This document shows positions 1 to 64,000 of a stretch of DNA of 64,000 nt, piece by piece. The notes under the pieces were generated by a model. The model searched no databases. It had not been told where the DNA came from and saw nothing but the letters and a program-made list of their open reading frames with translations. The position numbers and the translations under genes are program-made. This DNA is from Candidatus Zhuqueibacterota bacterium (lineage in GTDB: Bacteria > Zhuqueibacterota > Zhuqueibacteria > Thermofontimicrobiales > Thermofontimicrobiaceae), in NCBI GenBank assembly GCA_049322915.1, contig JBMOPW010000019.1, forward strand, positions 1 to 64,000. The letters run 5' to 3'. The number at the start of each line of letters is the position of its first letter. Positions within the stretch are counted from its first letter, which is position 1.

Positions 1-15
1 CTTTTGAGATGATTA

Positions 16-170
16 TAACACCACAATGAATTGTGGTGTTAGTTCAACTCCCCTTTGAATCAACACCATGATTCCCAGTATTGTCTCCTTAAAAAATATG
101 GAAGACTGGGCAATGCATCATGGTGTTTACAGTGTTAATGAAACATGTCCGAAGCCGTTTCAACGGCTTC
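16..170. repeat. Cluster of three REP-like palindromes
   Basis: taacaccacaat-ga-attgtggtgtta (16-41); aacaccatgat...atcatggtgtt (62-127) with inner cccagt/actggg; gaagccgtt-tc-aacggcttc (151-170). Confidence 0.6.
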
Positions 171-305
171 TCTATACATCCCGTGATCGGTTACTTCTTA
201 TTCAATTTCTTTTAAAACCAAATTCTGTTTTTCAGAATCGGCAAATTTAGAAATTTATTTTTCTTTGAGCCGTGGTGGCTGATATGTTACCATAAAATAA
301 TCAAA

Positions 306-413
306 TTAACCCTACAACGTCATTTAGTAAATTTATCACAATATGTTGAGTTTTTCATCTATCAAAAATACAATATACAACGATAAAAAATCTATGTGAT
401 GTAGTAGGGTTAA
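306..413. mobile_element. 100-bp MITE (310-409) flanked by TTAA, copy 1
   Basis: TTAA|CCCTAC...GTAGGG|TTAA; imperfect terminal inverted repeats (TIRs, 14/18); 89/100 ungapped identity to 12620-12719. Confidence 0.85.
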
Positions 414-566
414 ATGCCCGGGAAATACAGATTCGAAAAGCCCCGACGATCGCTCCAATACTCCGCCCAGAAATGTGAATCATCCCGCTGTGCCTCTGCG
501 CCCTGCCCGCCTGTCCTGTTACATTCACAGCTCTTTTTTTCAGTCCCTCACACAGGGGAATCGTTG

Positions 567-1490
567 TTAATGCAGTTCGAATACAAAAATTGTATCGTCA
601 TCCAGGACATAGAAACGATTGTCAAAAGCAGCGACATCCACCGGATTCCGAAATGCGCCGAGGCGCTCCGAGATTTTTGACCAGGCAAAAACAGGATTGC
701 CATTCGCATCGAACAGGGCAACTCTCGCATTGCCGCGGTCCGCCACAGCGATGACCTGCATGCCACAGTAACAGATGCCCTGCGGATCGTTCAAAGACAG
801 CGCCCCGATCTCGGAAAGGTAATTTCCGAAATAATCGAAGACGATGATTTTATTTTGAGCGGCATCGGAGACAAAAATTTTATCATCCGGGCTGATTGCC
901 AGTTGAATCGGATTGAGCAGTCGTCCCCGACCTTCGCCATAATCGCCAAAGCTAATTTCCGGCTCGCCGAATGAATTCAATTTCAACAGGCGATTATTCT
1001 CACCATCCAGCACCAGCAGGTCGCCATGGATGGAATTCACCACACTTTTCGGATAGCCAAACTGCAGCGTCGCATCCAGGCTTTCATCGGACGCGAGGGT
1101 GGAAATGTAGTTGAGGTCTTTGTCATACCGCTGAATTCGATTGTTGTTGTAGTCAGCGACGAACACATCCAGCGCTGAACTGGCGTAGATATCGAGGGGC
1201 GTGTAAAACATATCCTTTTCCCAGCCAAACCCGCCGATGCACTTGAGCGCATTGCCATTGCCATCGAACGTGAGAATGCGGTGGTTCTCCGTGTCGCAGA
1301 CGTACAGCATTCCGGACAGGTCCACGGAAATGCCGCGCGGCCGATTGAATGTGGTTTGACTGGAGTCTCCATCAGGGAGTTGAAACAGGTAAATCGCCTG
1401 GGAAAATTTCGCAGGCTGCGCCGTTCCCGGGGACGCGGACAGAATCGCTACAAGCAATGGGAACAGGTATCGCTTAAAAAAAGCCATCAT
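567..1490 (-). CDS. Secreted NHL-repeat beta-propeller protein
   Basis: Signal peptide; repeats such as FNRPRGISVD..LYVCDTENHRI, LLNPIQLAIS..IFVSDAAQNKI and LNDPQGI..VADRGNARV. Confidence 0.9.
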   Translation of the reverse strand: MMAFFKRYLFPLLVAILSASPGTAQPAKFSQAIYLFQLPDGDSSQTTFNRPRGISVDLSGMLYVCDTENHRILTFDGNGNALKCIGGFGWEKDMFYTPLDIYASSALDVFVADYNNNRIQRYDKDLNYISTLASDESLDATLQFGYPKSVVNSIHGDLLVLDGENNRLLKLNSFGEPEISFGDYGEGRGRLLNPIQLAISPDDKIFVSDAAQNKIIVFDYFGNYLSEIGALSLNDPQGICYCGMQVIAVADRGNARVALFDANGNPVFAWSKISERLGAFRNPVDVAAFDNRFYVLDDDTIFVFELH

Positions 1491-2147
1491 TCCATCACCT
1501 CGTCATTCTGAGAATTGATGTTTGACTGAAACGCAGATTTATTCATTGTCTTCACATGAAAGACGCTCATCGGATCATCAAGAAAATCCAGGACCGCGCT
1601 GCAACATCAGGCGCTATTCAAATTCAACGCAGGGAAACATCTGAATCCGGCCGGGCGGATGAATTAACACGGCCGGCGATAATCATTAAATCATTCTTCC
1701 AGCAATATGTTTCCCAACTGAGCGGCGAATAGGGCAAACTGTTTCACTGATGCGCCAGGCTTGCATACCGATCGTTCTGGCTATTCATCCCGAACGGTAC
1801 GCCTGTTCGATGAAATACGTCCCAACAAATGCTAGCGCGATCATGTGGCTGAACAGCTACTTTTTTTTTCATACAAAATACTTTTTCTCAATAAAATAAG
1901 CAACAGTTTTATCAACCGAACCAATTACGATATTGCAAAAATTGCATCATCGCTGGTGAGCAGGCAGGAACAAAAATCACCGCACTCATGTGTTAATCCT
2001 GTGGTAGCTCGATTCATCACTCTGGTGATGATGCACCGTCCCGACAGGTGGACCTGCGCATCAGGAATTTTTCTTGGAATTCATGATTTTATAATGTATA
2101 TTCAGGCATCTAACGCCAACCGATTATAAAATAATTGAAGAACAGAA

Positions 2148-3035
2148 TTGAATTCGAATCAAACAAAAATTGGTCGTAACGATCCCTGTCCCTGCGGCAG
2201 TGGATTAAAATATAAAAATTGCTGCTTCCCGAAAACCGTCTCGCCCACAGTTGATATCAAAGCGAGGTACCTGAAACAGTATAAAATCCGTCTCAAGGAT
2301 GAGGCTGACATTGAGGGCATTCGCAAAGCCGGCAAACTTGTCATTGATACACTGGATATGGTCGAAGAGCGTCTTCGGCCGGGCATCACCAGTAACGACA
2401 TTAATACATGGGTACACGAATTCACCCTGCAGCACAAGGCCATTCCTGCACCTTTGAACTACCGCGGCTTTCCCAAAAGCGTCTGTGTTTCCATCAATGA
2501 GGTCGTGGTGCATGGCATCCCTGGCCAGCGCGTCATTCAGGACGGGGATATCGTGAACGTCGATGTCACTCCTATTTTGAATGGGTATTATGCGGATGCC
2601 AATAAGACTTTTTTTGTGGGAACGCCCGGACCTGACGCTGTTCGCATTGTCACTGTCGCCAGGGAATGCCTGAGGATCGGGGTGAACCAGGTCAAACCGG
2701 GAAATACGATTGGCGATATTGGCTGGGCGATTCAGCAATACGCCGAGGGACAGGGATGCTCCGTCGTGCGCGAATTTGTGGGACATGGCGTTGGTTTCGA
2801 TTTTCACGAAAATCCCCAGGTGCCTCACTACGGTCGACCGCGGACAGGCGTCACCATGGCGCCTGGCATGGTGTTCACCGTTGAGCCGATGATCAACCTC
2901 GGCAAACGCGATATTGTAATTTTGAAAGATGGCTGGACAGCGGTGACTCAGGATGGCTCTCTATCCGCACAATTTGAGCAAACAGTGCTCGTCACCGAAG
3001 ACGGTTATGAAAGCCTGACGCCGTATGCTATTTGA
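2148..3035 (+). CDS. map: Type I methionine aminopeptidase with N-terminal SEC-C zinc motif
   Basis: [65 protein letters not shown] start. Confidence 0.95.
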
Positions 3036-3117
3036 TCACGAGCGCCTCGGGCGTTCAGCAGCCGCGAGATGAATCCGATAGCCAACCACTGTTGCAACGA
3101 TTTAAGTGGGTAATAAA

Positions 3118-4083
3118 ATGAAATTTTCACCTTCAGTCTACGAACATGCCGCCAAATTGATCGATCGCTCTCCCTGGGAAGTCTCCCGCAATAGCGAACT
3201 GCTGTTCCAGGCCCACGCGGAAGCATTTCGCAGGTACCGGCATTCGCCGGTCGTTGTCGGCATTGATATTTACAGCCTTGAGCCGGAAGCGTACGGCGCG
3301 TCCATCACCAGACCCGCTGATAATAATCTGCCTGCCATTCAAGCGCTGATATGCGCCAGCGCCGATGATATCTGCCGTCTGAAGGAATTCGATCCGTCAG
3401 TGGACGGACGTCTTCCCATGGTCATTGAGACCGGGAAAAAACTTGCAGCGGCAATCCCGGAGGCCGATGTTAAAATTCCAGTGAGCGGGCCATTTTCCAT
3501 CGCGAGCAACTTGATGGGCGTCGAGCGGCTACTGATGGAAACGTTCCTGAATCCCGACGCTGTGAAAGAGGCGCTGGATTTCATCGTCGCCGGGCAGTTG
3601 CGCTTCTGCCGGGAAATTCTTGCCAGCGATCTGGATATCGCATTTTTTGAGTCCTCCGCCACTCCACCGTTGATTTCTCCCCGGATGTTCCAGGATGTTG
3701 AATTACCGGCGCTGAAATCCATGCTCGAAGAGACCGAAAGGATGATCGGACATCCAATGGCCTGCATCATTGGCGGAGATACAGCCCCTGTCCTCGATTT
3801 CATTTTGGAAACAGGCTCGAAGTACGTCATCTGCCCTTCTGAGACGAATCAACCAACATTCATGCAAAAAATGGAAAATCATCCGGAGGTGGTGGTGCGA
3901 ATCAATATGGATCCGGGGATACTCGTATCCGGTAATTTGAGACAGATTCATCAGGAAGTCGATCGGGTCATGTCGCTGGCTGCGGGGAGGGAAAATGTCT
4001 GTATCGGCACAGGCGTTCTGCCGTACGAAACCGATCCGAACATCGTCGATGAAATCAAAAAATACATCCAAACGAATTCATGA
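3118..4083 (+). CDS. Uroporphyrinogen decarboxylase / MtaA-CmuA family protein
   Basis: D.YSLEPEAYGA, DGRLPMVIE, VSGPFSIA, LISPRMF, NMDP, GTGVLPYETDP; ATG at 3118 preferred to GTG at 3106. Confidence 0.8.
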   Translation: MKFSPSVYEHAAKLIDRSPWEVSRNSELLFQAHAEAFRRYRHSPVVVGIDIYSLEPEAYGASITRPADNNLPAIQALICASADDICRLKEFDPSVDGRLPMVIETGKKLAAAIPEADVKIPVSGPFSIASNLMGVERLLMETFLNPDAVKEALDFIVAGQLRFCREILASDLDIAFFESSATPPLISPRMFQDVELPALKSMLEETERMIGHPMACIIGGDTAPVLDFILETGSKYVICPSETNQPTFMQKMENHPEVVVRINMDPGILVSGNLRQIHQEVDRVMSLAAGRENVCIGTGVLPYETDPNIVDEIKKYIQTNS

Positions 4084-4220
4084 TGACCTCTCCCTGACCG
4101 GAATTCCATTTCGGCGACATGTCTTACTGGAGTCAGGAACCATGCCCTGCGCCTTGTTGCAAAATTACTACATTTCTATTTTGCGGGAGTTCAACATTCG
4201 CACTATCAGGCTGGACTTTT

Positions 4221-4265
4221 AAAAAAAGAGCAGCATACCCATACGAGGAGGGTTAGATATGCTGC
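4221..4265 (-). terminator. Intrinsic terminator of the small peptide gene
   Basis: Stem gcagcata (4230-4237)/tatgctgc (4258-4265), followed on the minus strand by a 7-T run (4221-4227). Confidence 0.6.
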
Positions 4266-4313
4266 CCTTATCTAAGGAAGGTGCTTTCTTTCAAATTTTA
4301 AAGCTGAAGGATT

Positions 4314-4520
4314 TTACACCAAATTCACAGAATTACAACTGCCAGGCGGAGGTGGTGGCGGAGGATTTGGTGGCAACGGAGTTGGATCGCCATTTTCGCC
4401 CCCGTTAGCGAACTGGCCCGTTATCCCTTCTTCAGATAAACTCACGGTATTATCAGTTACCAGAAAACTCGCTATCAACAAAGCAACCAGACAGAAAGTC
4501 ATCATCATGATTATTTTCAT
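4314..4520 (-). CDS. Small secreted Pro-rich peptide (68 aa)
   Basis: GGAGG 5 nt before the ATG at 4520; hydrophobic N-terminus; GGENGDPTPLPPNPPPPPPPG tail; own promoter-like and terminator elements. Confidence 0.7.
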   Translation of the reverse strand: MKIIMMMTFCLVALLIASFLVTDNTVSLSEEGITGQFANGGENGDPTPLPPNPPPPPPPGSCNSVNLV

Positions 4521-4592
4521 CCTGCCCTCCAACAAATGGACCTTGACCTGAACAAAGTAAATTAGACAGCTTTGTTCTATCCTTATACAATT

Positions 4593-4716
4593 ATTATACC
4601 ATCAATACTCCATTTCGATATCTCTCTATTTAACAAAGTATTGACAAGAGATCATACTCTGCCATCCGTCCGAAATTGTTGCATGATTGCAACATCCTAG
4701 AAATTTCATGTTGCAA
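4593..4716 (-). promoter_or_regulatory. Extended -10 promoter and upstream 9-bp inverted repeat (candidate operator)
   Basis: TGgTATAAT on the minus strand at 4601-4593; perfect inverted repeat (IR) ttgcaacat-N12-atgttgcaa at 4687-4716. Confidence 0.5.
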
Positions 4717-4829
4717 AACTACCACAGTCCCGGCAGAATGAGTGGAGTTTAACATCAGAAAATTTTCAACGGATGAGCATTCGATTTTTGGAATGAAAAT
4801 GATCGCTGGCTATTTTTAAAAAGGTAGCA

Positions 4830-5837
4830 CTAATTCGGCTTTGCCAGCGACTTCAGCTTCTGTAACTGAGAGTTGTTTCCCAGGGCATACAACACATCGC
4901 CCGGGTTCAATGCGGTATCGCCTGCCGGATTTATGATGGTCTTCTTGTGGCCTTTTTTTATCCCGATGACATAGGCGCCGCCGGTATCGGCTTTTATATT
5001 CGACTGGCTCAATAACTTTGATTCCAGCACGGTACCTTTTTCCAACACGATCTCTTCGATCTTCAATTCCAATTCCGCGCTTTGCACAAGCACTTCCAAA
5101 AAATCAACGAGACCAGGAGTGAGCAACAGCCGCGCCATTCGTCTCCCGGCAATCGAGTACGGAGAGACAACCTTGTCAGCGCCGGCGCGAAGCAGTTTAC
5201 TACTGCTCACTTTATCGATAGCTCTGGCAACGATTCTTAAATTCGGATTCATTTCGCGGGCAGTCAGAACAACGTACACATTGTCGGCGTCATTGGAGAG
5301 CGCAGCGATTAAACCATCGGCGCATCGGACGCCGGCATTCTCCAGAACCATGTCTTCGGTGGCATCCCCGTACATAGCAAGTTGATTCTGTTCCCGCAAT
5401 TCCTGCACCTTATGTTCATCGATTTCGACAATCACATACTCTTTATTCATACCGATGAGTTCATCGATTGTCTCCTGGCCGGCTTTGCCATAACCGCAGA
5501 CGATGATATGGTTTTTCAACCTGGCGATTTTCTTTTCCATTTTTCTTCCCTTAAAAATATCACGAATCTGCCCCTCGATCAGAAACGCGGAGAGGTTTGC
5601 AATGGCATAGCTACCGACGCCGATTCCGCCCATGATTAAGAAGATTGTAAAAATCCTGCCTCTCTCATCCAAATGGTGAACTTCATGAAAACCCACTGTT
5701 CCGATGGTGATGATAGTCATATAAACGGCATCCAGCAAATCCCATTTAAAAATGAAGCTGTAGCCAATGATGCCAATGACAATGATGAAAGCCAGTAGAA
5801 TGACAGCAAGAAAAATAGGTTGCGTCACAATTTTCAT
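4830..5837 (-). CDS. Two-TM potassium channel protein with RCK (TrkA-N/TrkA-C) domains
   Basis: Pore DAVYMTIITIGTVGF; HIIVCGYGKAG; GDATED; AGADKVVSPY; C-terminal INPAGD. Confidence 0.92.
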   Translation of the reverse strand: MKIVTQPIFLAVILLAFIIVIGIIGYSFIFKWDLLDAVYMTIITIGTVGFHEVHHLDERGRIFTIFLIMGGIGVGSYAIANLSAFLIEGQIRDIFKGRKMEKKIARLKNHIIVCGYGKAGQETIDELIGMNKEYVIVEIDEHKVQELREQNQLAMYGDATEDMVLENAGVRCADGLIAALSNDADNVYVVLTAREMNPNLRIVARAIDKVSSSKLLRAGADKVVSPYSIAGRRMARLLLTPGLVDFLEVLVQSAELELKIEEIVLEKGTVLESKLLSQSNIKADTGGAYVIGIKKGHKKTIINPAGDTALNPGDVLYALGNNSQLQKLKSLAKPN

Positions 5838-5999
5838 CCAACTGTCCTATTTAGTGAATAAGCCAATGATATAAAACTATTCTTCAATTGTCAAGATTTT
5901 TCTGAACAGGTCAATAAATGTTTTGACTTTGTGCCATTTTTTTTGTATTTTCCGAACAGAAAAACTGATAACAATTTCCTGCAACTGTGCGGAGGTAAA

Positions 6000-6503
6000 A
6001 TGCAAACCATGCAACTCATCTTGTTTGGGGTCGTTCTTCTTTCACTGCTCTTCTTCGGCTGCTCCTCGAAAAATCCCATGCAAAATCTGATTCAGTTCAA
6101 CACTGAATTTTTTGCAAAATATTTGCCCGAGTATCCACAAGCAAGATTGATGACCAAAGCGGATATTCCTGAGCATCAGTTGGAGTTCTTCGACGAGGCC
6201 GACGGTAAATTACAAATGCTGTTGGACCTGAATAAAAACGATGTACCCGAATACATCATCTGCGGAGTTTCTGAAGCGATGCTGCAACGCCAGGAAAAAG
6301 GCCCTTACTTCGTGGCTATTTTCGAACAGAGCAAAAATGGCATCAACAGACTATACCTGCAGAAACTGATTGTACCTCCGGTGACACTGGATGCTGCGCA
6401 GACGAAAAATCGCAGCGGCGTGGTCATTTCATTCGCCTTCTACAGCGATTACGCCGCCGAGATTTATTACGCGGACAATACCTACCAGATTGAAAACTGG
6501 TGA
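6000..6503 (+). CDS. Hypothetical lipoprotein
   Basis: GGAGG at 5991 before the ATG at 6000; lipobox LFFGC; DLNKNDVPE Ca-loop-like motif. Confidence 0.75.
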   Translation: MQTMQLILFGVVLLSLLFFGCSSKNPMQNLIQFNTEFFAKYLPEYPQARLMTKADIPEHQLEFFDEADGKLQMLLDLNKNDVPEYIICGVSEAMLQRQEKGPYFVAIFEQSKNGINRLYLQKLIVPPVTLDAAQTKNRSGVVISFAFYSDYAAEIYYADNTYQIENW

Positions 6504-6694
6504 TGTCGCTGATAGCATCTACTTGAAAAAGCATGAAATGGCTTTGGGCAGAACCGGACTCTTTCGCTTTGTCAGTCAATTGAACAAACTTCTGACCAAT
6601 CCTATCCTGGTCAGCGCACAGAGGAAATGGAAATTGATCTGAAAATAAAAAGGCCTCAGCCATTTTTAGACTGAAGCCATTTATTACAAATATC

Positions 6695-6739
6695 AAAAAA
6701 GGTTGTAAAATTAGCTCACCGAATTTTACAACCTTTTTT
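6695..6739. terminator. Bidirectional terminator between convergent genes
   Basis: Perfect 18-bp IR aaaaaaggttgtaaaatt/aattttacaacctttttt. Confidence 0.75.
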
Positions 6740-6869
6740 ATTTTGAGAAATGAAATTTCCAATCGGGTTTTTTTACATTCACTTACTACAATGAAATAGA
6801 CGAACTGGCTCAAACGAAGCTGACCGACACATCCGACATCCAATTGGGAAAGCAAGGAAAAATGTTCGG

Positions 6870-8438
6870 CTAATTTTCTTCGACAAGGGCGGGGCGTCCC
6901 GGCATATTGGCTATTTTCCAGGCGCAGCCAAATGTCATTCTGGCTATCTTCGCCATTTTCTCCGGCTCTATTTTATCCACTGTATCCGTTGGTTTGTGGT
7001 AATCTTCGTGGAGGCCGGTGATGAAAAACAGGTAAGGCACCTTCTCGCGATGGAACGACATGTGATCGCTTCCTCCGGACATTCGCCGGTCATCTTTGAA
7101 ATCGTAGTGGATGTTCACAATTTTATTCACTTCCAAAAAGATGTTCGCCAGATCCGGGCTGCGTTTGCTGCCGTAAACTTCCACGGCGCTAGTGTCATTG
7201 CGACCGATCATGTCCAGATTCAGCATGGCGACTGTTTTATCAATGGGCAGCAGCGGGTCTGTACTGGCATAGTAGCGCGAGCCGAACAACCCCTTTTCCT
7301 CACCGGCAAATGCCATGAACAGAATGGAACGTTTGGGTCGTTCCGGACAGCTTGTGAACGCTTTGGCCGCGCCCATCACGCCGGCGGTTCCAGATGCATT
7401 ATCGTCCGCGCCGTAGTAAATGACCGTATCGCTCGTCGCTCCGAGGTGATCGTAATGCCCGCCCACAACCACGATTTCCTTTTTCAATTCCGGATCAGCG
7501 CCTTCCCAGAACCCTACCACGTTCTGCGTCATGGTTTTATCGCCGGCCAATTGCGTGGAAATTGTGGCAAGGACGCCGGGCAATTCCATCGATTGCGGCT
7601 TGAGCGACTCATCAATTCGCATGTGCACCTCTTCCATCGTCTTTCCAGACGTCGATAGCAGATCCTCACCCAGTTTTTTTCCGATGCGAACTACGACGAT
7701 TTTATTTTCCTCTTTTTCACCCAGTGTGAGCGGAATGGCATCTTCAGGGGCGTTTTTCATCAATGACGGCCACGTGTTCGGAGGTCGGCGGAATCGATGA
7801 GCCGGGTCCGTCACATAAATGAAACCCACTGCGCCGTGATCAATGGCGTTCATGACTTTATTAATTAACTTGCTGTGATCGGTCATTTTTTTGCCACTGA
7901 AAACGCTGGTGCTGTCATTTTCCTGAGGCTCATGGGTGAATGCCAGGACAATTTTCCCTTTTACATTTACCTTTGCATAATCATCGTAATTATGCTCGTT
8001 CGCGGTGATACCGTATCCCACAAAGACAACCGGCGCCGTGACTTCCCGATTTGCAGTGAGATGAAGGGGGACGAAATCCTCTTTGATCTCATAAACCGTG
8101 GTCTCGCCATTGATTTGCAGTGTTAAACTCTGATCGCCCTCAAGTCGTGTTTTCAGGAGTGGGAAATACTGAAAATAACCATCCGCGTTGGGCACTTCAG
8201 CCAGACCTATCTGTTTGAAATACCGTGCAATGAACGCCGCGCTGCTGTCCAGTTCCGGACTGGGGGTATTGCGTCCCCGCATCTCGTCGGATGCAAGGAA
8301 CGTCACATGGGACAGAAGTTCATCCGCTTTTATCGCATCCAGCCCTTGCTGCGGAATATCCGTCTGCGCCAGGCTACTCGACGCAATAAAGAGCAACACA
8401 AACAAAAATCGGGTGAACACGCTATTCAGTTTTTCCAT
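6870..8438 (-). CDS. Secreted M28 family peptidase with PA domain
   Basis: Signal peptide; LASDEMRGR, PA domain VFVGYGI..DDY..KGKIVL, GGHYDH, GADDNASG, GEEKGL.GS, NLDMIG, SDH, YHKPTD. Confidence 0.95.
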   Translation of the reverse strand: MEKLNSVFTRFLFVLLFIASSSLAQTDIPQQGLDAIKADELLSHVTFLASDEMRGRNTPSPELDSSAAFIARYFKQIGLAEVPNADGYFQYFPLLKTRLEGDQSLTLQINGETTVYEIKEDFVPLHLTANREVTAPVVFVGYGITANEHNYDDYAKVNVKGKIVLAFTHEPQENDSTSVFSGKKMTDHSKLINKVMNAIDHGAVGFIYVTDPAHRFRRPPNTWPSLMKNAPEDAIPLTLGEKEENKIVVVRIGKKLGEDLLSTSGKTMEEVHMRIDESLKPQSMELPGVLATISTQLAGDKTMTQNVVGFWEGADPELKKEIVVVGGHYDHLGATSDTVIYYGADDNASGTAGVMGAAKAFTSCPERPKRSILFMAFAGEEKGLFGSRYYASTDPLLPIDKTVAMLNLDMIGRNDTSAVEVYGSKRSPDLANIFLEVNKIVNIHYDFKDDRRMSGGSDHMSFHREKVPYLFFITGLHEDYHKPTDTVDKIEPEKMAKIARMTFGCAWKIANMPGRPALVEEN

Positions 8439-8464
8439 GTCGCTACCTTTCTGAAATATTACTG

Positions 8465-9025
8465 TTAAGCTCTTTGATTAAATTTATGGTGGATGAAGGA
8501 CAGAATCTCGCTCAAATGGGCTATCTCAATATCATGATAAGGATACCCCCCGATTTCAATGGGCTGCCGGCGATTGTTGTACCAGACAGTCCATAATCCG
8601 ATCTGTTTGGCTGCAACAATATCGTTCGTATAATCGTCGCCGATGAAAATCGCCCGTTCCGGTTCCACCTCGATTTTTTTCAGGGCGTTGAAAAAAAAGT
8701 CCGGCGCAGGCTTGAATGCTTTCAATTCGTGGGGCGTCAATACTTCATCGAAATAATGTTCCAGTTCCACGCGGGCAAGAGCCTCCCGAACCAACCGTTG
8801 ATCCGAATCGCTTGCATTGGTGCACAGCGCCAATTGATACATCCCGTGCAATGCAGAGAGGACATTATTGATCTCCGCTTCGCACTGTACCAGGGGCCAA
8901 AATGCCATAGGGCCCGGCTGATCAGGAAATACCCTCATGATGGTATTACCCCAATCGAAAATAATGGCATGAAGCTCCGGCCGATAGTTTTTCATATATT
9001 CTGAAATATCTACCATGTTGAACAA
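8465..9025 (-). CDS. HAD-superfamily hydrolase
   Basis: IFDWGNT, LCTNA, KPAPDFF, FIGDD..NDIVAA; exact start uncertain. Confidence 0.9.
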   Translation of the reverse strand: MFNMVDISEYMKNYRPELHAIIFDWGNTIMRVFPDQPGPMAFWPLVQCEAEINNVLSALHGMYQLALCTNASDSDQRLVREALARVELEHYFDEVLTPHELKAFKPAPDFFFNALKKIEVEPERAIFIGDDYTNDIVAAKQIGLWTVWYNNRRQPIEIGGYPYHDIEIAHLSEILSFIHHKFNQRA

Positions 9026-9083
9026 TCCAACCTGTCATTTTCTTTCGATGCAATAAAAATAAAATGCCCTCTCCGCCTGCTCA

Positions 9084-10583
9084 TCAGTGTTGTCTGCGGT
9101 GCGAGACCATGAGCATGCAAATCTGGTCCTGAATATCGGTAATCAAACTGGTACTGCATAAAAAATTATTGAACATCGTGGAGAAGACAAGCGTCTCGCC
9201 ATCCGCTGTCATGGCGTACCCGGACAGGCAGCGCACATTGGAAATCGTCCCGGTTTTACCAACAATTTTTCCTTCCGCCACGGTGCCTTTCAACCGATTT
9301 TCCAGAGTGCCATCGACGCCGGCGACAGTGAGACATTTCCGATAGACTTCGCCGTAGGGATGAACATACATCCGACGCAAGATGTTCACCAGATGCGACG
9401 GCGAAATGTAGTTGTAGCGACATAAACCCGAGCCGTCCATGTAACTGTAGGAATCACTCACCAGTCCAAATCGCTCCAGGGTGCGCTTTAAAACTTTGGC
9501 TCCTTCATCAAAGCTACCTTCAGCGCCAAAATGATGGCCTAACAATTTCACAAAACTTTCAGCGTACAAATTCTGAGACTCTTTGAGCAACACCGCCATC
9601 ACATCGGCGAACGGCTTTGACTGAATTGAAAACAGCAACTGACGTTGCTGCAAGAATCCCCGGTCGATGAGGACATCGGCGTCAGTCACGCTGCCGATCA
9701 CCTGAATGCCCAGTTGCTCCAGCTCTCTCTTCAGCCCGGCCAGAAAATAGCCTGTGGGATTGTGGATGGAAATGTTCTCCACGTAACGGTCGCCCGGCTT
9801 GATTTTTCCGGTAATGACAATCGTATTGGTCCCAAGAACTCGCTCCACCAACACATCAGTTTCTTCGGGGGAGACTTCCAGCCGGGATTGAATGTCCAAA
9901 TATCCGAGATCAGGAAAGACACGGGTTCGAATCGGCTGCCCGAGACTATCCGCGCGAATGACGAGCCGCGCTTCATTTTCATTGTACATCAGCGCGCCAA
10001 TCTGCGTGGAATAGGCGTAGCTGAGATTGTTCACGGACCAGCCGTAGCCAATGGCCTCATCGTCGAACACATCATCGACGCCGATGATCCGTCCGTCAAT
10101 TTTCCGAATTCCGTGCGACCGCAGCGAATCAACCCAGGCTCGAAAAATATAACAGCTATCGCGGTCAGCGCAGAAACGAAAACTTAACGTCGGGTCGCCG
10201 CTGCCAACAACAATCACATCGCCCCGAAGGGTGCTGTCTTCGATGGCGCCGGTAACATACACGGACGTGAGATAGCGAAACTCCGGCCCAAAGTTCAGTA
10301 AAGCCGCCGCTGAGGTGGGGATTTTCTCATTGGACGCCGGCATGAAAAGTTTACGCGAGTTCTTTTCGTAGAGAATCTCCCCAGTTTCGGCCGATTGAAT
10401 GAGAATCCCGGTATGCGCCGTTTCGATCTCCGGTGCCGAGAGAAGATAATCGATTTGATCAGCGAATTCGAGATGATGTGACGGAAGGTTGGCGGCGTTT
10501 CGGGTCGTTGCGCAGGCTGCAAACAAGAGAACAGATGTAAGCAGGGTAATCGAGAGTCGATGATTCAACGGAATGCTCCTCAT
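9084..10583 (-). CDS. dacB: D-Ala-D-Ala carboxypeptidase/endopeptidase (peptidase S13, PBP4), lipoprotein
   Basis: PASNEK (SxxK), GSGDPTL, SQN (SxN), DGSGL.R, KTGT; lipobox FAAC; start likely 10583 rather than 10712. Confidence 0.93.
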   Translation of the reverse strand: MRSIPLNHRLSITLLTSVLLFAACATTRNAANLPSHHLEFADQIDYLLSAPEIETAHTGILIQSAETGEILYEKNSRKLFMPASNEKIPTSAAALLNFGPEFRYLTSVYVTGAIEDSTLRGDVIVVGSGDPTLSFRFCADRDSCYIFRAWVDSLRSHGIRKIDGRIIGVDDVFDDEAIGYGWSVNNLSYAYSTQIGALMYNENEARLVIRADSLGQPIRTRVFPDLGYLDIQSRLEVSPEETDVLVERVLGTNTIVITGKIKPGDRYVENISIHNPTGYFLAGLKRELEQLGIQVIGSVTDADVLIDRGFLQQRQLLFSIQSKPFADVMAVLLKESQNLYAESFVKLLGHHFGAEGSFDEGAKVLKRTLERFGLVSDSYSYMDGSGLCRYNYISPSHLVNILRRMYVHPYGEVYRKCLTVAGVDGTLENRLKGTVAEGKIVGKTGTISNVRCLSGYAMTADGETLVFSTMFNNFLCSTSLITDIQDQICMLMVSHRRQH

Positions 10584-10920
10584 CAAATTTTTTCTTGCAA
10601 TGATGATGATTACTATTTTACCTGATCGCGCTGGATATCCATTCAACGCGGGCAATGGCGGGGACGTATCCCCCTGGATAGACGCACTTTTCGTGGTGAA
10701 TATCCCGAACAATCAGCGACAATTTTCGTGAAACAAGACATTCAGCAGATGCTGCCGCTCACCGAACCGATGTCAGATTCACCCATTCCAGTTCTGAATG
10801 AGATGAAGTGATATCGATGGGATGAAAAACTACCCTTTCCCGACGAGCTGACCGATCTGGGCCGTTGGAGGTATGCCAGATTCAATTCAGGCAGCGCCGC
10901 CAACGAATTCGAGACAATGG

Positions 10921-11916
10921 CTACCAGCGCATCAACACGGAGCCCCAGGTGAATCCGGAGCCAAACGCCACGAGGACAACATAGTCGCCTTTGTTGATTC
11001 GACCCTCGATCAACGCCTCTGCCAGCGCGATGGGAATGGAAGCGGCTGTGGTATTGCCATATTTATGAATATTGCTGAACACCTTTTTTTCTGTGTAATT
11101 GAATCGCTGCGCCACTGCCTCAGTGATTCGCTGATTGGCCTGATGCGGAATGACAAGCCCCACTTCATTCGGTGAAACATGATTGGCATCGAGGCACTCC
11201 TGAATGGCGGAGCAGAAATTGACAACCGCGTGTTTGAACACCTGACGGCCATTCATGTAGGGATAGGTGGTTCCGTCTTCGAGCATTTCATGCGTAAGCC
11301 GGGGAATATGCAACCCGCCGGGATTTTCACCGATCAGCTCTTTGGCGTAGCGACCATCGGCGTGCAAATGCGTGGACAAAATTCCTCGGTCAGGATCGTC
11401 GCTCGGCTCGACAATGGCAACGCCGGCGCCGTCTCCAAACAGGACTGCAACGTCCCTGCCGCGCGTGGTCATATCCAAACCGGTGGAATGCACTTCAGCG
11501 CCAACGACCATGATCTTTTTGTACATACCGGTTTTGATGAATTGATCTGCAACGGAGAGCGCGTAAAGGAATCCGGTACACTGATTGCGCACATCCAGAG
11601 CCGGAACGCCGGGGATTCCCAGCTTCGCCTGCAAAATAACTCCGGAGCCAGGGAACAGGTACTCGGGACTCAATGTGGCGAAAATGATAAAGTCGATATC
11701 CTGTGGGACCAATCCAGCTTTGTCCAGCGCAATTTTCGCGGCTTCGTGGGCTAATCCGGCGGGACCGATCTCGCTATCAACAAATCGTCTCTCACCTATT
11801 CCAGCTCGCTCGCGAATCCACTGGTCGTTGGTATCCATCAGTTTTTCGAGATCAAAATTAGTCACAACTTTTTCAGGAACATAAAAACCGGTGCCGGTAA
11901 TTCTTGATCGAACCAT
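10921..11916 (-). CDS. fabH: 3-oxoacyl-ACP synthase III
   Basis: NQCTGF, FGDGAG, PHQAN, GNTTAASIP, FGSGFTWG; GGAGG before the ATG at 11916. Confidence 0.96.
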   Translation of the reverse strand: MVRSRITGTGFYVPEKVVTNFDLEKLMDTNDQWIRERAGIGERRFVDSEIGPAGLAHEAAKIALDKAGLVPQDIDFIIFATLSPEYLFPGSGVILQAKLGIPGVPALDVRNQCTGFLYALSVADQFIKTGMYKKIMVVGAEVHSTGLDMTTRGRDVAVLFGDGAGVAIVEPSDDPDRGILSTHLHADGRYAKELIGENPGGLHIPRLTHEMLEDGTTYPYMNGRQVFKHAVVNFCSAIQECLDANHVSPNEVGLVIPHQANQRITEAVAQRFNYTEKKVFSNIHKYGNTTAASIPIALAEALIEGRINKGDYVVLVAFGSGFTWGSVLMRW

Positions 11917-12615
11917 TCTTTCCTCCAGTGAGTTAGTATTCCGCAATTATTTTTTTCAATATAGTAACTTGTAAAAACAAAGTCAAGATGAAATTATAGC
12001 TCCGAGGATAATCCCTGTTTTTCCCATCAGACTGGCATAAGCCGAGCTGTTGAACTTCCGATTGCCCGAGGTGAAAATTTTTCAGGAAAGACTCCGCCGG
12101 CCCGACGACCGGGAACCGTTGCTGCAACCTCACTGAATTCGACCGGATGGTAGAAGAATTCAGGAAAGCGGCTCGTTGCCCGGTCTGCATAAAATCGTTC
12201 ACTGAATATTTTCATGAACCCACCCCGGGTACGCCATTAAAACCTGTGTTGCGCAATTTTTCTCTTGATTAAGAATATAAGAATCCCTATTATTCACAAT
12301 TCAATTTTAACAGCGGCATCGCGTTCCCCCGGGATAAGTCTCTATGCACCCGCCGGGTCCGACAGCATCCTATCGAATGCAACTTTTAAAATAATTAGCC
12401 GTTTATTGTTGCAATCTCAAGCACGGCCGATCGAAACGTCTGGCGGATTCATCGGAAAATCAACCGCATGTTTTTATAGAATGGGGTGTTTAATAGACAT
12501 GAATCGAAATTGGATGTGCCTTGCCGGCTTAGCCCCTGTAAAATGACTGACCTTTGCAACGATTTTGACAGCAACTCTGGCACGTTATGTGGCCTTCGCG
12601 AGGAGATAGAAAACA

Positions 12616-12723
12616 TTAACCCTACAACGTCATTTAGCAAATTTATCACACTATGTTGAATTTTTCATCTATCCAAAATACAGTATATCACGATAATAAA
12701 TCTATGTGGCGTAGCAGGGTTAA
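12616..12723. mobile_element. 100-bp MITE (12620-12719) flanked by TTAA, copy 2
   Basis: Same structure as 306-413, 89/100 identical; ends 37 bp before the start codon at 12757. Confidence 0.85.
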
Positions 12724-12756
12724 TCCATTTTTTTAAAAGAACTAAGGAACAAACGT

Positions 12757-13659
12757 ATGAAAATTTCCATCGAATCACTGAGCAAGATTTATTCTAACGG
12801 AAATAAAGCGCTTAACAACATCAATCTGCAAATCGAAAGCGGTATGTTTGGGTTGCTGGGTCCCAACGGCGCCGGCAAAACCACACTGATGCGAATTCTG
12901 GTCACGCTGATGAAACCATCCCACGGCCAGGTAAAAATCGGGGACTTTGATCTGCAGGCCGATCGCCGCGCCATTCGCTCCATGCTGGGCTATCTGCCTC
13001 AGGACTTCCGATTCTTCACCAAGCTGAAAACCTGGGAATTTCTGGATTACGTCGCCAGCCTGGCTGGATTGCACGAATCGCGCGCCCGCAAAAAAGCTGT
13101 CGATGAGATGCTGGAGAAAGTCGGACTCTACGAAGCCAGAGACCGAATGGCCAACCGGCTCTCCGGCGGAATGAAGCGCCGGCTCGGCATTGCCCAGGCC
13201 CTCATTGGCGATCCGAAAATCGTTGTGGTCGATGAACCCACCACCGGTCTCGACCCGGAAGAACGGATTCGATTCCGAAATCTGCTGGCAGAAATGAGCC
13301 AGCGCGATATCATCATCATCCTGTCCACGCACATTGTCGGAGATATTTCCAGCACGTGCAATAACATGGCGCTGCTGAACAATGGCGATCTCGTTTTCAA
13401 TGCGTCGCCGGATAAACTGGTGGAAAAAGCCAAAGGCCATGTCTGGCTCATCGAGGCAATTGACAGCGAACTGGAGGCCATCAAAGAGAAGTTTCCGGTC
13501 ATTGCCACCGTACCTTCCGAAGCCGGCTGGGAAGTTCAGGTCGTCGCTGATAAGCTGGAGGGTTACCCCGGAAAATTGATCGATCCGAATCTGGAACACG
13601 CGTATGTCTATTTTATGGAATTTGAATTAGGGCAATCCTGGAATGGGGATACCCATTGA
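12757..13659 (+). CDS. ABC transporter ATP-binding protein
   Basis: Walker A GPNGAGKT, Q-loop GYLPQ, signature LSGGM, Walker B VVVDEPT, H-loop STH. Confidence 0.97.
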   Translation: MKISIESLSKIYSNGNKALNNINLQIESGMFGLLGPNGAGKTTLMRILVTLMKPSHGQVKIGDFDLQADRRAIRSMLGYLPQDFRFFTKLKTWEFLDYVASLAGLHESRARKKAVDEMLEKVGLYEARDRMANRLSGGMKRRLGIAQALIGDPKIVVVDEPTTGLDPEERIRFRNLLAEMSQRDIIIILSTHIVGDISSTCNNMALLNNGDLVFNASPDKLVEKAKGHVWLIEAIDSELEAIKEKFPVIATVPSEAGWEVQVVADKLEGYPGKLIDPNLEHAYVYFMEFELGQSWNGDTH

Positions 13660-13733
13660 GCAATTACCTCCGGCCGTTTGGATCTAATCGCAATACAATC
13701 AGAAGCATTGAATAATTTCGAAAGGTTTGAACC

Positions 13734-16700
13734 ATGTTATCTTTGTATAAAATACTGACCGTCGCGAAATACGAGACCAAAACCCTGTTGAGAAGCTGGT
13801 TCTTCAGAATTTTCGCGCTGCTCTCTATTGCCATATTGACGATTCTCAATATCCCATTTTTCAGCCGTATTGGAGAAACCCCCTGGCTTTTCAGAGGGAT
13901 TTCTTCATCTCTCCCCTACATGAATATTCTGCTCCTCAATGTCGTGCAGGCCATCATTGGCGTCTTTTTAGCCTCCGACTTTTTGAAGCGCGATAAAAAA
14001 CTGGATACGACAGAAGTCATCTACATGCGGTCAATGACGAATGGCGATTATGTCCTCGGCAAAACAGTCGGCATTCTCTTCGTATTTGTGGGACTCAATT
14101 TGATCGTTCTGGCCGTCGCTGCTGTGTTCAACATATTCTTCGCCGATGTCTCCATGACCCCCATAGCCTATCTCTACTATCCGTTGATCATCAGCATTCC
14201 CACGCTGGTCTTCATTTTCGGGCTATCGTTCATGTTCATGGTCATCATCCGCAATCAGGCCATCACGTTCATCGTCCTGTTAGGCTACATTACCACCACC
14301 CTGTTTTTCCTGAGTAAAAAACTCAATTACCTGTTCGATTACATGGCGTTTAATATCCCGCTCCTGTATTCCGATTTCATCGGCTTTGGCAATCTCGGGA
14401 CGATCATCATTCACCGTGGGATTTATTTCAGCCTGGGCATTGGATTCATTTTCGCAACGATTCTCATGATCAAACGCCTGCCGCAATCCAAAGCGATGAC
14501 GCGCATGGCGCTCATCGGCGCCGTTGTTTTTATCGCGCTGGGATTAGTTCTGGGCTGGACATATCTCTCCAATCTCGCTTCCGGCGACAATCTCCGCAGC
14601 GCCATGATTGAATTGAACAAAGCGAATGCCGACCATGCCAAAGTCAAGCCGGTTCAATGGGACATCGCACTTGCCCACGAGAATAAAACCCTGGATGTCG
14701 AGGCGAAACTGACCTTTAAAAATGAGTCAGCCTCCCCAATCGACGAGTATTTGTTCAGTCTGAACCCGGGATTAACGGTAACGAAAATCGCCAATCAATC
14801 CGGCGATTTGACTTTCAAACGTAGCCAGCATCTGATTCAGGTAAAACCAGCGCAGCCCCTTGCTCCCGGCAGCATGGACTCTCTCATCGTTCACTATAAC
14901 GGGATCATTAACGAGCAGGCCTGCTATCTGGACATTGACAGCGAGACGCGCAATCAAAATTACCGCGCCTGGATTTACAATGTGGCCAAACGCTTCAGCT
15001 TCATCGAGCCGGATTATGTGCTGCTCACGCCCGAGACCAACTGGTATCCCATTTCAGGCATCCCGTATGGCTCGTCCTATCCCCGGTCTTCTGATAAATA
15101 TTTCAGTACGTTCAAACTCCGCGTCAAAACGCGGCCGGGGCTTACTCCCATTTCTCAGGGCAAGATGGCGGAAATAACTCCCGGCGAGTATTCATTCGAT
15201 CCGGAATTTCCACTACCCCAGATTTCGCTGACCATCGGCGCCTATGAGAAAAAAGCCATTCGCGTGGATAGCGTCGATTACAGCCTGTACTATCTGAAAG
15301 GGCATGATTATTTCTCGCCGTACTTCAAAGATGTTGGCGATACCCTGTCTGCGCTCATCCGGGAGATGAAGCAGGACTATGAAAATAAACTGAACCTGCC
15401 CTATCTGTACCATCGTCTGTCCCTGGTCGAAGTTCCGATTCAATTTTTCAGCTACCAGCGCATCTGGGCTATCGGCCAGGAAACGATTCAGCCTGAAATT
15501 GCACTGCTCCCGGAAAAAGGGATACTCATGGATCGCGCAGATTTCTCGCGATTCTCACGCTGGCAGGAACGCCGGATGGATCGCAGCAATCAGGTCATCA
15601 CTCCCCAGGAATCGCAAAGCCAGTTCCTCAGCGGATTTGTCAACAGCACGCTGCTGGGCGGATCCCGCGGCGGCGGTTTTGGCATGGGGGAGATACTCAA
15701 TGTCACTGTCAACTACAACCTGTTTCCCAATGTCTATACATTTGTCAATCATTTCAATTCAGAGCGCTGGCCAATTTTCAATATTGCGTTCGAGTCCTAT
15801 TTGTATGAACAATCCACCGAGCAGGGGCCATCTTTCCGGCGATTCTTCACCGGCCTGAGCGACGAGGAGAAAGCCAATCTGGCGTTGAGCAAACAGACCC
15901 TGGCTGACATTCTCGTCGATCCGGAACAGAAGGACATCATCAATCAGGTGCTGAAACTGAAAGGCGCCTATTTATTCAAGCTCATTCAAAGCAAATTGGA
16001 TACGGAGTCGTTCGAAAAATTCGTCGCTCATTTGCTTCAATCAAATCGATTCAAAGATATACGAGTGAGTCAGGTTGTTGAAGAAATGAAAAGCCAATTC
16101 AATTACGACATCGAACCGGAATTCAACAACTGGTATCAGAGCAAGCAACTGCCTGCATTTCTGTTCGGAAGTATCGAAGCTTACAAAGTGCTGGATAACG
16201 ACCGCACCCGATTCCAGGTGTTTTTCAAAGTGACAAACCAGGAAGCCATCGACGGTATTATCTCCACAACCTTCAGGATGGGCGGACGCGGCCCCATGTT
16301 TGGATTTGGCGGCATGGATCAACCTGAAGAAAAAGTGTACAGCATCAAAGGCGGCCAGACCATTGAAGTGGGCGTTGTTCTTGATGAAGAGCCGCACATG
16401 ATGGAAATCAACACGCTCATTTCCAAAAACCTCCCGTCCATCAAGACGCATCGGTTCGAAGAGCTTGAAATGAAAGAGAGAGTCGTTCCCTTCGATGGAG
16501 TGAAAATACTGGACGCGCCAATCCAGTTGGCTCTGCCCGGCGAAATCATTGTCGACAATGAAGACCCTGGCTTCGAAGTGCTCTCAAAACCAACGCAGAG
16601 TTTCCTGAAAAAGTTGTTTAAAAAGAAAACCCCGGAAGACGAAGAGCAATATATTGGCTATAATTTCTGGAATCCGCCCTCTGACTGGAGACCCACGACA

Positions 16701-17075
16701 TTTTCGGATTTTTATGGCAAATACATCCAGTCAGCTTACTACATCAAAAAAGGAAGCGGCGACAAGAAAGTCGCCTGGAAAACTGAGTTATCCGAGAGCG
16801 GCACGTTTGATGTCTTTTACTATGTTTCCAAAATGGAAATGCGCTGGGGACGGCGCGAAGACAGAGGACGCGACGTTGATTACGGTCAATTCCATTTCCT
16901 GATTCACCACGACGATGGCGTCGATGACGCTCTGCTCGATATTGACAAAGCCGAAATGGGCTGGAATTTCCTCGGAACCTATTACATTTCCAAAGGCGAA
17001 ACGCGGATCGAATTGACCGATGAGGCCAAGGGGCGCATCGTCTTTGCCGACGCGATCAAGTGGGTGAAAAAATAG
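13734..17075 (+). CDS. ABC-2-type permease fused to a degenerate M1-aminopeptidase-like domain and a C-terminal golvesin/Xly-type carbohydrate-binding-like domain
   Basis: About 7 N-terminal TMs with RDKKLDTTEVIYMRSMTNGDYVLGK; M1-like LTPETNWYP, KGAYLF, FNNWY..QLP; tail IVDNEDPGF..GWNFLGTY..VFADAIKW. Confidence 0.8.
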   Translation: MLSLYKILTVAKYETKTLLRSWFFRIFALLSIAILTILNIPFFSRIGETPWLFRGISSSLPYMNILLLNVVQAIIGVFLASDFLKRDKKLDTTEVIYMRSMTNGDYVLGKTVGILFVFVGLNLIVLAVAAVFNIFFADVSMTPIAYLYYPLIISIPTLVFIFGLSFMFMVIIRNQAITFIVLLGYITTTLFFLSKKLNYLFDYMAFNIPLLYSDFIGFGNLGTIIIHRGIYFSLGIGFIFATILMIKRLPQSKAMTRMALIGAVVFIALGLVLGWTYLSNLASGDNLRSAMIELNKANADHAKVKPVQWDIALAHENKTLDVEAKLTFKNESASPIDEYLFSLNPGLTVTKIANQSGDLTFKRSQHLIQVKPAQPLAPGSMDSLIVHYNGIINEQACYLDIDSETRNQNYRAWIYNVAKRFSFIEPDYVLLTPETNWYPISGIPYGSSYPRSSDKYFSTFKLRVKTRPGLTPISQGKMAEITPGEYSFDPEFPLPQISLTIGAYEKKAIRVDSVDYSLYYLKGHDYFSPYFKDVGDTLSALIREMKQDYENKLNLPYLYHRLSLVEVPIQFFSYQRIWAIGQETIQPEIALLPEKGILMDRADFSRFSRWQERRMDRSNQVITPQESQSQFLSGFVNSTLLGGSRGGGFGMGEILNVTVNYNLFPNVYTFVNHFNSERWPIFNIAFESYLYEQSTEQGPSFRRFFTGLSDEEKANLALSKQTLADILVDPEQKDIINQVLKLKGAYLFKLIQSKLDTESFEKFVAHLLQSNRFKDIRVSQVVEEMKSQFNYDIEPEFNNWYQSKQLPAFLFGSIEAYKVLDNDRTRFQVFFKVTNQEAIDGIISTTFRMGGRGPMFGFGGMDQPEEKVYSIKGGQTIEVGVVLDEEPHMMEINTLISKNLPSIKTHRFEELEMKERVVPFDGVKILDAPIQLALPGEIIVDNEDPGFEVLSKPTQSFLKKLFKKKTPEDEEQYIGYNFWNPPSDWRPTTFSDFYGKYIQSAYYIKKGSGDKKVAWKTELSESGTFDVFYYVSKMEMRWGRREDRGRDVDYGQFHFLIHHDDGVDDALLDIDKAEMGWNFLGTYYISKGETRIELTDEAKGRIVFADAIKWVKK

Positions 17076-17143
17076 CATGCGGATCTGAATTACCATGATA
17101 CTTTAAACTTGGTCCAGTTGAAATTAATAAAGGAAGTTGAAAT

Positions 17144-18634
17144 ATGAAACGTAAAAACCAAGCGGCAATAATCCACGCCTCACTGATTTTGGCGGTACTT
17201 TTGTGTCTCAGCATGACCAGTCCGTCCTATTCCCAGGAACCAATAACCGTGGAGCGAGCGCTGAGTATCGCGTCCAAAAATAGTCCGGACATTCGCAAAT
17301 CCGAGTTGAATCTGGAACGAAGCCAGCAATCGCTCAATGCACAGAAGGCTTCGCTCAAATCCAGTTTCAGCTTAACCCTGACGCCGTTCGATTACGAAAA
17401 GACACGGCAGTTCAACACGTTCTTTTCAACCTGGAACACCAGCGAGAACAAACAATCGTCCGGCACATTCACCATTGCCCAGCCCATCAGTTGGACCGAT
17501 GGCACCTTCGCCATTTTCAATCGGTTTGGCTGGCAGGATTCCTACAGCGAATACCAGGATGTGCGCACCAAATCGTTCAGCAATAATCTCTACCTGAATT
17601 TTCAACAGCCGATCTTCACATACAATCGGACCAGGCTGACATTGAAGGAGTTGGAACTGGACCTCGAAAATACCTCGCTGAGCTATGCCATGCAAAAACT
17701 GAATCTGGAGCGAGATGTCACCGAGGCGTTTTTCACGGTCTACCAGAACAAGATGAGCCGGGAAATCGCCATCGATGAATTTCACAACCGCGAGCAGAGT
17801 TACAATATCATCAAGAACAAGGTAGAAGCCGGGCTGGCTGCTCAGGAAGAGTTGTATCAGGCTGAATTGGACATGGCGAGCAGCAAGTCCAACGTGCAGA
17901 ATACGCAGGTTGCGCTGGACAATTCTCTGGATGCATTCAAACAGTTGATCGGATTATCCCTGTTCGACGACATCACCGTCACCGCGGATGTATCGCATCA
18001 GACAGTGGAAATCGATATGCAAAAAGCGCTGGATCATGGTTTGAAGCACCGGATGGAATTGCGGCAGCGCCAGATCGAGATCGAGAACTCGACGTTCGAT
18101 TTAATTCAGACTTCTGCGACCAATGAATTCAAAGGCAATATCGATCTATCCTATGGCATCATTGGCACGGATGAAGAATTCGAGAAAATGTACGAAGTGC
18201 CGACGCGCAATCAGCGATTGGCGCTGTCCGTGGATATTCCATTATTCGATTGGGGCGCCAAGAAAATGCGCATCAAAGCGTCCGAGGCTGTGGTGAAGTC
18301 GCGCGAGTTATCGTTAGAAGACCAAAAAAACACCATCATCATCGGCGTTCGGCAGGCGTATCGCAATCTGAATAACCTGGTTCAGCAGATAGAAATCGCC
18401 AGGCAGAATCTGCGCAATGCGCAATTGACCTATGACATCAACCTGGAGCGCTACAAAAATGGCGACCTGACCAGTATGGATTTGAATCTGTATCAGAATC
18501 AGCTTTCAGAAAAAAAGAAGGGGCATGTCGAAGCCCTGATCAATTACAAAATAGCCTTGCTGAATATGAAGATTCAATCGCTGTGGGATTTTGAGCAAAA
18601 TAAAGCTGTCGTTCCTGAATTGTCCGAGAAGTAG
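17144..18634 (+). CDS. TolC-family outer membrane factor
   Basis: Signal peptide; ASKNSPDI, LSVDIPLFDWG, ERYKNGDLTSMDL; two-fold helical repeat. Confidence 0.93.
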   Translation: MKRKNQAAIIHASLILAVLLCLSMTSPSYSQEPITVERALSIASKNSPDIRKSELNLERSQQSLNAQKASLKSSFSLTLTPFDYEKTRQFNTFFSTWNTSENKQSSGTFTIAQPISWTDGTFAIFNRFGWQDSYSEYQDVRTKSFSNNLYLNFQQPIFTYNRTRLTLKELELDLENTSLSYAMQKLNLERDVTEAFFTVYQNKMSREIAIDEFHNREQSYNIIKNKVEAGLAAQEELYQAELDMASSKSNVQNTQVALDNSLDAFKQLIGLSLFDDITVTADVSHQTVEIDMQKALDHGLKHRMELRQRQIEIENSTFDLIQTSATNEFKGNIDLSYGIIGTDEEFEKMYEVPTRNQRLALSVDIPLFDWGAKKMRIKASEAVVKSRELSLEDQKNTIIIGVRQAYRNLNNLVQQIEIARQNLRNAQLTYDINLERYKNGDLTSMDLNLYQNQLSEKKKGHVEALINYKIALLNMKIQSLWDFEQNKAVVPELSEK

Positions 18635-18760
18635 CGCGGCGCAGGACATGGTTCAGTGAATCGACTTGTAAAACGCGCGGTTCAACGTTCGGCAAACCGC
18701 GGGTTCACTCATAATATAAAAATTTATTGACTGTTGAAATTTAAATGTAAGGAGTTCATT

Positions 18761-19810
18761 GTGAGATCAGGACTAATTTTGCTGATTGGCCTCGTTCTGT
18801 TAGTAAGCTGCGGTGATCCCGGCGCTGATTCCAGCACCGAAATTGCCGTGCCGGTTTCTGTCGAGGAAGTGCAATATAAACCCATCGAAGAATTCATCGC
18901 CACGACAGGGACTGTCTACGCCATGAAAGAGGCGACGATAACCTCGGAAACTTCAGGCTATTACCGACTGGCCAACAATCCGCGGACAAAACGACCATTC
19001 GCCCTGGGCGATGCGGTGAACAGGAACGAGGTAGTGATTTATCTGGACAATCCGGAATATGAAAACACGACGCGGATCGAATCCCAGAAATTGAACCTGG
19101 ATATTTCCAAAAGCGAATTCGAGAAGCAGAAATCCCTGTTCGATAAAGGCGGCGTCACATTTCGTGAAATGAAGAATGCGGAAAAAACCTATATCGATGC
19201 GCAATACAGCTACGACAATGCCGTCATTCAATTGGCCAAGCTGAAAATAACCGCCCCGTTCGAAGGCATCATCATTGATATTCCCTACTTCACGCAGGGC
19301 ACGAAGGTCGCAGCGAATCAGACTATGCTTCAGGTGATGAACTATCAGCAATTATGGATGGACGTCAGCTTGCCGGGAAAAGAACTGGGCCGCATTCGCG
19401 TCGGCAATAGTGTGCGCGTCATGAATTACACGCTGCCAGACGATACGTTGAAGGGGCAAATCACCCAGACTTCACCAGCGTTAGACCCGAACACCCGGGC
19501 GTTCAAAGCTAGCCTGAGCATCGATAATGCCGGCCTGCTGCTTCGTCCGGGCATGTTCGTGAAAAGCGAAATTATCGTGGCGAGTAAGGACAGCGCCATT
19601 GTGATCCCCAAAGACATTATCCTGTCCAAACGCCGCGGCAAGACGGTGTTCATCGTTGAAAAAGGCGCTGCTGAAGAACGCGCAATCAGCACCGGTCTGG
19701 AAAATCCGGAATTTGTTGAAGTGACCGAAGGGCTCAAAGTGGATGAGCGACTTGTGATTAAAGGCTTTGAAACGCTTCGCAACCGGTCCAAGGTGAAAAT
19801 CATCCGGTAA
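18761..19810 (+). CDS. RND periplasmic adaptor (MFP), lipoprotein
   Basis: GGAG then GTG at 18761; lipobox LVSC; ITAPFEGII, PALDPNTR, LRPGMFV, VEVTEGL. Confidence 0.93.
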   Translation: MRSGLILLIGLVLLVSCGDPGADSSTEIAVPVSVEEVQYKPIEEFIATTGTVYAMKEATITSETSGYYRLANNPRTKRPFALGDAVNRNEVVIYLDNPEYENTTRIESQKLNLDISKSEFEKQKSLFDKGGVTFREMKNAEKTYIDAQYSYDNAVIQLAKLKITAPFEGIIIDIPYFTQGTKVAANQTMLQVMNYQQLWMDVSLPGKELGRIRVGNSVRVMNYTLPDDTLKGQITQTSPALDPNTRAFKASLSIDNAGLLLRPGMFVKSEIIVASKDSAIVIPKDIILSKRRGKTVFIVEKGAAEERAISTGLENPEFVEVTEGLKVDERLVIKGFETLRNRSKVKIIR

Positions 19811-19934
19811 TGGCGGTGGAAATTATTGCCCCATGATTGTCCGTGGCGACCGCTTCGTCCGAACGGATCTGATATCGGGCGCAACGTTGCCGGATTAACG
19901 CCTTGAAATGTGATCAAATAATATTACTTTCAGG

Positions 19935-20129
19935 ATTTATGAGTCCACTCTAAAAAGGGACTGAAGTCCCAAAATCAGAGGTGAATTTCTGTTCCCCGAC
20001 TTAAAAGTCGGGGCTATTCAAGGTATCTAACTTTTTTTCGATGAATTTCCACATCATTTATGACGTGGAAAATAGATCATAACCAACGTATCAAAGCCTT
20101 TTAAGGCTTATTAGAGTCGACCCATTTAT
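19935..20129. mobile_element. 183-bp MITE-like element (19941-20123) with four internal hairpins
   Basis: TIR gagtccactctaa/ttagagtcgaccc (11/13); flanking atttat duplication; hairpins at 19957-19970, 19994-20013, 20046-20071 and 20094-20109. Confidence 0.7.
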
Positions 20130-20143
20130 AAATAGAAAACACT

Positions 20144-23100
20144 ATGAGAAAACTAACAGAATTTTCAGTCAATTATCCGGTTACCATATTGATGCTCGTC
20201 CTGGCCGTATTGCTGCTTGGCTTCATTTCTTTCGAAAAGCTGGGGATCGATCTATTTCCGGATTTGAATAATCCCCGCATCTTCGTCGAACTGAAAGCCG
20301 GCGAACGTCCGCCGGATGAAATAGAGAGCCAATTCGTCGAGCGGATCGAATCGCTGGCCATTCGGCAAAAAAAAGTCATTCAAGTCTCCTCCATCATCCG
20401 CGTGGGCACGGCCCAGATTACGGTTGAATACGGCTGGGACGCCGATATGGACGAGGCTTTCCTTGACCTGCAAAAAACGCTGACCAGCTTCGGCCAGAAC
20501 GCCGAGATCGACGAAATGATCATTTCACAGCACGATCCAAATGCTTCGCCGGTGATGTTGTTAGGCCTTTCCAATGAGCAAATCACCGATATGGATGAAT
20601 TGCGCCGCGTTGCTGAAAACTACCTCCGCAACGAGCTCATCCGGCTCGAGGGAATCGCTGAAGTTGAGTTGCTGGGCCAGGAAGAAAAAGAAGTCGTGAT
20701 TGAGACCAACAATTATCTGATGGAAGCTTACGGTCTGACTCCGGCGACCATTGCCAACCGCATCCGAAATTACAATCGGAATTCGTCCGGCGGATCGATT
20801 GTCGAAATGGGATTGAAATATGTCATTAAAGGTGTCGGTGAATTTCAGTCGCTGGACGATATCGGGAATGTCATTGTCGCCTATAAAACGCACCAAAGCG
20901 CAACCGCCACTGGAACAGCGGTAGATCAGGTGAGCCAGCGCGTGCCGGTCTATTTGAAAGATGTGGCCACGCTGAGTTTAAAAAACAAAGACCCGGAAAA
21001 TATTGTCCGAATCAATTCGACGCGGTGTATGGGGCTGGCCATTTACAAGGAGACCAAATTCAATACAGTCAAAGCAGTCGACGATCTGCTCAATGCGCTC
21101 GAAGAGCTGCGCAAGGCATTGCCCGGCTACTCCATCACGGTGATACAGAATCAGGGTGAGTTCATCAAACAGGCAGTGGATGAAGTGAAGCAGACAGCCC
21201 TCATCGGCGCGCTTCTCGCTGTAGTTGTCCTGTTTATCTTTCTGCGCCGAATTGGCGTCACCACCATCATCAGTGTCGCCATTCCCATTTCGGTAATTGC
21301 CACATTCAATCTCATGTTTTTCAAAGGGCTCACCATTAATGTCATGACATTGGGAGGGTTGGCGCTCGGCGCCGGCATGTTGGTGGACAATGCCATTGTA
21401 GTCATGGAAAATATATTTCAAAAACTGGAGTCCGGCCATTCGCTCCGGGAAGCATCCGTACTTGGGACGAGTCAGGTAGCTACAGCCATCACGTCTTCAA
21501 CCATCACGACGATCGTGGTCTTTCTGCCGATTGTGTACCTTCATGGCTCGGCTGGCGAGTTGTTCAAAGATCAGGCCTGGACCGTGGCGTTCTCGCTTTT
21601 GTCCTCGCTGGTGGTCGCCATCCTGGTAATCCCCATGCTGAGTTCCCGCTTTCTAAAAGGTTTTGCTGCCAGAGAGGAGCAAAAAATTGCCTCACTAAGA
21701 TTTCTCTGGTACAGATCGTTTCTATCGCGCGTGCTTGATCGGCGCTGGACTGTCATTTCAGTCGCAGTGGTACTCATTGTCGCTGCGGTTCTGTTAATAC
21801 CGATCATCGGGAGCGAATTCGTCCCCAGAACCGATCTGAACGAATTCTCCATCGAAATGACTCTGCCTGAAGGCACGGAGCTGGCTCGGACGGAGCAGAC
21901 CGTTGATAATATCGAAAACATTGTCCGCAGCATTCTGGGCGATGAGATTCACACGATTTACAGCCAGATCGGCCCTACAACCGATTTGACCGTCGACGCC
22001 AATGCCGTTTTTGAAGATGAAAATACGGCCACGACAAAAATAATCCTCAAGCCGGATCACAAAATTTCATCGCAACAAGTCATCGCGCAGATAGGCCGGG
22101 CGCTGGAGGATATTCCGGATCTGGAAACGCAATTCATCCAGGAGCAATCCGCGCTGCAGACCACTCTGGGCACCGAGGTCGCCCCCATCCTGGTCGAAAT
22201 CAAAGGTGACGAGATGGAGGTAATTCAGCAACTGACCGAACAGGTGAAGCAAAAAATGCTGGAGATGGCGGACCTGTTCAATGTGGAAAGCAGTTTTGAT
22301 GAAGGGCGCCCGGAAATTGACATAAAGCTCGACCGCGTCCAGGCCGGCATTTACAATCTCAATATTGAGTCAATCACCTCCGAACTGGAAGCGCAACTGG
22401 CCGGCACTACAGCCGGTCAATGGGAAAACGAAGGCGAACTGCAGGACATTACCATCAAGGTGCCGGACATCAGCGTGGGGCAGATAGACGATATTGTCAT
22501 CAACAGCGGCGAGCAGAAAATACGGCTGGATGAAATCGCCACTATCCAATTGACTTCTGCGCCAAAGGAAATTAAGCGCAAAAATCAGGTGCGAATTGGC
22601 ACTATCTCGGCCCATTTAAAAACCAAAAAGCCATTTGACCATGTTGTCAGCCAGATTAAAAAGCAGTTGCAGCAAATTGATTTTCCAGCGGATTACAAAT
22701 TCGAGATAACCGGTGAAGAGCAAAAACGCCAGGAATCATTTTCCAATTTGAAGTTCGCTCTGATCCTTTCCATCATTCTCGTATACATGGTATTGGCTTC
22801 GCAATTCGAATCGTTGCTGCACCCATTCACCATCATCCTCACCATTCCACTGGCAATTGTGGGGACGATTTTCCTGTTCTTCTTCACAGGCCAGACGTTC
22901 AACATGATGGCCTATACCGGCATTATCATGTTGGGTGGCATTGCAGTGAACAACTCCATCCTGCTCGTCGATGCCATCACCCAATTGAGGCAGGAAGGTT
23001 TCGCGCTGCGGGATTCCATTGTTGAAGCCGGACAGCGTCGCATTCGCCCGATTCTCATGACGAGTCTCACGACCATTTTGGCAATGCTGCCGCTAACGTT

Positions 23101-23239
23101 CGGTTTCGGAGAAGGCGCGGCCTTGCGCTCGCCTATGGCAATTGCCGTTGTCGGTGGGTTGGTGACATCGACGCTGATGTCGCTGATTTTTATTCCCTGC
23201 GTTTACTATGTTGTCGAACTGTGGCGTGGAACAAAATAG
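20144..23239 (+). CDS. RND efflux permease (AcrB/MdtB-like)
   Basis: 1031 aa, 12-TM layout; GMLVDNAIVVMEN, LASQFES..HP, RIRPILMT, PMAIAVVGG. Confidence 0.96.
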   Translation: MRKLTEFSVNYPVTILMLVLAVLLLGFISFEKLGIDLFPDLNNPRIFVELKAGERPPDEIESQFVERIESLAIRQKKVIQVSSIIRVGTAQITVEYGWDADMDEAFLDLQKTLTSFGQNAEIDEMIISQHDPNASPVMLLGLSNEQITDMDELRRVAENYLRNELIRLEGIAEVELLGQEEKEVVIETNNYLMEAYGLTPATIANRIRNYNRNSSGGSIVEMGLKYVIKGVGEFQSLDDIGNVIVAYKTHQSATATGTAVDQVSQRVPVYLKDVATLSLKNKDPENIVRINSTRCMGLAIYKETKFNTVKAVDDLLNALEELRKALPGYSITVIQNQGEFIKQAVDEVKQTALIGALLAVVVLFIFLRRIGVTTIISVAIPISVIATFNLMFFKGLTINVMTLGGLALGAGMLVDNAIVVMENIFQKLESGHSLREASVLGTSQVATAITSSTITTIVVFLPIVYLHGSAGELFKDQAWTVAFSLLSSLVVAILVIPMLSSRFLKGFAAREEQKIASLRFLWYRSFLSRVLDRRWTVISVAVVLIVAAVLLIPIIGSEFVPRTDLNEFSIEMTLPEGTELARTEQTVDNIENIVRSILGDEIHTIYSQIGPTTDLTVDANAVFEDENTATTKIILKPDHKISSQQVIAQIGRALEDIPDLETQFIQEQSALQTTLGTEVAPILVEIKGDEMEVIQQLTEQVKQKMLEMADLFNVESSFDEGRPEIDIKLDRVQAGIYNLNIESITSELEAQLAGTTAGQWENEGELQDITIKVPDISVGQIDDIVINSGEQKIRLDEIATIQLTSAPKEIKRKNQVRIGTISAHLKTKKPFDHVVSQIKKQLQQIDFPADYKFEITGEEQKRQESFSNLKFALILSIILVYMVLASQFESLLHPFTIILTIPLAIVGTIFLFFFTGQTFNMMAYTGIIMLGGIAVNNSILLVDAITQLRQEGFALRDSIVEAGQRRIRPILMTSLTTILAMLPLTFGFGEGAALRSPMAIAVVGGLVTSTLMSLIFIPCVYYVVELWRGTK

Positions 23240-23405
23240 CCTGATTCTGTGAATCTCAGTCGCCTGTGACGTTTCGTGAAAAACGAGTTGCAACGGCTTG
23301 AAAACGGGACTGATACACGGAGCGGTTGAAGTTTCAAAAATCGTCGGATTTGCGATTGCTTCGGTCTCTTTACATTGAACATATTTTGAAGGTAAAATTC
23401 GATTT

Positions 23406-26400
23406 ATGAATATTATCCAGTTTGCTATCAAACGAAAAACATTCATCAGCATGCTTTTCATCATGCTTTGCTTATTGGGATATGTTTCCTACAAGCAGTT
23501 GCCGGTGGAACTATTTCCCAGTGCGGATTTGCCCTTTCTGATTGTCCAGGTTACCGGCATGAGGGAGATGGATCCGGATTACATGGAGAAACAGGCCGTC
23601 ATCCCGCTGGAGGGCGCCATTTCGACGCTGGAGGGAATTGATCAAATTGAATCCACGGTTAATTCCCGGAATTGTATGATCACGGTATCCTACAATCAGA
23701 ACGTGAAAATTAAATATGCCTATTTGCGCTTGCAGGAAAAAGTGAACACTGTGAAGAGCACGCTGGGCGATGAATTTTCCGTGAATGTCGTCAAGATTGA
23801 CACCGAGCTGCTGGCCAATATGTTCATGTCATTGCAGGTTCGCGGCGAAGGAGGAGTCGATCGGGTGCGGCAGATCGCTGACAAAGAGATTGTCCAGGAG
23901 CTGGAAAATATCGACGGTATCGCCAATGTGGAAATTTTCGGCGGTCGCGCGAAATCCGTGGAAATTATTCTTAATGAAGAAGCCTGCCGCGCTCACCGGA
24001 TCACTGCGGCTCAGATACAATCGCTGATTGCCAGCAACAACAGCAGCAAAACCTATCTGGGTCAGGTGTACGATAAAAACAAACACTACGTTGTGAACCT
24101 CGTGGCCGATTATACCGATGTCCATGACCTGGAAAATATCGTCATCAACCGCACCGGCCCGGTCCTCCTCAAAGACATTGCCGATGTGTTCGTCGGTTCG
24201 AAAGAAGAAGAATCCCTGAGCCGGGTCAATGGGAAAGAGGCGATTACAGTTCAGTTGGTTCGGGATACCCAGGTGAATCTGATTGAACTGTCGCACACTA
24301 CGCGCGCGGCCATTGATCGGCTGAATGAAGAACTGGCGCCGCAAGGCATCGAGATTGTGATTCAGAGCGATACAGCCGAGGACATGGAGCGGAACATCGA
24401 CCTGATCAAGGAATTGGCGCTGATTGGCGGTCTGCTGGCCATTATGATTCTATATTTTTTCCTGCGTCATTTGCAACTGGTAATTGTCATTGCCTTTGCA
24501 ATTCCAATCTCCGTATTCACCGCATTTAATTTCTTCTACGCATACGACATCACACTCAACAGCCTCACGCTTGTCGGACTTGCACTGGCTGTTGGGATGC
24601 TGCTGGATAACAGCGTCGTCGTGCTTGAAAATATCTACCGCCTCACGGCAGCCAATAAGGATCCGGATACGGCTGTGGTCCAAGGCACCAATCAGGTCTG
24701 GCGGTCTATTTTCGCCTCGACGCTGTCCACAGTGACGGTCTTTCTGCCGTTCATTTTTTCCAATGAATATATTGTCAGGACTATTGGTCTTCACGTGGGT
24801 GTTTCCATTATCTCCACGCTGATCGTCTCCTTTTTTGTCGCGTTGTTGCTCATCCCGGTTGCCACGCACTGGTTCCTGACCCGGAAGAAAAATGTGAACC
24901 TGGAGAGCCTGAACTTCAATGTGGTCTCCGCCAAGAATCGACTGATTCAGATCTACCGCGTGTTCTTGAAGTCCACCATCCGTTTCCCGGCGCGGACAAT
25001 TTTAGGGGCATGGATATTCTTTTTCCTCAGCATCATTCTGTGTTTCGCGCTGAGTTTGAATGTGTCTCGTGAAGCCGAATTGAAGGATTTCAACCTCTAC
25101 GTGACAATGCCCAGCGGCGCCACGCTCGACGCCACGGACGCAGTCACCGCAGAGTTGGAAGAGCGTCTCGCCGACATCAAAGAGAAGCAGGATGTTGTCA
25201 GCCAGATTTACGAAGAAGAGGCCATCCTCAATGTCAAGCTAAAAGACGACTACGAGAAAATCGACGGCCGCACCATTGCCCAGGTGAAAAGTGAGATACA
25301 AAATCGGCTGAACGACTTCCACGCTGCCGAGGTGAGTTTTGAGCAGCCCACAGCCAGCCGGCGTTTTGGCGGTGGCAGATCCGGCGGCGGTAACCAGGCC
25401 ATGCGAATGGAGCGAATGCTGGGTATCGGCGCGCAGACAGAGACGATCAAAATCAAAGGCCGGGATTTCGACATGATGCGGAATGTCGCCGAAGAAATTC
25501 GCTATTATCTGGAAGACCTGTCTTCCATGCGGCGCGTGAATTTGAACATCGCCGACAATCGGCCGGAAATACACCTGTTGTTCGATACGGAACTGATGAG
25601 TCATTACGATGTGCCGATTTCATCCATCACATCCGAATTGGCCGGCTTCCAAAACGAGTTCACGTCCGGCATGACCTACAAACAGGGGACCGATGAATAC
25701 GACATCGTAATCCGAAATGAAAATCTCGAAGATAAAACCATCAATGATTTGAAAACGCTTCGCATCCAGTCTCAATCGGAGGGGCTGTTCGAGCTGGATC
25801 AATTGAGCCGCATCGTCTACTCTTTCGGACTGTCAGGCATCAATCGCATCAATCAGGAAAAAGAGATCGAAGTGACTTTCCAATTCCTCGACGAAGTGAA
25901 TGAATCCAAATCCGTGCTGGAAAAGTCGCGGATGGAAGTCGATCAAATCATCGCCAATATGCAAATCCCGGCTGGCATTGCTGTCGAAATTATACACGAA
26001 GACACCTCCGAATTGCAGGAATTCTATTTCCTCATCGCTGCGGCTTTCATTCTGATCTACATGATCCTCGCCTCAGTGTTCGAATCGCTGGCAACGCCGG
26101 TGGTGATGATGTTCACCATTCCACTGGCAGCCATCGGCTCGTTCTGGGCGCTGATTCTGACCGGGAACTCCCTCATCAACGTCAATTCCCTGATCGGATT
26201 TTTAATTCTGCTGGGGCTGGTCGTCAATAATGGTATCATCCTCATCGACTATACCCGCATACTGCGAAACCAGGGCTACGATCGGTCTCGCGCGCTCATC
26301 ATGGCTGGCCAGGCGCGGGTGCGACCTATTTTAATCACCAGTATCACCACCATCATCGCCATGCTGCCCCTGGCGCTGGGAAAAGCCGAGTATGTGACGC

Positions 26401-28133
26401 AGATTGGCGCTCCCTTCGCCATCACAGTGATTGGCGGCCTGTCGCTCAGCACGCTGTTCACGCTGGTGTTCATTCCGACCTTTTACTCCGGTTTCGAAAG
26501 TTCGCTCATCTGGCTGAACCAATTGAACTGGAAAACCAAAGCAATCCAGATTTTCGTTTTCGCCGCTGGTTCTGCGCTCATTTACTACAACATTGATAGC
26601 CTCATCTGGCGTTTCATCACCCTGTTTGCCATTATCGTTTTAATTCCCGGCACCACCTATTTCATCATGACCAGCTTGCGTCAGGCCAGGGCCGACTATA
26701 TCAAGCCGACTGAATCGCTGCGCATTACGATCAAACACGTCGTTAAAATTTATGAAGATAGCTCCCGGTTTGTCAAGGAATGGAACAAAGGACACATCAT
26801 TCAGGAGCACGCCGGGCTCACAAAGAAATACACCTCGTGGCGGGACCTGGATTCGCTCGTCTGGCAAATTCCTGTCATCGGGTTTCTGATTTATTTCACC
26901 TATTTTTATCAGCGCAATTTTTTCTGGGCATTGGTCTTCTCCAGCGGCATTTACTTTTTGGCCCTTGTCGCCTGGCGTCCCGTGCTATTGTATTTCCAGA
27001 ACACGCGCGACCCCAACGCCCGTTCGTTCCGAATGAAACTGATTGACCTGCTGCAGCCGCTCTTCTTCTGGGGCTTCCCGGCAGTCAATTTAATTATCTA
27101 TTACCTGAAATGGAAAAATCTGGCGATTGTCATTTTCCTCGCCGTGGTCTGGTATCTGGCGCTATCTATTTACACTACATCGAATCAGCTCCACAAGCAC
27201 AAAGTGAACATCATGCGACTCACGGGCCGATTCGCCGGACTGCGCCGGGCCTTCTACCAGTTTGTTCAGATCATCCCGGTCATTGGCAAAAAGAAAACGC
27301 CTTTCCGCGCGCTGGATGGTGTGTCGTTAGAAATTGGCAGCGGCATGTTCGGTCTGCTGGGACCCAATGGCGCCGGCAAAACAACCCTGATGCGAATCAT
27401 CTGCGGCATCCTCGAACAAACGCGCGGGACCATCTGGATCAACGATATCGATTTGAAAGACAAACGGGAAGAGTTACAGGGACTGATCGGGTATCTGCCA
27501 CAGGAGTTCGGGACATACGAGAACATGACCGCGTTCGAATTTCTGAATTATCAGGCTATTCTCAAAAATATTTATGACAAAGAGGAACGGGAAAAACGAG
27601 TCGATTTCTGCATCAATTCTGTGCATCTTGAAAAGAATAAAAATCAAAAAATCGGCTCATTCTCCGGCGGCATGAAACAGCGAATTGGCATTGCCCAGAC
27701 GCTGCTGCACCTGCCCCGCATTTTAGTCGTGGATGAGCCAACTGCCGGACTGGACCCGCGCGAGCGAATTCGTTTCAGAAATCTGCTTGTGGAATTGAGC
27801 CGGGAGCGCATTGTCATTTTCTCGACGCACATCATCGAAGATATCTCCAGTTCATGCAATAAAGTCGCTGTGCTCAACCGGGGAAAACTCTGCTATCTGG
27901 GCGATCCCCAGGAGATGACCAAGAGCGCGGAAGGCTTCGTCTGGCAGTTTCACATCGCCACAAAAGAGTTCGAGGAGCGGCAAAAGGACCTCTGGATTGT
28001 CCATCACATGCGCGATGGAGAGAGTATCCGCGTGCGGTGTCTGTCCGGCAGCAAGCCTGATCCGGAAGCCCAGGAAGTGCGTCCGACCCTGGAAGACGCC
28101 TATCTCTGGCTGTTGCGAAAGTCAAGTAGTTAA
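23406..28133 (+). CDS. RND permease fused to extra TM helices and an ABC ATPase domain
   Basis: Continuous 1575-aa ORF: aa 1 to ~1030 RND (GMLLDNSVVVLEN, RVRPILIT); C-terminal NBD with GPNGAGKT, FSGGM, LVVDEPT, STH. Confidence 0.93.
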   Translation: MNIIQFAIKRKTFISMLFIMLCLLGYVSYKQLPVELFPSADLPFLIVQVTGMREMDPDYMEKQAVIPLEGAISTLEGIDQIESTVNSRNCMITVSYNQNVKIKYAYLRLQEKVNTVKSTLGDEFSVNVVKIDTELLANMFMSLQVRGEGGVDRVRQIADKEIVQELENIDGIANVEIFGGRAKSVEIILNEEACRAHRITAAQIQSLIASNNSSKTYLGQVYDKNKHYVVNLVADYTDVHDLENIVINRTGPVLLKDIADVFVGSKEEESLSRVNGKEAITVQLVRDTQVNLIELSHTTRAAIDRLNEELAPQGIEIVIQSDTAEDMERNIDLIKELALIGGLLAIMILYFFLRHLQLVIVIAFAIPISVFTAFNFFYAYDITLNSLTLVGLALAVGMLLDNSVVVLENIYRLTAANKDPDTAVVQGTNQVWRSIFASTLSTVTVFLPFIFSNEYIVRTIGLHVGVSIISTLIVSFFVALLLIPVATHWFLTRKKNVNLESLNFNVVSAKNRLIQIYRVFLKSTIRFPARTILGAWIFFFLSIILCFALSLNVSREAELKDFNLYVTMPSGATLDATDAVTAELEERLADIKEKQDVVSQIYEEEAILNVKLKDDYEKIDGRTIAQVKSEIQNRLNDFHAAEVSFEQPTASRRFGGGRSGGGNQAMRMERMLGIGAQTETIKIKGRDFDMMRNVAEEIRYYLEDLSSMRRVNLNIADNRPEIHLLFDTELMSHYDVPISSITSELAGFQNEFTSGMTYKQGTDEYDIVIRNENLEDKTINDLKTLRIQSQSEGLFELDQLSRIVYSFGLSGINRINQEKEIEVTFQFLDEVNESKSVLEKSRMEVDQIIANMQIPAGIAVEIIHEDTSELQEFYFLIAAAFILIYMILASVFESLATPVVMMFTIPLAAIGSFWALILTGNSLINVNSLIGFLILLGLVVNNGIILIDYTRILRNQGYDRSRALIMAGQARVRPILITSITTIIAMLPLALGKAEYVTQIGAPFAITVIGGLSLSTLFTLVFIPTFYSGFESSLIWLNQLNWKTKAIQIFVFAAGSALIYYNIDSLIWRFITLFAIIVLIPGTTYFIMTSLRQARADYIKPTESLRITIKHVVKIYEDSSRFVKEWNKGHIIQEHAGLTKKYTSWRDLDSLVWQIPVIGFLIYFTYFYQRNFFWALVFSSGIYFLALVAWRPVLLYFQNTRDPNARSFRMKLIDLLQPLFFWGFPAVNLIIYYLKWKNLAIVIFLAVVWYLALSIYTTSNQLHKHKVNIMRLTGRFAGLRRAFYQFVQIIPVIGKKKTPFRALDGVSLEIGSGMFGLLGPNGAGKTTLMRIICGILEQTRGTIWINDIDLKDKREELQGLIGYLPQEFGTYENMTAFEFLNYQAILKNIYDKEEREKRVDFCINSVHLEKNKNQKIGSFSGGMKQRIGIAQTLLHLPRILVVDEPTAGLDPRERIRFRNLLVELSRERIVIFSTHIIEDISSSCNKVAVLNRGKLCYLGDPQEMTKSAEGFVWQFHIATKEFEERQKDLWIVHHMRDGESIRVRCLSGSKPDPEAQEVRPTLEDAYLWLLRKSSS

Positions 28134-28172
28134 ATGAACCTGTATGTCTCATGAACAAACCGGGCATTTTTT

Positions 28173-28895
28173 ATGGACTTAAAAACAAAACTTTTAAACA
28201 TCTTCGATCTGTTGTCAAAACTGATTCGCTATAATCTGAAAATCATTTTCGCCAACAAATTCATTTACATGCTGCTCTCGGCGTTGGCGATTTTCATCCT
28301 GGTGACAGTCATCATGCTGTTCGATGAAAATTCCAATCCCGATGTCGGCTCGGTGTACTACTTGCTCCTCGTGCCGGGGCTGCTGCTCATTTTCTACCCG
28401 ACCACGTTCGGCATCCAGAATGACGTGGACGCCCGCATGCTGGAAATACTGTTTGGGATTCCGAACTACCGCTATAAAATCTGGCTGGTTCGCGTGATCA
28501 TCATTTACATTGGCGTCTTTTTCATCCTGCTTCTGCTGGGCATACTCAGCTCGATTGCCCTCACGTCGATCCCGATTTTCTCGATGGTGGTTCAACTCAT
28601 GTTCCCGATCTTCTTTTTGGGCAGCCTGGCGTTTTTATTTTCGACGCTGATCCGCAATGGGTACGGAACCGCAGTGGTGATCATCATCATCGGCCTCGTC
28701 TTCTGGATCGCCGGCGGGATTTTATCCAACACAAAATGGAATATCTTTCTCAATCCATTCGACATTCCCTCCGATGTCAATGAAGTGATCTGGCAGAATA
28801 TTACAACCAACAATCGGATCATTCTGCTCGTCGGGACTGTGGTCGCAATTTTATGGGGTTTGCTGAATCTGCAGAAGCGGGAGAAGTTTGTGTAA
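28173..28895 (+). CDS. ABC-2-type permease (6 TM)
   Basis: Six hydrophobic segments; coupling-helix-like NDVDARMLEILFGIP; FLFSTLIRNG; FLNPF. Confidence 0.75.
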   Translation: MDLKTKLLNIFDLLSKLIRYNLKIIFANKFIYMLLSALAIFILVTVIMLFDENSNPDVGSVYYLLLVPGLLLIFYPTTFGIQNDVDARMLEILFGIPNYRYKIWLVRVIIIYIGVFFILLLLGILSSIALTSIPIFSMVVQLMFPIFFLGSLAFLFSTLIRNGYGTAVVIIIIGLVFWIAGGILSNTKWNIFLNPFDIPSDVNEVIWQNITTNNRIILLVGTVVAILWGLLNLQKREKFV

Positions 28896-28977
28896 GCAGG
28901 CACATAAAATTTTAGCATGACTGCCGACTGCACAGGTTGTCGTCCAATGCTCTTAAAATATGGTTTTTGAAAATTTC

Positions 28978-29011
28978 AAACGCTGATTGGCAGGGAGCTA
29001 ATCAGCGTTTT
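28978..29011 (+). terminator. Intrinsic terminator closing the ABC/RND operon
   Basis: aaacgctgatt/aatcagcgttt stem ending in a T run. Confidence 0.65.
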
Positions 29012-29051
29012 CGTTATGTAAAATTCGACCTGCTTCAAAGGACATTGCATT

Positions 29052-30821
29052 TTGATACCCGATAAACTTTCAACCCTCAGAAAAATACTGTCCAAAAGGA
29101 ATCTGGATGCCTGGATCGTGCCGAGCGCTGACCCGCATCAGAGCGAATATGTGGCCGACTATTGGAAGACCCGTGAATGGCTGTCAGGTTTCACCGGTTC
29201 GGCCGGAACGTTAGTGATCACACTGAGCCAGGCCGGACTCTGGACCGACTCCCGCTACTTTTTGCAGGCGGAACAAGAACTGGCCGACACCGGAATCCAA
29301 TTGTTCAAGATGGGACAACCGGGAGCCCCGACCTACCTCGAATGGCTGCGGGCGGAACTCCGAATCGGCGCGGTCATCGGTTTTGATGGAAGCCTGTTCT
29401 CCCTGGCGCAGGTCAAAACCATGCGAACCATGTTGCGCCGGAAAAAGATCAAACTGGACTATCGCGCCGACATCGTCAGCCGGGTGTGGCCGGATCGGCC
29501 TTCCCTGCCGGAAAATCCGGTGAGCGACTTCCCGGCCATGTTCGCCGGGGAAACGCGCGCTTCAAAGATAACCCGCATCAGGGAAAGGCTGCGCGAGCTG
29601 AAGTGCAACGTCCACGTCGTTTCCAGTCTGGATGATATTGCGTGGATTTTCAATATCCGCGGGACCGATGTCCTGTTCAATCCGGTCGCGCTTGGCTATG
29701 CAGTCATTACCGACGATGAAGCGCGGCTGTTCATCCATGGCCACCAACTCGGAGATCAACTACGCGCCGGGCTTGCCACTGACCATATTGAGATTTCGCC
29801 GTACGGGCACATCCGCGATTTTCTGAAGCGCTTGCCCCGTCGCTGTTCCGTTCTCCTCGACCCGGAGAAAACGAATCAACTGCTGAAAGAGGCCATTCCC
29901 GGACATTGCCGCATCGTCGAAGCGCCGAATTGTTCCAGTCGCATGAAGGCCTGTAAAAACAAGACTGAATTGAACGGCTTCCGGAATGCCCATATTCGCG
30001 ATGGAATTGCCCTGGTTAAATGGCTGCACTGGCTGACGAGCGCCATTCACCAACGTCCCACTGAAATCGCCGTCGCTGACGAACTCACCCGGTTTCGCAG
30101 GGAACAGCCGAATTTTCGGGGGCTCAGCTTTGCCCCGATTGTCGGGTACAAAGCCAACGGCGCCATTGTGCATTATTCGGCCAAGCCGGAATCAGCAGCC
30201 GTCCTGGCGCCGACCGGGCTGTTGCTGGTGGATTCCGGGGCTCACTATCTCGATGGCACCACCGATGTGACCCGGACTATTTCGTTGGGGAATCCCACGG
30301 CCGAAGAGAAGCGCTTTTTCACGCTTGTGCTCAAAGGCCATATCGCGCTCTCCCGGGCTGTTTTCCCGGAGGGCACCACCGGCGCACAATTGGATACTTT
30401 AGCGCGGAACTATTTATGGCAAAGTGGTTTAAATTATGGACACGGTACCGGCCACGGCGTGGGCCATTACTTAAATGTCCACGAAGGGCCTCAGCAGTTT
30501 CGCGCGACGAATCACATCCCGCTCCAGCCGGGGATGGTGACGACCAATGAGCCAGGCCTCTACTTCGAGGGCAAGTTTGGAATTCGCATCGAAAATGTCC
30601 TGCACACCCGAAGCAAAATGGAGAACGAATTTGGCCGTTTTCTGGAATTCGAAACCATCACCCTGTGTCCGATCGACCGGAATTTAGTGGACATCTCCCT
30701 GCTGATCCCTGAGGAAAAAGACTGGCTCAATCTGTATCACGCCGAGGTGTTCTCAAAATTGCACCCTTACCTGACTGATGACGAACGAATTTGGCTGCGA
30801 AATGCGACGGCTGCGATTTGA
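29052..30821 (+). CDS. Xaa-Pro aminopeptidase (aminopeptidase P, M24B)
   Basis: DPHQSEY, SGFTGSAG, DSGAHYLDGTTD, HGTGHGVG..LNVHEGP, NEPG, GIRIEN. Confidence 0.95.
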   Translation: MIPDKLSTLRKILSKRNLDAWIVPSADPHQSEYVADYWKTREWLSGFTGSAGTLVITLSQAGLWTDSRYFLQAEQELADTGIQLFKMGQPGAPTYLEWLRAELRIGAVIGFDGSLFSLAQVKTMRTMLRRKKIKLDYRADIVSRVWPDRPSLPENPVSDFPAMFAGETRASKITRIRERLRELKCNVHVVSSLDDIAWIFNIRGTDVLFNPVALGYAVITDDEARLFIHGHQLGDQLRAGLATDHIEISPYGHIRDFLKRLPRRCSVLLDPEKTNQLLKEAIPGHCRIVEAPNCSSRMKACKNKTELNGFRNAHIRDGIALVKWLHWLTSAIHQRPTEIAVADELTRFRREQPNFRGLSFAPIVGYKANGAIVHYSAKPESAAVLAPTGLLLVDSGAHYLDGTTDVTRTISLGNPTAEEKRFFTLVLKGHIALSRAVFPEGTTGAQLDTLARNYLWQSGLNYGHGTGHGVGHYLNVHEGPQQFRATNHIPLQPGMVTTNEPGLYFEGKFGIRIENVLHTRSKMENEFGRFLEFETITLCPIDRNLVDISLLIPEEKDWLNLYHAEVFSKLHPYLTDDERIWLRNATAAI

Positions 30822-30878
30822 TTTGCCCTGGAATTTTAATGAACGTACACGACAATTTCAACGAGAAAGGATGTTTGC

Positions 30879-31163
30879 ATGGCCGAGACAATTGATGAAA
30901 TCACCATAGCTTATGAAGAGGATGGCGTGCTTTTAGTCAAGGAACTGGACAAGGAAATCCTCACCCGGGGCGCCTGGACAACCATCATTTTCAAATATCA
31001 AAGCTGGGACAAAAAGACCGAAAGCTATTCCGATGTCGCCTTTTCCATTCGACGGTACCATAAAATTCAGGGCCAGTACATGCAGCAAAGCAAATTCACC
31101 GTCTCCAACGGGAAACAGGCGCAGCAGATCATTGATACGCTCACGAAATGGTTGAAAGAATAG
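30879..31163 (+). CDS. Small hypothetical protein (94 aa)
   Basis: AAGGA RBS; compact beta-rich sequence with a C-terminal helix; fills the gap between co-oriented genes. Confidence 0.8.
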
Positions 31164-31186
31164 AACGAATCACGCGGGAGACGCTC

Positions 31187-31945
31187 ATGGGCGCAATTAA
31201 AGTGACTATCTGGAACGAATTCATTCACGAGAAAGTCGATGAAAAAGTCAGGGCGCTTTACCCGGACGGCATTCACCAATTCATCGCAAATTTTTTATCG
31301 AAGGATCCGGAGCTGGCTGCGCGGACTGCCACGCTGGAACAGACGGAGCATGGCCTCAGCGAGGATGTCCTGTTGGACACGGACGTTTTGATCTGGTGGG
31401 GGCACAAGGCTCACGATCAGGTGGCCGATTCGGTCGTGGATCGCGTTCAAAAACACGTCCTCGCCGGCATGGGACTCATCGTTCTCCATTCGGCTCATTT
31501 TTCAAAAATATTCCGCCGGCTGATGGGAACGACCTGCTCTTTAAAATGGCGGGAATTTGCCGAGAAAGAACGGCTCTGGAATATCCAGCCCAATCATCCC
31601 ATCACCGAAGGCATCGGCGATTTCATCGAATTGCCCAACGTGGAAATGTATGGCGAACGATTCGATATTCCCTCGCCGGACCAATTGATTTTCATCTCCT
31701 GGTTCGAAGGCGGTGAAGTATTCCGGAGCGGATGCTGCTGGGAACGAGGGCTGGGAAAAGTTTTTTATTTCAGGCCGGGTCATGAGACTTATCCCATTTT
31801 CCATCACAAGGAAATTCAACGTGTCCTCATCAATGCCGCGCGCTGGGCGAAATCAGCGGAGCGACGGTTCGCCTCCAGTCCCAATGTGCCGCCCCTTGAA
31901 CATGTGACTAAAAAGGAGATCGATTACACCCGATTCAAACAATGA
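31187..31945 (+). CDS. thuA: ThuA-like (trehalose utilization) protein
   Basis: [60 protein letters not shown]. Confidence 0.9.
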
Positions 31946-32892
31946 AAAAAATGGATGCTATCCCGGACTTGCTCGAAAAAATCAGCCAGGACAATTTGCG
32001 GCATTGTCTGTTTTATCTGTCCAAAGATCCGATTCCCTGCCGCACTTTGAATTTCACCCGGCCAGGCAGGGATATGTGCACGCTTTACGAGGCCGACGAA
32101 TTCATCGCCCGGGCGCTCACCGACTCCGGCTGTTCCGTGGAACGGCAGAAAGTGCCAGTCCAGGCATTTCAGCCGGATACCACGGCGCCGCACGGATTTC
32201 GGAAGCCGCTTGAATCAGAACCCTGGTACGACTCGTTCAATCTTTTCGGCGTCATCCCCGGCGTAAAAGTCCCGGGCGAGGCTATTGTTTTCATTGCGCA
32301 CAAAGATACGCAGAGCTGGCTCACCTGCGCCCCGGGGGCGTACGACAATTGCGTTGGTGTTGTCTGTCTGCTGGAATTAGCTCGACTTTCCCGCTATTTC
32401 AAACACCAGCGGACCGCGATCTTCCTGTTTCCCAACGAGGAACACTGGCCCTGGACGAGCGTTGCCGCCGCGGAATCTCTGGCAAAATCCCAAATAGACA
32501 TCATTGCTGTCATCAATGTCGACGGAATTGGCGGAAAATCAACACGGGAAACGGAGGCCGGCAAGGCGACAAACGTCACCCGTTATTCCACAGCCGAGGG
32601 CGAGCGGTTGGCCGACCTGATGGCGGTATTGAATGAAACGTACGCCATTGGACTCGAACAGAGCAAATTTCATTGCTCAACGCCGAACGATGATGATGGC
32701 TCCTTTGTGAACGCCGGCTTTTCCTATTCGGTGCTGAATATCGGCTCGTTCCCATATTCAGAGCCCCATTACCATACTCCGGAAGATCGGCCGGAACACG
32801 TCGATATTGAAAACCTGACCAAAGCAACTCAATTATGCCTGGCCGCCTTGCTCCATCTCGATGCGTCCGGCAACGATTTCAAGGCGAGTTGA
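31942..32892 (+). CDS. M28 family metallopeptidase, no signal peptide
   Basis: AHKD, GAYDN, NEEH, NVDG, YHT.ED; ATGA overlap with thuA. Confidence 0.85.
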
Positions 32893-33098
32893 TGGCCGAT
32901 GGCGTACAGGGCTCCTGTCCCTCAACGTACAGCATTTGAATTTTTTTCTGAATCAGTCGTCGCACGGCAATGAATTCGTGTGGTATAACCAATTATAATT
33001 GTATGATTAAGTCCCTCAGCACGAACTGCCCATGTGATTTGGAACATTTTTTGTTCCCTCCTTCGTACGAACCCACATAGTGAAAAAGGTCACTTTCG

Positions 33099-34613
33099 AT
33101 GAAGTCATTTTCGAAAATTGCCACGCTCGCAGTACTTGTTCTGCTCACTGCTTTTTCGGAAAACCAGGCGCAAATTGCCGACGCGCTTTCCAAAAAATTG
33201 GATAACAGTTTCAATCGGCTGGAGTTCACCAGGGACCTCCAGGTCTCTTTTTCGGACAAATCCGTTGAGCAGGAAATCAGCAATGCTGATATTCTACTCA
33301 GGCGCGCGCGGCGGCAACTGCAAAATAATCGGCCTGTCCTCGCCAATCGGTCGTTGAATGAGGCCAACGATCTGATCAATGTCGCGCTGCGGAAGCTGCT
33401 CAAGGAGCCGCTGAGAAAGCAACAGCAGGATCTGGATAGCCTCATTGAAACGGCGAAACTCATTGTGCCGGACAGTCAGAATCCCAAAGCGAAAAACCAG
33501 TTGAAAATAGGGATAGAAAGCCGGGACGCTGCGCATCGGTATTATCGTCAGAACGAATTTCAAATCGCTTTGAAGCAAATCAGCCAGGCGTTTTTCCAGG
33601 TTCAAAAAGCCATTGACATGGTGAAAAATAGTGACCATGCGACAAAAGTCAAGGTGGAAGAAGAGAAAGCGGTCTTCGAGAGATTGTTGAAACAGACCGA
33701 AGGTAAAATTTCAACGAGCACTCATTCCACTGTGAAGAACAATTATCGACAGGCGATAAAGCTAACGGGCAAGGCCGAAGCGGCTCAGGCGAATCATGAA
33801 TTCCAGCAGGCGATTGAATATTATCACCAGGCTACGCGGCTGCTGTTGCGTGCGCTCGATCTGGCCGAGGGCAATGGCGACCGGACGGCAGTGAGAGCGC
33901 ACGAAGAAGTAGCGGCGCTGGACGAACTCATTGAGAATTTTCAAAACAGAGTCCGGGAAGATCAGCAAGACGATCGATTCGCGTATCTGGGGACGCGAAT
34001 TTTACAGTTGCAGCAGGACGCTCACGTCGCGCTGGAAAACAAGAATTACAAATTAGCCTTGATGAACGCCCAGTTGGCCCGCGACCTCATTCAGCGTCTG
34101 GTGAATAACGCGCAATCTCCCCGCGGCGATGCCGATGAATTCCTGCAGGATGAATTTGACCAATTGGGAGTGGATATCGAAGAGATCAAAAATCGGGCGA
34201 ATCAGGCGGGTCATACAGAAGCCCTTGTGCTGCTTGGCTACGGCGAGGTCGCCAGGCAACGGGGCGAGCAATTTCTTCAGAATCGGAATTTGCGCCTGGC
34301 GCGAGAAAGCATTTTGACTGCCAACCGATTCGTCTTTGCCGCGGATGGTTTACTGCGGAATGAACGTTCGGACCCGCCGGCCGAAGCGGACGTCCGGCAA
34401 AAAATTCAATCTGTCACCAGCGACTTTGAATCCATCCGCGATGATGTAAAAAATTCTCTCAAGCCGGAACTACGGGTTCATGTCCAGCAGGCGTTGAAAT
34501 TACTCAATCTCGCTCAGGAAAATATGAGCCAGAAATACTATTACGTCGCGGATGAATGCGCAGACCAGGCCCGGACGTTATTCGAAAAATGCCAGGTGCT
34601 CCTGGACAAATGA
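33099..34613 (+). CDS. Secreted all-alpha repeat protein of unknown function
   Basis: Signal peptide; repeated amphipathic helical units (e.g. NEFQIALKQISQA, HEFQQAIEYYHQA, KNYKLALMNAQLA). Confidence 0.8.
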   Translation: MKSFSKIATLAVLVLLTAFSENQAQIADALSKKLDNSFNRLEFTRDLQVSFSDKSVEQEISNADILLRRARRQLQNNRPVLANRSLNEANDLINVALRKLLKEPLRKQQQDLDSLIETAKLIVPDSQNPKAKNQLKIGIESRDAAHRYYRQNEFQIALKQISQAFFQVQKAIDMVKNSDHATKVKVEEEKAVFERLLKQTEGKISTSTHSTVKNNYRQAIKLTGKAEAAQANHEFQQAIEYYHQATRLLLRALDLAEGNGDRTAVRAHEEVAALDELIENFQNRVREDQQDDRFAYLGTRILQLQQDAHVALENKNYKLALMNAQLARDLIQRLVNNAQSPRGDADEFLQDEFDQLGVDIEEIKNRANQAGHTEALVLLGYGEVARQRGEQFLQNRNLRLARESILTANRFVFAADGLLRNERSDPPAEADVRQKIQSVTSDFESIRDDVKNSLKPELRVHVQQALKLLNLAQENMSQKYYYVADECADQARTLFEKCQVLLDK

Positions 34614-34874
34614 AATCGCCGGAAATCGCCCCGGCCATTCCATTTCAGTCCGCTTCGGACATGGACTCAGTTGTCGTCTGCGCGCCACTATTTTTCGAAG
34701 TGATCAAAGCGCCCCGCGCAAACAGACCCGGCGCGGATCCATCCTGTTTCCAATTCTTTCGACATACTCCATCTTCCTTAACACCCCACAGCACCAGTGA
34801 TTAATAGTTTTTGAAATTATGCCGAAAACTATTCTGGTAATTATGCCCCGAAAATTACGTCTGCCCGGCGCAGA

Positions 34875-36029
34875 ATGGGCACGCTATCGTGTGAACTCAT
34901 CAGGATTCACCTTTTGAACGAAAATATTCTCATCGTCGAGGACAATGAATTTGTCCAGAAAAATTTGGTTCGGCTGCTCAAACTGGAGCATTACCATGTC
35001 GCCGTTGCCGATAACGGTGAAATTGCTTTGCGCGTGATGCAACACTTCACCCCCGATTTGATCCTCTCCGACATCATGATGCCAGTCATGGATGGCTACG
35101 AACTTTTCGAACACCTTCAGCAGAACTTTGATTTGAAGAATACGCCGTTCATTTTTCTCACTTCCAAAAGTGACCAGCAGGATATCCGTCTTGCCAAACG
35201 CCTCGGCGCCGATGATTACATTATCAAACCATACGATAGCGAAGATGTCCTGATCACCATTCGCGCGCGTCTGGATAAATTCCGCTCCATCAGGGAAAAT
35301 TTCCAGAAGGAAGTCGAGGAGTTGAAGCAGGAAATTCTGTTCAAATTATCCCATGAAATCAGGACGCCTATTGCCGTGGTCAAAGGAGTGAGCGAACTCA
35401 TTTCATCGTCCAAAAACATGTCCATCGACGACCTTCACCAGATGGCGCAGATTTTGAGCCATGGCTCCAATCGATTGGAAAAACTGATCAACAAATTTCT
35501 CACTGTCAAAAGCCTCGCAGAAATACTTCAGGAGCCAGGCAAACGCCAGCTCTATCAATCTCAACAATTTGAAATATCGTCCGGTCTGGAAAGCTCACTG
35601 CGCGACTCGTTTGAAGCGGCGTTGCAGGAATACAGCATCGACTTGAAAATATCCTGGGAAGATCGCCACCAATCTCTTTACCCGATATTCCACAATCATT
35701 TGAAATCCATTCTATCTGAGCTGCTGGAGAATGCGATAAAATTTTCAGCCAATGGCGGCCTGGTTGAACTTTCCATCCTGAACTCCAGCGGCGGATTGAC
35801 CATCGACATCACCGACCAGGGAATTGGCGTCCCTGAAAGTGAAATTCCAAAGCTCTACACAAAATTTTATCAGTACAACCGTCAAAAGATGGAACAACAG
35901 GGCGCGGGTCTTGGTTTGACAATTGTTCAATCCATTGTGAACCTGTACAATGGCCAGATCGAATTCCGAAGCGAAGTCGGCGTTGGAACGCGCGTCAGAA
36001 TAGTCATCAAATCACCTGCAGCGTCCTGA
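34875..36029 (+). CDS. Hybrid receiver-histidine kinase (REC-HisKA-HATPase)
   Basis: ILIVEDN, DLILSDIMMP.MDG, ADDYIIKP; SHEIRTP, ELLENAIKFS, DQGIG, GAGLGL; true start may be TTG at 34914. Confidence 0.93.
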   Translation: MGTLSCELIRIHLLNENILIVEDNEFVQKNLVRLLKLEHYHVAVADNGEIALRVMQHFTPDLILSDIMMPVMDGYELFEHLQQNFDLKNTPFIFLTSKSDQQDIRLAKRLGADDYIIKPYDSEDVLITIRARLDKFRSIRENFQKEVEELKQEILFKLSHEIRTPIAVVKGVSELISSSKNMSIDDLHQMAQILSHGSNRLEKLINKFLTVKSLAEILQEPGKRQLYQSQQFEISSGLESSLRDSFEAALQEYSIDLKISWEDRHQSLYPIFHNHLKSILSELLENAIKFSANGGLVELSILNSSGGLTIDITDQGIGVPESEIPKLYTKFYQYNRQKMEQQGAGLGLTIVQSIVNLYNGQIEFRSEVGVGTRVRIVIKSPAAS

Positions 36030-36114
36030 GTTTTTGTCGCACCTGGCTCAGGGCTGGCGCTTTCAATCTTTCACCACATGGCATCTGTTGTTTGCCCGGG
36101 CGGTTGGGAAATTC

Positions 36115-37662
36115 ATGAATACTCGGCGGAACTTGTTTTCAGTCAAAGAGCCTTATGTGCACGTCTTGTTTTTGCCATTGGCTGTCTACCTCATTTTCAT
36201 TTACCTGTTGACGCTGAACCCGTTTCGATTCTCCCTCCATTATCTTCATCAATTTTTACAATTCAGACTGGGCCTCATTCATTCCATCATCGGCAAGCTG
36301 AGCTGGTACGATATTCTGCTGAATCTGCTGATGTTTGTCCCGGTTGGATCCATCCTCGGAGTTTACTGGCGTCTCGACGGGGCAACGATGCGTCGCGCCG
36401 CGCTGGCCGGTACTGGCCTCGGATTTCTATCGAGCGCTTCCATTGAAATCGCCCAGTTATTTCTGCCCCGCACATTCTCGATTTTCGACATTTTTACCAA
36501 TAGCCTCGGCGCTGGCATCGGCGTCATGCTTGCTTTTTCAATTCAAAAACAGCGATTGCAGTGCTGGTTACAGACAATGTATTTCAAAAAAACACAGTTT
36601 TATTGGTGGCTCATCATCGTCTATTCGTCCTTTACCACAGTCGTTTTGCTCGTCCCTTGCTATTTCAACCACTTTGGCAACTGGAACGAGAGTTACCAGC
36701 TTTTCATCGGAAATGAGAAAACAATGAACCGTCCCTGGCAGGGCGCTGTTCAGAAAATTTCCATTTTCAATAAAGCGTTATCAACGGCCAAAATCGAGAC
36801 GCTCTATCAAACAGATCCAACGCTGAATACACCGGCAGACCATGCCGCCGGACTCCTCGCGGAGTATATTTTCAATTCCGCCCCGGTGATAAATCGCGGT
36901 TTTCTGGGACAGGATTTGGAATTGCTGCCCTGGCGCGATTCCTGCATTCATGACAATTCGAATCCGGCGATATTAGCCGATGATCGTGACGTCTTCCGAA
37001 CAGCGAAACCAGCCTCCCGTCTCACCCGATTTTTGAAAGACGCCAATCGGCTGAGTGTCGTCATCTGGCTGAAACCCACGACATTGCAGCAGACAGGTCC
37101 GGCGAGAATCATCTCGCTTTCCGAGGATTGCGACAATCGGAACTTCACCCTGGGACAGAGCGGTTCGATGCTCAATTTCAGAGTCAGGACTCCTTTGACC
37201 GGTAATAACGGCAACCGGGTCAGCCTTCATTCCGATCCTGTCCTGCAAACCAGCGCCATTCAGTGCGTAGCAGCCACCTATCATCGCGGCGAGATGCGAC
37301 TCTATCATAATTCCCGGCAGGCGCCCGGCATCGTCTATGACACAAGCCCTTACCTGCCGCTGCTGATTGGCCTGCGGGAGGACAAATTCGGTAAACTCAT
37401 TTTCTGTTTGTTCCTGCTCTATCCTCTGGGCTGGTTTGCACGCGGCCTGTCGCATCATCGAACCACGAAATATCTCCTTTCCAGCGCGATTATTTTCCTC
37501 CCGTTTCTGGCGTCGTCCACCATTAAAGTATTGCATTTCCGACATCGGCTGGATCTGCCTCTGCTTTTCGCAGTGATTGCCGCGGCGATGTTTGTGGCGG
37601 TTAGCGGATTTCTTTTCGATCTACTCAAAAACCGTTACAGCGCCATTCGAGAAAACCAGTGA
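36115..37662 (+). CDS. Membrane protein with VanZ-like and LamG/ConA-like domains
   Basis: LNLLMFVPVG, IEIAQLFLPRTFS..DIFTNSLG (VanZ); LFIGNE...RPWQG...IFNKALS and GPARIISLS..NFTLGQ (LamG-like); start 36115 or 36034. Confidence 0.8.
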   Translation: MNTRRNLFSVKEPYVHVLFLPLAVYLIFIYLLTLNPFRFSLHYLHQFLQFRLGLIHSIIGKLSWYDILLNLLMFVPVGSILGVYWRLDGATMRRAALAGTGLGFLSSASIEIAQLFLPRTFSIFDIFTNSLGAGIGVMLAFSIQKQRLQCWLQTMYFKKTQFYWWLIIVYSSFTTVVLLVPCYFNHFGNWNESYQLFIGNEKTMNRPWQGAVQKISIFNKALSTAKIETLYQTDPTLNTPADHAAGLLAEYIFNSAPVINRGFLGQDLELLPWRDSCIHDNSNPAILADDRDVFRTAKPASRLTRFLKDANRLSVVIWLKPTTLQQTGPARIISLSEDCDNRNFTLGQSGSMLNFRVRTPLTGNNGNRVSLHSDPVLQTSAIQCVAATYHRGEMRLYHNSRQAPGIVYDTSPYLPLLIGLREDKFGKLIFCLFLLYPLGWFARGLSHHRTTKYLLSSAIIFLPFLASSTIKVLHFRHRLDLPLLFAVIAAAMFVAVSGFLFDLLKNRYSAIRENQ

Positions 37663-37969
37663 AGCCGGCCGGGATTTGTTTTCCTCTCTGTGCGATTCGA
37701 TGCCAACGAAAATTGCTATTCACCAGCGCACCGAAATGGTGTGTGTAAATTACCAACATCAACTCGAGAAATCTCTGTGTCAATACACCACGATTGTGCC
37801 ACTCCCGCCGGTCACGCGGGTTGATTAATAATTTAAATTTATGGCACTTAACCGAGTGATTCCATTCTGGTACAGGAGTTGCTTGAATTGAAGCAGCATC
37901 ATCTACGTACTTTTCCCCCGGGGATAATTCAATCAACTCATTGCTAAACGGATGGATCGGAGGTAAATC

Positions 37970-40189
37970 ATGCAGTCAGTACAATTAAAACAGGTTGTCT
38001 TCCTCGTGCTGTTACTTTTAGGATTTTTCATCATTTTTGGGATAATCATTTACACGAGCACAGCCAGAGCAGAAGTCAGCGAGGAAACGAGCGCCGGCAA
38101 GAAAAAGGTCATCGAATACGCTGAAGTGGACGTGACCATCGAAGACGACGAGGTCATCGAAGGCGATATTATCATCCGGGATGGCTCTCTCTCAATAAGT
38201 GGTGATATCTACGGCGATGTGATCGCATTCAACGCGATTGTCAATCTGGACTCCAACGCCAGTATTTACGGGCACGTGGTGAATTACATGGGAAAAATTA
38301 CCCGGCATAAAAAAGCGCGCATTGCCGGCGACATCGTGCATCTCGGAAACGAGATCGAAGTTGAGCAAAGCCGCGACTTCACGGAGTTTGAGTTCAATTT
38401 GACCACGTTTGAAGACAATGTGGAAATTTATTCGGATACCACAATCACCGGAGACATCGTTCTGCTGGACAGTGACATCACAATATCGGGCAAAGTGGAT
38501 GGAGACGTCATTAATATTTTGGGTGATATAATTTTGACCGAGACAGGCGCTATCGATGGTCATGTCATTAATTACAAGGGGAAAATTGAAACCCATCCCG
38601 GCGCGCTGGTGACAGGACGCAATTTGATCCTCGATCATGGCACAGTTCAGGCAGACAGTGAAACTGAAGCCGAGGAAGAGGCGGAGTTACAGGAGAGAAT
38701 TGAGAAGAAGTATCTGAAAAAATCCCGCAACAAAAATTCGGACATTTTCCGATTTATGGGCGACGTCACCATCGAAAAAGATGAACTGATCCGCGGCGAT
38801 GTTGTGGCATTTCGAGGGACAGTCACGGTGGAGGGCGAAGTGGACGGCGATGTGGTCGCCATCTTCGGCAATGTCGAATTGGACAGCGCCGCGTATGTCG
38901 ATGGTGAAGTGGTGAGCGTTGGCGGAAAAGTCTTTCGCGAGGATGGCGCTTACGTGAGCGGCGATATGGTTCAGACTTCTCTGACCGGCGTCAAAGTCGA
39001 TAATGCCGATCAGCATGTTTCCGAACGTGAAAGAGACGATTCCGGCAATTCAAAAGATGAAGATGATTGGGATCGAAAGAAGCGACGAAATAGCTGGGAT
39101 AAAGATTTCGATGACGAGCCTTTCATGTTTCGCTACAATCGCGTGGAAGGTCTGTTTTTAGGGCTGCGCATTCCGCAAAATGATTGGCACGATGAAGACG
39201 GCGGTGGTTTCCATCTTTTCGGGCACGCCGGATATGGGTTCGCCGGGAAACGCGGCAGTTATCAGATCGGATTTGGACGAGGCTTTTTCGATCAATTTGG
39301 ATTTTCACTTGGCGTTGAAGCGCACGATATGATAGAAACAGATGATAAATGGATCATGCAGGAATTCGAAAACTCACTCGCCGCCATGTTGATCAAAGAA
39401 GATTTCCACGACTTCTACCGACGCGAGGGTTACTCGCTCTATGCGTCCCAGAACATCACCCAGTATTTGCGCGTATCGGCTGAATATCGGAAAGACATCC
39501 ACCACAATCTGGAAAAAAACACCAACTGGTCGTTGTTCGGCGGCAAGAAAAAATTCCGCGAAAATCCGGCCATCGATGAAATTGACTTTATGAGCCTGAT
39601 CGCCAAAATCACGATTGATTCCCGCGATGACTACAAATACCCGGATCAGGGCTGGCTGATCACTCTCTCCGGAGAATACGCCGGAAAGGATTTCAACGAC
39701 AATGGCGTGAACTTCGACCGGTTCATCGTCGATGTGCGGCGATACCAGCCATTGAGCTACGGCGAAAATTTGAATTTCAGGATTCGCGCAGGCTCATCGC
39801 GGGGCGTGCTTCCGCAGCAATACCTGTTTGACCTGGGTGGTATTTCAACATTGCCCGGTTATAAATTCAAAGAATTCGAGAATCACAACCGAATGGTGCT
39901 GGGAAATCTTGAATATCAAATCAGGGAAAACAGGAATCCGATCAACGACTTTCTGGCCTTTGATGATATGAACCTGATTATCTTCGCCAGCGCCGGCTAT
40001 GTCTGGTCTGTGGAGAATACCGATAAAGCGACCCATGGTTTCAAGAGCCTGGTTTGGGATGATCTGTACACAGATGTTGGCGTGGCGCTGTGCAATCGCG
40101 ATGGTAATGTACGGCTCAACATAGCCAAACGTATGGATGAACATGACCGGCCGGTGATCGTTACCTTCCGTATCAGTCGGCCGTTCTGA
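37970..40189 (+). CDS. Bactofilin-like beta-helix repeats fused to an Omp85/TamA-like beta-barrel
   Basis: GGAGG RBS; signal sequence; many (I/V).G.(V/I).GD(V/I) repeats; FRYNRVEGLFLG, DSRD..YPDQGW, FDLGG; C-terminal Phe. Confidence 0.8.
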   Translation: MQSVQLKQVVFLVLLLLGFFIIFGIIIYTSTARAEVSEETSAGKKKVIEYAEVDVTIEDDEVIEGDIIIRDGSLSISGDIYGDVIAFNAIVNLDSNASIYGHVVNYMGKITRHKKARIAGDIVHLGNEIEVEQSRDFTEFEFNLTTFEDNVEIYSDTTITGDIVLLDSDITISGKVDGDVINILGDIILTETGAIDGHVINYKGKIETHPGALVTGRNLILDHGTVQADSETEAEEEAELQERIEKKYLKKSRNKNSDIFRFMGDVTIEKDELIRGDVVAFRGTVTVEGEVDGDVVAIFGNVELDSAAYVDGEVVSVGGKVFREDGAYVSGDMVQTSLTGVKVDNADQHVSERERDDSGNSKDEDDWDRKKRRNSWDKDFDDEPFMFRYNRVEGLFLGLRIPQNDWHDEDGGGFHLFGHAGYGFAGKRGSYQIGFGRGFFDQFGFSLGVEAHDMIETDDKWIMQEFENSLAAMLIKEDFHDFYRREGYSLYASQNITQYLRVSAEYRKDIHHNLEKNTNWSLFGGKKKFRENPAIDEIDFMSLIAKITIDSRDDYKYPDQGWLITLSGEYAGKDFNDNGVNFDRFIVDVRRYQPLSYGENLNFRIRAGSSRGVLPQQYLFDLGGISTLPGYKFKEFENHNRMVLGNLEYQIRENRNPINDFLAFDDMNLIIFASAGYVWSVENTDKATHGFKSLVWDDLYTDVGVALCNRDGNVRLNIAKRMDEHDRPVIVTFRISRPF

Positions 40190-40215
40190 GAAAATAACTC
40201 TCCTATTTTTGTGGT

Positions 40216-40263
40216 GAAGCGACAGCCGGGCCTGGTTCATGGCGCCGGCTGTCGTTTCATTTG
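40216..40263 (+). terminator. Intrinsic terminator
   Basis: gaagcgacagccgg/ccggctgtcgtttc stem followed by T-rich bases. Confidence 0.6.
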
Positions 40264-40462
40264 TACCGGACTTTTGTCTGCGATTCGATAGCGCCGGAAT
40301 GTTGTTCGCGGCAACTTTTATCCGATGGGCATCGTAGACAATGTTCGCTGATTCACACGACAGTAAATGATTGACCAACGCGGCAGTTCTTTGACAATGA
40401 TAAGACCTTCCGGAACCCTGAACCGAGCCTTTTGAATTTCAGCCTGGAACGAGAAATTTTAC

Positions 40463-40490
40463 TTGACATCCATCAAAAAAATTCTTTAAT
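40463..40490 (+). promoter_or_regulatory. Sigma70-type promoter candidate
   Basis: TTGACA (40463-40468), 16 nt, TTTAAT (40485-40490). Confidence 0.5.
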
Positions 40491-40614
40491 TAGTCCACCT
40501 GAATTTATCCCCTGTCTGAAGACAATCGAGCTCCGTCTTATAGGCCATGACTGTCAAGCCGACGGGATTAAACACTGAAAATTGTTCACGCAGAATTAAT
40601 CAGGGAAAAAGTCC

Positions 40615-41685
40615 ATGGATGTTTTGATTATCGGCGGCACCCGGTTTCTGGGACTCCATTTAACAGAAGCGTTATTGAAGGGCAACCAGAATGTGACCCT
40701 AATGAATCGCGGTTCGAGGAGGAATCAAATTCCCTTTTATGAAGATGTGGAATGGCTTATCTGCGACCGGCATCATGAAGACAAATTGAGATCGCTCCTG
40801 ACGAACCGAAAGTTTGATGTGGTCATCGATAATTGCGCCTATTTCCCGGAGGACGTGGAATTGACAGTGAACCTGCTTCGCGGCAAAATTGGTAAATACA
40901 TTTTCACCAGCAGCATGGCTGTGGCCATTACCAAAGAGCCGGATGAACGATTGGTCCTGCCAATTCCCAATCGTCGGTTGTTCGACACATCTTCGTACAA
41001 TACCTACGCGTTCAACAAATCCGCTATCGAAGAATTTCTCGTCGACCAATTCGAGAAATTCGGTTTCCCGTTCATTTGCCTGCGGCCGGCTGAAATCAAC
41101 GGGCCGGGCGAAATTCGCGAGTGGTATTACATCGACCGCGTTAAAAACGGGCGTCAGAAGTTGCTCATTCCGGGCACCGGCGAGAATCTGATTCAACCCG
41201 GGTACATTGACGATATTGTGCAGGCCTACCTTTTAGCCATCGTGAAAGAGAATGCCATCGGAGAATGCTACAATTTGAGCGGTGAGGAGATTATCAACCT
41301 CAACGATTTCATTAAAACAGTGGCCGAAGTGCTGGCAGAGCGCGTCAAGATCGTCAATATTCCTTATCCGCTCTTCCGTCAACTGGTGCCGACGAAATAC
41401 TTTTTCCCGTTTTGCAACAAGCATTCCTTCATCGTGGACATTTCGAAAATTAAAAATGAGCTGGGCTATCAGCCGGAAGTCACCATCAAGGAAGGTCTCA
41501 GGAAGAGTATCGAAAACTGGGAGAGTCTTTACAATAAAAAGGTGACTCCTTTCAATCCGACTGGCGAATTCGAATTTATCAGCTACGATCTGGAAGATGT
41601 TTTCATCTCGGTGTGGGAACAAGAAATGGCTGCCACCAATGAGCGCGTTCGCCATGAGTTGTTGGAGCGGGGAATGCTCATTTAA
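40615..41685 (+). CDS. NAD-dependent epimerase/dehydratase family (atypical SDR)
   Basis: VLIIGGTRFLG, NRG, FDVVID, YIFTSS, YAFNK, LRP...GP. Confidence 0.92.
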   Translation: MDVLIIGGTRFLGLHLTEALLKGNQNVTLMNRGSRRNQIPFYEDVEWLICDRHHEDKLRSLLTNRKFDVVIDNCAYFPEDVELTVNLLRGKIGKYIFTSSMAVAITKEPDERLVLPIPNRRLFDTSSYNTYAFNKSAIEEFLVDQFEKFGFPFICLRPAEINGPGEIREWYYIDRVKNGRQKLLIPGTGENLIQPGYIDDIVQAYLLAIVKENAIGECYNLSGEEIINLNDFIKTVAEVLAERVKIVNIPYPLFRQLVPTKYFFPFCNKHSFIVDISKIKNELGYQPEVTIKEGLRKSIENWESLYNKKVTPFNPTGEFEFISYDLEDVFISVWEQEMAATNERVRHELLERGMLI

Positions 41686-41855
41686 TTGTCCGGCTATCAG
41701 CCTAATGTTGATTGAACTCTTCCTCTGATTCGTTTCACTGAAAGCAACTCCCACCTGCTGCGCGTTGGCAACACTTTCACCCGCAACGACAGGACAGTCC
41801 GCCGACTTGCCCTGTTACGTTTCACATGAACATTCATAAATTCAGAGGAATTACC

Positions 41856-42722
41856 ATGAAATCAATGATGCCCAAACATGCAACCATTTTTCTAATTGCC
41901 CTTTTCAGCCTGGTTCTATTCAGCTTCAATCTCTTTGGCTCCAATTTCAAAAAGATTGAGAAAACGTTCGCCATTCGGGGAAACGCGCCCCTGTCGATTT
42001 ATATCGACGCCGACGCCGGTGAGATTTCCGTCTGTAAAAACGACTCGTCCGACGAGATCGCCATTCGCGCGGACGTGAATGACGAGGTGGATGAATTGGA
42101 AATGGGAATGGATGAACGCCAGAACGAATTTTCGATTTCTCTGGAAAGGAAGAAGTGGCTGAAATCCATGGATAACGAGGGCTCGTCCGAACTGGAAATC
42201 AGACTCCCGGTCAGTGTGATCCTTCAATTGACCGGCGCCATCAAAGCCGGCCGAATCGAGTTCGATTTGGGCGGACTCAAACTCAAGAATCTTGAACTTC
42301 GCAATATGGCCGGGGAGGCCATTGTCGACTTTCCTGAGCCCAATCCAATCGAAATGGAATCGCTGGATATCAATGTCAGCGTTGGAGAAACAACCCTGAG
42401 ACGATTGGGCAACGCCCGCTTCCACGATGCCAATATCAACGGCGGCATTGGCGATTTACACATCGATCTCACCGGGGAAATTCTGACAAAATCCGAAGCG
42501 GACATCGATCTGGATATCGGCGCCACGACTGTGTATCTGCCAACCGATAGCGGCATTCGGCTGAAAAGCTCGACATGGGGATTTCTCACGGAAACAAATC
42601 TTGACACCGAATTTCATAAAAAGGGAAGATATTATTTCAGCAAAAATTACGATACTGCCGGGCGCATCATGTATATTTCCATCAGTTCCGGCGTGGGCGA
42701 GCTCAAAGTAAAGTTTCGCTAA
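41856..42722 (+). CDS. Secreted toast-rack / LiaF(DUF2154)-like beta-solenoid protein
   Basis: Signal peptide; repeats GRIEFDLGG, GEAIVDF, GDLHIDL, GATTVYLP, GVGELKV. Confidence 0.7.
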   Translation: MKSMMPKHATIFLIALFSLVLFSFNLFGSNFKKIEKTFAIRGNAPLSIYIDADAGEISVCKNDSSDEIAIRADVNDEVDELEMGMDERQNEFSISLERKKWLKSMDNEGSSELEIRLPVSVILQLTGAIKAGRIEFDLGGLKLKNLELRNMAGEAIVDFPEPNPIEMESLDINVSVGETTLRRLGNARFHDANINGGIGDLHIDLTGEILTKSEADIDLDIGATTVYLPTDSGIRLKSSTWGFLTETNLDTEFHKKGRYYFSKNYDTAGRIMYISISSGVGELKVKFR

Positions 42723-42741
42723 ATCAATCAGGGAGTAACCT

Positions 42742-43734
42742 ATGGCCAACAGAGTACGCTCCGTTTTCATCTGCGGGATCGTGTTCCCGCTTATCTTCAA
42801 CTTTAGTTATGGGAGTGATATGAAACAGACGATAGAAAAAACATATCCGATGGAGTCAGGCGGACAAATTTCCATCAAAGGCGATGAGGGCTTTATCAAA
42901 ATTAAATCCTGGGATAAAAACGAAGTCCACCTCACAATGACCAAACAGTCCTATGGCCGAAACCAGAAAGATGCCGAGCGGCAATTGAATGATTTGAAAA
43001 TCGAAATTGAATCGCAGAGCGACCGACTGACAATCAAGGTCATTTCTCCGACAGAAAAGCGCAATTTCAATCTCTGGAATTTGCTCGATCCGGATACCTG
43101 GGGCAAAAGCTTTCGCACCGCCAGCGTTGATTTTGAATTGACTGTCCCCGAGAAAATCAATCTGGCTCTTATCAATGACGAAGGCAACGTGACGGTGGAG
43201 TCCGTGTCCGGCGATCTGGAAATTGATGTTGATGAGGGGGATATTCATCTGAAAAATATAGTGTTTGAAACGGCGAGTCTTTTCTCGGACGAAGGGGATA
43301 TTCATGCTTCCAAAATCACCAATCCGGAAGGAAGGCTCACTGTGAGCGTCGATGAAGGCGATGTGACGCTGGAAAAAGTCGTTGCCCAGCGCGTGAAAAT
43401 TGAATGCGACGAAGGCAATATCGATATCAATGGGCTGGAATGCCGGACGTGCGACATTACCACCGACGAAGGCGATGTGGATGTGACCCCGATTCTCGGC
43501 GCTTCCGATCACTATTACATCACAACCGGTGAGGGCAATATTTCATTTTATCTGGATCAGTCTCCCAATGTATCGCTTGATCTGGAGACCCAGGATGGTT
43601 TCATTCAGGATGATTTCCAGCTATCCATTTCGCGCGGTGAAGATGGTCAGCAGTGCCGCCAAAAGATCGGTACCGGGAGTTCGCCCATCGAAATGTACGC
43701 CGGAGAGGGCAATATCCACATTCGAAAAAAGTAA
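42742..43734 (+). CDS. DUF4097-family beta-strand repeat protein
   Basis: Signal peptide; GFIKIKSWDKNEV, VDFELTVP; many DEG(D/N)(I/V) repeats; GEGNIHIRK. Confidence 0.85.
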   Translation: MANRVRSVFICGIVFPLIFNFSYGSDMKQTIEKTYPMESGGQISIKGDEGFIKIKSWDKNEVHLTMTKQSYGRNQKDAERQLNDLKIEIESQSDRLTIKVISPTEKRNFNLWNLLDPDTWGKSFRTASVDFELTVPEKINLALINDEGNVTVESVSGDLEIDVDEGDIHLKNIVFETASLFSDEGDIHASKITNPEGRLTVSVDEGDVTLEKVVAQRVKIECDEGNIDINGLECRTCDITTDEGDVDVTPILGASDHYYITTGEGNISFYLDQSPNVSLDLETQDGFIQDDFQLSISRGEDGQQCRQKIGTGSSPIEMYAGEGNIHIRKK

Positions 43735-43843
43735 CGCCCGGCAAGCTAAATAACCGTTTTCATCGGGCCGCCCTCCGCTTTTTTGAGCGGAATCCCGGCC
43801 CTGTGAGAAACGACGTTCCGTCAATTTTAAAATTCAAAACGAT

Positions 43844-45556
43844 ATGCATTCGAATTTAAGCAAACACTTTTTGGGGATCGTGCTGGGTATCCTCGTTTCA
43901 TGGCCGCTCTTTGCCGGAGAATCGGTTGTCGAGATCAGGGATATCGAACCAAACCAGTTCGTGAGTCGCAGCTTCGCCGTCACCCTGCCATCGGATTTCA
44001 CCCTGCACGCTGTCGTTGGATATTATAAAAATCCCAAAAATATCCTGTCGAATTGCTGGTTGCTCTGCTCAGAAACCAGGGAAGTCGTCTGGAAATTCTC
44101 ACCGAGTTCCGCCGATGTCAATCGTTCGCGCGATTATCTTGAGCTGGAAGAGACTGTTCATCTGGACATTGGGGAGTACGAGCTTTATTACGCCATCGAT
44201 CCGGCTGCGTCGCGATTCAAAGATAAAATTTTCGGGCTATTGTCCGGGAACAGAGAGCGCCGAAATCCGGATTCAAAAAAATGGGGCGTCACATTGTCAG
44301 CGCGCCAGCAGCAGGGAACGGAAGCAGTGCTCCGGCTTCATGATGCGCCCCGACGCGAACTCCAGGCCATTGTCCACATCAGCCAGGCAGGCGATGACAG
44401 CAATCTGAATGAAGGCTTCATTTTGACAGCGCCCCTGAAAGTCCGGATTTATGCCATTGGCGAAGGCACGCATCAGGGTCGGGAGATGTATGATTTTGGC
44501 TGGATTTTAAACTCGGATAGCGGAGAGCGCGTCTGGGAAATGGCCTATCGGAAAAGTCAGCACGCCGGAGGCGCATTGAAAAATCGCCTGTTCGACGATT
44601 ACATCACCCTGCCGGCCGGGACGTATACGGTGCATTACGTCACTGATGACAGCCACTCGTTCGAGTCGTGGAATGAAATGCCACCGTTCGATCCCATGCA
44701 CTGGGGCATAACCGTTTGGGCTGCCGATAGTCTGCACACAGCCACCACAATCAAGCCATTTGTCGAAAAAACAAACGAGCTGGTTATCGTGAAACTGGAT
44801 CATGCCAGGGACAATCAGTTCATGAGCGCCGGGTTCCAGCTAACGGCGGAGTCCACGCTGCGCATTACCGCGTTGGGCGAATATTCCGGCGCCCGCGATG
44901 CGATGGTCGACTATGGCTGGATTGTCGACGCGCGCACCCGGAAGACAGTCTGGCGCATGACCTACTCCGAGACCGATTACGCCGGCGGCGGACGAAAGAA
45001 TCGGATGTTCGATGGATTTGTCACCCTGCCGGCCGGCGCCTACATCGCCTTCTATCGCACCGATGATTCGCACGCATACCGCTCGTGGAACGAGCATGAA
45101 CCCTGGCAGCCGGAAGCGTGGGGCATGGCCATCCGTTGCGCTAAAAAGGGCTGTCGCCCGGACTCTATCAAACAATATCTCGAACAGGACGATCCAGCCG
45201 TGCTTGCCCGCATCGTTCGAGTCAGGAATAACGCTGAAAAAACTCAAACATTCCACCTTGACAGCGCGTCGCAGGTAAAAATATTCTCCGTTGGCGAGGG
45301 CAGAGATGGAAAGATGTTCGATTTCGGATGGATTGAATCGGAGCATGGCGATGAAGTCTGGCGCATGAAATTCGACGACACGCGCCATGCCGGCGGCGGC
45401 CAGAAAAACAGGCTGATCAACGAAGATATTACATTGCAGCCGGGGACCTATCGCGTATTTTTTGAGACGGATGATTCGCACTCCTACGGGGACTGGAATA
45501 CGGAGCCGCCCCTGGAATTCGAGGATTACTGGGGGATCACTATCATCAAACAGTAG
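43844..45556 (+). CDS. Secreted protein with four ~120-140 aa beta-sandwich-like repeats
   Basis: Signal peptide; three strong repeats and one degenerate repeat of GE..M.D(F/Y)GWI..VW.M..AGG..KNR..TDDSH..WN..WG. Confidence 0.85.
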   Translation: MHSNLSKHFLGIVLGILVSWPLFAGESVVEIRDIEPNQFVSRSFAVTLPSDFTLHAVVGYYKNPKNILSNCWLLCSETREVVWKFSPSSADVNRSRDYLELEETVHLDIGEYELYYAIDPAASRFKDKIFGLLSGNRERRNPDSKKWGVTLSARQQQGTEAVLRLHDAPRRELQAIVHISQAGDDSNLNEGFILTAPLKVRIYAIGEGTHQGREMYDFGWILNSDSGERVWEMAYRKSQHAGGALKNRLFDDYITLPAGTYTVHYVTDDSHSFESWNEMPPFDPMHWGITVWAADSLHTATTIKPFVEKTNELVIVKLDHARDNQFMSAGFQLTAESTLRITALGEYSGARDAMVDYGWIVDARTRKTVWRMTYSETDYAGGGRKNRMFDGFVTLPAGAYIAFYRTDDSHAYRSWNEHEPWQPEAWGMAIRCAKKGCRPDSIKQYLEQDDPAVLARIVRVRNNAEKTQTFHLDSASQVKIFSVGEGRDGKMFDFGWIESEHGDEVWRMKFDDTRHAGGGQKNRLINEDITLQPGTYRVFFETDDSHSYGDWNTEPPLEFEDYWGITIIKQ

Positions 45557-45573
45557 CCGCTACTCACGCCGGA

Positions 45574-46704
45574 TCAGTGTGGGATTAATCGCATTCGCAG
45601 GAAGCGCGGCCAGTAGATGCGGGCATCGCTGGCCAATTGCCAGAAGTCCCAGGAATTGCAGACATAGGTGAGAATCAATTCATCGCCGGTCACGGACAGT
45701 TCCGGATGAGCTTTTGCCGCATAACAAAAATAAGAGCGATGCCAATCCCCTTCGGGACAAACGTAAACCTGACGCGGCTCGCTCCACGGACCGACCGGCG
45801 TGTCGGCCAGCCGGATGTGAATTTTGTCCGAAAGACCATACTGACTGTAAACCACAACAAATTTATTGATCGCAGCGACGAAGCTCACGGAATATTCCGA
45901 TGCCAGTTCATCGAACAGCGGTTCGATGCGCTGAAAATCCTTCATCCAGCCCTGCTGCGAGTAAAACTCCCATGAATCGAAATGGGAGATTTTTTTTGCC
46001 GGCGCCCGGGCCACAATCATTCTGCGACCGCTTCTCCCTTTTGTCCAATCTTCATGACAGCCATAAATATAAACGTCGTTTCCCACGCGCAGCAATGCGG
46101 AACCCAAAAAGGTATTGCCGTTTTCCGAGAACGACCCGAATGGAATTTTGCGCTGGGCGATCCGCCACTCCTGCGGAGGATCCGCCGGATTCCCGACCAC
46201 TGCCAGCCAAGAGCCTACATGGTTGAAGCCAAAAGCTCCGCTGCCTTTGCGATGGGTTATCTGGAGCGGAAAAAAATAAAGCGAATCATCGAGCATCAGA
46301 CCATCGAACAGCCAGAAGTATCCCAGCCCGTCCGTCGGTGTGATAAAGGCAGCCGGACGGCCTTCCGCGTCAGCTCCCCAGTGGTAGTCGATTGTCGCCG
46401 TCCCAGGATTTTTACCATGCTGAATGGCAATCGAATTATTGACAATCGTCGCATTCACATGTTTGCCGTCGGCGATCCCGCCGATCCAGGTGTCGCTGTA
46501 CAGCCAGAGCGTGAGACTATCGTTCAGCGCCACAGAAAATGAACCATCGGCCCCGGTCCAGCCGGACTCGTTGTAAATGAGGTCATTATATTCAGGGAGG
46601 GTTTCCACCCGAATCTCCGGAAATTCCTGGGAGTGCAGCGCCCCTGACTGCATAACTATCAAGACCAACAGGCCAATCATCGATATCTGTTTCATAATAA
46701 CCAA
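45574..46704 (-). CDS. Secreted DUF4185/DUF5005-like beta-propeller protein (possible glycosidase)
   Basis: GWTGADG, LWLYSDT, VYIYG, TPVGPWS, YAAKAHPEL. Confidence 0.75.
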   Translation of the reverse strand: MVIMKQISMIGLLVLIVMQSGALHSQEFPEIRVETLPEYNDLIYNESGWTGADGSFSVALNDSLTLWLYSDTWIGGIADGKHVNATIVNNSIAIQHGKNPGTATIDYHWGADAEGRPAAFITPTDGLGYFWLFDGLMLDDSLYFFPLQITHRKGSGAFGFNHVGSWLAVVGNPADPPQEWRIAQRKIPFGSFSENGNTFLGSALLRVGNDVYIYGCHEDWTKGRSGRRMIVARAPAKKISHFDSWEFYSQQGWMKDFQRIEPLFDELASEYSVSFVAAINKFVVVYSQYGLSDKIHIRLADTPVGPWSEPRQVYVCPEGDWHRSYFCYAAKAHPELSVTGDELILTYVCNSWDFWQLASDARIYWPRFLRMRLIPH

Positions 46705-46766
46705 TGCTTTAATTTTGTAAAAGTGAACTATTCAAAATCATAGCGCATCTGGCTTAAAATTCCGGC

Positions 46767-47888
46767 TCATAAAAACGATTCGATCTCACTGGCCATTCGA
46801 TCCCAGGAGAACTGCTTTTTGAATGCTGCGATGTGGGCGTGAAATGGAACAGATTTTCTCTTCCTGTAAAACGTCACAATCGCCTGGGCCAGCGCGTCCG
46901 GATTTTCCGCAGGGACGATGAATCCGGTTTCGCCTTCTTTAACAACCTCAGGCAAACCGCCCACATTGGTGGTGATGACCGGCTTGTTGTAATTATAGGC
47001 AATCTGGATGATGCCGCTTTGGGTGGCCGAAATGTACGGCAGCACCACGACGTCGGCAGCGCTGTAATACAGCCCCACATCTTCGTTGGGAATATACTCA
47101 TCAAACACGAAGACGACCGGTTCCAGATTCAGCTTTTTGATGAGATCTAAATAGCGGCTGCTGTCATCGTAAAATTCCCCGGCAATGATTAATTTGACAG
47201 GCATCTGCTTCAGCACGGAAGGCAAAGCCCGGAGCAAAATGTGAAGGCCCTTGTACTCCCGTACAAAACCGAAGAAAAGCAGCAGGTTGTCCTCTTTCCC
47301 GAACTTCAACTTCCCGCGCGCCTGCTCCTGCGTAAAAGGATTGCTGAAAATTTCATATACTGGATGCGGCACTTCTTTGAAATTCGCGCCGGGTTTGAAT
47401 TTGAGCAAATCCGCTTTGACGGCCGCCGATTGCACAATGAAGTAGTGAATATTCCACAGCCCCAGGTGGGTGAGCAGCCTGTCTTCGAGGCGCTGTTCGT
47501 GGGGAATAATATTATCGCAGATATACACCAGCTTCGTACGGGTGAATAGCCGGGTGAGAAACGAGACCGCTGCATAGCACGGGGCAAAGAACGGCATCCA
47601 GTATTTGAAAATGACCAGATCCGGTCTGAAGCGATAGATGGACAGAAACGTGCGAATCCAGCTCAACGGCCCGATGGAGTCCAGCATGGGTTCGGAAGGC
47701 AGCGACACCACCTCTTTGCTGGTGTCCTGCTGGGTTTTGCCGGGGAAAAACAGGGATGGATATTGCCGTTTGAACGAGATGATTTTTACGTCATGACCGC
47801 GCTCGATGAATTTCTGGTAAAGCAACGCCACATAGTGCGCGATACCACCGCGCATGGGGTAAGACGTACCAATGATTACAATTTTCAT
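46767..47888 (-). CDS. Glycosyltransferase family 4
   Basis: GGIAHY, FFGFVREYKG, LPY.SATQSG, TNVGGLPEVV..GETG. Confidence 0.93.
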   Translation of the reverse strand: MKIVIIGTSYPMRGGIAHYVALLYQKFIERGHDVKIISFKRQYPSLFFPGKTQQDTSKEVVSLPSEPMLDSIGPLSWIRTFLSIYRFRPDLVIFKYWMPFFAPCYAAVSFLTRLFTRTKLVYICDNIIPHEQRLEDRLLTHLGLWNIHYFIVQSAAVKADLLKFKPGANFKEVPHPVYEIFSNPFTQEQARGKLKFGKEDNLLLFFGFVREYKGLHILLRALPSVLKQMPVKLIIAGEFYDDSSRYLDLIKKLNLEPVVFVFDEYIPNEDVGLYYSAADVVVLPYISATQSGIIQIAYNYNKPVITTNVGGLPEVVKEGETGFIVPAENPDALAQAIVTFYRKRKSVPFHAHIAAFKKQFSWDRMASEIESFL

Positions 47889-47889
47889 G

Positions 47890-48957
47890 TCATTTCTTCA
47901 GCAAGTTTTGGCACGATTGAAGGACAGCGTCCACATAAATGTGTTCCATACAATTGTTGGGGCACTCATTAGCAAAGAAACAGTCGCACTCCACAGCCGG
48001 CTCCAGAATCTCTCCCAGTCCGTACAGTTCAAATTCATGTCGATTGAAAATGTTGTTGAACAGGACGAGTTTTTTCTCCAGCCCGATGGCAATGTGCATC
48101 GCCATTGTCACCGCAGTCACCATCAAATCGCATTGATCCACCAGATTGATAAATTGTCGGAATGGAAAGATGCCCGGATAGGTGCTGCCGCTGGCTTCGG
48201 CGATATGTTTATTTTTTTCATGCTCATCCGGCCCGCCCAGAATCACCACGCCAAAGCCTCGTTTCTTCAATTCAACGGCCAGATTGATCCAGTTCTCCGT
48301 GGGCCATAACCGCGACGTCCAGCGTTTTCCGCAGCCGGTATTCAAGCCCACGCGGGGAAACGGTTCATCGATGCGCCACGCATAGTTATCGTCGGCGAAA
48401 TTGCTGAGGATGTATTTTTCGCCCTGAAATACGTAGCCGCACATTTCAAAAATTTCCTCGGGATAGCTTTTTGTGTTAGCTTTGTTGACGGTGTCAAAAA
48501 TCCCGGTGAGATATTTCGCTTCGCTGGCCGCATTGATGGGACGACAGCGATTGAACTGGCTCAGACCATAGCCCCTTTTCTCCGCGGCAGAAATTTGTTC
48601 GGCCAGGGCGCAGGCCTCCAAATCCTTGTCCAGATTGATGAGCAGATCGAACTGCATCGATTGCAGCGCCAACGCCCGTTTGAAATCGAATTTCCAGATT
48701 CGATCCACCCACTGAGACGGCACCAAATCCGGAGAGTCGGTGAGCCAGGTGATTTCAGCCTGCGGGAATTCCTGTCTGAGCTTCCGCAGAATAGGCGTCG
48801 TTCGAATGACATCGCCGGCAGCGCCCAATTTGATGATTAAAATTCGTCCTTCAATGGGCGAATAGTAGGGGCAGGTTGAACATTCCACGCCCTGTTTTTT
48901 GTGGTAATGACAGGGGATGTCTCCTCTGAAAAAGCGGCAATCGTGGTTTACTTTCAT
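47890..48957 (-). CDS. Glycosyltransferase family 9 (heptosyltransferase-like) with Cys-rich ends
   Basis: ILIIKLGAAGDVIRTTP, R.WP..NW, GGPDE, MHIA; start likely 48957. Confidence 0.88.
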   Translation of the reverse strand: MKVNHDCRFFRGDIPCHYHKKQGVECSTCPYYSPIEGRILIIKLGAAGDVIRTTPILRKLRQEFPQAEITWLTDSPDLVPSQWVDRIWKFDFKRALALQSMQFDLLINLDKDLEACALAEQISAAEKRGYGLSQFNRCRPINAASEAKYLTGIFDTVNKANTKSYPEEIFEMCGYVFQGEKYILSNFADDNYAWRIDEPFPRVGLNTGCGKRWTSRLWPTENWINLAVELKKRGFGVVILGGPDEHEKNKHIAEASGSTYPGIFPFRQFINLVDQCDLMVTAVTMAMHIAIGLEKKLVLFNNIFNRHEFELYGLGEILEPAVECDCFFANECPNNCMEHIYVDAVLQSCQNLLKK

Positions 48958-49031
48958 GAAATTTCCTTTTGGGACAGTGGCTGAAAACACCATTTTCATC
49001 TGGCTTCGGGTGAATCGTCATCCGGTGTCGC

Positions 49032-50009
49032 TCACTCCAATGAATTTTTCAGGGAGTAATCGAAATTCCGTTTCTGCGTCTCGGAAATCATTTCGCCCAG
49101 CAGCCCAATGGAAATGAATTGAATCCCGATGATGACCAGCAACACCCCCAGGAACAGCAGCGGCCGATTGCTGAGGTACTGATGAGCAAAAATCCTCTGG
49201 ATGGCCAGAATGAGGTTGATGGCCAAACCGATCACCAGGAAAATTAATCCGAGGCTGCCGAAGAGATGCAGCGGCCGGCGTTTGAATTTATTCAGAAAAA
49301 TCACAGTGACCAGATCGAAAAGCCCGGCCATGAAACGCCACGGCCCGAATTTGGTGACGCCAAATTTTCGGGCGTGATGTTTGACGACGCGTTCACCGAC
49401 TTTGTAGCCGCTCCAATAGGCCAGCACCGGGATGAACCGATGCAACTGGCCGTAGATCTGAATTTCTTTCACCACTTCGCACCGATACGCCTTCAGCCCG
49501 CAATTGAAATCGTGTATTTTCAACCCGGACATTTTGCCTGTGACCCAATTGAAAAATCTGGAGGTCGTCCGCTTGATAAACGGATCATAGCGCTTTTTCT
49601 TCCAGCCGGAAACCATGTCATAGCCCTGGTTCAGCGTTTCGATCAAATTGGGGATTTCCTCCGGGTCATCCTGCAAATCTGCATCCATGGTGATGATGAT
49701 TTTGCCCTGCACCTTTTTAAATCCGTAGGTCATGGCTGCTGATTTTCCGTAATTCTTTCGGAATTGGTAGACGCGGATTCGGGAATCATGCTGATGGATT
49801 TTTTCCAGCACCGAATAGGAGTCATCCGTCGATCCATCATCGATGAAAACGAGCTCGTAGCTCATCTTCATTTGAGAGAGCACTTCGGTCAGTTTGTTGT
49901 ACAATTCGGGCAGGGATTCTTCTTCGTTAAAAAGGGGGATGAGCACCGAAATTTCAGGGCATTCGTTTTTATCGTTCTTTTTTGCTCGTTCTGCGTGTGC
50001 CACAACCAC
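49032..50009 (-). CDS. Glycosyltransferase family 2 (ArnC/GtrB-like polyprenyl-phosphate GT)
   Basis: IPLFNEE, DDGSTD, NYGKSAA, MDADLQDDP, DFNCGLK; two C-terminal TMs. Confidence 0.93.
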   Translation of the reverse strand: MVVAHAERAKKNDKNECPEISVLIPLFNEEESLPELYNKLTEVLSQMKMSYELVFIDDGSTDDSYSVLEKIHQHDSRIRVYQFRKNYGKSAAMTYGFKKVQGKIIITMDADLQDDPEEIPNLIETLNQGYDMVSGWKKKRYDPFIKRTTSRFFNWVTGKMSGLKIHDFNCGLKAYRCEVVKEIQIYGQLHRFIPVLAYWSGYKVGERVVKHHARKFGVTKFGPWRFMAGLFDLVTVIFLNKFKRRPLHLFGSLGLIFLVIGLAINLILAIQRIFAHQYLSNRPLLFLGVLLVIIGIQFISIGLLGEMISETQKRNFDYSLKNSLE

Positions 50010-50023
50010 TCCGAGTTTTGACG

Positions 50024-50800
50024 TTATAATTTTATGACCTCAGACTGAGGTGGTATCTGAATGACGAAATCTTCCGGTTGCAATGGCTTGTTCAACTCGC
50101 GGCTGGAGAAGAAGATCGTCAGCCGGGTTTTCTGCATCGGCTGCGTAATGCGAATGATTTTGGGAACATAGACGCGATTCAGCTTTTCAATCTGGCTGTA
50201 TTCGAACTGAATCCACGGTTCGCCCTGTGTATCGAAGACGTGACAGGCAGTGACGACAAAGCGTTTCGCGTCGATCCAGTACTTCACTTTTTTATCGCCT
50301 GACATGCCGGACACGACGTAGCGATTCCCGTCCACACGGAGTGGCTCCAGCGCTGACGCATCAATTGTTTGAATGCCTGCGAACAACCGAAGCACCTGGT
50401 CCAACTGAATTTCGATGGGCAAAAATGCCGACAAATCCAGGCTATCCGGCTGGCCTGTATAAACGATATTTTCCCAGGAATTCTGCAGAATGAATTGATG
50501 GCTATCCAGAAATACCGAACCGACTTTCAACCCGAACGGCGCTCGCAGTGAGATGTACAGAGAATCCGGCTTTTGGATGAGTATCTGTGAATTCGCCTGA
50601 AAGCTCATTTTTGGCGACTCGACCATGAACTGGGCTCTGGCCTTCATGGATTTCAATTGCAGGTAGTTCTTCTCCACCCGTTCGCAGATGCTGTCAATGG
50701 TGATATTGTCCAGCCGCAGCCGCGATGTGGTGGACATCCGGGCGCAGTTTGCCAGCAGCACCACAATGATGCTCCCAATCAGAAGCGATCCTCGTTTCAA
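50024..50800 (-). CDS. DUF4292-like lipoprotein
   Basis: Lipobox LANC; KPDSLYISLRAPFG, YVPKIIRI; downstream of a TPR gene. Confidence 0.7.
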   Translation of the reverse strand: MKRGSLLIGSIIVVLLANCARMSTTSRLRLDNITIDSICERVEKNYLQLKSMKARAQFMVESPKMSFQANSQILIQKPDSLYISLRAPFGLKVGSVFLDSHQFILQNSWENIVYTGQPDSLDLSAFLPIEIQLDQVLRLFAGIQTIDASALEPLRVDGNRYVVSGMSGDKKVKYWIDAKRFVVTACHVFDTQGEPWIQFEYSQIEKLNRVYVPKIIRITQPMQKTRLTIFFSSRELNKPLQPEDFVIQIPPQSEVIKL

Positions 50801-50881
50801 ACCGACCTCACGTTCGTTTCAGGCACGTACTTCTGCCGACGTGTTACAGCCTCATTCATGATGAACGACTCCGGCCGGGCG

Positions 50882-52573
50882 CTAATGTTCATTGATTTTC
50901 CTGAGAATATCGTCCCGTTCAGCATCCAGATCCAGCGCCTTTTTCCAATAGATTTTGGCGTTGGTCACATCGTTCAATTTCAAGTATACATCGCCGAGGT
51001 GTTCCATCACTTCCGCGGATTGATCCCGGAATTGAACCGCCCTGGTGATATACTCCAGCGCTTTTTGCGCATCTCCCAGCTTGAAATAGATCCATCCCAG
51101 GGTGTCGAGATAGGCGCCGTTCGTCGAATCGACGGCAACGGCTCGTTGCGCCAGGTCCAGGGCAAAGTCCAGGTTTTGTCCGCGACAGCTGAGACTGTAG
51201 CTGTAATTATTCATCAGCAGATCATTATCCGGCTTCAATTCCAATGCCCGCTCGTATAGGCTATCCGATTGGGTGAACATTCCTTTTTCGTCGAGAATCA
51301 TCGCCAGGGCGCCAATCGCATCGACAAAATCAGGGTTGATCTGGAGGCAGCGTTCCAGAAGAGGAATCGCTTCATCGAATTTTTTCTTTTGGTTGAGAAT
51401 CGATCCCAGGAAAAAGTTGATGTTGACGTCATCCGGAAAAATGGCCACAGCCTTGCGAAAATGTTCCTCGCCTTCGTCCAGCCGCTCATTTCTCAGATAA
51501 ATGAAACCCAGCAGCATCCAACCATTCTTGGAATTCTCATTCTTCTCCAGCGATTTCTTGAAATAGGGTTCAGCCGCGTCCCAGTCAGCCTGTTGATAAT
51601 ACAAATATCCGACGCTGTAGTAGGCGCGAAAATCGTCTGGAAATTTTTGTATCGTTTTCATGAATTCATCGAGCGCCCTTGCCGTGTCCCCTTTCTGGTA
51701 ATAAAGCTCGCCCAGCCGGAGAAAATTCTCAATTTTATTTTCATCGGAGTTGACACTGCGCTGCAACAGCGAAATAGCCTCGCCCCACTTTTTCTGTCCG
51801 ATGTAAAGATCCCGCAATTCCTCAAGGCAGGTTGTAAAGGTTGGGTCTTTTTCAATGCCTTTCAAATACCAGTTGATTGCAGTGGCTGTATCTGACTGCG
51901 CCATGGAGAGCTTGGCCATGCCAAGATACGAGCGTTCATCATCCGGATACTCATCCAATAAATCCTTAAAAACATGCGTTGCCTTATCCAGCAAATTATT
52001 TTTGAGGTAAATATTACCAATCTGGATGTTCATCTCCGGCGCGCCATAGCCCATTCCAATCATTTTCTGGTACTCATTCGCCACATCCAATTCTTTGCCC
52101 TGGGCCAGATAAATCGTAATCAGCGAGTAGCGGGAGTCCATGTCGTCCGGGTCCAACTCAATCAGTTTTTTGAATATGGCCTCAGCTTTATCCAGGTCGT
52201 GTCTGGCGTAATAAATTGCCGCCAGCATCTGGTAGGATTCGATATCGCCGGAGAAACGCCGAACCGCCTGCAACAGCAGTCTTTCCGCGCTTTCTAATTT
52301 TTGCAGCTTGATGTATTGCTCGGCAACTTTGTTGTAAATAGTCACGGACGAGGAATCGTACAAAAGCGCTTCGGAGTAATCAAGCAGCGCAGACTTGTAA
52401 TCCTCGCGCATTTCATTGATCGACCCCTTGATGAAATACTGAACCGCTTTGGGATTTCCCGGCGCCTGAATTTTTTCATCAGCATCTTTTTCTTTTTGCA
52501 TGTGTCTGTGACCGGCACAACTTGCAATCACACTCACAAAAAAAAGTAACATGAGTAATTTTCTATTTTTCAT
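50882..52573 (-). CDS. TPR-repeat lipoprotein
   Basis: Lipobox IASC; many TPRs; NNYSYSL..AYLDTLGWIYF..EHLGDVY. Confidence 0.92.
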   Translation of the reverse strand: MKNRKLLMLLFFVSVIASCAGHRHMQKEKDADEKIQAPGNPKAVQYFIKGSINEMREDYKSALLDYSEALLYDSSSVTIYNKVAEQYIKLQKLESAERLLLQAVRRFSGDIESYQMLAAIYYARHDLDKAEAIFKKLIELDPDDMDSRYSLITIYLAQGKELDVANEYQKMIGMGYGAPEMNIQIGNIYLKNNLLDKATHVFKDLLDEYPDDERSYLGMAKLSMAQSDTATAINWYLKGIEKDPTFTTCLEELRDLYIGQKKWGEAISLLQRSVNSDENKIENFLRLGELYYQKGDTARALDEFMKTIQKFPDDFRAYYSVGYLYYQQADWDAAEPYFKKSLEKNENSKNGWMLLGFIYLRNERLDEGEEHFRKAVAIFPDDVNINFFLGSILNQKKKFDEAIPLLERCLQINPDFVDAIGALAMILDEKGMFTQSDSLYERALELKPDNDLLMNNYSYSLSCRGQNLDFALDLAQRAVAVDSTNGAYLDTLGWIYFKLGDAQKALEYITRAVQFRDQSAEVMEHLGDVYLKLNDVTNAKIYWKKALDLDAERDDILRKINEH

Positions 52574-53138
52574 TGTAACTCCGAATCAAAGAGAAGCATT
52601 TTAGCGGACATTCAACTTCAAAGAAAATTAATAAGTTCTATAAAACTAATAGCATTTAACTTTGCTCAATTATGGAAGTTTCAAAAAAGAATGCACAGGA
52701 GAAACTCATCCTCGGGATATTTCGACGCTGTTGTCTTTGCAAATGCCGGCGCACCCATTCCTTGAAACAAACAGCAATGACCCACCATGTCATTGACCGG
52801 AAAAACCGATCAGGCTGCCGACTCGAGCCGGATGGGGCTCCCTCTCCATTCTTTGATGAACTCCGTCGCGCTGTTGAATGACGTCGAACCAATATCCGAT
52901 GTTAAGGCGCCTAAGTATACTAATAAATTCATTAAAAGTAAAGGAAAAAAACCTGACGCACCCATCACTGCCGAGGCGCGAAAACGCACTTCACCTGATT
53001 TGAATCATTATTGTTTTTTAATAATTGGTATATTGAAAATGTAACTTAGCTATTGTATTTTAAATTCGAATTTATTAAATTCACGCTGATTTTTCATAAT
53101 TATCACATTCTTCAGGCAGTTAAATAGGAAGCCACATC

Positions 53139-55754
53139 ATGAAGAAATATTTTCAACTAGTAATTTTAATTTGTTCATGGATCATTGTCACACAGAGCCA
53201 CGCGCGGGATATCTCGTTCGTGTCCAGTCCGGCCGATACGCTCGACCATCGGGAATACGTCTGGCAGTCGGGGAATTCATCCCGTCCCATTATTCCGCTG
53301 GATGGCGTCTGGGAATATCGCATCCGCGAAAAAGACCCGTGGAAAAATGTGGTCTTGCCGGCGCATACCGATTATTTGGGAGAGATCACCTTCAGAAAAA
53401 GTTTTGTGCCTGACTCTGTATTCACTGCGCATTATTTCCGTCTTGTCTGTTATGGGATCAACCATTACAGCATGATTTTCATCAACAATAAATTTATCAG
53501 CAGTCACTCCAGCGGCTATAATTCATTCTATTTGAATATTGCCGAGAACGTCATTAAAGTCAACCAGAAAAATGTCATCGAAATAAAAGTGGACACCCGT
53601 CTCGATGCGCGTAAGACCATTCCCCAGAAATTTCAGATGGATGGCGTGAAGGCAACCCAGGGCGTGTTTCGTTCGCTCTATTTTCTGGCGCTGCCGGAAT
53701 TTTCCATCGAAAAAGCATCTGTCATGTCCCGGCTTTCTCATGATTACGGGGAATGTGATATTGATTTATCCCTCGAATTGAAGGACCGAATCGACAATGC
53801 CATCGCGCCGGACATCCCCCGGACAGGCAAAAGCGGATTGGAATGCCAGTTAGAATTACTGGAGCAGAACAATCCTGTTCCGGTCGTCGTCCAGACCGCC
53901 AAAATTCCATTTGAAAATTATCAACTGACCCGAACCGTTGAGGCCAGCCTGAAATTGAAGCAGCCCCGATTGTGGAGCCCGGAAGCGCCTCATTTGTACG
54001 CATTGAAGATTCAGCTATTGAACGACAAACAAGTTTTGGATGAGTCGATGCACACGTTCGGCGTCAGGGATTTGCAACTGGCCGGCGGCAATATCGCGCT
54101 GAATGGCCAGCGCATCGTTTTGAAAGGCATCAACTGGTACGAGGATTATGCAACAGCAGGCGCGCTGCTGGACCGACACCAGCTTTATGCAGCGCTGTCG
54201 GCGATGAAGCACCTCAACGCCAACGCGGTGCGGGTTGTGAACCATCCCCCCCATCCCATGTTCACAGCGCTGTGCGACAGCCTGGGATTGATAGTTTTGC
54301 AGGATATTCCGGTGCAGTGGGTGCCGCCTCAAATTCTGGATACAGATCTGTTCAGAAAACACAGCATCGACTATCTGAATGAAATCATCGCTCGCGACGG
54401 TGATCATGTGTCTGTGCTCGGCTGGGGTTTCGGCGGAGGATTTTACGGAGTCGACCCGCATTACGCAAACTACATCAGCAAAGTGCTGGAAGAGACGCAG
54501 AGCAATCATCTGTTTTATCTCTGGAATACGCCTTCCAACCTCCCGCCGGTCGCCGATACCTCGCTCATCCACGGGCTCTCGGTGTTTGGCTTGAAACGGA
54601 AAAAGATCGAACAGGCCATTCCTGTCTGGCTGCGCCAGAATCGGAATGAGATCAATCTCGTTTTGTCCTACGGCGCTCCCAAGCTTGCCACGCCATTCTC
54701 CGGCAATGACAATGTGCTCTATGAAGAGTACCAGGTCTTGCAGCTTGTAGAAGCCTGGCAAACCATCAACAGTCACCCGGAAATCGATGGTTATTTTCTC
54801 AGTTCCCTGTCCGATTATTACGGCAATTATCCATCCGGGAACTATGGGCCGAGTGGGGACTTTTTTGTACGTCCCACCGGTCTCACGGATTTAGCTCAGA
54901 AAACCAGAATTGCCTATGAGACAATTCGCTCGCTCTATCAGGAAGGGAAGTGTCGCTACAATCCGGGAGTTGAAATTAAAACCGATTCGCCCGGCATTTT
55001 TCCCATCGTGGGCATTCTGGTGCTATTGATACTTCTTTTTATGATCAACACGCGGCGATATTTCAGAGAGAATTTCAAGCGGATTTTCATCCATCCCCAC
55101 GGTTTTTATGTGGACATGAGAGACGGAAGAAAGATACCGCCAACGCACACGTTATTTATGGCCCTGTTCGTGGCCACAGGTTCCGGGATGGTGCTCTCAT
55201 CCATGCTTTACTTTTTCAACGCGCACCCTCACATCGACCATTTGCTCACCCTGATTGCACCGGGCATCGGAACCAAGACGAGCCTTTCCGAGTTGAGCTG
55301 GCAACCGGGCTGGGCCACATTCGTCTTTGCCCTGCTCACGCTCGCATCGTTTTTAGTGCTATCTTTGATCATTAAACTCACTGCCATCATCATCGGTAAG
55401 AGATTCCCGCTCAGTCAGGCATTAACCCTGCCGATCTGGGTCAGCGCTCATTATCTGATCTGCGTCATCCTGGGAATGATCCTGTTCCGTGTATTCCAGA
55501 TAGACGGGTTCATCGCGCCCATTTTCCTGATCATCGCGGCCTTGCACGCCTGGTTCATTTTCAGGTTGATCCGCGCCATTCGGGTGATTTACACATGGTC
55601 GTTCATCCGATCGCTTCTATTTCTCATTTTCGTCTTTGGGATCATTTTCGTAAGCGCCTATTATTACTATCAGCATCATTCTGCGCTGTGGGATTATGTG
55701 AATTATTACTATCAACTTTATGGCAACACGGTTCTGAGTACCTTTGTAATGTGA
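53139..55754 (+). CDS. GH2-like protein (catalytic Glu apparently lost) with a C-terminal multi-TM domain
   Basis: IPLDGVW, PRLWSPEAPHLY, FGVR, LNG..IVLKGIN, NANAVR, LCDSLG; about 6 C-terminal TMs. Confidence 0.85.
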   Translation: MKKYFQLVILICSWIIVTQSHARDISFVSSPADTLDHREYVWQSGNSSRPIIPLDGVWEYRIREKDPWKNVVLPAHTDYLGEITFRKSFVPDSVFTAHYFRLVCYGINHYSMIFINNKFISSHSSGYNSFYLNIAENVIKVNQKNVIEIKVDTRLDARKTIPQKFQMDGVKATQGVFRSLYFLALPEFSIEKASVMSRLSHDYGECDIDLSLELKDRIDNAIAPDIPRTGKSGLECQLELLEQNNPVPVVVQTAKIPFENYQLTRTVEASLKLKQPRLWSPEAPHLYALKIQLLNDKQVLDESMHTFGVRDLQLAGGNIALNGQRIVLKGINWYEDYATAGALLDRHQLYAALSAMKHLNANAVRVVNHPPHPMFTALCDSLGLIVLQDIPVQWVPPQILDTDLFRKHSIDYLNEIIARDGDHVSVLGWGFGGGFYGVDPHYANYISKVLEETQSNHLFYLWNTPSNLPPVADTSLIHGLSVFGLKRKKIEQAIPVWLRQNRNEINLVLSYGAPKLATPFSGNDNVLYEEYQVLQLVEAWQTINSHPEIDGYFLSSLSDYYGNYPSGNYGPSGDFFVRPTGLTDLAQKTRIAYETIRSLYQEGKCRYNPGVEIKTDSPGIFPIVGILVLLILLFMINTRRYFRENFKRIFIHPHGFYVDMRDGRKIPPTHTLFMALFVATGSGMVLSSMLYFFNAHPHIDHLLTLIAPGIGTKTSLSELSWQPGWATFVFALLTLASFLVLSLIIKLTAIIIGKRFPLSQALTLPIWVSAHYLICVILGMILFRVFQIDGFIAPIFLIIAALHAWFIFRLIRAIRVIYTWSFIRSLLFLIFVFGIIFVSAYYYYQHHSALWDYVNYYYQLYGNTVLSTFVM

Positions 55755-55834
55755 TTTGAAACTTTAAAGTTGAATTCGAGTTAATGAAAATAGCTCATTA
55801 ATTTCCACATTGGATAACTATTTTCACAAATGCC

Positions 55835-57670
55835 ATGAGTCTAACAAAACACGTGTTACCCACTCTCACTCTGATGATGTTGTTAGTTTTCATATCTCAC
55901 AAAGAGTCCTGTTCTGCCGGAGTGGATTCTTTGCGGAATCCTCAGAACCCGGTACAGGAATTGGAGAAACGCGTTCTCGAATTTGAGCGCACCTTTTACG
56001 CGTCGTGTTTGCTGGACTCAGCGCAGTTGCATTATGGGAAAACTCTGTTCGATAGTCTGATTCATCGCTACCTCACTGTTCATTCTCAAGTTCCGAAGCG
56101 ATCCTTTGACCGAATTGCTTTCACCTATCTGGAGAAATGGAAAAGTCTGAGAACATTTCATCAGTTTTCAACCGCTACGTTCAGCGACAGTGAAAGGATC
56201 GGGTTCAGCAAGATTTTTATAGATAACTATGACCGGCTGCAAAAACACTATAAGCAGCATTTCCCAAAAGACGCTGCAAATGAGGGAAATAGCACTCAAC
56301 TCGAAAATTACGAACCAGACTTTCCCAATGATGTTTCAGCGTTCAATCAAAACCTGTTGTTATTCCTGACGCTGCAACAACCCATCACGGTCAGCTTTCT
56401 GCAGCAAAGTTTTCTGAACGAGCACGAGGCGCTGTTAGACTACTGGATTTACAACGATGAATTCTATGTTTTCATCGTGACGGCTGATTCGTTTTTATCG
56501 ATGCACTGGGAAGTACCGGTTCAGGAAGTGGGTGCGGATGCCGGCCAGTTGATCGCTGCTTTAACCAAATCCAAAAATCTGCTGGAGCTTGAATTCGATT
56601 ATGCGCTTGCTCACCGATTGTATCACGCATTGTTCGAACCCATTCAGCCGTACATCCAGCAATATGAAGTGATCCTGCTGATCCCGGACGGTTTCCTGAC
56701 AGGTTTCCCGTTTGAAACGCTGATAACCGATACCACGATCACCAGGAAAATCGACAGGAACATTTACTACCATTGCTATAGCAAATTCCATTACCTGTTG
56801 AATCGTTACGCATTCTGTTATAACTCATCAGCGGCAGAAATGCTTCCGGTTCCGTCGCATCAATTTTCGCCCTCTAAAAAAAGTCGTCGCCTCCTCACCA
56901 TGAGCGAGCCAGTCCTGTGGGACTCCATACCTGAAGCAATGAGTCTTGACTTTAAAGAAAAATTGGCCCAATCGACTGATCACACCTCTGAGGAAATTAA
57001 GCGTCTTTCGCGTTTGCTCTGGCATCACGACAACCTGAAGATGGAGCAGACAACCCGCGATGAATTTTTGAAAATTGGCAATGACTATCTGTGGCTGTAC
57101 ATTGCCCTGCCCGGCTTGCTGGACAATCAAGCGCCGATGAATTCGGGGATACTCTTTTCCCGGCACTCTGTTCATGATTCCAACTGGTGTTCAGCCCGGG
57201 AAATGACTGGATCCTTTTTAACTTCAGATATGCTGACCCTGAGTCACAGCGCTGTTTTTCCGACGTATGGAATCGAAAATCCCGGGCTGCTGACTTTGCC
57301 CCAATCCTTCCTATTCGCCGGAGTGAAGTCAGTGGCGTTCAGCCTGTGGGAAGTGAACAGCTTTTCAACCAGTCAGTTCATGTCCAAGTTTTACTGGGAG
57401 TTGAAATATAAACGTCAGACAAATGTCCGGGCGCTGCGCGAGGCAAAAATCGCGTCTATGAAAGATGTATTCGAATTCTCCGATAAACACATTTCCAGGG
57501 CGCACCCCTATTTCTGGGCCGGATTTGAGCTAATTGGCAATCCGAAAATCAGACCGCCTTCGACAACCAAAGTGCCCTACTGGGCAGTGATTATTGCAGT
57601 GTACGTCATCGTCATCGTTTCGGCCCTCATCATCACGCGGCGAACAGTCCCCGCGCGAAATGAATCATGA
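55835..57670 (+). CDS. Membrane-anchored CHAT-domain protein, degenerate active site
   Basis: LYHALFEPI, LIPDG.L..FPFE.L, F.FAGVKSV..SLWEV, ALREAK, HPYFWAGF.L.G; signal peptide and C-terminal TM. Confidence 0.85.
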   Translation: MSLTKHVLPTLTLMMLLVFISHKESCSAGVDSLRNPQNPVQELEKRVLEFERTFYASCLLDSAQLHYGKTLFDSLIHRYLTVHSQVPKRSFDRIAFTYLEKWKSLRTFHQFSTATFSDSERIGFSKIFIDNYDRLQKHYKQHFPKDAANEGNSTQLENYEPDFPNDVSAFNQNLLLFLTLQQPITVSFLQQSFLNEHEALLDYWIYNDEFYVFIVTADSFLSMHWEVPVQEVGADAGQLIAALTKSKNLLELEFDYALAHRLYHALFEPIQPYIQQYEVILLIPDGFLTGFPFETLITDTTITRKIDRNIYYHCYSKFHYLLNRYAFCYNSSAAEMLPVPSHQFSPSKKSRRLLTMSEPVLWDSIPEAMSLDFKEKLAQSTDHTSEEIKRLSRLLWHHDNLKMEQTTRDEFLKIGNDYLWLYIALPGLLDNQAPMNSGILFSRHSVHDSNWCSAREMTGSFLTSDMLTLSHSAVFPTYGIENPGLLTLPQSFLFAGVKSVAFSLWEVNSFSTSQFMSKFYWELKYKRQTNVRALREAKIASMKDVFEFSDKHISRAHPYFWAGFELIGNPKIRPPSTTKVPYWAVIIAVYVIVIVSALIITRRTVPARNES

Positions 57671-57873
57671 TCCACCCGCTCGATCATGGTGAGAATGGAT
57701 GCCAGGCCATCTGGCCGGCACCGATGCAATCCATGATCGCAACAGCGTGTCATCATCTTCGCGGTGCACTCTTTTTTCCATCCGGCGAGAAATGTCTTTT
57801 GGCGACCGGCTCCCCTTGATTTTTTCATTCTGAGGTCACAATCCAGTCTATCGGACTGAGCGGAATCTTATTT

Positions 57874-58314
57874 ATGAAAACGATGCACAACGACGTACAG
57901 ACTGTCCCCCACTACGATGTCGCTGCTGGTCTCATTGTTCGTGACAGTCGAATTCTCATCGCGCAACGGATGAAACATGATGCCTTCGGCGGAAAGTGGG
58001 AATTTCCCGGCGGGAAAAAAAAGCTGAATGAGACACTGGAGCAGTGTCTGGTTCGGGAAATTCTGGAGGAATTGAATTTTCATATTCAAGTCGATCGCTT
58101 TCTTTTCAGCCTGACTCACACGTACAACCACCTGCACATCACGCTGCATCTTTTTCTCTGTTCGATAGAGAGCGGTCAGCCGCAACCGAAGCAGGTGCAA
58201 AACTTCCGCTGGATCGCATTCGAAGAATTGGACAGATATCATTTCACCCTGGCCGACCAGGTGGCGATCGCTCAATTATCCGATCTATTGAAAACCGGGC
58301 AGGTAGTGCTTTAG
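57874..58314 (+). CDS. MutT/NudG-like NUDIX hydrolase
   Basis: ILIAQR, GKWEFPGGK....ET..CLVREILEEL, F..AD. Confidence 0.9.
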   Translation: MKTMHNDVQTVPHYDVAAGLIVRDSRILIAQRMKHDAFGGKWEFPGGKKKLNETLEQCLVREILEELNFHIQVDRFLFSLTHTYNHLHITLHLFLCSIESGQPQPKQVQNFRWIAFEELDRYHFTLADQVAIAQLSDLLKTGQVVL

Positions 58315-58361
58315 TATCTGACAAATAATTTTCTGGCTTTTTTGGGCAGAAAATTTTAATA

Positions 58362-58768
58362 CTTTTTTTGTAACTGCACAGCCATCAAGTCTCAAAGGCG
58401 CGAAGAAAAAAATACATCTAACCTGAATTATTCATGAACTTGCTCAGAATTTGAGTCAACATTCAGATTTTCAATTAGCTAAAAGCTAAGCTATTTTGTA
58501 ACTCAGTTTTTATACGTTTATTCTAAAAAGAGCACCATTCAGGTTAGCCAGCCTTCTTTAAAAATACTATGAATAATGCAGGCTGAATTATCGATTCAGA
58601 AAAGATGAACGTGGTTTAAAAAAATGAATTGCCCAAAATACGAACGAATAAAATGACATCTTCGTGCAACGTTGTAGCTTCGTGATTTCGCGGCAAGACG
58701 ACATGCCTGAATAGCGACGAAAATACATTTTAACCCTGAACCGGGAACCTGAGTAGATACCTTTTTTT
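58362..58768. mobile_element. Degenerate 391-bp MITE (58370-58760) with IS66-like ends
   Basis: Ends gtaactgcacag / ctgagtagatac (9/12); identical 8-bp flanks cttttttt at 58362-58369 and 58761-58768 (low complexity). Confidence 0.5.
58422..58582. mobile_element. 161-bp MITE with IS1380-like TIRs, nested in the element above
   Basis: cctgaattattcat / atgaataatgcagg (13/14); flanks ctaa/ctga. Confidence 0.65.
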
Positions 58769-58884
58769 AATAGAACACGGATAATCCACCAAACAAACGG
58801 CGGACGTACCGCACTGATGACACAGATTTACCCATATAAAGAATCCGCGAAGATCAGCGTCATCCGCGTCATCAGCGTTCTATT
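58769..58884. repeat. Fold-back repeat with tandem 9-mers
   Basis: aatagaacacggat/atcagcgttctatt (12/14); atcagcgtc-atccgcgtc-atcagcgtt at 58853-58879. Confidence 0.6.
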
Positions 58885-58942
58885 TCTTTTTTGGTTCAGG
58901 CTCGTCCTGGTTGGGTTCCCGAAACTGAATGACCATTGATCT

Positions 58943-61123
58943 ATGAAAAATTTTCACCTGACATTAAATGGAAATGTGCTGCTATTTTTCCTCGTGCTGA
59001 TCCTGCTCGTCTGGATGAGTTATCGATTTACCAGAAAAACCAATACACCGGTTCCGACCTGGTTGAAAAATATGTTGACTGTTCTCCGCGCTGTCTCCAT
59101 CTTCCTGATTTTGTTCATTCTATTCGAGCCTGTCCTGCGCATTTCATGGAACCAATCAGAGCCGCCCGAACTCGCTGTTGTAATTGATAATTCCGCGAGC
59201 ATGGTGCTCACTGATGATGGCGTCCAGCGGGCTGACGCAGTGAAATCGGTCATCCAAAATCTGCGTGAACACCACGCCTTAGAAGAGGCAATTTTTCGAT
59301 ATTATCACTTTGCCAATGAACTGGAAAAATTAGGTGCCGATGCGGTGGATTCGCTGAAATTCGATAACGACGGCACAGACATTGGCCAGGCGCTCATTCA
59401 ACTCAAGAGTGAAAACGCCGATCGCTATCTCGCCGGCGTTCTGCTCCTCTCCGATGGAATTAACAATCTGGGACAGAACCCTGTCCGCGTTGCCGAAGAA
59501 TTCGGCGCCCCGATTTTCCCAATCGCCATCGGAAAAGATATGATTCAGAAAGATATCATTGTTTCCAAAATCACCACCAACCAAATTACCTACGCCAACA
59601 ACACCGTGCCGGTCGATGTCACTGTACAGGCGTTCGGTTTTAACGACAGGAAAATCCAGATCGACCTGAAGCAGGATGCCCGCACCATAGATTCCAGATT
59701 CGTGGATATTTCGGACAGCACCGTGGAAACACGGATTCGCCTGAACTTCTCTCCGCAGGAAACCGGACTGCAAAAATACCAGATTCAGGCGACGATTCTT
59801 GAAAATGAGTTGACGCCGGTGAACAATCAGAAATCATTTTACGTGAACGTGTTGAAAAGCAAAATGAAAATTCTGGTGCTGGCCGGTGGTCCGGATCCGG
59901 ATTTCTCGTTTCTCAAACGGCTGATTGACGCTGATCCCAACCTCGAGGCCAACTACTATGTGTTAAAAAATCAGCGCGAATTTTATCAGGGCGCATTCCC
60001 GGCCAGAGCCGAAGACGTGCTACTTTTCGACTGCATCTTGTTGCTGAATTTTCCGAAGAACAGCGCTAACGCCGATGTCATGAATAGCCTGAAAACTGCA
60101 CTGGATAAAAAGCCCATCCCGGTGATGTTCATTGCCGGCAATGGTACATTTTATCGGGGACTGAATCCGATTTCTGACTATCTCCCGTTCGCGCCGACCA
60201 ATCCGTCCGGGGCTGACGTGTTTGTATTGCCTCAGTTGACTCCCCGGGGAACGTCCCATCCCGTCACCCGAATTGATGAGGAGACAATTCAAAATCAGCA
60301 GAAGTGGCAGGAGATGCCGCCGATTTATTTAGCGCAGCGCAACATTATTCCCCGGCCCGGCAGCGATATCCTGTTGCAGACAGATATCGAACAATCCATG
60401 CTCCGCAATGTCAACAAGCCGTTGCCCTTGTTAATCGCCATGAAAACGACAGCCCACAAATCGCTGGCCTTCCTCGGGCATGGCATCTGGCGATGGGATT
60501 TTCTCATGTGGGGCATTGGCAAAAACAACGAAATGTTCGCCCGATTGGTCAATAATAGCATTCGCTGGCTCATCACCCGGGAAGATAGCAAACCAGTCCG
60601 TATTCGCCCGGACGAGGAGATTTATCGCAATGGGCAAAAAGTGACTTTCACCGGGGAGGTGTATTACGAGGACTATCGCCCCCTCGACGGGGCTGAGCTG
60701 AAGCTGAAAGTTATCAGCGGGCAAAAAACGTTCGAAATCACACTGGCCGGCCAGGGCGATGGCAAGTATGAAGGGGCTTTACCCGCGCTTGAAGGCGGCG
60801 AGTACCGCTTCGAAGGCGCGGCAACGTTCCGCGGCAGAGACCTGGGCGCGGACTCCGGCCAATTCTCAGTGGAGAGCTTTAATCTGGAATTCCTGCAAAC
60901 ACGAATGAATCGACCGCTGCTTCAGCAAATTGCCGACCGTTCCGGGGGAGCCTACGTCACAGAAGAGAATCTCGCTGCGCTGGATTCGCTGCTGAACTTC
61001 CCGCCCCGATTTCATACTGAAACGCGCGAGTGGGAACTCTGGAACAAACTGCTGCTGCTGATCATCGTTGTCCTGTTGTTGAGCGTCGAATGGTTCATTC
61101 GGAAAAAAAATGGCATGTTGTAA
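58943..61123 (+). CDS. Membrane protein with VWA and glutamine-amidotransferase-like domains
   Basis: Two N-terminal TMs; MIDAS DNSASM, GTDI, LLSDG; GIWRW; C-terminal LLSVEWFIRK. Confidence 0.85.
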   Translation: MKNFHLTLNGNVLLFFLVLILLVWMSYRFTRKTNTPVPTWLKNMLTVLRAVSIFLILFILFEPVLRISWNQSEPPELAVVIDNSASMVLTDDGVQRADAVKSVIQNLREHHALEEAIFRYYHFANELEKLGADAVDSLKFDNDGTDIGQALIQLKSENADRYLAGVLLLSDGINNLGQNPVRVAEEFGAPIFPIAIGKDMIQKDIIVSKITTNQITYANNTVPVDVTVQAFGFNDRKIQIDLKQDARTIDSRFVDISDSTVETRIRLNFSPQETGLQKYQIQATILENELTPVNNQKSFYVNVLKSKMKILVLAGGPDPDFSFLKRLIDADPNLEANYYVLKNQREFYQGAFPARAEDVLLFDCILLLNFPKNSANADVMNSLKTALDKKPIPVMFIAGNGTFYRGLNPISDYLPFAPTNPSGADVFVLPQLTPRGTSHPVTRIDEETIQNQQKWQEMPPIYLAQRNIIPRPGSDILLQTDIEQSMLRNVNKPLPLLIAMKTTAHKSLAFLGHGIWRWDFLMWGIGKNNEMFARLVNNSIRWLITREDSKPVRIRPDEEIYRNGQKVTFTGEVYYEDYRPLDGAELKLKVISGQKTFEITLAGQGDGKYEGALPALEGGEYRFEGAATFRGRDLGADSGQFSVESFNLEFLQTRMNRPLLQQIADRSGGAYVTEENLAALDSLLNFPPRFHTETREWELWNKLLLLIIVVLLLSVEWFIRKKNGML

Positions 61124-61228
61124 TCCCCGGCCTGAATGCTGATTTTGCTGCAGGGGTTGATTCGACGACGTCTTGCTAACATAGCGGAATGGCGGGCTGC
61201 ATTCGATTGGATGGTACGGAAGGTATAA

Positions 61229-61257
61229 AAAAAATCCGTGTGTACCACGGATTTTTT
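61229..61257. terminator. Bidirectional terminator
   Basis: aaaaaatccgtg/cacggatttttt between convergent genes. Confidence 0.75.
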
Positions 61258-61360
61258 GAGCCAATCAAAATTTATACATCACGTCCCGGCCAGCGAGCCG
61301 AACAAAACCAGAGAGCTTTGTCCTCAACTCACCAGCAACAAGAGGTACCCCCGAATTTTT

Positions 61361-62659
61361 CTATTCAATGCGCACTAACTGAAAATCGCCAATCCCGGAT
61401 TTATCCTCGAAAACAAAAGTCCTGTCCAGGTTATCGTAGAACCAGATTTCATAAGGCGGCAGATTCAATTCATCCAAATGCCGCTCGACATCAGTCGGTG
61501 GACCGTACTTGAGGTAAATATTGCCGCGGTCCGTTCTCCAGCCTTCTTTATCCAGAGCATTGACAGTGAAATAATTATTCGTGAAATCGACGCGTCTGAA
61601 AAATTCCTCCTGCAATTCATTCTCCTCTGTCGACGGCGTGGGATCGCGTTGTTTCCAATATTGCCTGAACCATTCCTCTTTGGTGCTATCTGACCCCTGC
61701 TCCAAAAACTTGATCTCTTTCTCCGGAATATACTCATTCAGGGCAAGGATAGCCGTATTGATGTTCAGTCGTGTGATTTCAAAATTACTCCAGTTGGCTG
61801 AAAACTTCGCTCGGGCTGTGGTTTGTTTCTCGCCGCTGCCGACCTGAACCATGATGCTGTATCGGCCCGGCACTTTCACAAGAGAACTCAAATCGAGCAA
61901 TACAGGAGCAATCCCGGTAGTGCCTGTAACCGATTTTTCCTCGCGAAAAATCGCCTGTTCAGCCACATCAAAAATGGCGTAGGACACCTTGATTTCATCA
62001 TCTCGCTGCTGAGAATAAATCTCAAAGTAGGCCCAGAAAGCGGATTTCGGATTTGTGAAATTACGATCCAGATTTGGTACAATATCCACCGTGCGTTTCA
62101 GTGAATCTTCGCTCACCTTATCCGCAAAGATAATTTCGCTCATCGATACATGTTTGCCGTCAAAGCTCTTGATATCCATTTGCTTATCCCGGTGGAGACT
62201 TTTCTGGGTATCGTAGTCCGTCAGGTCGAGAGTGAGTTTATATTTCCCCGGGACCAATTCGAAACTCAGCCGATGCTTATTATCCAGCACCTGCTTATTC
62301 GTCTCCTCGAATGTGGTCGCGTCGATTTTATCGCGCGCCGATAACTCGCGGATATGATTCCCTTTTTCATCAAATATGCTCACGAACAAATCGTAACTGG
62401 CAGAGTAACTTCCCTGCCGTTCTTTGACAAACTGAAGAATGTCATTGGCAAAGGACACGTACACATCCACCCGGCACGAGCTGCTGTCTTCGCGGGACAT
62501 GAAAACATAGGTATTGTATAAAAATAGCGGCGGTCCGAACAATTGTTTCGACTTGCCCCGCATGGGATTTTCCTGCTCTATTTGTCCCCAACTCGCGTGA
62601 TGAACGGCCAGGAAGCAGACCATGAAAAATACAATGAGCATTCTTTGATTTTTTAACAT
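61361..62659 (-). CDS. GWxTD domain-containing protein
   Basis: YWKQRDPTP..ENE..EFFRRV, GWRTDRGNIYLKYGPP, YEIWFY; signal peptide; start likely 62659. Confidence 0.92.
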   Translation of the reverse strand: MLKNQRMLIVFFMVCFLAVHHASWGQIEQENPMRGKSKQLFGPPLFLYNTYVFMSREDSSSCRVDVYVSFANDILQFVKERQGSYSASYDLFVSIFDEKGNHIRELSARDKIDATTFEETNKQVLDNKHRLSFELVPGKYKLTLDLTDYDTQKSLHRDKQMDIKSFDGKHVSMSEIIFADKVSEDSLKRTVDIVPNLDRNFTNPKSAFWAYFEIYSQQRDDEIKVSYAIFDVAEQAIFREEKSVTGTTGIAPVLLDLSSLVKVPGRYSIMVQVGSGEKQTTARAKFSANWSNFEITRLNINTAILALNEYIPEKEIKFLEQGSDSTKEEWFRQYWKQRDPTPSTEENELQEEFFRRVDFTNNYFTVNALDKEGWRTDRGNIYLKYGPPTDVERHLDELNLPPYEIWFYDNLDRTFVFEDKSGIGDFQLVRIE

Positions 62660-62751
62660 AACATCATCCTTAACCCTGTGAATCTTGTTCCGAATCGTCA
62701 TGAGCTATTTCCCTGCTCAGTATGTGTTTCTTCTTCGTCGTAAAAAGCCGG

Positions 62752-63999
62752 TTAAAATTCCGGACCCAATGAAATATAATAATAAGGCCCATTGGTATAA
62801 TTCGCCAGATCCGATGACCAGGCCACATCGAACTGGAAGACGAAAAATCCCATATTCATTCTGGCGCCGAAACCATAGCCCAGGAAAATGTCATGCAATG
62901 CCGGCCAACCGCCGTCGGTGGAGGAAGAGCCTTTGAAATTGCTACCGTTCCAGGCTGCCCCGGTATCTGCGAAGAGAACACCCCGAATATTTTGGAATCC
63001 GATCGGCAAAGGCCATCCCATCAAAAAGTAGCGGATGAGTGGAAAACGAAATTCAAGATTGTTGATGAAAAATCGATTGCCGGTCCGCTCATAATAGAAT
63101 CCGCCTCGCATGGGCACTTCGAACGAGCTGAAATAAATATCATCCATATCGCTCACGCGCAGACCATTTCTGGTCTTGTAATTGAGCCAGCCGGAGGTCC
63201 CACCCAGGAAGAACTGCTGCGCCTGACTGCCTTCGCTCAGGCCGCCGGTCAATCGGAAGACGAAATTATAATCGCGTCCAATTTTCAGATATTTTCGATA
63301 ATCCATTTTCATAGTCAAGAAATTTATGCTGTTGGCGCCAATATCCGGACTGTAGGTCAGACCAATGGAATATCGATTCCCATTTTCAGGGCCGGTCTCT
63401 CCCCACAGAACAGTATCGTTCACCAGCGATACTCCGGACAAAAGCAGCCGACGTTTTTCGGTATAGTTGGTATCCCACTGGAGGAATTCCCGATCGATGT
63501 TCAACCAGGTCAGACTTGAATTGACCCGTTTGAATTTGGAGAAGGGTCGCGACATAAAGAAGTTCGCGCCATAGTATCTGTCGCGCGCCCAACCAATGCC
63601 ATAATCATAAATATAATAGTGATAAGCGTAGTGATAAGCGCCAATGCCAAAATCCGTCTGCTGCGGCAGGAAGAAATATGTGGCCTCATAATTCGAATTG
63701 CGCAGATCATAAAACAGGTTCGTGTAGATATTGATTCGGTGATTTCCCAGCACATCGGACAGGGCAATCTGCGTCATTCCCTGGACACCGTAGAATTGGC
63801 TGTAGTTGGCGTTCCCATAGATGATGTCCGGCGAAAATTTAATCTTGTACTTGCTGATTTTATAATCACCGCTGGTGAACTTGTAATCGCTCGAATCCAG
63901 AAATACGGTCTTTTTCGGTTCGTCGACTTTGACATTGCCCTCTTTGAAGTTCTTGTCGAAAACAAAATTCCTGAATACATTATCCTCGCCCTCTTTGCC
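62752..63999 (-). CDS. Omp85/BamA-TamA family outer membrane protein, C-terminal part (5' end beyond window)
   Basis: Frame open to the window edge; SDVLGNH, FFLGG, MRG, NLEFRFP, FADTGAAW, GYGFGAR; C-terminal GPEF. Confidence 0.88.
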   Translation of the reverse strand, partial: GKEGEDNVFRNFVFDKNFKEGNVKVDEPKKTVFLDSSDYKFTSGDYKISKYKIKFSPDIIYGNANYSQFYGVQGMTQIALSDVLGNHRINIYTNLFYDLRNSNYEATYFFLPQQTDFGIGAYHYAYHYYIYDYGIGWARDRYYGANFFMSRPFSKFKRVNSSLTWLNIDREFLQWDTNYTEKRRLLLSGVSLVNDTVLWGETGPENGNRYSIGLTYSPDIGANSINFLTMKMDYRKYLKIGRDYNFVFRLTGGLSEGSQAQQFFLGGTSGWLNYKTRNGLRVSDMDDIYFSSFEVPMRGGFYYERTGNRFFINNLEFRFPLIRYFLMGWPLPIGFQNIRGVLFADTGAAWNGSNFKGSSSTDGGWPALHDIFLGYGFGARMNMGFFVFQFDVAWSSDLANYTNGPYYYISLGPEF

Positions 64000-64000
64000 T

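Follow-up and report, generated by a model that had tools for sequence, protein, structure and literature searches.

Here, we analysed a 64,000-nucleotide stretch of a Candidatus Zhuqueibacterota genome (contig JBMOPW010000019.1, positions 1 to 64,000; hereafter the window). Between positions 12757 and 28895 it holds seven open reading frames, g1 to g7, all on the plus strand and exactly where a preceding sequence-only reading had placed seven co-oriented genes. A free ABC ATPase is encoded by g1 (12757..13659, 300 aa; Pfam ABC_tran, 109.3 bits), followed by g2 (13734..17075, 1113 aa), an ABC-2/NosY-like permease with a periplasmic arm. All parts of the tripartite RND pump named in that reading were recovered in Pfam: g3 (17144..18634, 496 aa; OEP, 156.8 bits), a TolC-like outer-membrane factor with a Sec signal peptide; g4 (18734..19810, 358 aa; HlyD_D23/HlyD_3, and 182.1 bits against a cutoff of 94.9 for NCBIfam RND_mfp), a periplasmic adaptor (MFP) with a lipoprotein signal (LVSC lipobox); and two ACR_tran proteins, namely the unfused permease RND1 from g5 (20144..23239, 1031 aa; residues 5-1024, 730.6 bits) and RND2, which g6 (23406..28133, 1575 aa) encodes in one open frame with a second ABC ATPase. 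The set ends with g7 (28173..28895, 240 aa), a small ABC-2-like permease.

About 465 nt upstream of g1 lies a promoter-like site (TTGATT, 17 nt, TATTAT; 12265..12293, plus strand), which matches the consensus and is among the few blocks of the 810-nt spacer shared with a genome of the same genus (G124); we regard it as a putative promoter. The one terminator expected to close the gene set corresponds to an intrinsic-terminator-like hairpin with a U tract (28978..29017, plus strand): a 14-bp hairpin at 28978-29010, followed by UUUUCGUU, folds with -20.8 kcal/mol (z -5.27) and was equalled by 0 of 200 shuffles, and the consensus scan did not list it. Judged by strand, spacing and conservation, g1 to g7 probably form an operon. 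The genes flanking the cassette are not conserved and offer no clue to its substrate.

The fusion in g6 stands at the centre of our analysis. ACR_tran (residues 3-1028, 573.6 bits) and ABC_tran (residues 1303-1447, 107.2 bits) lie on one polypeptide, and an independent contig of 38,282 bases, possibly from the source sample, covers 25500-28900, and with it the stretch 26500-27400, with 0 differences. The fusion is not an artefact. Its anatomy, however, differs from an ATPase simply appended to a pump subunit, as the sequence-only reading had it: the two are joined by two extra helices, and the first strand of the ATPase is split off. The RND2 permease domain with its 12 TM helices (residues 1-1029, 23406..26492; ACR_tran) is followed by a 260-residue linker holding six membrane helices. 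Two of these, TM13 and TM14 (residues 1042-1091, 26529..26678), tether RND2 to the ATPase and appear in an AF2 model of the 546-residue g6 tail as helices 13-33 and 37-62 (block pLDDT 82-94). Alignment and model place ATPase beta-strand 1 with its A-loop Tyr (K..Y), followed by an amphipathic helix with a conserved R-x-x-R-E-W-x-K motif, at residues 1107-1135 (26724..26810; strand 78-87 and helix 92-106 of the tail model). Structural alignments to free NBDs begin at residues 74-77 of the tail model, equivalent to residues 1-3 of the free chains, and none of the tail residues I78, K85, Y87, R92 and E96 varies among 28 fused orthologues. The other four helices (residues 1145-1265, 26838..27200; 116-139, 143-170, 179-207 and 210-236 of the AF2 tail model) interrupt the ATPase fold as a membrane insertion between its first two strands and part strand 1 from Walker A. 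The remaining ATPase and its C-terminal domain occupy residues 1300-1575 (27303..28133; ABC_tran); best structural matches by Foldseek and VIA (Z up to 27.2) are TM_1403, EcfA, NosF (Foldseek rank 2; VIA Z 25.5), LptB and the NBDs of ABCA/ABCG. The resulting count of 12 + 2 + 4 membrane helices gives a consistent topology, in which both ATPase pieces stay cytoplasmic. The four-helix insertion belongs to no consistent Pfam family, has no Atlas match above 0.80 and is restricted, among 1.84 billion representatives, to the g6 protein family.

Within the window's phylum, 72 of 167 genomes carry such fusions, and a species-genome collection yielded no fewer than 591 loci across FCB-group phyla; cultured carriers include Prolixibacter, Marinifilum, Gaoshiqia and Carboxylicivirga. 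Both Pfam families occur in all 120 g6-tail relatives among the matches listed, and the NBD-bearing ORF is longer than 1500 aa in 63 of the 72 judgeable loci among 80 kept from the at least 591. Down to about 40% identity, orthologues keep the fusion, the four-helix insertion and the linker motifs, of which R92 and E96 do not vary, and every match of at least 1550 aa in a linker search (14 of 99) has the linker directly after the RND domain. The gene order of the cassette is nearly invariant: all seven genes are collinear in 20 of 30 loci in the phylum, g7 adjoins g6 in 72 of 78 cross-phylum loci, and g2 to g6 are present in 54 of the 55 cross-phylum loci with enough upstream DNA. The fusion is real, old and widely kept; a literature search found no study of an RND-ABC fusion cassette.

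The ABC and RND parts are also inherited together, as g2 and the fused tail co-occur in 71 of the 167 genomes, as against ten with one alone (tail only in 1, g2 only in 9) and 86 with neither. The set can nevertheless be split: two of the 30 loci (L016, L022) consist of two divergent units, g1-g5 and g6-g7, and in two genomes (G077, G079) g2 and g6 lie on different contigs. This would be compatible with two conventional machines, an RND pump and an ABC-2 transporter, that handle related substrates and lack mechanical coupling, the fusion serving only co-regulation, co-localisation or assembly, and a single-component and a tripartite pump are indeed described as cooperating without contact (PMC4338810). 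We consider two separate machines improbable, since the splits never part g6 from g7, nor g1 from g2, and since fusion, R92/E96 and insertion are deeply conserved and the position of the linker is fixed.

Within the genome, each of the two ATPases has the other as its closest relative (42% identity, 228 bits; next NBD 145 bits), and both strings quoted earlier as common to them occur in each. Their orthologues form sister clades (support 99/97), each of which splits into the same two subclades; on this tree the two are sister paralogues with parallel divergence. All 28 fused and all 22 free orthologues retain Walker A, Q-loop, signature, Walker B-Glu and H-loop unchanged, which bears out the intact catalytic motifs read from the window, and both ATPases belong to the DrrA/GldA/NosF (ABC-2) type.

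The label 'ABC-2 membrane domain' for the g2 N-terminus and for g7 is the least secure element of the observation. Neither of the window's two proteins reached a Pfam ABC2_membrane model, and a profile-profile match was weak (E 0.0017, probability 15.6%). Orthologues did match, for g2 with ABC2_membrane_2 in 8 of 23 (best E 2e-4) and for g7 with ABC2_membrane_3 in 10 of 27 (best E 4.9e-5) and ABC2_membrane_2 in 9 of 27. In g2, about seven TM helices were counted by eye within residues 1-280 and six by simple hydropathy; both permeases have full six-helix ABC-2-like cores.

Further support for the label comes from JGI, which gives g2 homologues a NosY-type name, and from a predicted coupling-helix contact. 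For the g6 tail paired with g7, complex prediction gave a score of 0.70 (best of three controls, 0.00), past a mark that 116 of 157 solved complexes but only 2 of 215 mismatched pairs reach; since ABC NBD-permease complexes have already been solved, this result may reflect likeness to them. At least 87% of contacts agreed between runs, with a partner pLDDT of at least 78. In the predicted interface, the NBD Q-loop region (tail residues 326-363) contacts residues 8-27, 87-103 and 227-240 of g7, segments which hold the invariant D86, E91, F94, R100, Y101 and K102; for the four-helix insertion, no confident contact with g7 was predicted. The small permease is hence predicted to dock on the fused ATPase, in keeping with the association proposed from the sequence.

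Beyond its membrane part, g2 carries an arm that the sequence-only reading had not mentioned: about 830 periplasmic residues, made up of a zinc-less M1-peptidase-like region and a Golvesin_C domain (residues 984-1111). Peptidase_M1 and Golvesin_C were each found in 23 of 23 orthologues, and PDB profiles matched M1 aminopeptidases at residues ~722-850 (e.g. 1z1w_A 338-453; best E 5e-10) and a xanthan lyase C-terminus at 987-1110. HExxH and GxMEN are absent from the arm in all 23 orthologues, and given this loss of the zinc site we read its M1-like part as a binding shell rather than an enzyme.

RND pumps take up substrates from the periplasm and the outer leaflet, and the entrance to the RND2 cleft is remodelled. 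A Gly-rich insertion (g6 residues 651-671, 25356-25418) sits at the site of the AcrB 660-682 cleft loop, which measures 22 residues in AcrB, 23-24 in RND1 (85 orthologues) and 30-47 in RND2, where the Gly-rich remodelling is seen in 93 of 93 orthologues and not in RND1. The zinc-less arm makes a periplasmic mechanotransducer a serious rival to an extractor, and the remodelled loop fits such a role: the ABC-2 module would move nothing across the inner membrane, ATP would drive motion of the g2 arm only, as in NosDFY, and the arm would capture a ligand, peptide or glycan, from the periplasm or the cell surface and present it to the RND cleft or gate the cleft. The JGI name for g2 homologues, NosY-type permease, and the rank of NosF among the structural matches of the fused ATPase point the same way. 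NosDFY, as it is described in PMC13685413, swaps periplasmic-arm partners by ATP and acts with no transmembrane substrate movement seen, so loading is not the sole conceivable role. The full six-helix cores kept in both permeases, and g7 without any arm, speak against this, and we rate a mechanotransducer or gate as rather unlikely, if well worth considering.

Both RND subunits depart from the AcrB proton relay. At AcrB positions 407/408/414/940/971/978, g5 reads D N E N R T; in g5 and g6 alike D407 and R971 are kept, and D408 and K940 are Asn, a D-N...N pattern found in 77 of 85 RND1 and 87 of 93 RND2 orthologues. One might suspect that the fused ATPase takes over from the proton-motive force, or adds to it, in the RND conformational cycle, the more so as it is covalently attached and its membrane insertion could touch the RND membrane domain. 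Yet all seven RND paralogues of the genome share the altered relay (six D-N...N, one D-C...N), five of them without an ATPase, so that it is characteristic of the lineage and does not result from the fusion. That the cassette also has two dedicated ABC-2 permeases and a further ATPase likewise suggests that the fused ATPase serves an ABC transporter, which makes an ATP-powered RND cycle very improbable.

We tentatively favour, at a little short of an even chance, a single trans-envelope export machine with two engines: a heterodimeric ABC-2 module would be tethered to an RND1/RND2 heterotrimer and supply it with substrate to be expelled. The exit duct would consist of the heterotrimer, the lipoprotein adaptor g4 and the TolC-like channel g3. 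RND2, probably one per trimer, would bear on its C-terminus, via the two extra helices, half of a heterodimeric ABC-2 (type V) transporter, namely the fused ATPase with g7; free g1 and the large permease g2 would form the other half. ATP hydrolysis by the g1/g6 pair would drive both permeases and the g2 arm, which would bring a substrate from cytoplasm, inner membrane or periplasm to the neighbouring RND entry cleft, and the RND pump would expel it through the channel. The Gly-rich remodelling at the RND2 cleft also speaks for this reading. That all parts form one complex, and that hand-over runs from the ABC-2 module to the RND pump, is what we infer from this arrangement. A 2:1 RND stoichiometry seems likewise plausible, as there are two RND paralogues with only one fused and the closest solved chain to g5 is MdtB (9lyq_B, 317 bits); one fused subunit per trimer would resolve the mismatch between three-fold RND and two-fold ABC symmetry. 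The observation made from the sequence is confirmed, and its interpretation, an ATP-driven module tethered to an RND trimer that could extract or hand over substrate or gate the pump, is partly supported: the fusion recurs far beyond this contig, its ABC and RND genes co-occur elsewhere, and the fused NBD is predicted to associate with an ABC-2-like permease.

RND and ABC pumps are usually taught as alternatives; the cassette joins an RND subunit permanently to the ATP motor of an ABC transporter in what would be an outer-membrane-spanning pump. Tandem RND paralogues beside one adaptor, with an outer-membrane factor, recall MdtABC-TolC and MuxABC-OpmB, and the B2C1 heterotrimer of MdtBC, as described in PMC7015380, already provides an example of a trimer that contains a single odd subunit. 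In contrast to MdtABC, the odd subunit here adds six membrane helices and an ABC ATPase, the cassette also has a second ATPase and two ABC-2-like permeases, and the relay reads D-N...N, not D-D...K. Scores lie far below the NCBIfam equivalog cutoffs for MdtB (364 vs 1584 bits) and MdtC (359.7 vs 1774 bits). MacAB-TolC likewise unites an ABC ATPase, an adaptor and a TolC-like channel, with a periplasmic domain on the ABC permease. MacB, however, is a type VII ABC protein with four helices and its own periplasmic domain that works without an RND; the cassette ATPases are of the DrrA/GldA/NosF kind, and no FtsX or MacB_PCD family was found by Pfam in the seven proteins.

With type V (ABC-2) systems such as NosDFY, GldAFG, Wzm-Wzt and ABCA/ABCG, the cassette shares the ATPase class and fold, six-helix ABC-2-like permeases and the predicted coupling-helix contact, and the large arm on g2 parallels NosD for NosY as described in PMC13685413. 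It differs in that the arm is fused to the permease and has an M1-peptidase-derived shell, the transporter is heterodimeric, and four membrane helices break up one of the ATPases, which is fused to an RND; the GldA score lies below the equivalog cutoff (187.5 vs 402.6 bits, NCBIfam). In SecYEG-SecA with SecDF, an ATP-driven inner-membrane step is aided from the periplasm by a proton-driven member of the RND superfamily, with separate, non-fused parts, protein as substrate and no outer-membrane duct; weak NCBIfam SecDF matches of g5 reflect the shared superfamily only. The g2 arm resembles the helical part of the catalytic domain of M1 zinc aminopeptidases (PepN, ERAP, tricorn factor F3), but lacks their HExxH/GxMEN motifs, is anchored to an ABC-2-like permease and ends in Golvesin_C. 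Finally, the regulatory insertion of CFTR NBD1 lies between the first two strands and is short, soluble and disordered; the cassette ATPase is interrupted at the same site, between strand 1 and strand 2, but by about 180 residues with four membrane helices.

The cassette comprises seven genes on the + strand of the window (12757-28895), found at exactly the coordinates which a sequence-only reading of this DNA had given for them. g1 (12757-13659, 300 aa) encodes a free ABC ATPase (Pfam/NCBIfam), g2 (13734-17075, 1113 aa) a large putative permease whose sole Pfam/NCBIfam match is Golvesin_C at the C-terminus, g3 (17144-18634, 496 aa) a TolC-like outer-membrane factor with a Sec signal and g4 (18734-19810, 358 aa) an RND-type adaptor with a lipobox (RND_mfp, 182 bits; cutoff 94.9). 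They are followed by g5 (20144-23239, 1031 aa), which encodes the RND permease RND1 (ACR_tran, residues 5-1024), and by g6 (23406-28133, 1575 aa), in which a second RND permease, RND2 (ACR_tran, residues 3-1028), and a second ABC ATPase (ABC_tran, residues 1303-1447) share one open frame. The last gene, g7 (28173-28895, 240 aa), encodes a small putative permease without any Pfam/NCBIfam match. Both ACR_tran matches are full-length (730.6 bits for g5 and 573.6 bits for g6; cutoff 28) and cover the 12-helix, two-loop architecture.

Spacers between the cassette genes measure 39-333 nt. The closing terminator-like element lies at 28978-29017 (14-bp hairpin plus U tract; -20.8 kcal/mol, z -5.27) and is absent from the listing of a consensus scan. 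g1 is preceded by an 810-nt spacer (11947-12756) sharing only few conserved blocks with a genome of the same genus, including short ones near 12370-12510. One conserved block is a promoter-like TTGATT-17-TATTAT at 12265-12293, suggesting a long leader of about 465 nt upstream of g1; an Rfam scan of the spacer for riboswitches returned nothing near any gathering score. The gap between g4 and the RND1 gene (19811-20143) is 333 nt long, compared to about 10-250 nt in most related loci (e.g. L005, L001 and L004), and contains another promoter-like match at 19895-19922.

Is the fusion in g6 real? The region 25500-28900 is spanned with 0 differences by a 38,282-base contig, independently assembled from a sequencing run that may be the source sample. 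Parts of the linker, i.e. the stretch between RND domain and Walker A, and of the linker-ATPase junction are also covered at low depth by pieces from three other runs. Together with the domain check, the contig across the junction bears out the claim that ACR_tran and ABC_tran reside on one polypeptide. When the tail of g6 (residues 1030-1575) was used as query against 5.8 billion proteins, all 120 listed relatives (56-92% identity) carried both PF00873 and PF00005, and most were 1524-1640 aa long. Their named sources are candidate division KSB1, Calditrichaeota, Latescibacteria, Gemmatimonadota, Krumholzibacteriota and Bacteroidota. Within the phylum of the window, the tail occurs in 72 of 167 species genomes (43%) at E <= 1e-80 and in 48 of the 105 that are at least 90% complete, mostly in open frames of 1555-1650 aa. 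A scan of one genome per species yielded at least 591 tail loci. Among the carriers are the cultured Prolixibacter bellariivorans ATCC BAA-1284, Gaoshiqia hydrogeniformans, G. sediminis, Carboxylicivirga linearis and Marinifilum fragile JCM 15579. An even sample of one other phylum gave the tail in 4 of 401 genomes, the seed genome counted among the 4, and the distribution there is thus patchy. An assembly artefact is excluded by the listed relatives, the count within the phylum, the loci from other species and the independent contig.

A 270-residue linker query against 1.84 billion representatives gave 99 representative matches, all from this family. Fourteen of them are full-length (1550-1585 aa) and carry the linker at about residues 1024-1298; the others are shorter. 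Among three of the shorter ones inspected, two start inside the RND domain and are therefore cut pieces of fusions, while P0170 (526 aa) begins inside TM13. With these three inspected, no clear unfused ancestor was found among the 99 matches. L025 (G147:C2, locus coordinates 1977-3161) has, amid unrelated oxidoreductase and desaturase genes, an orphan ATPase that belongs to the fused-ATPase clade (394 aa, with an N-terminal extension of about 100 residues), and the g2 of this genome lies on another contig. In L026 (G085:C2, locus coordinates 1945-6649, from a near-complete genome), the fused gene is split into two overlapping frames with the break inside the linker, whereas it is intact in the sister genome (G086, locus L018); the break reflects either a sequencing error or recent decay.

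The sequence-only reading had described ABC and RND genes as parts of one operon, and the wider survey agrees with this. Mapping of the seven proteins onto 30 loci fetched from the phylum showed all seven genes collinear in 20 (including L026 with its frame-broken g6) and, in two more (L016 and L022), all seven arranged in two divergent units, g1-g5 and g6-g7. Four loci end at contig edges (L017, L021, L027 and L029), three hold g6-g7, with or without g5, away from g1-g4 (L011, L012 and L015), and one is the orphan ATPase of L025. Across phyla, 80 of the at least 591 loci were kept for mapping: g2, g3, g4, g5 and g6 are all present in 54 of the 55 loci with at least 9.9 kb of upstream DNA, g7 follows g6 in 72 of 78, and the ATPase-bearing frame is longer than 1500 aa in 63 of 72. 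Three cultured carriers have their g1 orthologue on the same strand as the fused ATPase, about 14 kb upstream of it. The seven-gene synteny is thus conserved in most of the 30 loci of the phylum, and the set from g2 to g7 in most of the cross-phylum loci. Likewise, g2 and the tail were found together in 71 of the 167 genomes of the phylum and apart in 10 (tail only in one, 78%-complete genome, g2 only in nine), with neither in the remaining 86. We regard it as improbable that the cassette encodes two uncoupled machines, an ABC transporter and an RND pump.

The surroundings of the cassette gave no hint on its substrate: 158 downstream ORFs were collected from 53 loci with enough downstream DNA, and the 80 ORFs scanned, from 27 loci, contained no conserved neighbour pointing to a substrate. 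They encode housekeeping and assorted functions (NusA/RimP, an M64 peptidase with MscS, MutL and others). As the genes 3' of g7 are unconserved, the cassette appears self-contained and without biosynthetic context. In the window, peptidase genes flank it on both sides (M28 and S13 upstream, 6870-10712; M24 and M28 downstream, 29052-32892), and peptidases were also seen beside it in several other loci (M64, S9, S41, M19 and S49), with no single family recurring. Further downstream, a 739-aa ORF (37970-40189) shows an unusual combination of Bactofilin, DUF5686 and Omp85 matches.

The linker of g6 comprises 260 residues and is more than a spacer, as an alignment of 28 tails shows. It starts with two hydrophobic helices, continues with the stretches L-x-I-x-I-x-n-l-x-K-I-Y and R-x-x-R-E-W-x-K, in which I78, K85, Y87, R92 and E96 (tail numbering) are invariant, and then contains four long hydrophobic helices within about 180 residues, the four-helix insertion, before the usual 'ALxxVSLxI..GMFGLLGPNGAGKT' is reached. 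The first of these stretches has its counterpart in the N-terminal 'KISIESLSKIY' of g1 and corresponds to strand 1 with the A-loop tyrosine. In an AlphaFold2 model of the tail (mean pLDDT 80.9, pTM 0.60), helices at 13-33 and 37-62 are followed by a strand at 78-87, a helix at 92-106, four helices across 116-236 and the ATPase core from residue 271, so that the four-helix stretch separates strand 78-87 from strand 271-281. Structural alignments of the model with free ATPases (Z up to 27.2) start at residues 74-77 of the model and residues 1-3 of the matched chains and skip the insertion; since they begin at strand 1 of the free ATPases, strand 1 of the tail is predicted to occupy its normal place. 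The ATPase chain of g6 is hence interrupted before strand 2 and Walker A while its fold is kept. Sequence and model thus indicate a protein of 12 + 2 + 4 helices with a split ATPase, both pieces of which would be cytoplasmic. The ATPase is fused to an RND subunit as proposed from the sequence, but it is not simply appended, as six helices lie in the linker and four of them inside the ATPase fold. The linker belongs to no Pfam family and has no Atlas look-alike above 0.80. We also considered whether it is a third six-helix ABC permease, which is contradicted by comparison with the g7 profile (E 0.18, probability 0.3%) and by the 2 + 4 split of its helices around strand 1.

Both ATPases keep their catalytic motifs: none of the 28 fused tails and 22 g1 orthologues departs from the consensus in Walker A, Q-loop, signature, Walker B with its catalytic Glu, D-loop or H-loop. 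ABC_tran scores are 107.2 bits for g6 and 109.3 bits for g1. Neither protein reaches the cutoff of the GldA equivalog (NCBIfam, 402.6 bits; g1 187.5, g6 tail 182.3). The best paralogue of the fused ATPase in its own genome is g1 (228 bits; next 145). A tree was built from 22 g1 sequences and 28 fused ATPases, with 6 other ATPases of this genome added. In it, the g1 and the fused sequences form sister clades (99/97), and an identical division into two subclades is seen in each. The duplication is therefore older than the diversification of the cassette, and the pair has diverged in step. Strings that had been quoted as common to both ATPases occur in g1 and in the fused ATPase alike, and the claim of two close paralogues with intact catalytic motifs holds by score, tree and motif invariance.

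Which permeases would such an ATPase pair serve? g2 has about seven N-terminal helices, followed by a periplasmic arm of about 830 residues without any further hydrophobic segment. Its homologues are labelled 'hypothetical' at NCBI and, in some cases at JGI, after the NosY permease. Neither g2 nor g7 of the window matches a Pfam ABC2_membrane family. Sub-threshold matches were obtained for their orthologues (ABC2_membrane_2 in 8 of 23 for g2; ABC2_membrane_3 in 10 and ABC2_membrane_2 in 9 of 27 for g7). Comparison of g7 with the g2 N-terminus by hhalign gave a weak but collinear match (E 0.0017, probability 15.6%), and a search of solved chains with the g7 profile gave no match up to E 10. Complex prediction for tail and g7 gave 0.70, compared to 0.00 for the best of 3 controls. 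This score passes a mark that 116 of 157 solved complexes and 2 of 215 mismatched pairs attain; since ABC ATPase-permease complexes have been solved, similarity to these may account for it. At least 87% of the contacts recur between runs, and the partner pLDDT is at least 78. The predicted interface joins the Q-loop region of the ATPase (tail 326-363) to g7 residues 8-27, 87-103 and 227-240. The invariant g7 residues D86, E91, F94, R100, Y101 and K102 fall into the interface stretch, as expected of a coupling helix; the four-helix insertion has no confident contact in this prediction. The sequence-only reading had associated the fused ATPase with the ABC-2 permeases, and the predicted docking of g7 on the tail agrees with it. 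Its description of two ABC-2 membrane domains is favoured by the orthologue matches and the docking, while a Pfam match is missing from g2 and g7 of the window. Weak sequence signals and a prediction thus point to the g2 N-terminus and g7 as ABC-2-like permeases. Among the loci mapped, g6 and g7 are never separated, nor are g1 and g2. Taken with the ATPase pairing and the docking, this adjacency suggests that g1 and g2 form one half-transporter and the g6 tail and g7 the other.

In the arm of g2, orthologues match Peptidase_M1 and Golvesin_C in 23 of 23 cases each; for g2 of the window, the Peptidase_M1 score of 15.7 bits lies below the gathering score of 27.7. In profile searches, residues ~722-850 match M1 aminopeptidases (best E 5e-10) and residues 987-1110 the C-terminus of a xanthan lyase. 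The zinc site HExxH(+E) and the exopeptidase motif GxMEN were found in 0 of 23 orthologues. As judged from these profiles, the arm is probably a zinc-less peptidase shell with a tip of sugar-binding type, and one might guess at a peptide or glycan ligand.

Turning to the RND subunits, we aligned g5 and g6 with E. coli AcrB from the annotated K-12 record. Both retain D407, E414, R971 and T978 and carry Asn at 408 and 940 (AcrB numbering), leaving the AcrB-type relay (D407, D408, K940 and R971) incomplete. This could have meant a pump without proton use and hence an RND driven by ATP. Against such an engine, the same pattern is found in all 7 RND paralogues of the genome: AcrB has Asp-Asp in TM4 and Lys in TM10, whereas six of the seven have Asp-Asn, one has Asp-Cys, and all have Asn in TM10. 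The five beyond the cassette lie at C14:370074-373316, C36:11174-14281, C3:87014-90139, C45:127300-130353 and C35:108276-111338. The altered relay also occurs in 77 of 85 RND1 and 87 of 93 RND2 orthologues. Relay loss as a signature of the fusion is ruled out by the pattern common to the seven paralogues. It is a lineage trait, and an ATP-driven RND seems very improbable to us. g5 and g6 are distant paralogues (358 bits), g5 being nearer to other RNDs of the genome, with MdtB as its closest solved relative. RND2 differs from RND1 by a Gly-rich insertion (25356-25418, g6 residues 651-671) at the site of the AcrB 660-682 cleft-entrance loop. This loop measures 30-47 residues in 93 of 93 RND2 orthologues and 23-24 in the 85 RND1 orthologues, which are without the insertion.

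How can a three-fold pump match a two-fold transporter, can two energy sources be coupled in one machine, and what can an ATPase with four membrane helices in its fold do? These are the questions posed by a conserved RND-ABC fusion. In our best-supported reading, to which we give close to an even chance, the cassette encodes a single machine with the ABC-2 module as loader. An RND1/RND2 heterotrimer, the adaptor and the channel would form the exit duct, and the heterodimeric ABC-2 module, tethered to RND2, would use ATP to bring substrate to the RND part. By analogy with MdtB2C1, the precedent for a 2:1 RND heterotrimer (PMC7015380), RND1 and RND2 may assemble 2:1. Each trimer would then hold one fused subunit, whose single ATPase would find its partner in a single g1; the mismatch between three-fold and two-fold symmetry would thereby be resolved. 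One fused subunit per trimer would also account for the presence of two paralogues each of RND and ATPase, one of either pair being joined. A rather unlikely but serious alternative is that the ABC-2 module acts as a mechanotransducer or gate and only moves the periplasmic arm of g2. NosDFY works in this manner (PMC13685413) and exemplifies an ABC module which only moves a periplasmic part. We also tentatively consider a dual-energy export machine of a hitherto undescribed kind: an ABC-2 heterodimer, wired by the membrane-embedded split ATPase to the single odd subunit of the RND heterotrimer, would act within one complex on one substrate, ATP hydrolysis and proton-motive force being used in sequence, and the insertion would transmit the nucleotide state directly to the RND membrane domain. 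This reading is a possibility that we hold with some reserve.

The cassette is single-copy and occurs in the phylum of the window, whose closest named relatives are candidate division KSB1, as well as in several other FCB phyla. Given this single-copy state, its self-contained make-up and its presence in 43% of this phylum and in other FCB phyla, a general role in the envelope of these little-studied bacteria of sediments and biofilms is probable. The existence of cultured, non-pathogenic carriers in Prolixibacter bellariivorans, Marinifilum fragile, Gaoshiqia and Carboxylicivirga renders the question directly testable. Some lineages may have a variant cassette in which two permeases carry an arm: two g2-like large permeases (P0269 and P0313) have consecutive locus tags on a 25,176-base Gemmatimonadota contig, and two more (P0274 and P0322) share a 31,598-base contig.

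RND, ABC and MFS engines define the classes of tripartite efflux pumps and are treated as alternatives. With two adjacent RND paralogues and one adaptor, the cassette resembles MdtABC/MuxABC, but g5 and g6 remain far below the NCBIfam equivalog cutoffs of MdtB (1584 bits; 364 and 282.9) and MdtC (1774 bits; 359.7 and 269.8). It is unlike MacAB, as FtsX/MacB_PCD is absent from all seven proteins at E <= 0.01. Database labels of the cassette proteins are generic. We found no description of an RND-ABC fusion in the full-text literature outside subscription journals, and no mention in an RND phylogeny paper (PMC10872679) or in the first 300,000 characters of a large review on tripartite pumps (PMC8277102). 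Every part of the cassette is of a known kind; what is new is their combination and the ATPase split by membrane helices.

Follow-up and report, generated by a model that had tools for sequence, protein, structure and literature searches.

The operon and its fusion gene

The window, by which we mean the whole 64,000-nucleotide stretch of DNA analysed, carries on its + strand a co-oriented run of genes: a free ABC ATPase (12757–13659), a 1113-aa permease (13734–17075), a TolC-like outer membrane factor (OMF; 17144–18634), a periplasmic adaptor (MFP; 18734–19810, above the cut-off of TIGR01730), a plain RND permease paralogue (20144–23239), an RND-ABC fusion gene in sixth place (23406–28133) and a six-helix permease of 240 aa (28173–28895). 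The fusion is a single open reading frame of 1575 aa, and its relatives of about 1570 aa carry both Pfam domains. It is made up of an RND permease, two extra helices, strand β1 of the NBD with the A-loop residue Tyr1116, a 180-aa four-helix insert and a motif-complete ABC remainder.

The RND permease occupies aa 1–1028 (23406–26489) and covers positions 1–1018 of the 1021 in PF00873 (Pfam domain at aa 3–1028), with MdtB (9lyq) as its best PDB match. It is followed by a linker hairpin, predicted TM13–TM14, at aa 1042–1095 (26529–26690; from hydropathy, and helical in the models), by β1 with the A-loop (26718–26756), and by a conserved cytoplasmic helix of motif RFxREW straight after the A-loop (26766–26810), where Wzt has its gate helix. 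The first inserted hairpin (predicted TM15–TM16; 26838–27002) and the second (predicted TM17–TM18; 27027–27200), both drawn from hydropathy and the models, are joined by a cytoplasmic loop (27003–27041) whose variability is seen in alignment gaps and a spread of lengths, and in which the gene is broken in some relatives. A basic amphipathic helix and an IPxIGKKKxP loop (27234–27302), supported by conservation and the model, then lead back to β2. The remainder of the NBD from β2 on (27303–28130) holds Walker A (27360), the Q-loop (27501), the signature (27660), Walker B (27720) and the H-switch (27828), followed by a C-terminal extension. Pfam places the ABC domain at aa 1303–1447, and no domain of Pfam or NCBIfam matches aa 1105–1301.

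The fused NBD matches PF00005 over its full length, and its best NCBIfam models are GldA and DrrA. In a family alignment of 127 sequences, with identities as low as about 30%, the key residues of Walker A, Q-loop, signature, Walker B Asp-Glu, D-loop and H-switch are present in 122–127 rows, and the catalytic Glu, Gln and His in all 127. Judged by its sequence, the fused NBD keeps all its catalytic motifs. Its fold with a C-terminal extension resembles the DrrA/GldA/NosF-type ABC-2 ATPases (TM_1403, 4yer; TM0544, 1vpl), although each of those is a soluble subunit of one domain in which the β1-β2 turn is short.

In its layout the RND part matches the HAE1/MdtABC type: a full-length 12-TM permease with two periplasmic domains, accompanied by an MFP and an OMF. 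The MdtABC pump is built on an MdtB2C trimer, and the locus resembles MdtABC-TolC and MuxABC-type pumps in having an OMF, an MFP and two tandem RND genes. Those pumps come without an ABC module, however, and the NCBIfam scores of both RNDs here are well short of the cut-offs. The proton relay of the AcrB/MdtB type comprises two Asp in TM4, a Lys in TM10, and an Arg and a Thr in TM11. Where MdtB has D-D and K-N, the RNDs here have D-N and N-N; the fusion (D-N in TM4, N-N in TM10, RxRP..T in TM11) departs from this type of relay, as two of the relay residues are Asn. Its relatives carry D-N in 101/110, N-N in 82/110 (26 are without a motif match) and RxRP..T in 109/110. Among the five unfused RNDs encoded outside the operon in this genome, D-N and N-N are each found in four, with no motif match in the others. 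Hence, the pattern is not special to the fusion, and we discarded relay loss as specific evidence for ATP drive.

The small permease shows six hydrophobic peaks and the large one seven; in the latter, a putative ABC-2-like membrane domain is joined to a large periplasmic part ending in Golvesin_C. Pfam ABC2_membrane_3 matches 11 of 42 small-permease members weakly, and the Atlas places the small permease in an automatically named ABC-2 cluster at 0.99. The window's own copy gives no Pfam ABC-2 match, and neither permease gives a PDB match. Aligned with each other over 158 columns, the two reach a pairwise E of 0.0011 at a probability of only 20%. At the level of sequence, these are weak indications that both permeases are ABC-2-like. 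Type V exporters have two six-helix membrane domains, arranged as a homo- or heterodimer (PMC8386196). The two NBDs and two membrane domains of the operon would thus be enough for one heterodimeric type V exporter, beside a full RND-MFP-OMF set. The free ATPase is the likely dimer partner of the fused NBD, and the 240-aa permease the likely membrane partner of one NBD. The periplasmic part of the large permease (13734–17075) spans about 820 aa with its Golvesin_C domain, has neither an HExxH motif nor a PDB sequence relative, and may be the cargo-binding part.

The arrangement recurs. Across 16 loci of about 17–22 kb, the small permease lies directly 3′ of the fusion in 15/16, as does the plain RND directly 5′ of it, and three further Bacteroidota loci keep the same order (3/3). 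Within one order of the phylum the arrangement is less strict, and the small permease does not adjoin the fusion gene in two genomes (G142 and G147). Two local rearrangements were also seen: in G149 (L113) the fusion gene and small permease are oriented away from the other five genes, and in G159 the fusion gene is separated from the small permease by an additional, incomplete copy of the NBD C-terminus (L164:4955-5593).

The displaced first strand and the inserted helices

The A-loop aromatic of an ABC ATPase normally lies about 25 residues upstream of Walker A. In the free ATPase, Tyr12 is found 23 residues upstream of Walker A and 6 upstream of the Ala of AL; in the fusion, the corresponding distances of Tyr1116 (26751–26753) are 203 and 186 residues, a clear departure from the usual spacing. 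The insert is therefore exactly 180 aa long. The segment that corresponds to the free ATPase's start, a strand ending in KIY, is LRITIKHVVKIYE (aa 1105–1117, 26718–26756, with Lys1114 at 26745–26747), and the domain resumes with ALDGVSLEIGSG only at aa 1302 (27309); both positions are those given in the original prediction, and they hold. BLASTP aligns the free ATPase with the fused NBD at 42% identity, starting only at residue 17 of the former.

A profile of β1 and the A-loop was trained on 61/80 unrelated intact ATPases and scanned over the whole upstream protein. Its best match falls 185–235 aa upstream of Walker A in 130/132 full-length fusions, with a mean score of 14.7 at the displaced site versus 2.0 within 60 aa of Walker A. 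Among 119 close relatives, the β1 pattern occurs 180–260 aa upstream of Walker A in 118, and no candidate for β1 or the A-loop aromatic occurs within 60 aa of it in any. In the 127-sequence alignment, Lys1114 is the sole invariant column upstream of the NBD core, and position 1116 holds Tyr in 124 rows and Phe in the other 3; the KIY motif is conserved in relatives. Pfam's ABC model begins downstream of β1, and hence the split is not visible in annotation; domain scans miss displaced strands of this kind.

For the C-terminal 577 aa, AlphaFold2 with an input of 57 sequences produced a model (pLDDT 85.6, pTM 0.69) with strands at aa 1107–1116 and 1300–1310, four long helices in between, and a helix at aa 1121–1135 straight after the A-loop. 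Model residues 107–573 superpose on residues 2–239 of TM0544 (1vpl) with Z 29.1 and an rmsd of 1.5 Å over 235/238 residues, and residues 107–510 on residues 2–228 of LptB with Z 27.9 and an rmsd of 1.9 over 223/230. Given that nearly the whole target is aligned, the displaced segment must be what aligns with the target's first strand; this pairing was judged from aligned ranges and residue counts rather than from coordinates. The predicted model contains a complete NBD fold including β1, with strand 1107–1116 superposing on the first strand of intact NBDs, and not the opposite outcome of an NBD complete from residues after about 1285 with the KIY strand elsewhere. When the insert was folded as a control without the NBD, the segment aa 1107–1116 became coil. 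AlphaFold may have set an NBD-like strand there through likeness to solved NBDs. The displaced β1 and the A-loop Tyr are thus predicted by the model to fold into the NBD around the insert. With the coordinates, the spacing, the profile test and the model all bearing out the proposed interruption by some 180 aa, we hold with high confidence that the fused ATPase is an NBD split between β1 and β2.

Family-averaged hydropathy shows six peaks past TM12, two of which precede β1 (1049 and 1070) and four of which follow the A-loop (1151, 1172, 1216 and 1239). Lys plus Arg number 0.2–1.3 in the predicted periplasmic turns versus 3–15 in the cytoplasmic loops. The peaks together with this positive-inside pattern lead to a predicted topology of 18 TMs with a cytoplasmic NBD, in agreement with the count of about 18 first put forward. 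Pro1081 in TM14 keeps a fixed distance of 34 residues from β1 (range 30–35, SD 0.5). A Foldseek comparison of the insert with known folds returned nothing at E 0.001 or better, and a wide structure search gave unrelated helical bundles with a best Z of 8.0, a result that shows neither kinship nor a new fold; several of the weak helical-bundle matches cover both sides of the central loop. We rejected the idea of a cryptic ABC-2 membrane domain, as the insert has no profile likeness to either operon permease.

Distribution and natural fission of the split domain

A word-seeded search with aa 1030–1330 as query returned 2530 proteins, a total that may include matches to the flanks alone; 118 of the best 120 of these matches carry both RND and ABC Pfam domains. 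The sources named for some of the matches are KSB1, Calditrichaeota, Latescibacterota, Gemmatimonadota, Krumholzibacteriota and Bacteroidota. Fusion matches occur in 62/167 genomes of the window's phylum (52 strong, 10 weak) and in 4/401 sampled genomes of the phylum of a Bacteroidales record, that genome counted in. An assembly or read-through artefact is ruled out by the strong matches in 52/167 genomes, which are mostly frames of about 1570 aa. A contig-wide genome scan yielded one true relative among 80 loci, the others being ordinary ABC ATPases. Within the insert, R1121, E1125, W1126, W1153, W1174, W1222 and W1249 are kept in 115–120 of 121 sequences. The cassette as a whole also has a second, deeply separated subfamily (L111-L114, L124-L129, L164-L166), which retains the split-NBD layout; its RND part is about 32% identical to the window's, and the insert is only 22–30% identical between the two subfamilies. 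Among the best 150 representatives of the insert elsewhere, the long matches are RND-sized fusions and the rest are fragment-like or cover the NBD start only. In plasmids no match covering the insert was found, and its sequence is absent from the Atlas.

The RND-ABC hybrid with a split NBD is real and conserved. Among the papers listed in searches of the open-access literature, none concerned an RND-ABC fusion or a membrane-spanning NBD insertion, and no such fusion is described in the sections consulted of a review of tripartite pumps (PMC8277102). The variant of the ABC NBD in this hybrid is apparently undescribed.

In some relatives the gene is split within the insert, at least two times independently, with three genomes (G160, G163 and G147) supporting this at the DNA level. 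In G160 and G163, a stop codon closes the reading frame past the first inserted hairpin. Non-coding DNA separates it from a matching new start, which opens another ORF for the second hairpin and the NBD without β1. The non-coding DNA at the break differs between these two genomes. In G147, three contigs are involved: one with the operon, which the first half closes, one with the second half and one with the small permease. The stop of the first half and about 130 bases beyond recur in a 95%-identical small contig of another assembly (G140:C77, L128). In all three genomes β1 remains on the RND chain. The break lies in the loop with the most variable length.

A 17-row tree places G160 and G163 as sisters and G147 as sister to the intact G142, both at 100/100, and a single origin of fission appears in 0/200 bootstrap trees. 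Of the database proteins that start in the loop, P0202, P0274 and P0289 group with G160 (99/98) and P0281 with G147 (100/99). In the order of G160, 15/29 genomes match, with 3 split, 11 intact in frame and 1 truncated where its contig ends. Every case of fission seen is from a metagenome-type assembly within a single order of one phylum, and belongs to the second subfamily. Between G160 and G163, dS is 0.51, and dN/dS is 0.054 for the RND core, 0.14 for the stretch that follows it, 0.146 over the 27 codons around β1, and 0.12 for the second half, of which the G163 copy is cut by a contig end; intact genes compared with each other give similar values of 0.116 and 0.125. By these sequence-based ratios (0.05–0.15), both halves are under purifying selection in this pair, a result that speaks for each half being kept and not for binding of one to the other.

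Several other breaks were not counted. In G085 (L123:4945-9649), a frameshift just after β1 leaves overlapping frames and the congener G086 is intact, so that it is probably a sequencing error. G140:C77 is a near copy of G147 on a 2.4-kb contig in a genome that has its own intact gene, and is probably a binning contaminant. P0275 and P0287 are close to intact genes, and the break in G126 was also left out. As side observations, the central loop of intact close relatives of the split genes (L165:13290-18083 and P0283) already contains a Met close to where the new start lies, and internal starts may precede fission; and, by eye, a different inverted repeat appears in the fission-point non-coding DNA of each genome (L127:5050-5212 and L126:565-604).

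In those lineages, then, the insert need not be one unbroken chain. Judging from the sequences, it is simplest to suppose that both hairpins likely meet in the membrane and that the NBD likely forms from two chains. CFTR provides a parallel, for when it is severed in the same loop (1-414 + 433-1480) it works from two chains with almost normal ATP gating (PMC2217481), as the fissions here would imply for the fusion.

Possible roles of the insert

We favour, with modest confidence, the view that the insert is a membrane clamp which ties the fused ATPase to the RND and to an ABC-2 partner, and so tethers an exporter to a pump. The fused NBD would dimerise with the free ATPase, and both ATPases would drive a heterodimeric type V exporter, in which the 240-aa permease would pair with the membrane domain of the 1113-aa one; the cargo would then pass to the RND pair, adaptor and TolC for expulsion. 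TM13–14 would tie β1 to the RND, and the inserted hairpins would hold both ends of the β1-β2 loop together at the membrane, which would explain why the chain can be cut between them. In split lineages, the RND chain would donate β1 and the adenine-stacking Tyr in trans. The cargo may be a lipid or amphiphilic envelope compound, a guess from the type V and RND families in general.

The original prediction likened the insert to the CFTR regulatory insertion. The analogy stands for position, since the insertions of CFTR NBD1 (404–435) and ABCG2/5/8 occupy the same site (PMC2217481, PMC5065228); however, they are soluble, mobile and 20–40 aa long, whereas that of the fusion is conserved, helical and, by the model, membrane-embedded. 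A closer precedent is the gate helix of Wzt, a β1-β2 extension that packs on the membrane domain and moves about 8 Å on ATP binding (PMC6379404). As in the Wzt/TarH-type ATPases of that source, the extension here lies beside the adenine-stacking Tyr; it is predicted to reach the membrane and would have type V-like membrane partners. Their gate helix stays at the water-lipid interface, and the loop that holds it has a few tens of residues; in the fusion, the loop exceeds the usual length by 180 aa, is predicted to span the membrane four times and is joined to an RND. The fused NBD also differs from Wzt in its subfamily and in having no Wzt_C domain. In a comparison with four Wzt sequences no loop homology was detected: β1 alone aligns (6.8%), with 0.06% for the post-A-loop helix. 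The Wzt-type ATPases of relatives (L175-L178) have β1-β2 loops of several tens of residues and of variable length. Given that the Wzt gate helix is in the same loop, it is plausible that the insert moves as well; on ATP binding, it would probably move with the ATP-binding lobe, acting first on the ABC membrane domains.

A stronger claim, which we regard as possible but doubtful, is that the RND subunit forms part of the ATP site, to which it would donate β1 and the Tyr either in cis or in trans: the motor would be complete only when docked through the clamp, and ATP binding would be relayed via β1 to the RND membrane domain. If true, an RND-MFP-TolC pump would be licensed or driven by ATP.

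Direct mechanical coupling, the idea of the original prediction, in which movement of β1 and the insert pulls on TM13–14 and drives or gates the RND cycle of a partly ATP-powered pump, seems to us unlikely, and less likely than the clamp. The shift of the Wzt gate helix (PMC6379404) would suit it, as would the fixed spacing between Pro1081 and β1 and the retention of β1 on the RND chain even after fission. The two Asn at AcrB-type relay positions would also suit it, but they recur in most unfused RNDs of this genome; moreover, the operon holds what look like ordinary ABC membrane domains for the ATPases, and one lever on one protomer is ill-suited to trimer rotation. With its own putative ABC-2-type domains, a second ATPase and, in some lineages, a chain that can be cut within the insert, the system has coupling to the RND as just one option.

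The insert could instead handle cargo, as an enlarged, membrane-embedded gate helix. It would recruit a lipid-linked substrate or hand it over from the ABC membrane domains to the RND groove, with tethering secondary. We find this rather improbable: the loop is the one that holds the gate helix of Wzt and teichoic-acid ATPases (PMC6379404), and conserved Arg, Trp and Tyr lie near the interface, but beyond β1 there is no sequence likeness to the four Wzt loops (the 0.06% probability above, from a thin control), the NBD groups with DrrA and GldA, and the insert drifts between subfamilies. Finally, that the KIY strand is a look-alike or relic outside an NBD that works without β1 or is inactive is highly improbable: strand pairing is a prediction and Phe1300, conserved in 119/121, offers another aromatic near Walker A, but the motif's invariance across the family, the profile test, the model with its no-NBD control and the intact catalytic residues all stand against it.

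The usual view of ABC ATPase domains is that they are soluble modules and contact the membrane only via the coupling helices of other domains, and RND transporters are thought to run on ion gradients. Here, the ABC domain is itself predicted to loop through the membrane and is fused to an RND, and nature offers a two-chain version of it. Because the halves of the split version can be separated for expression, mutation and recombination, a hand-over from ABC to RND is directly testable.
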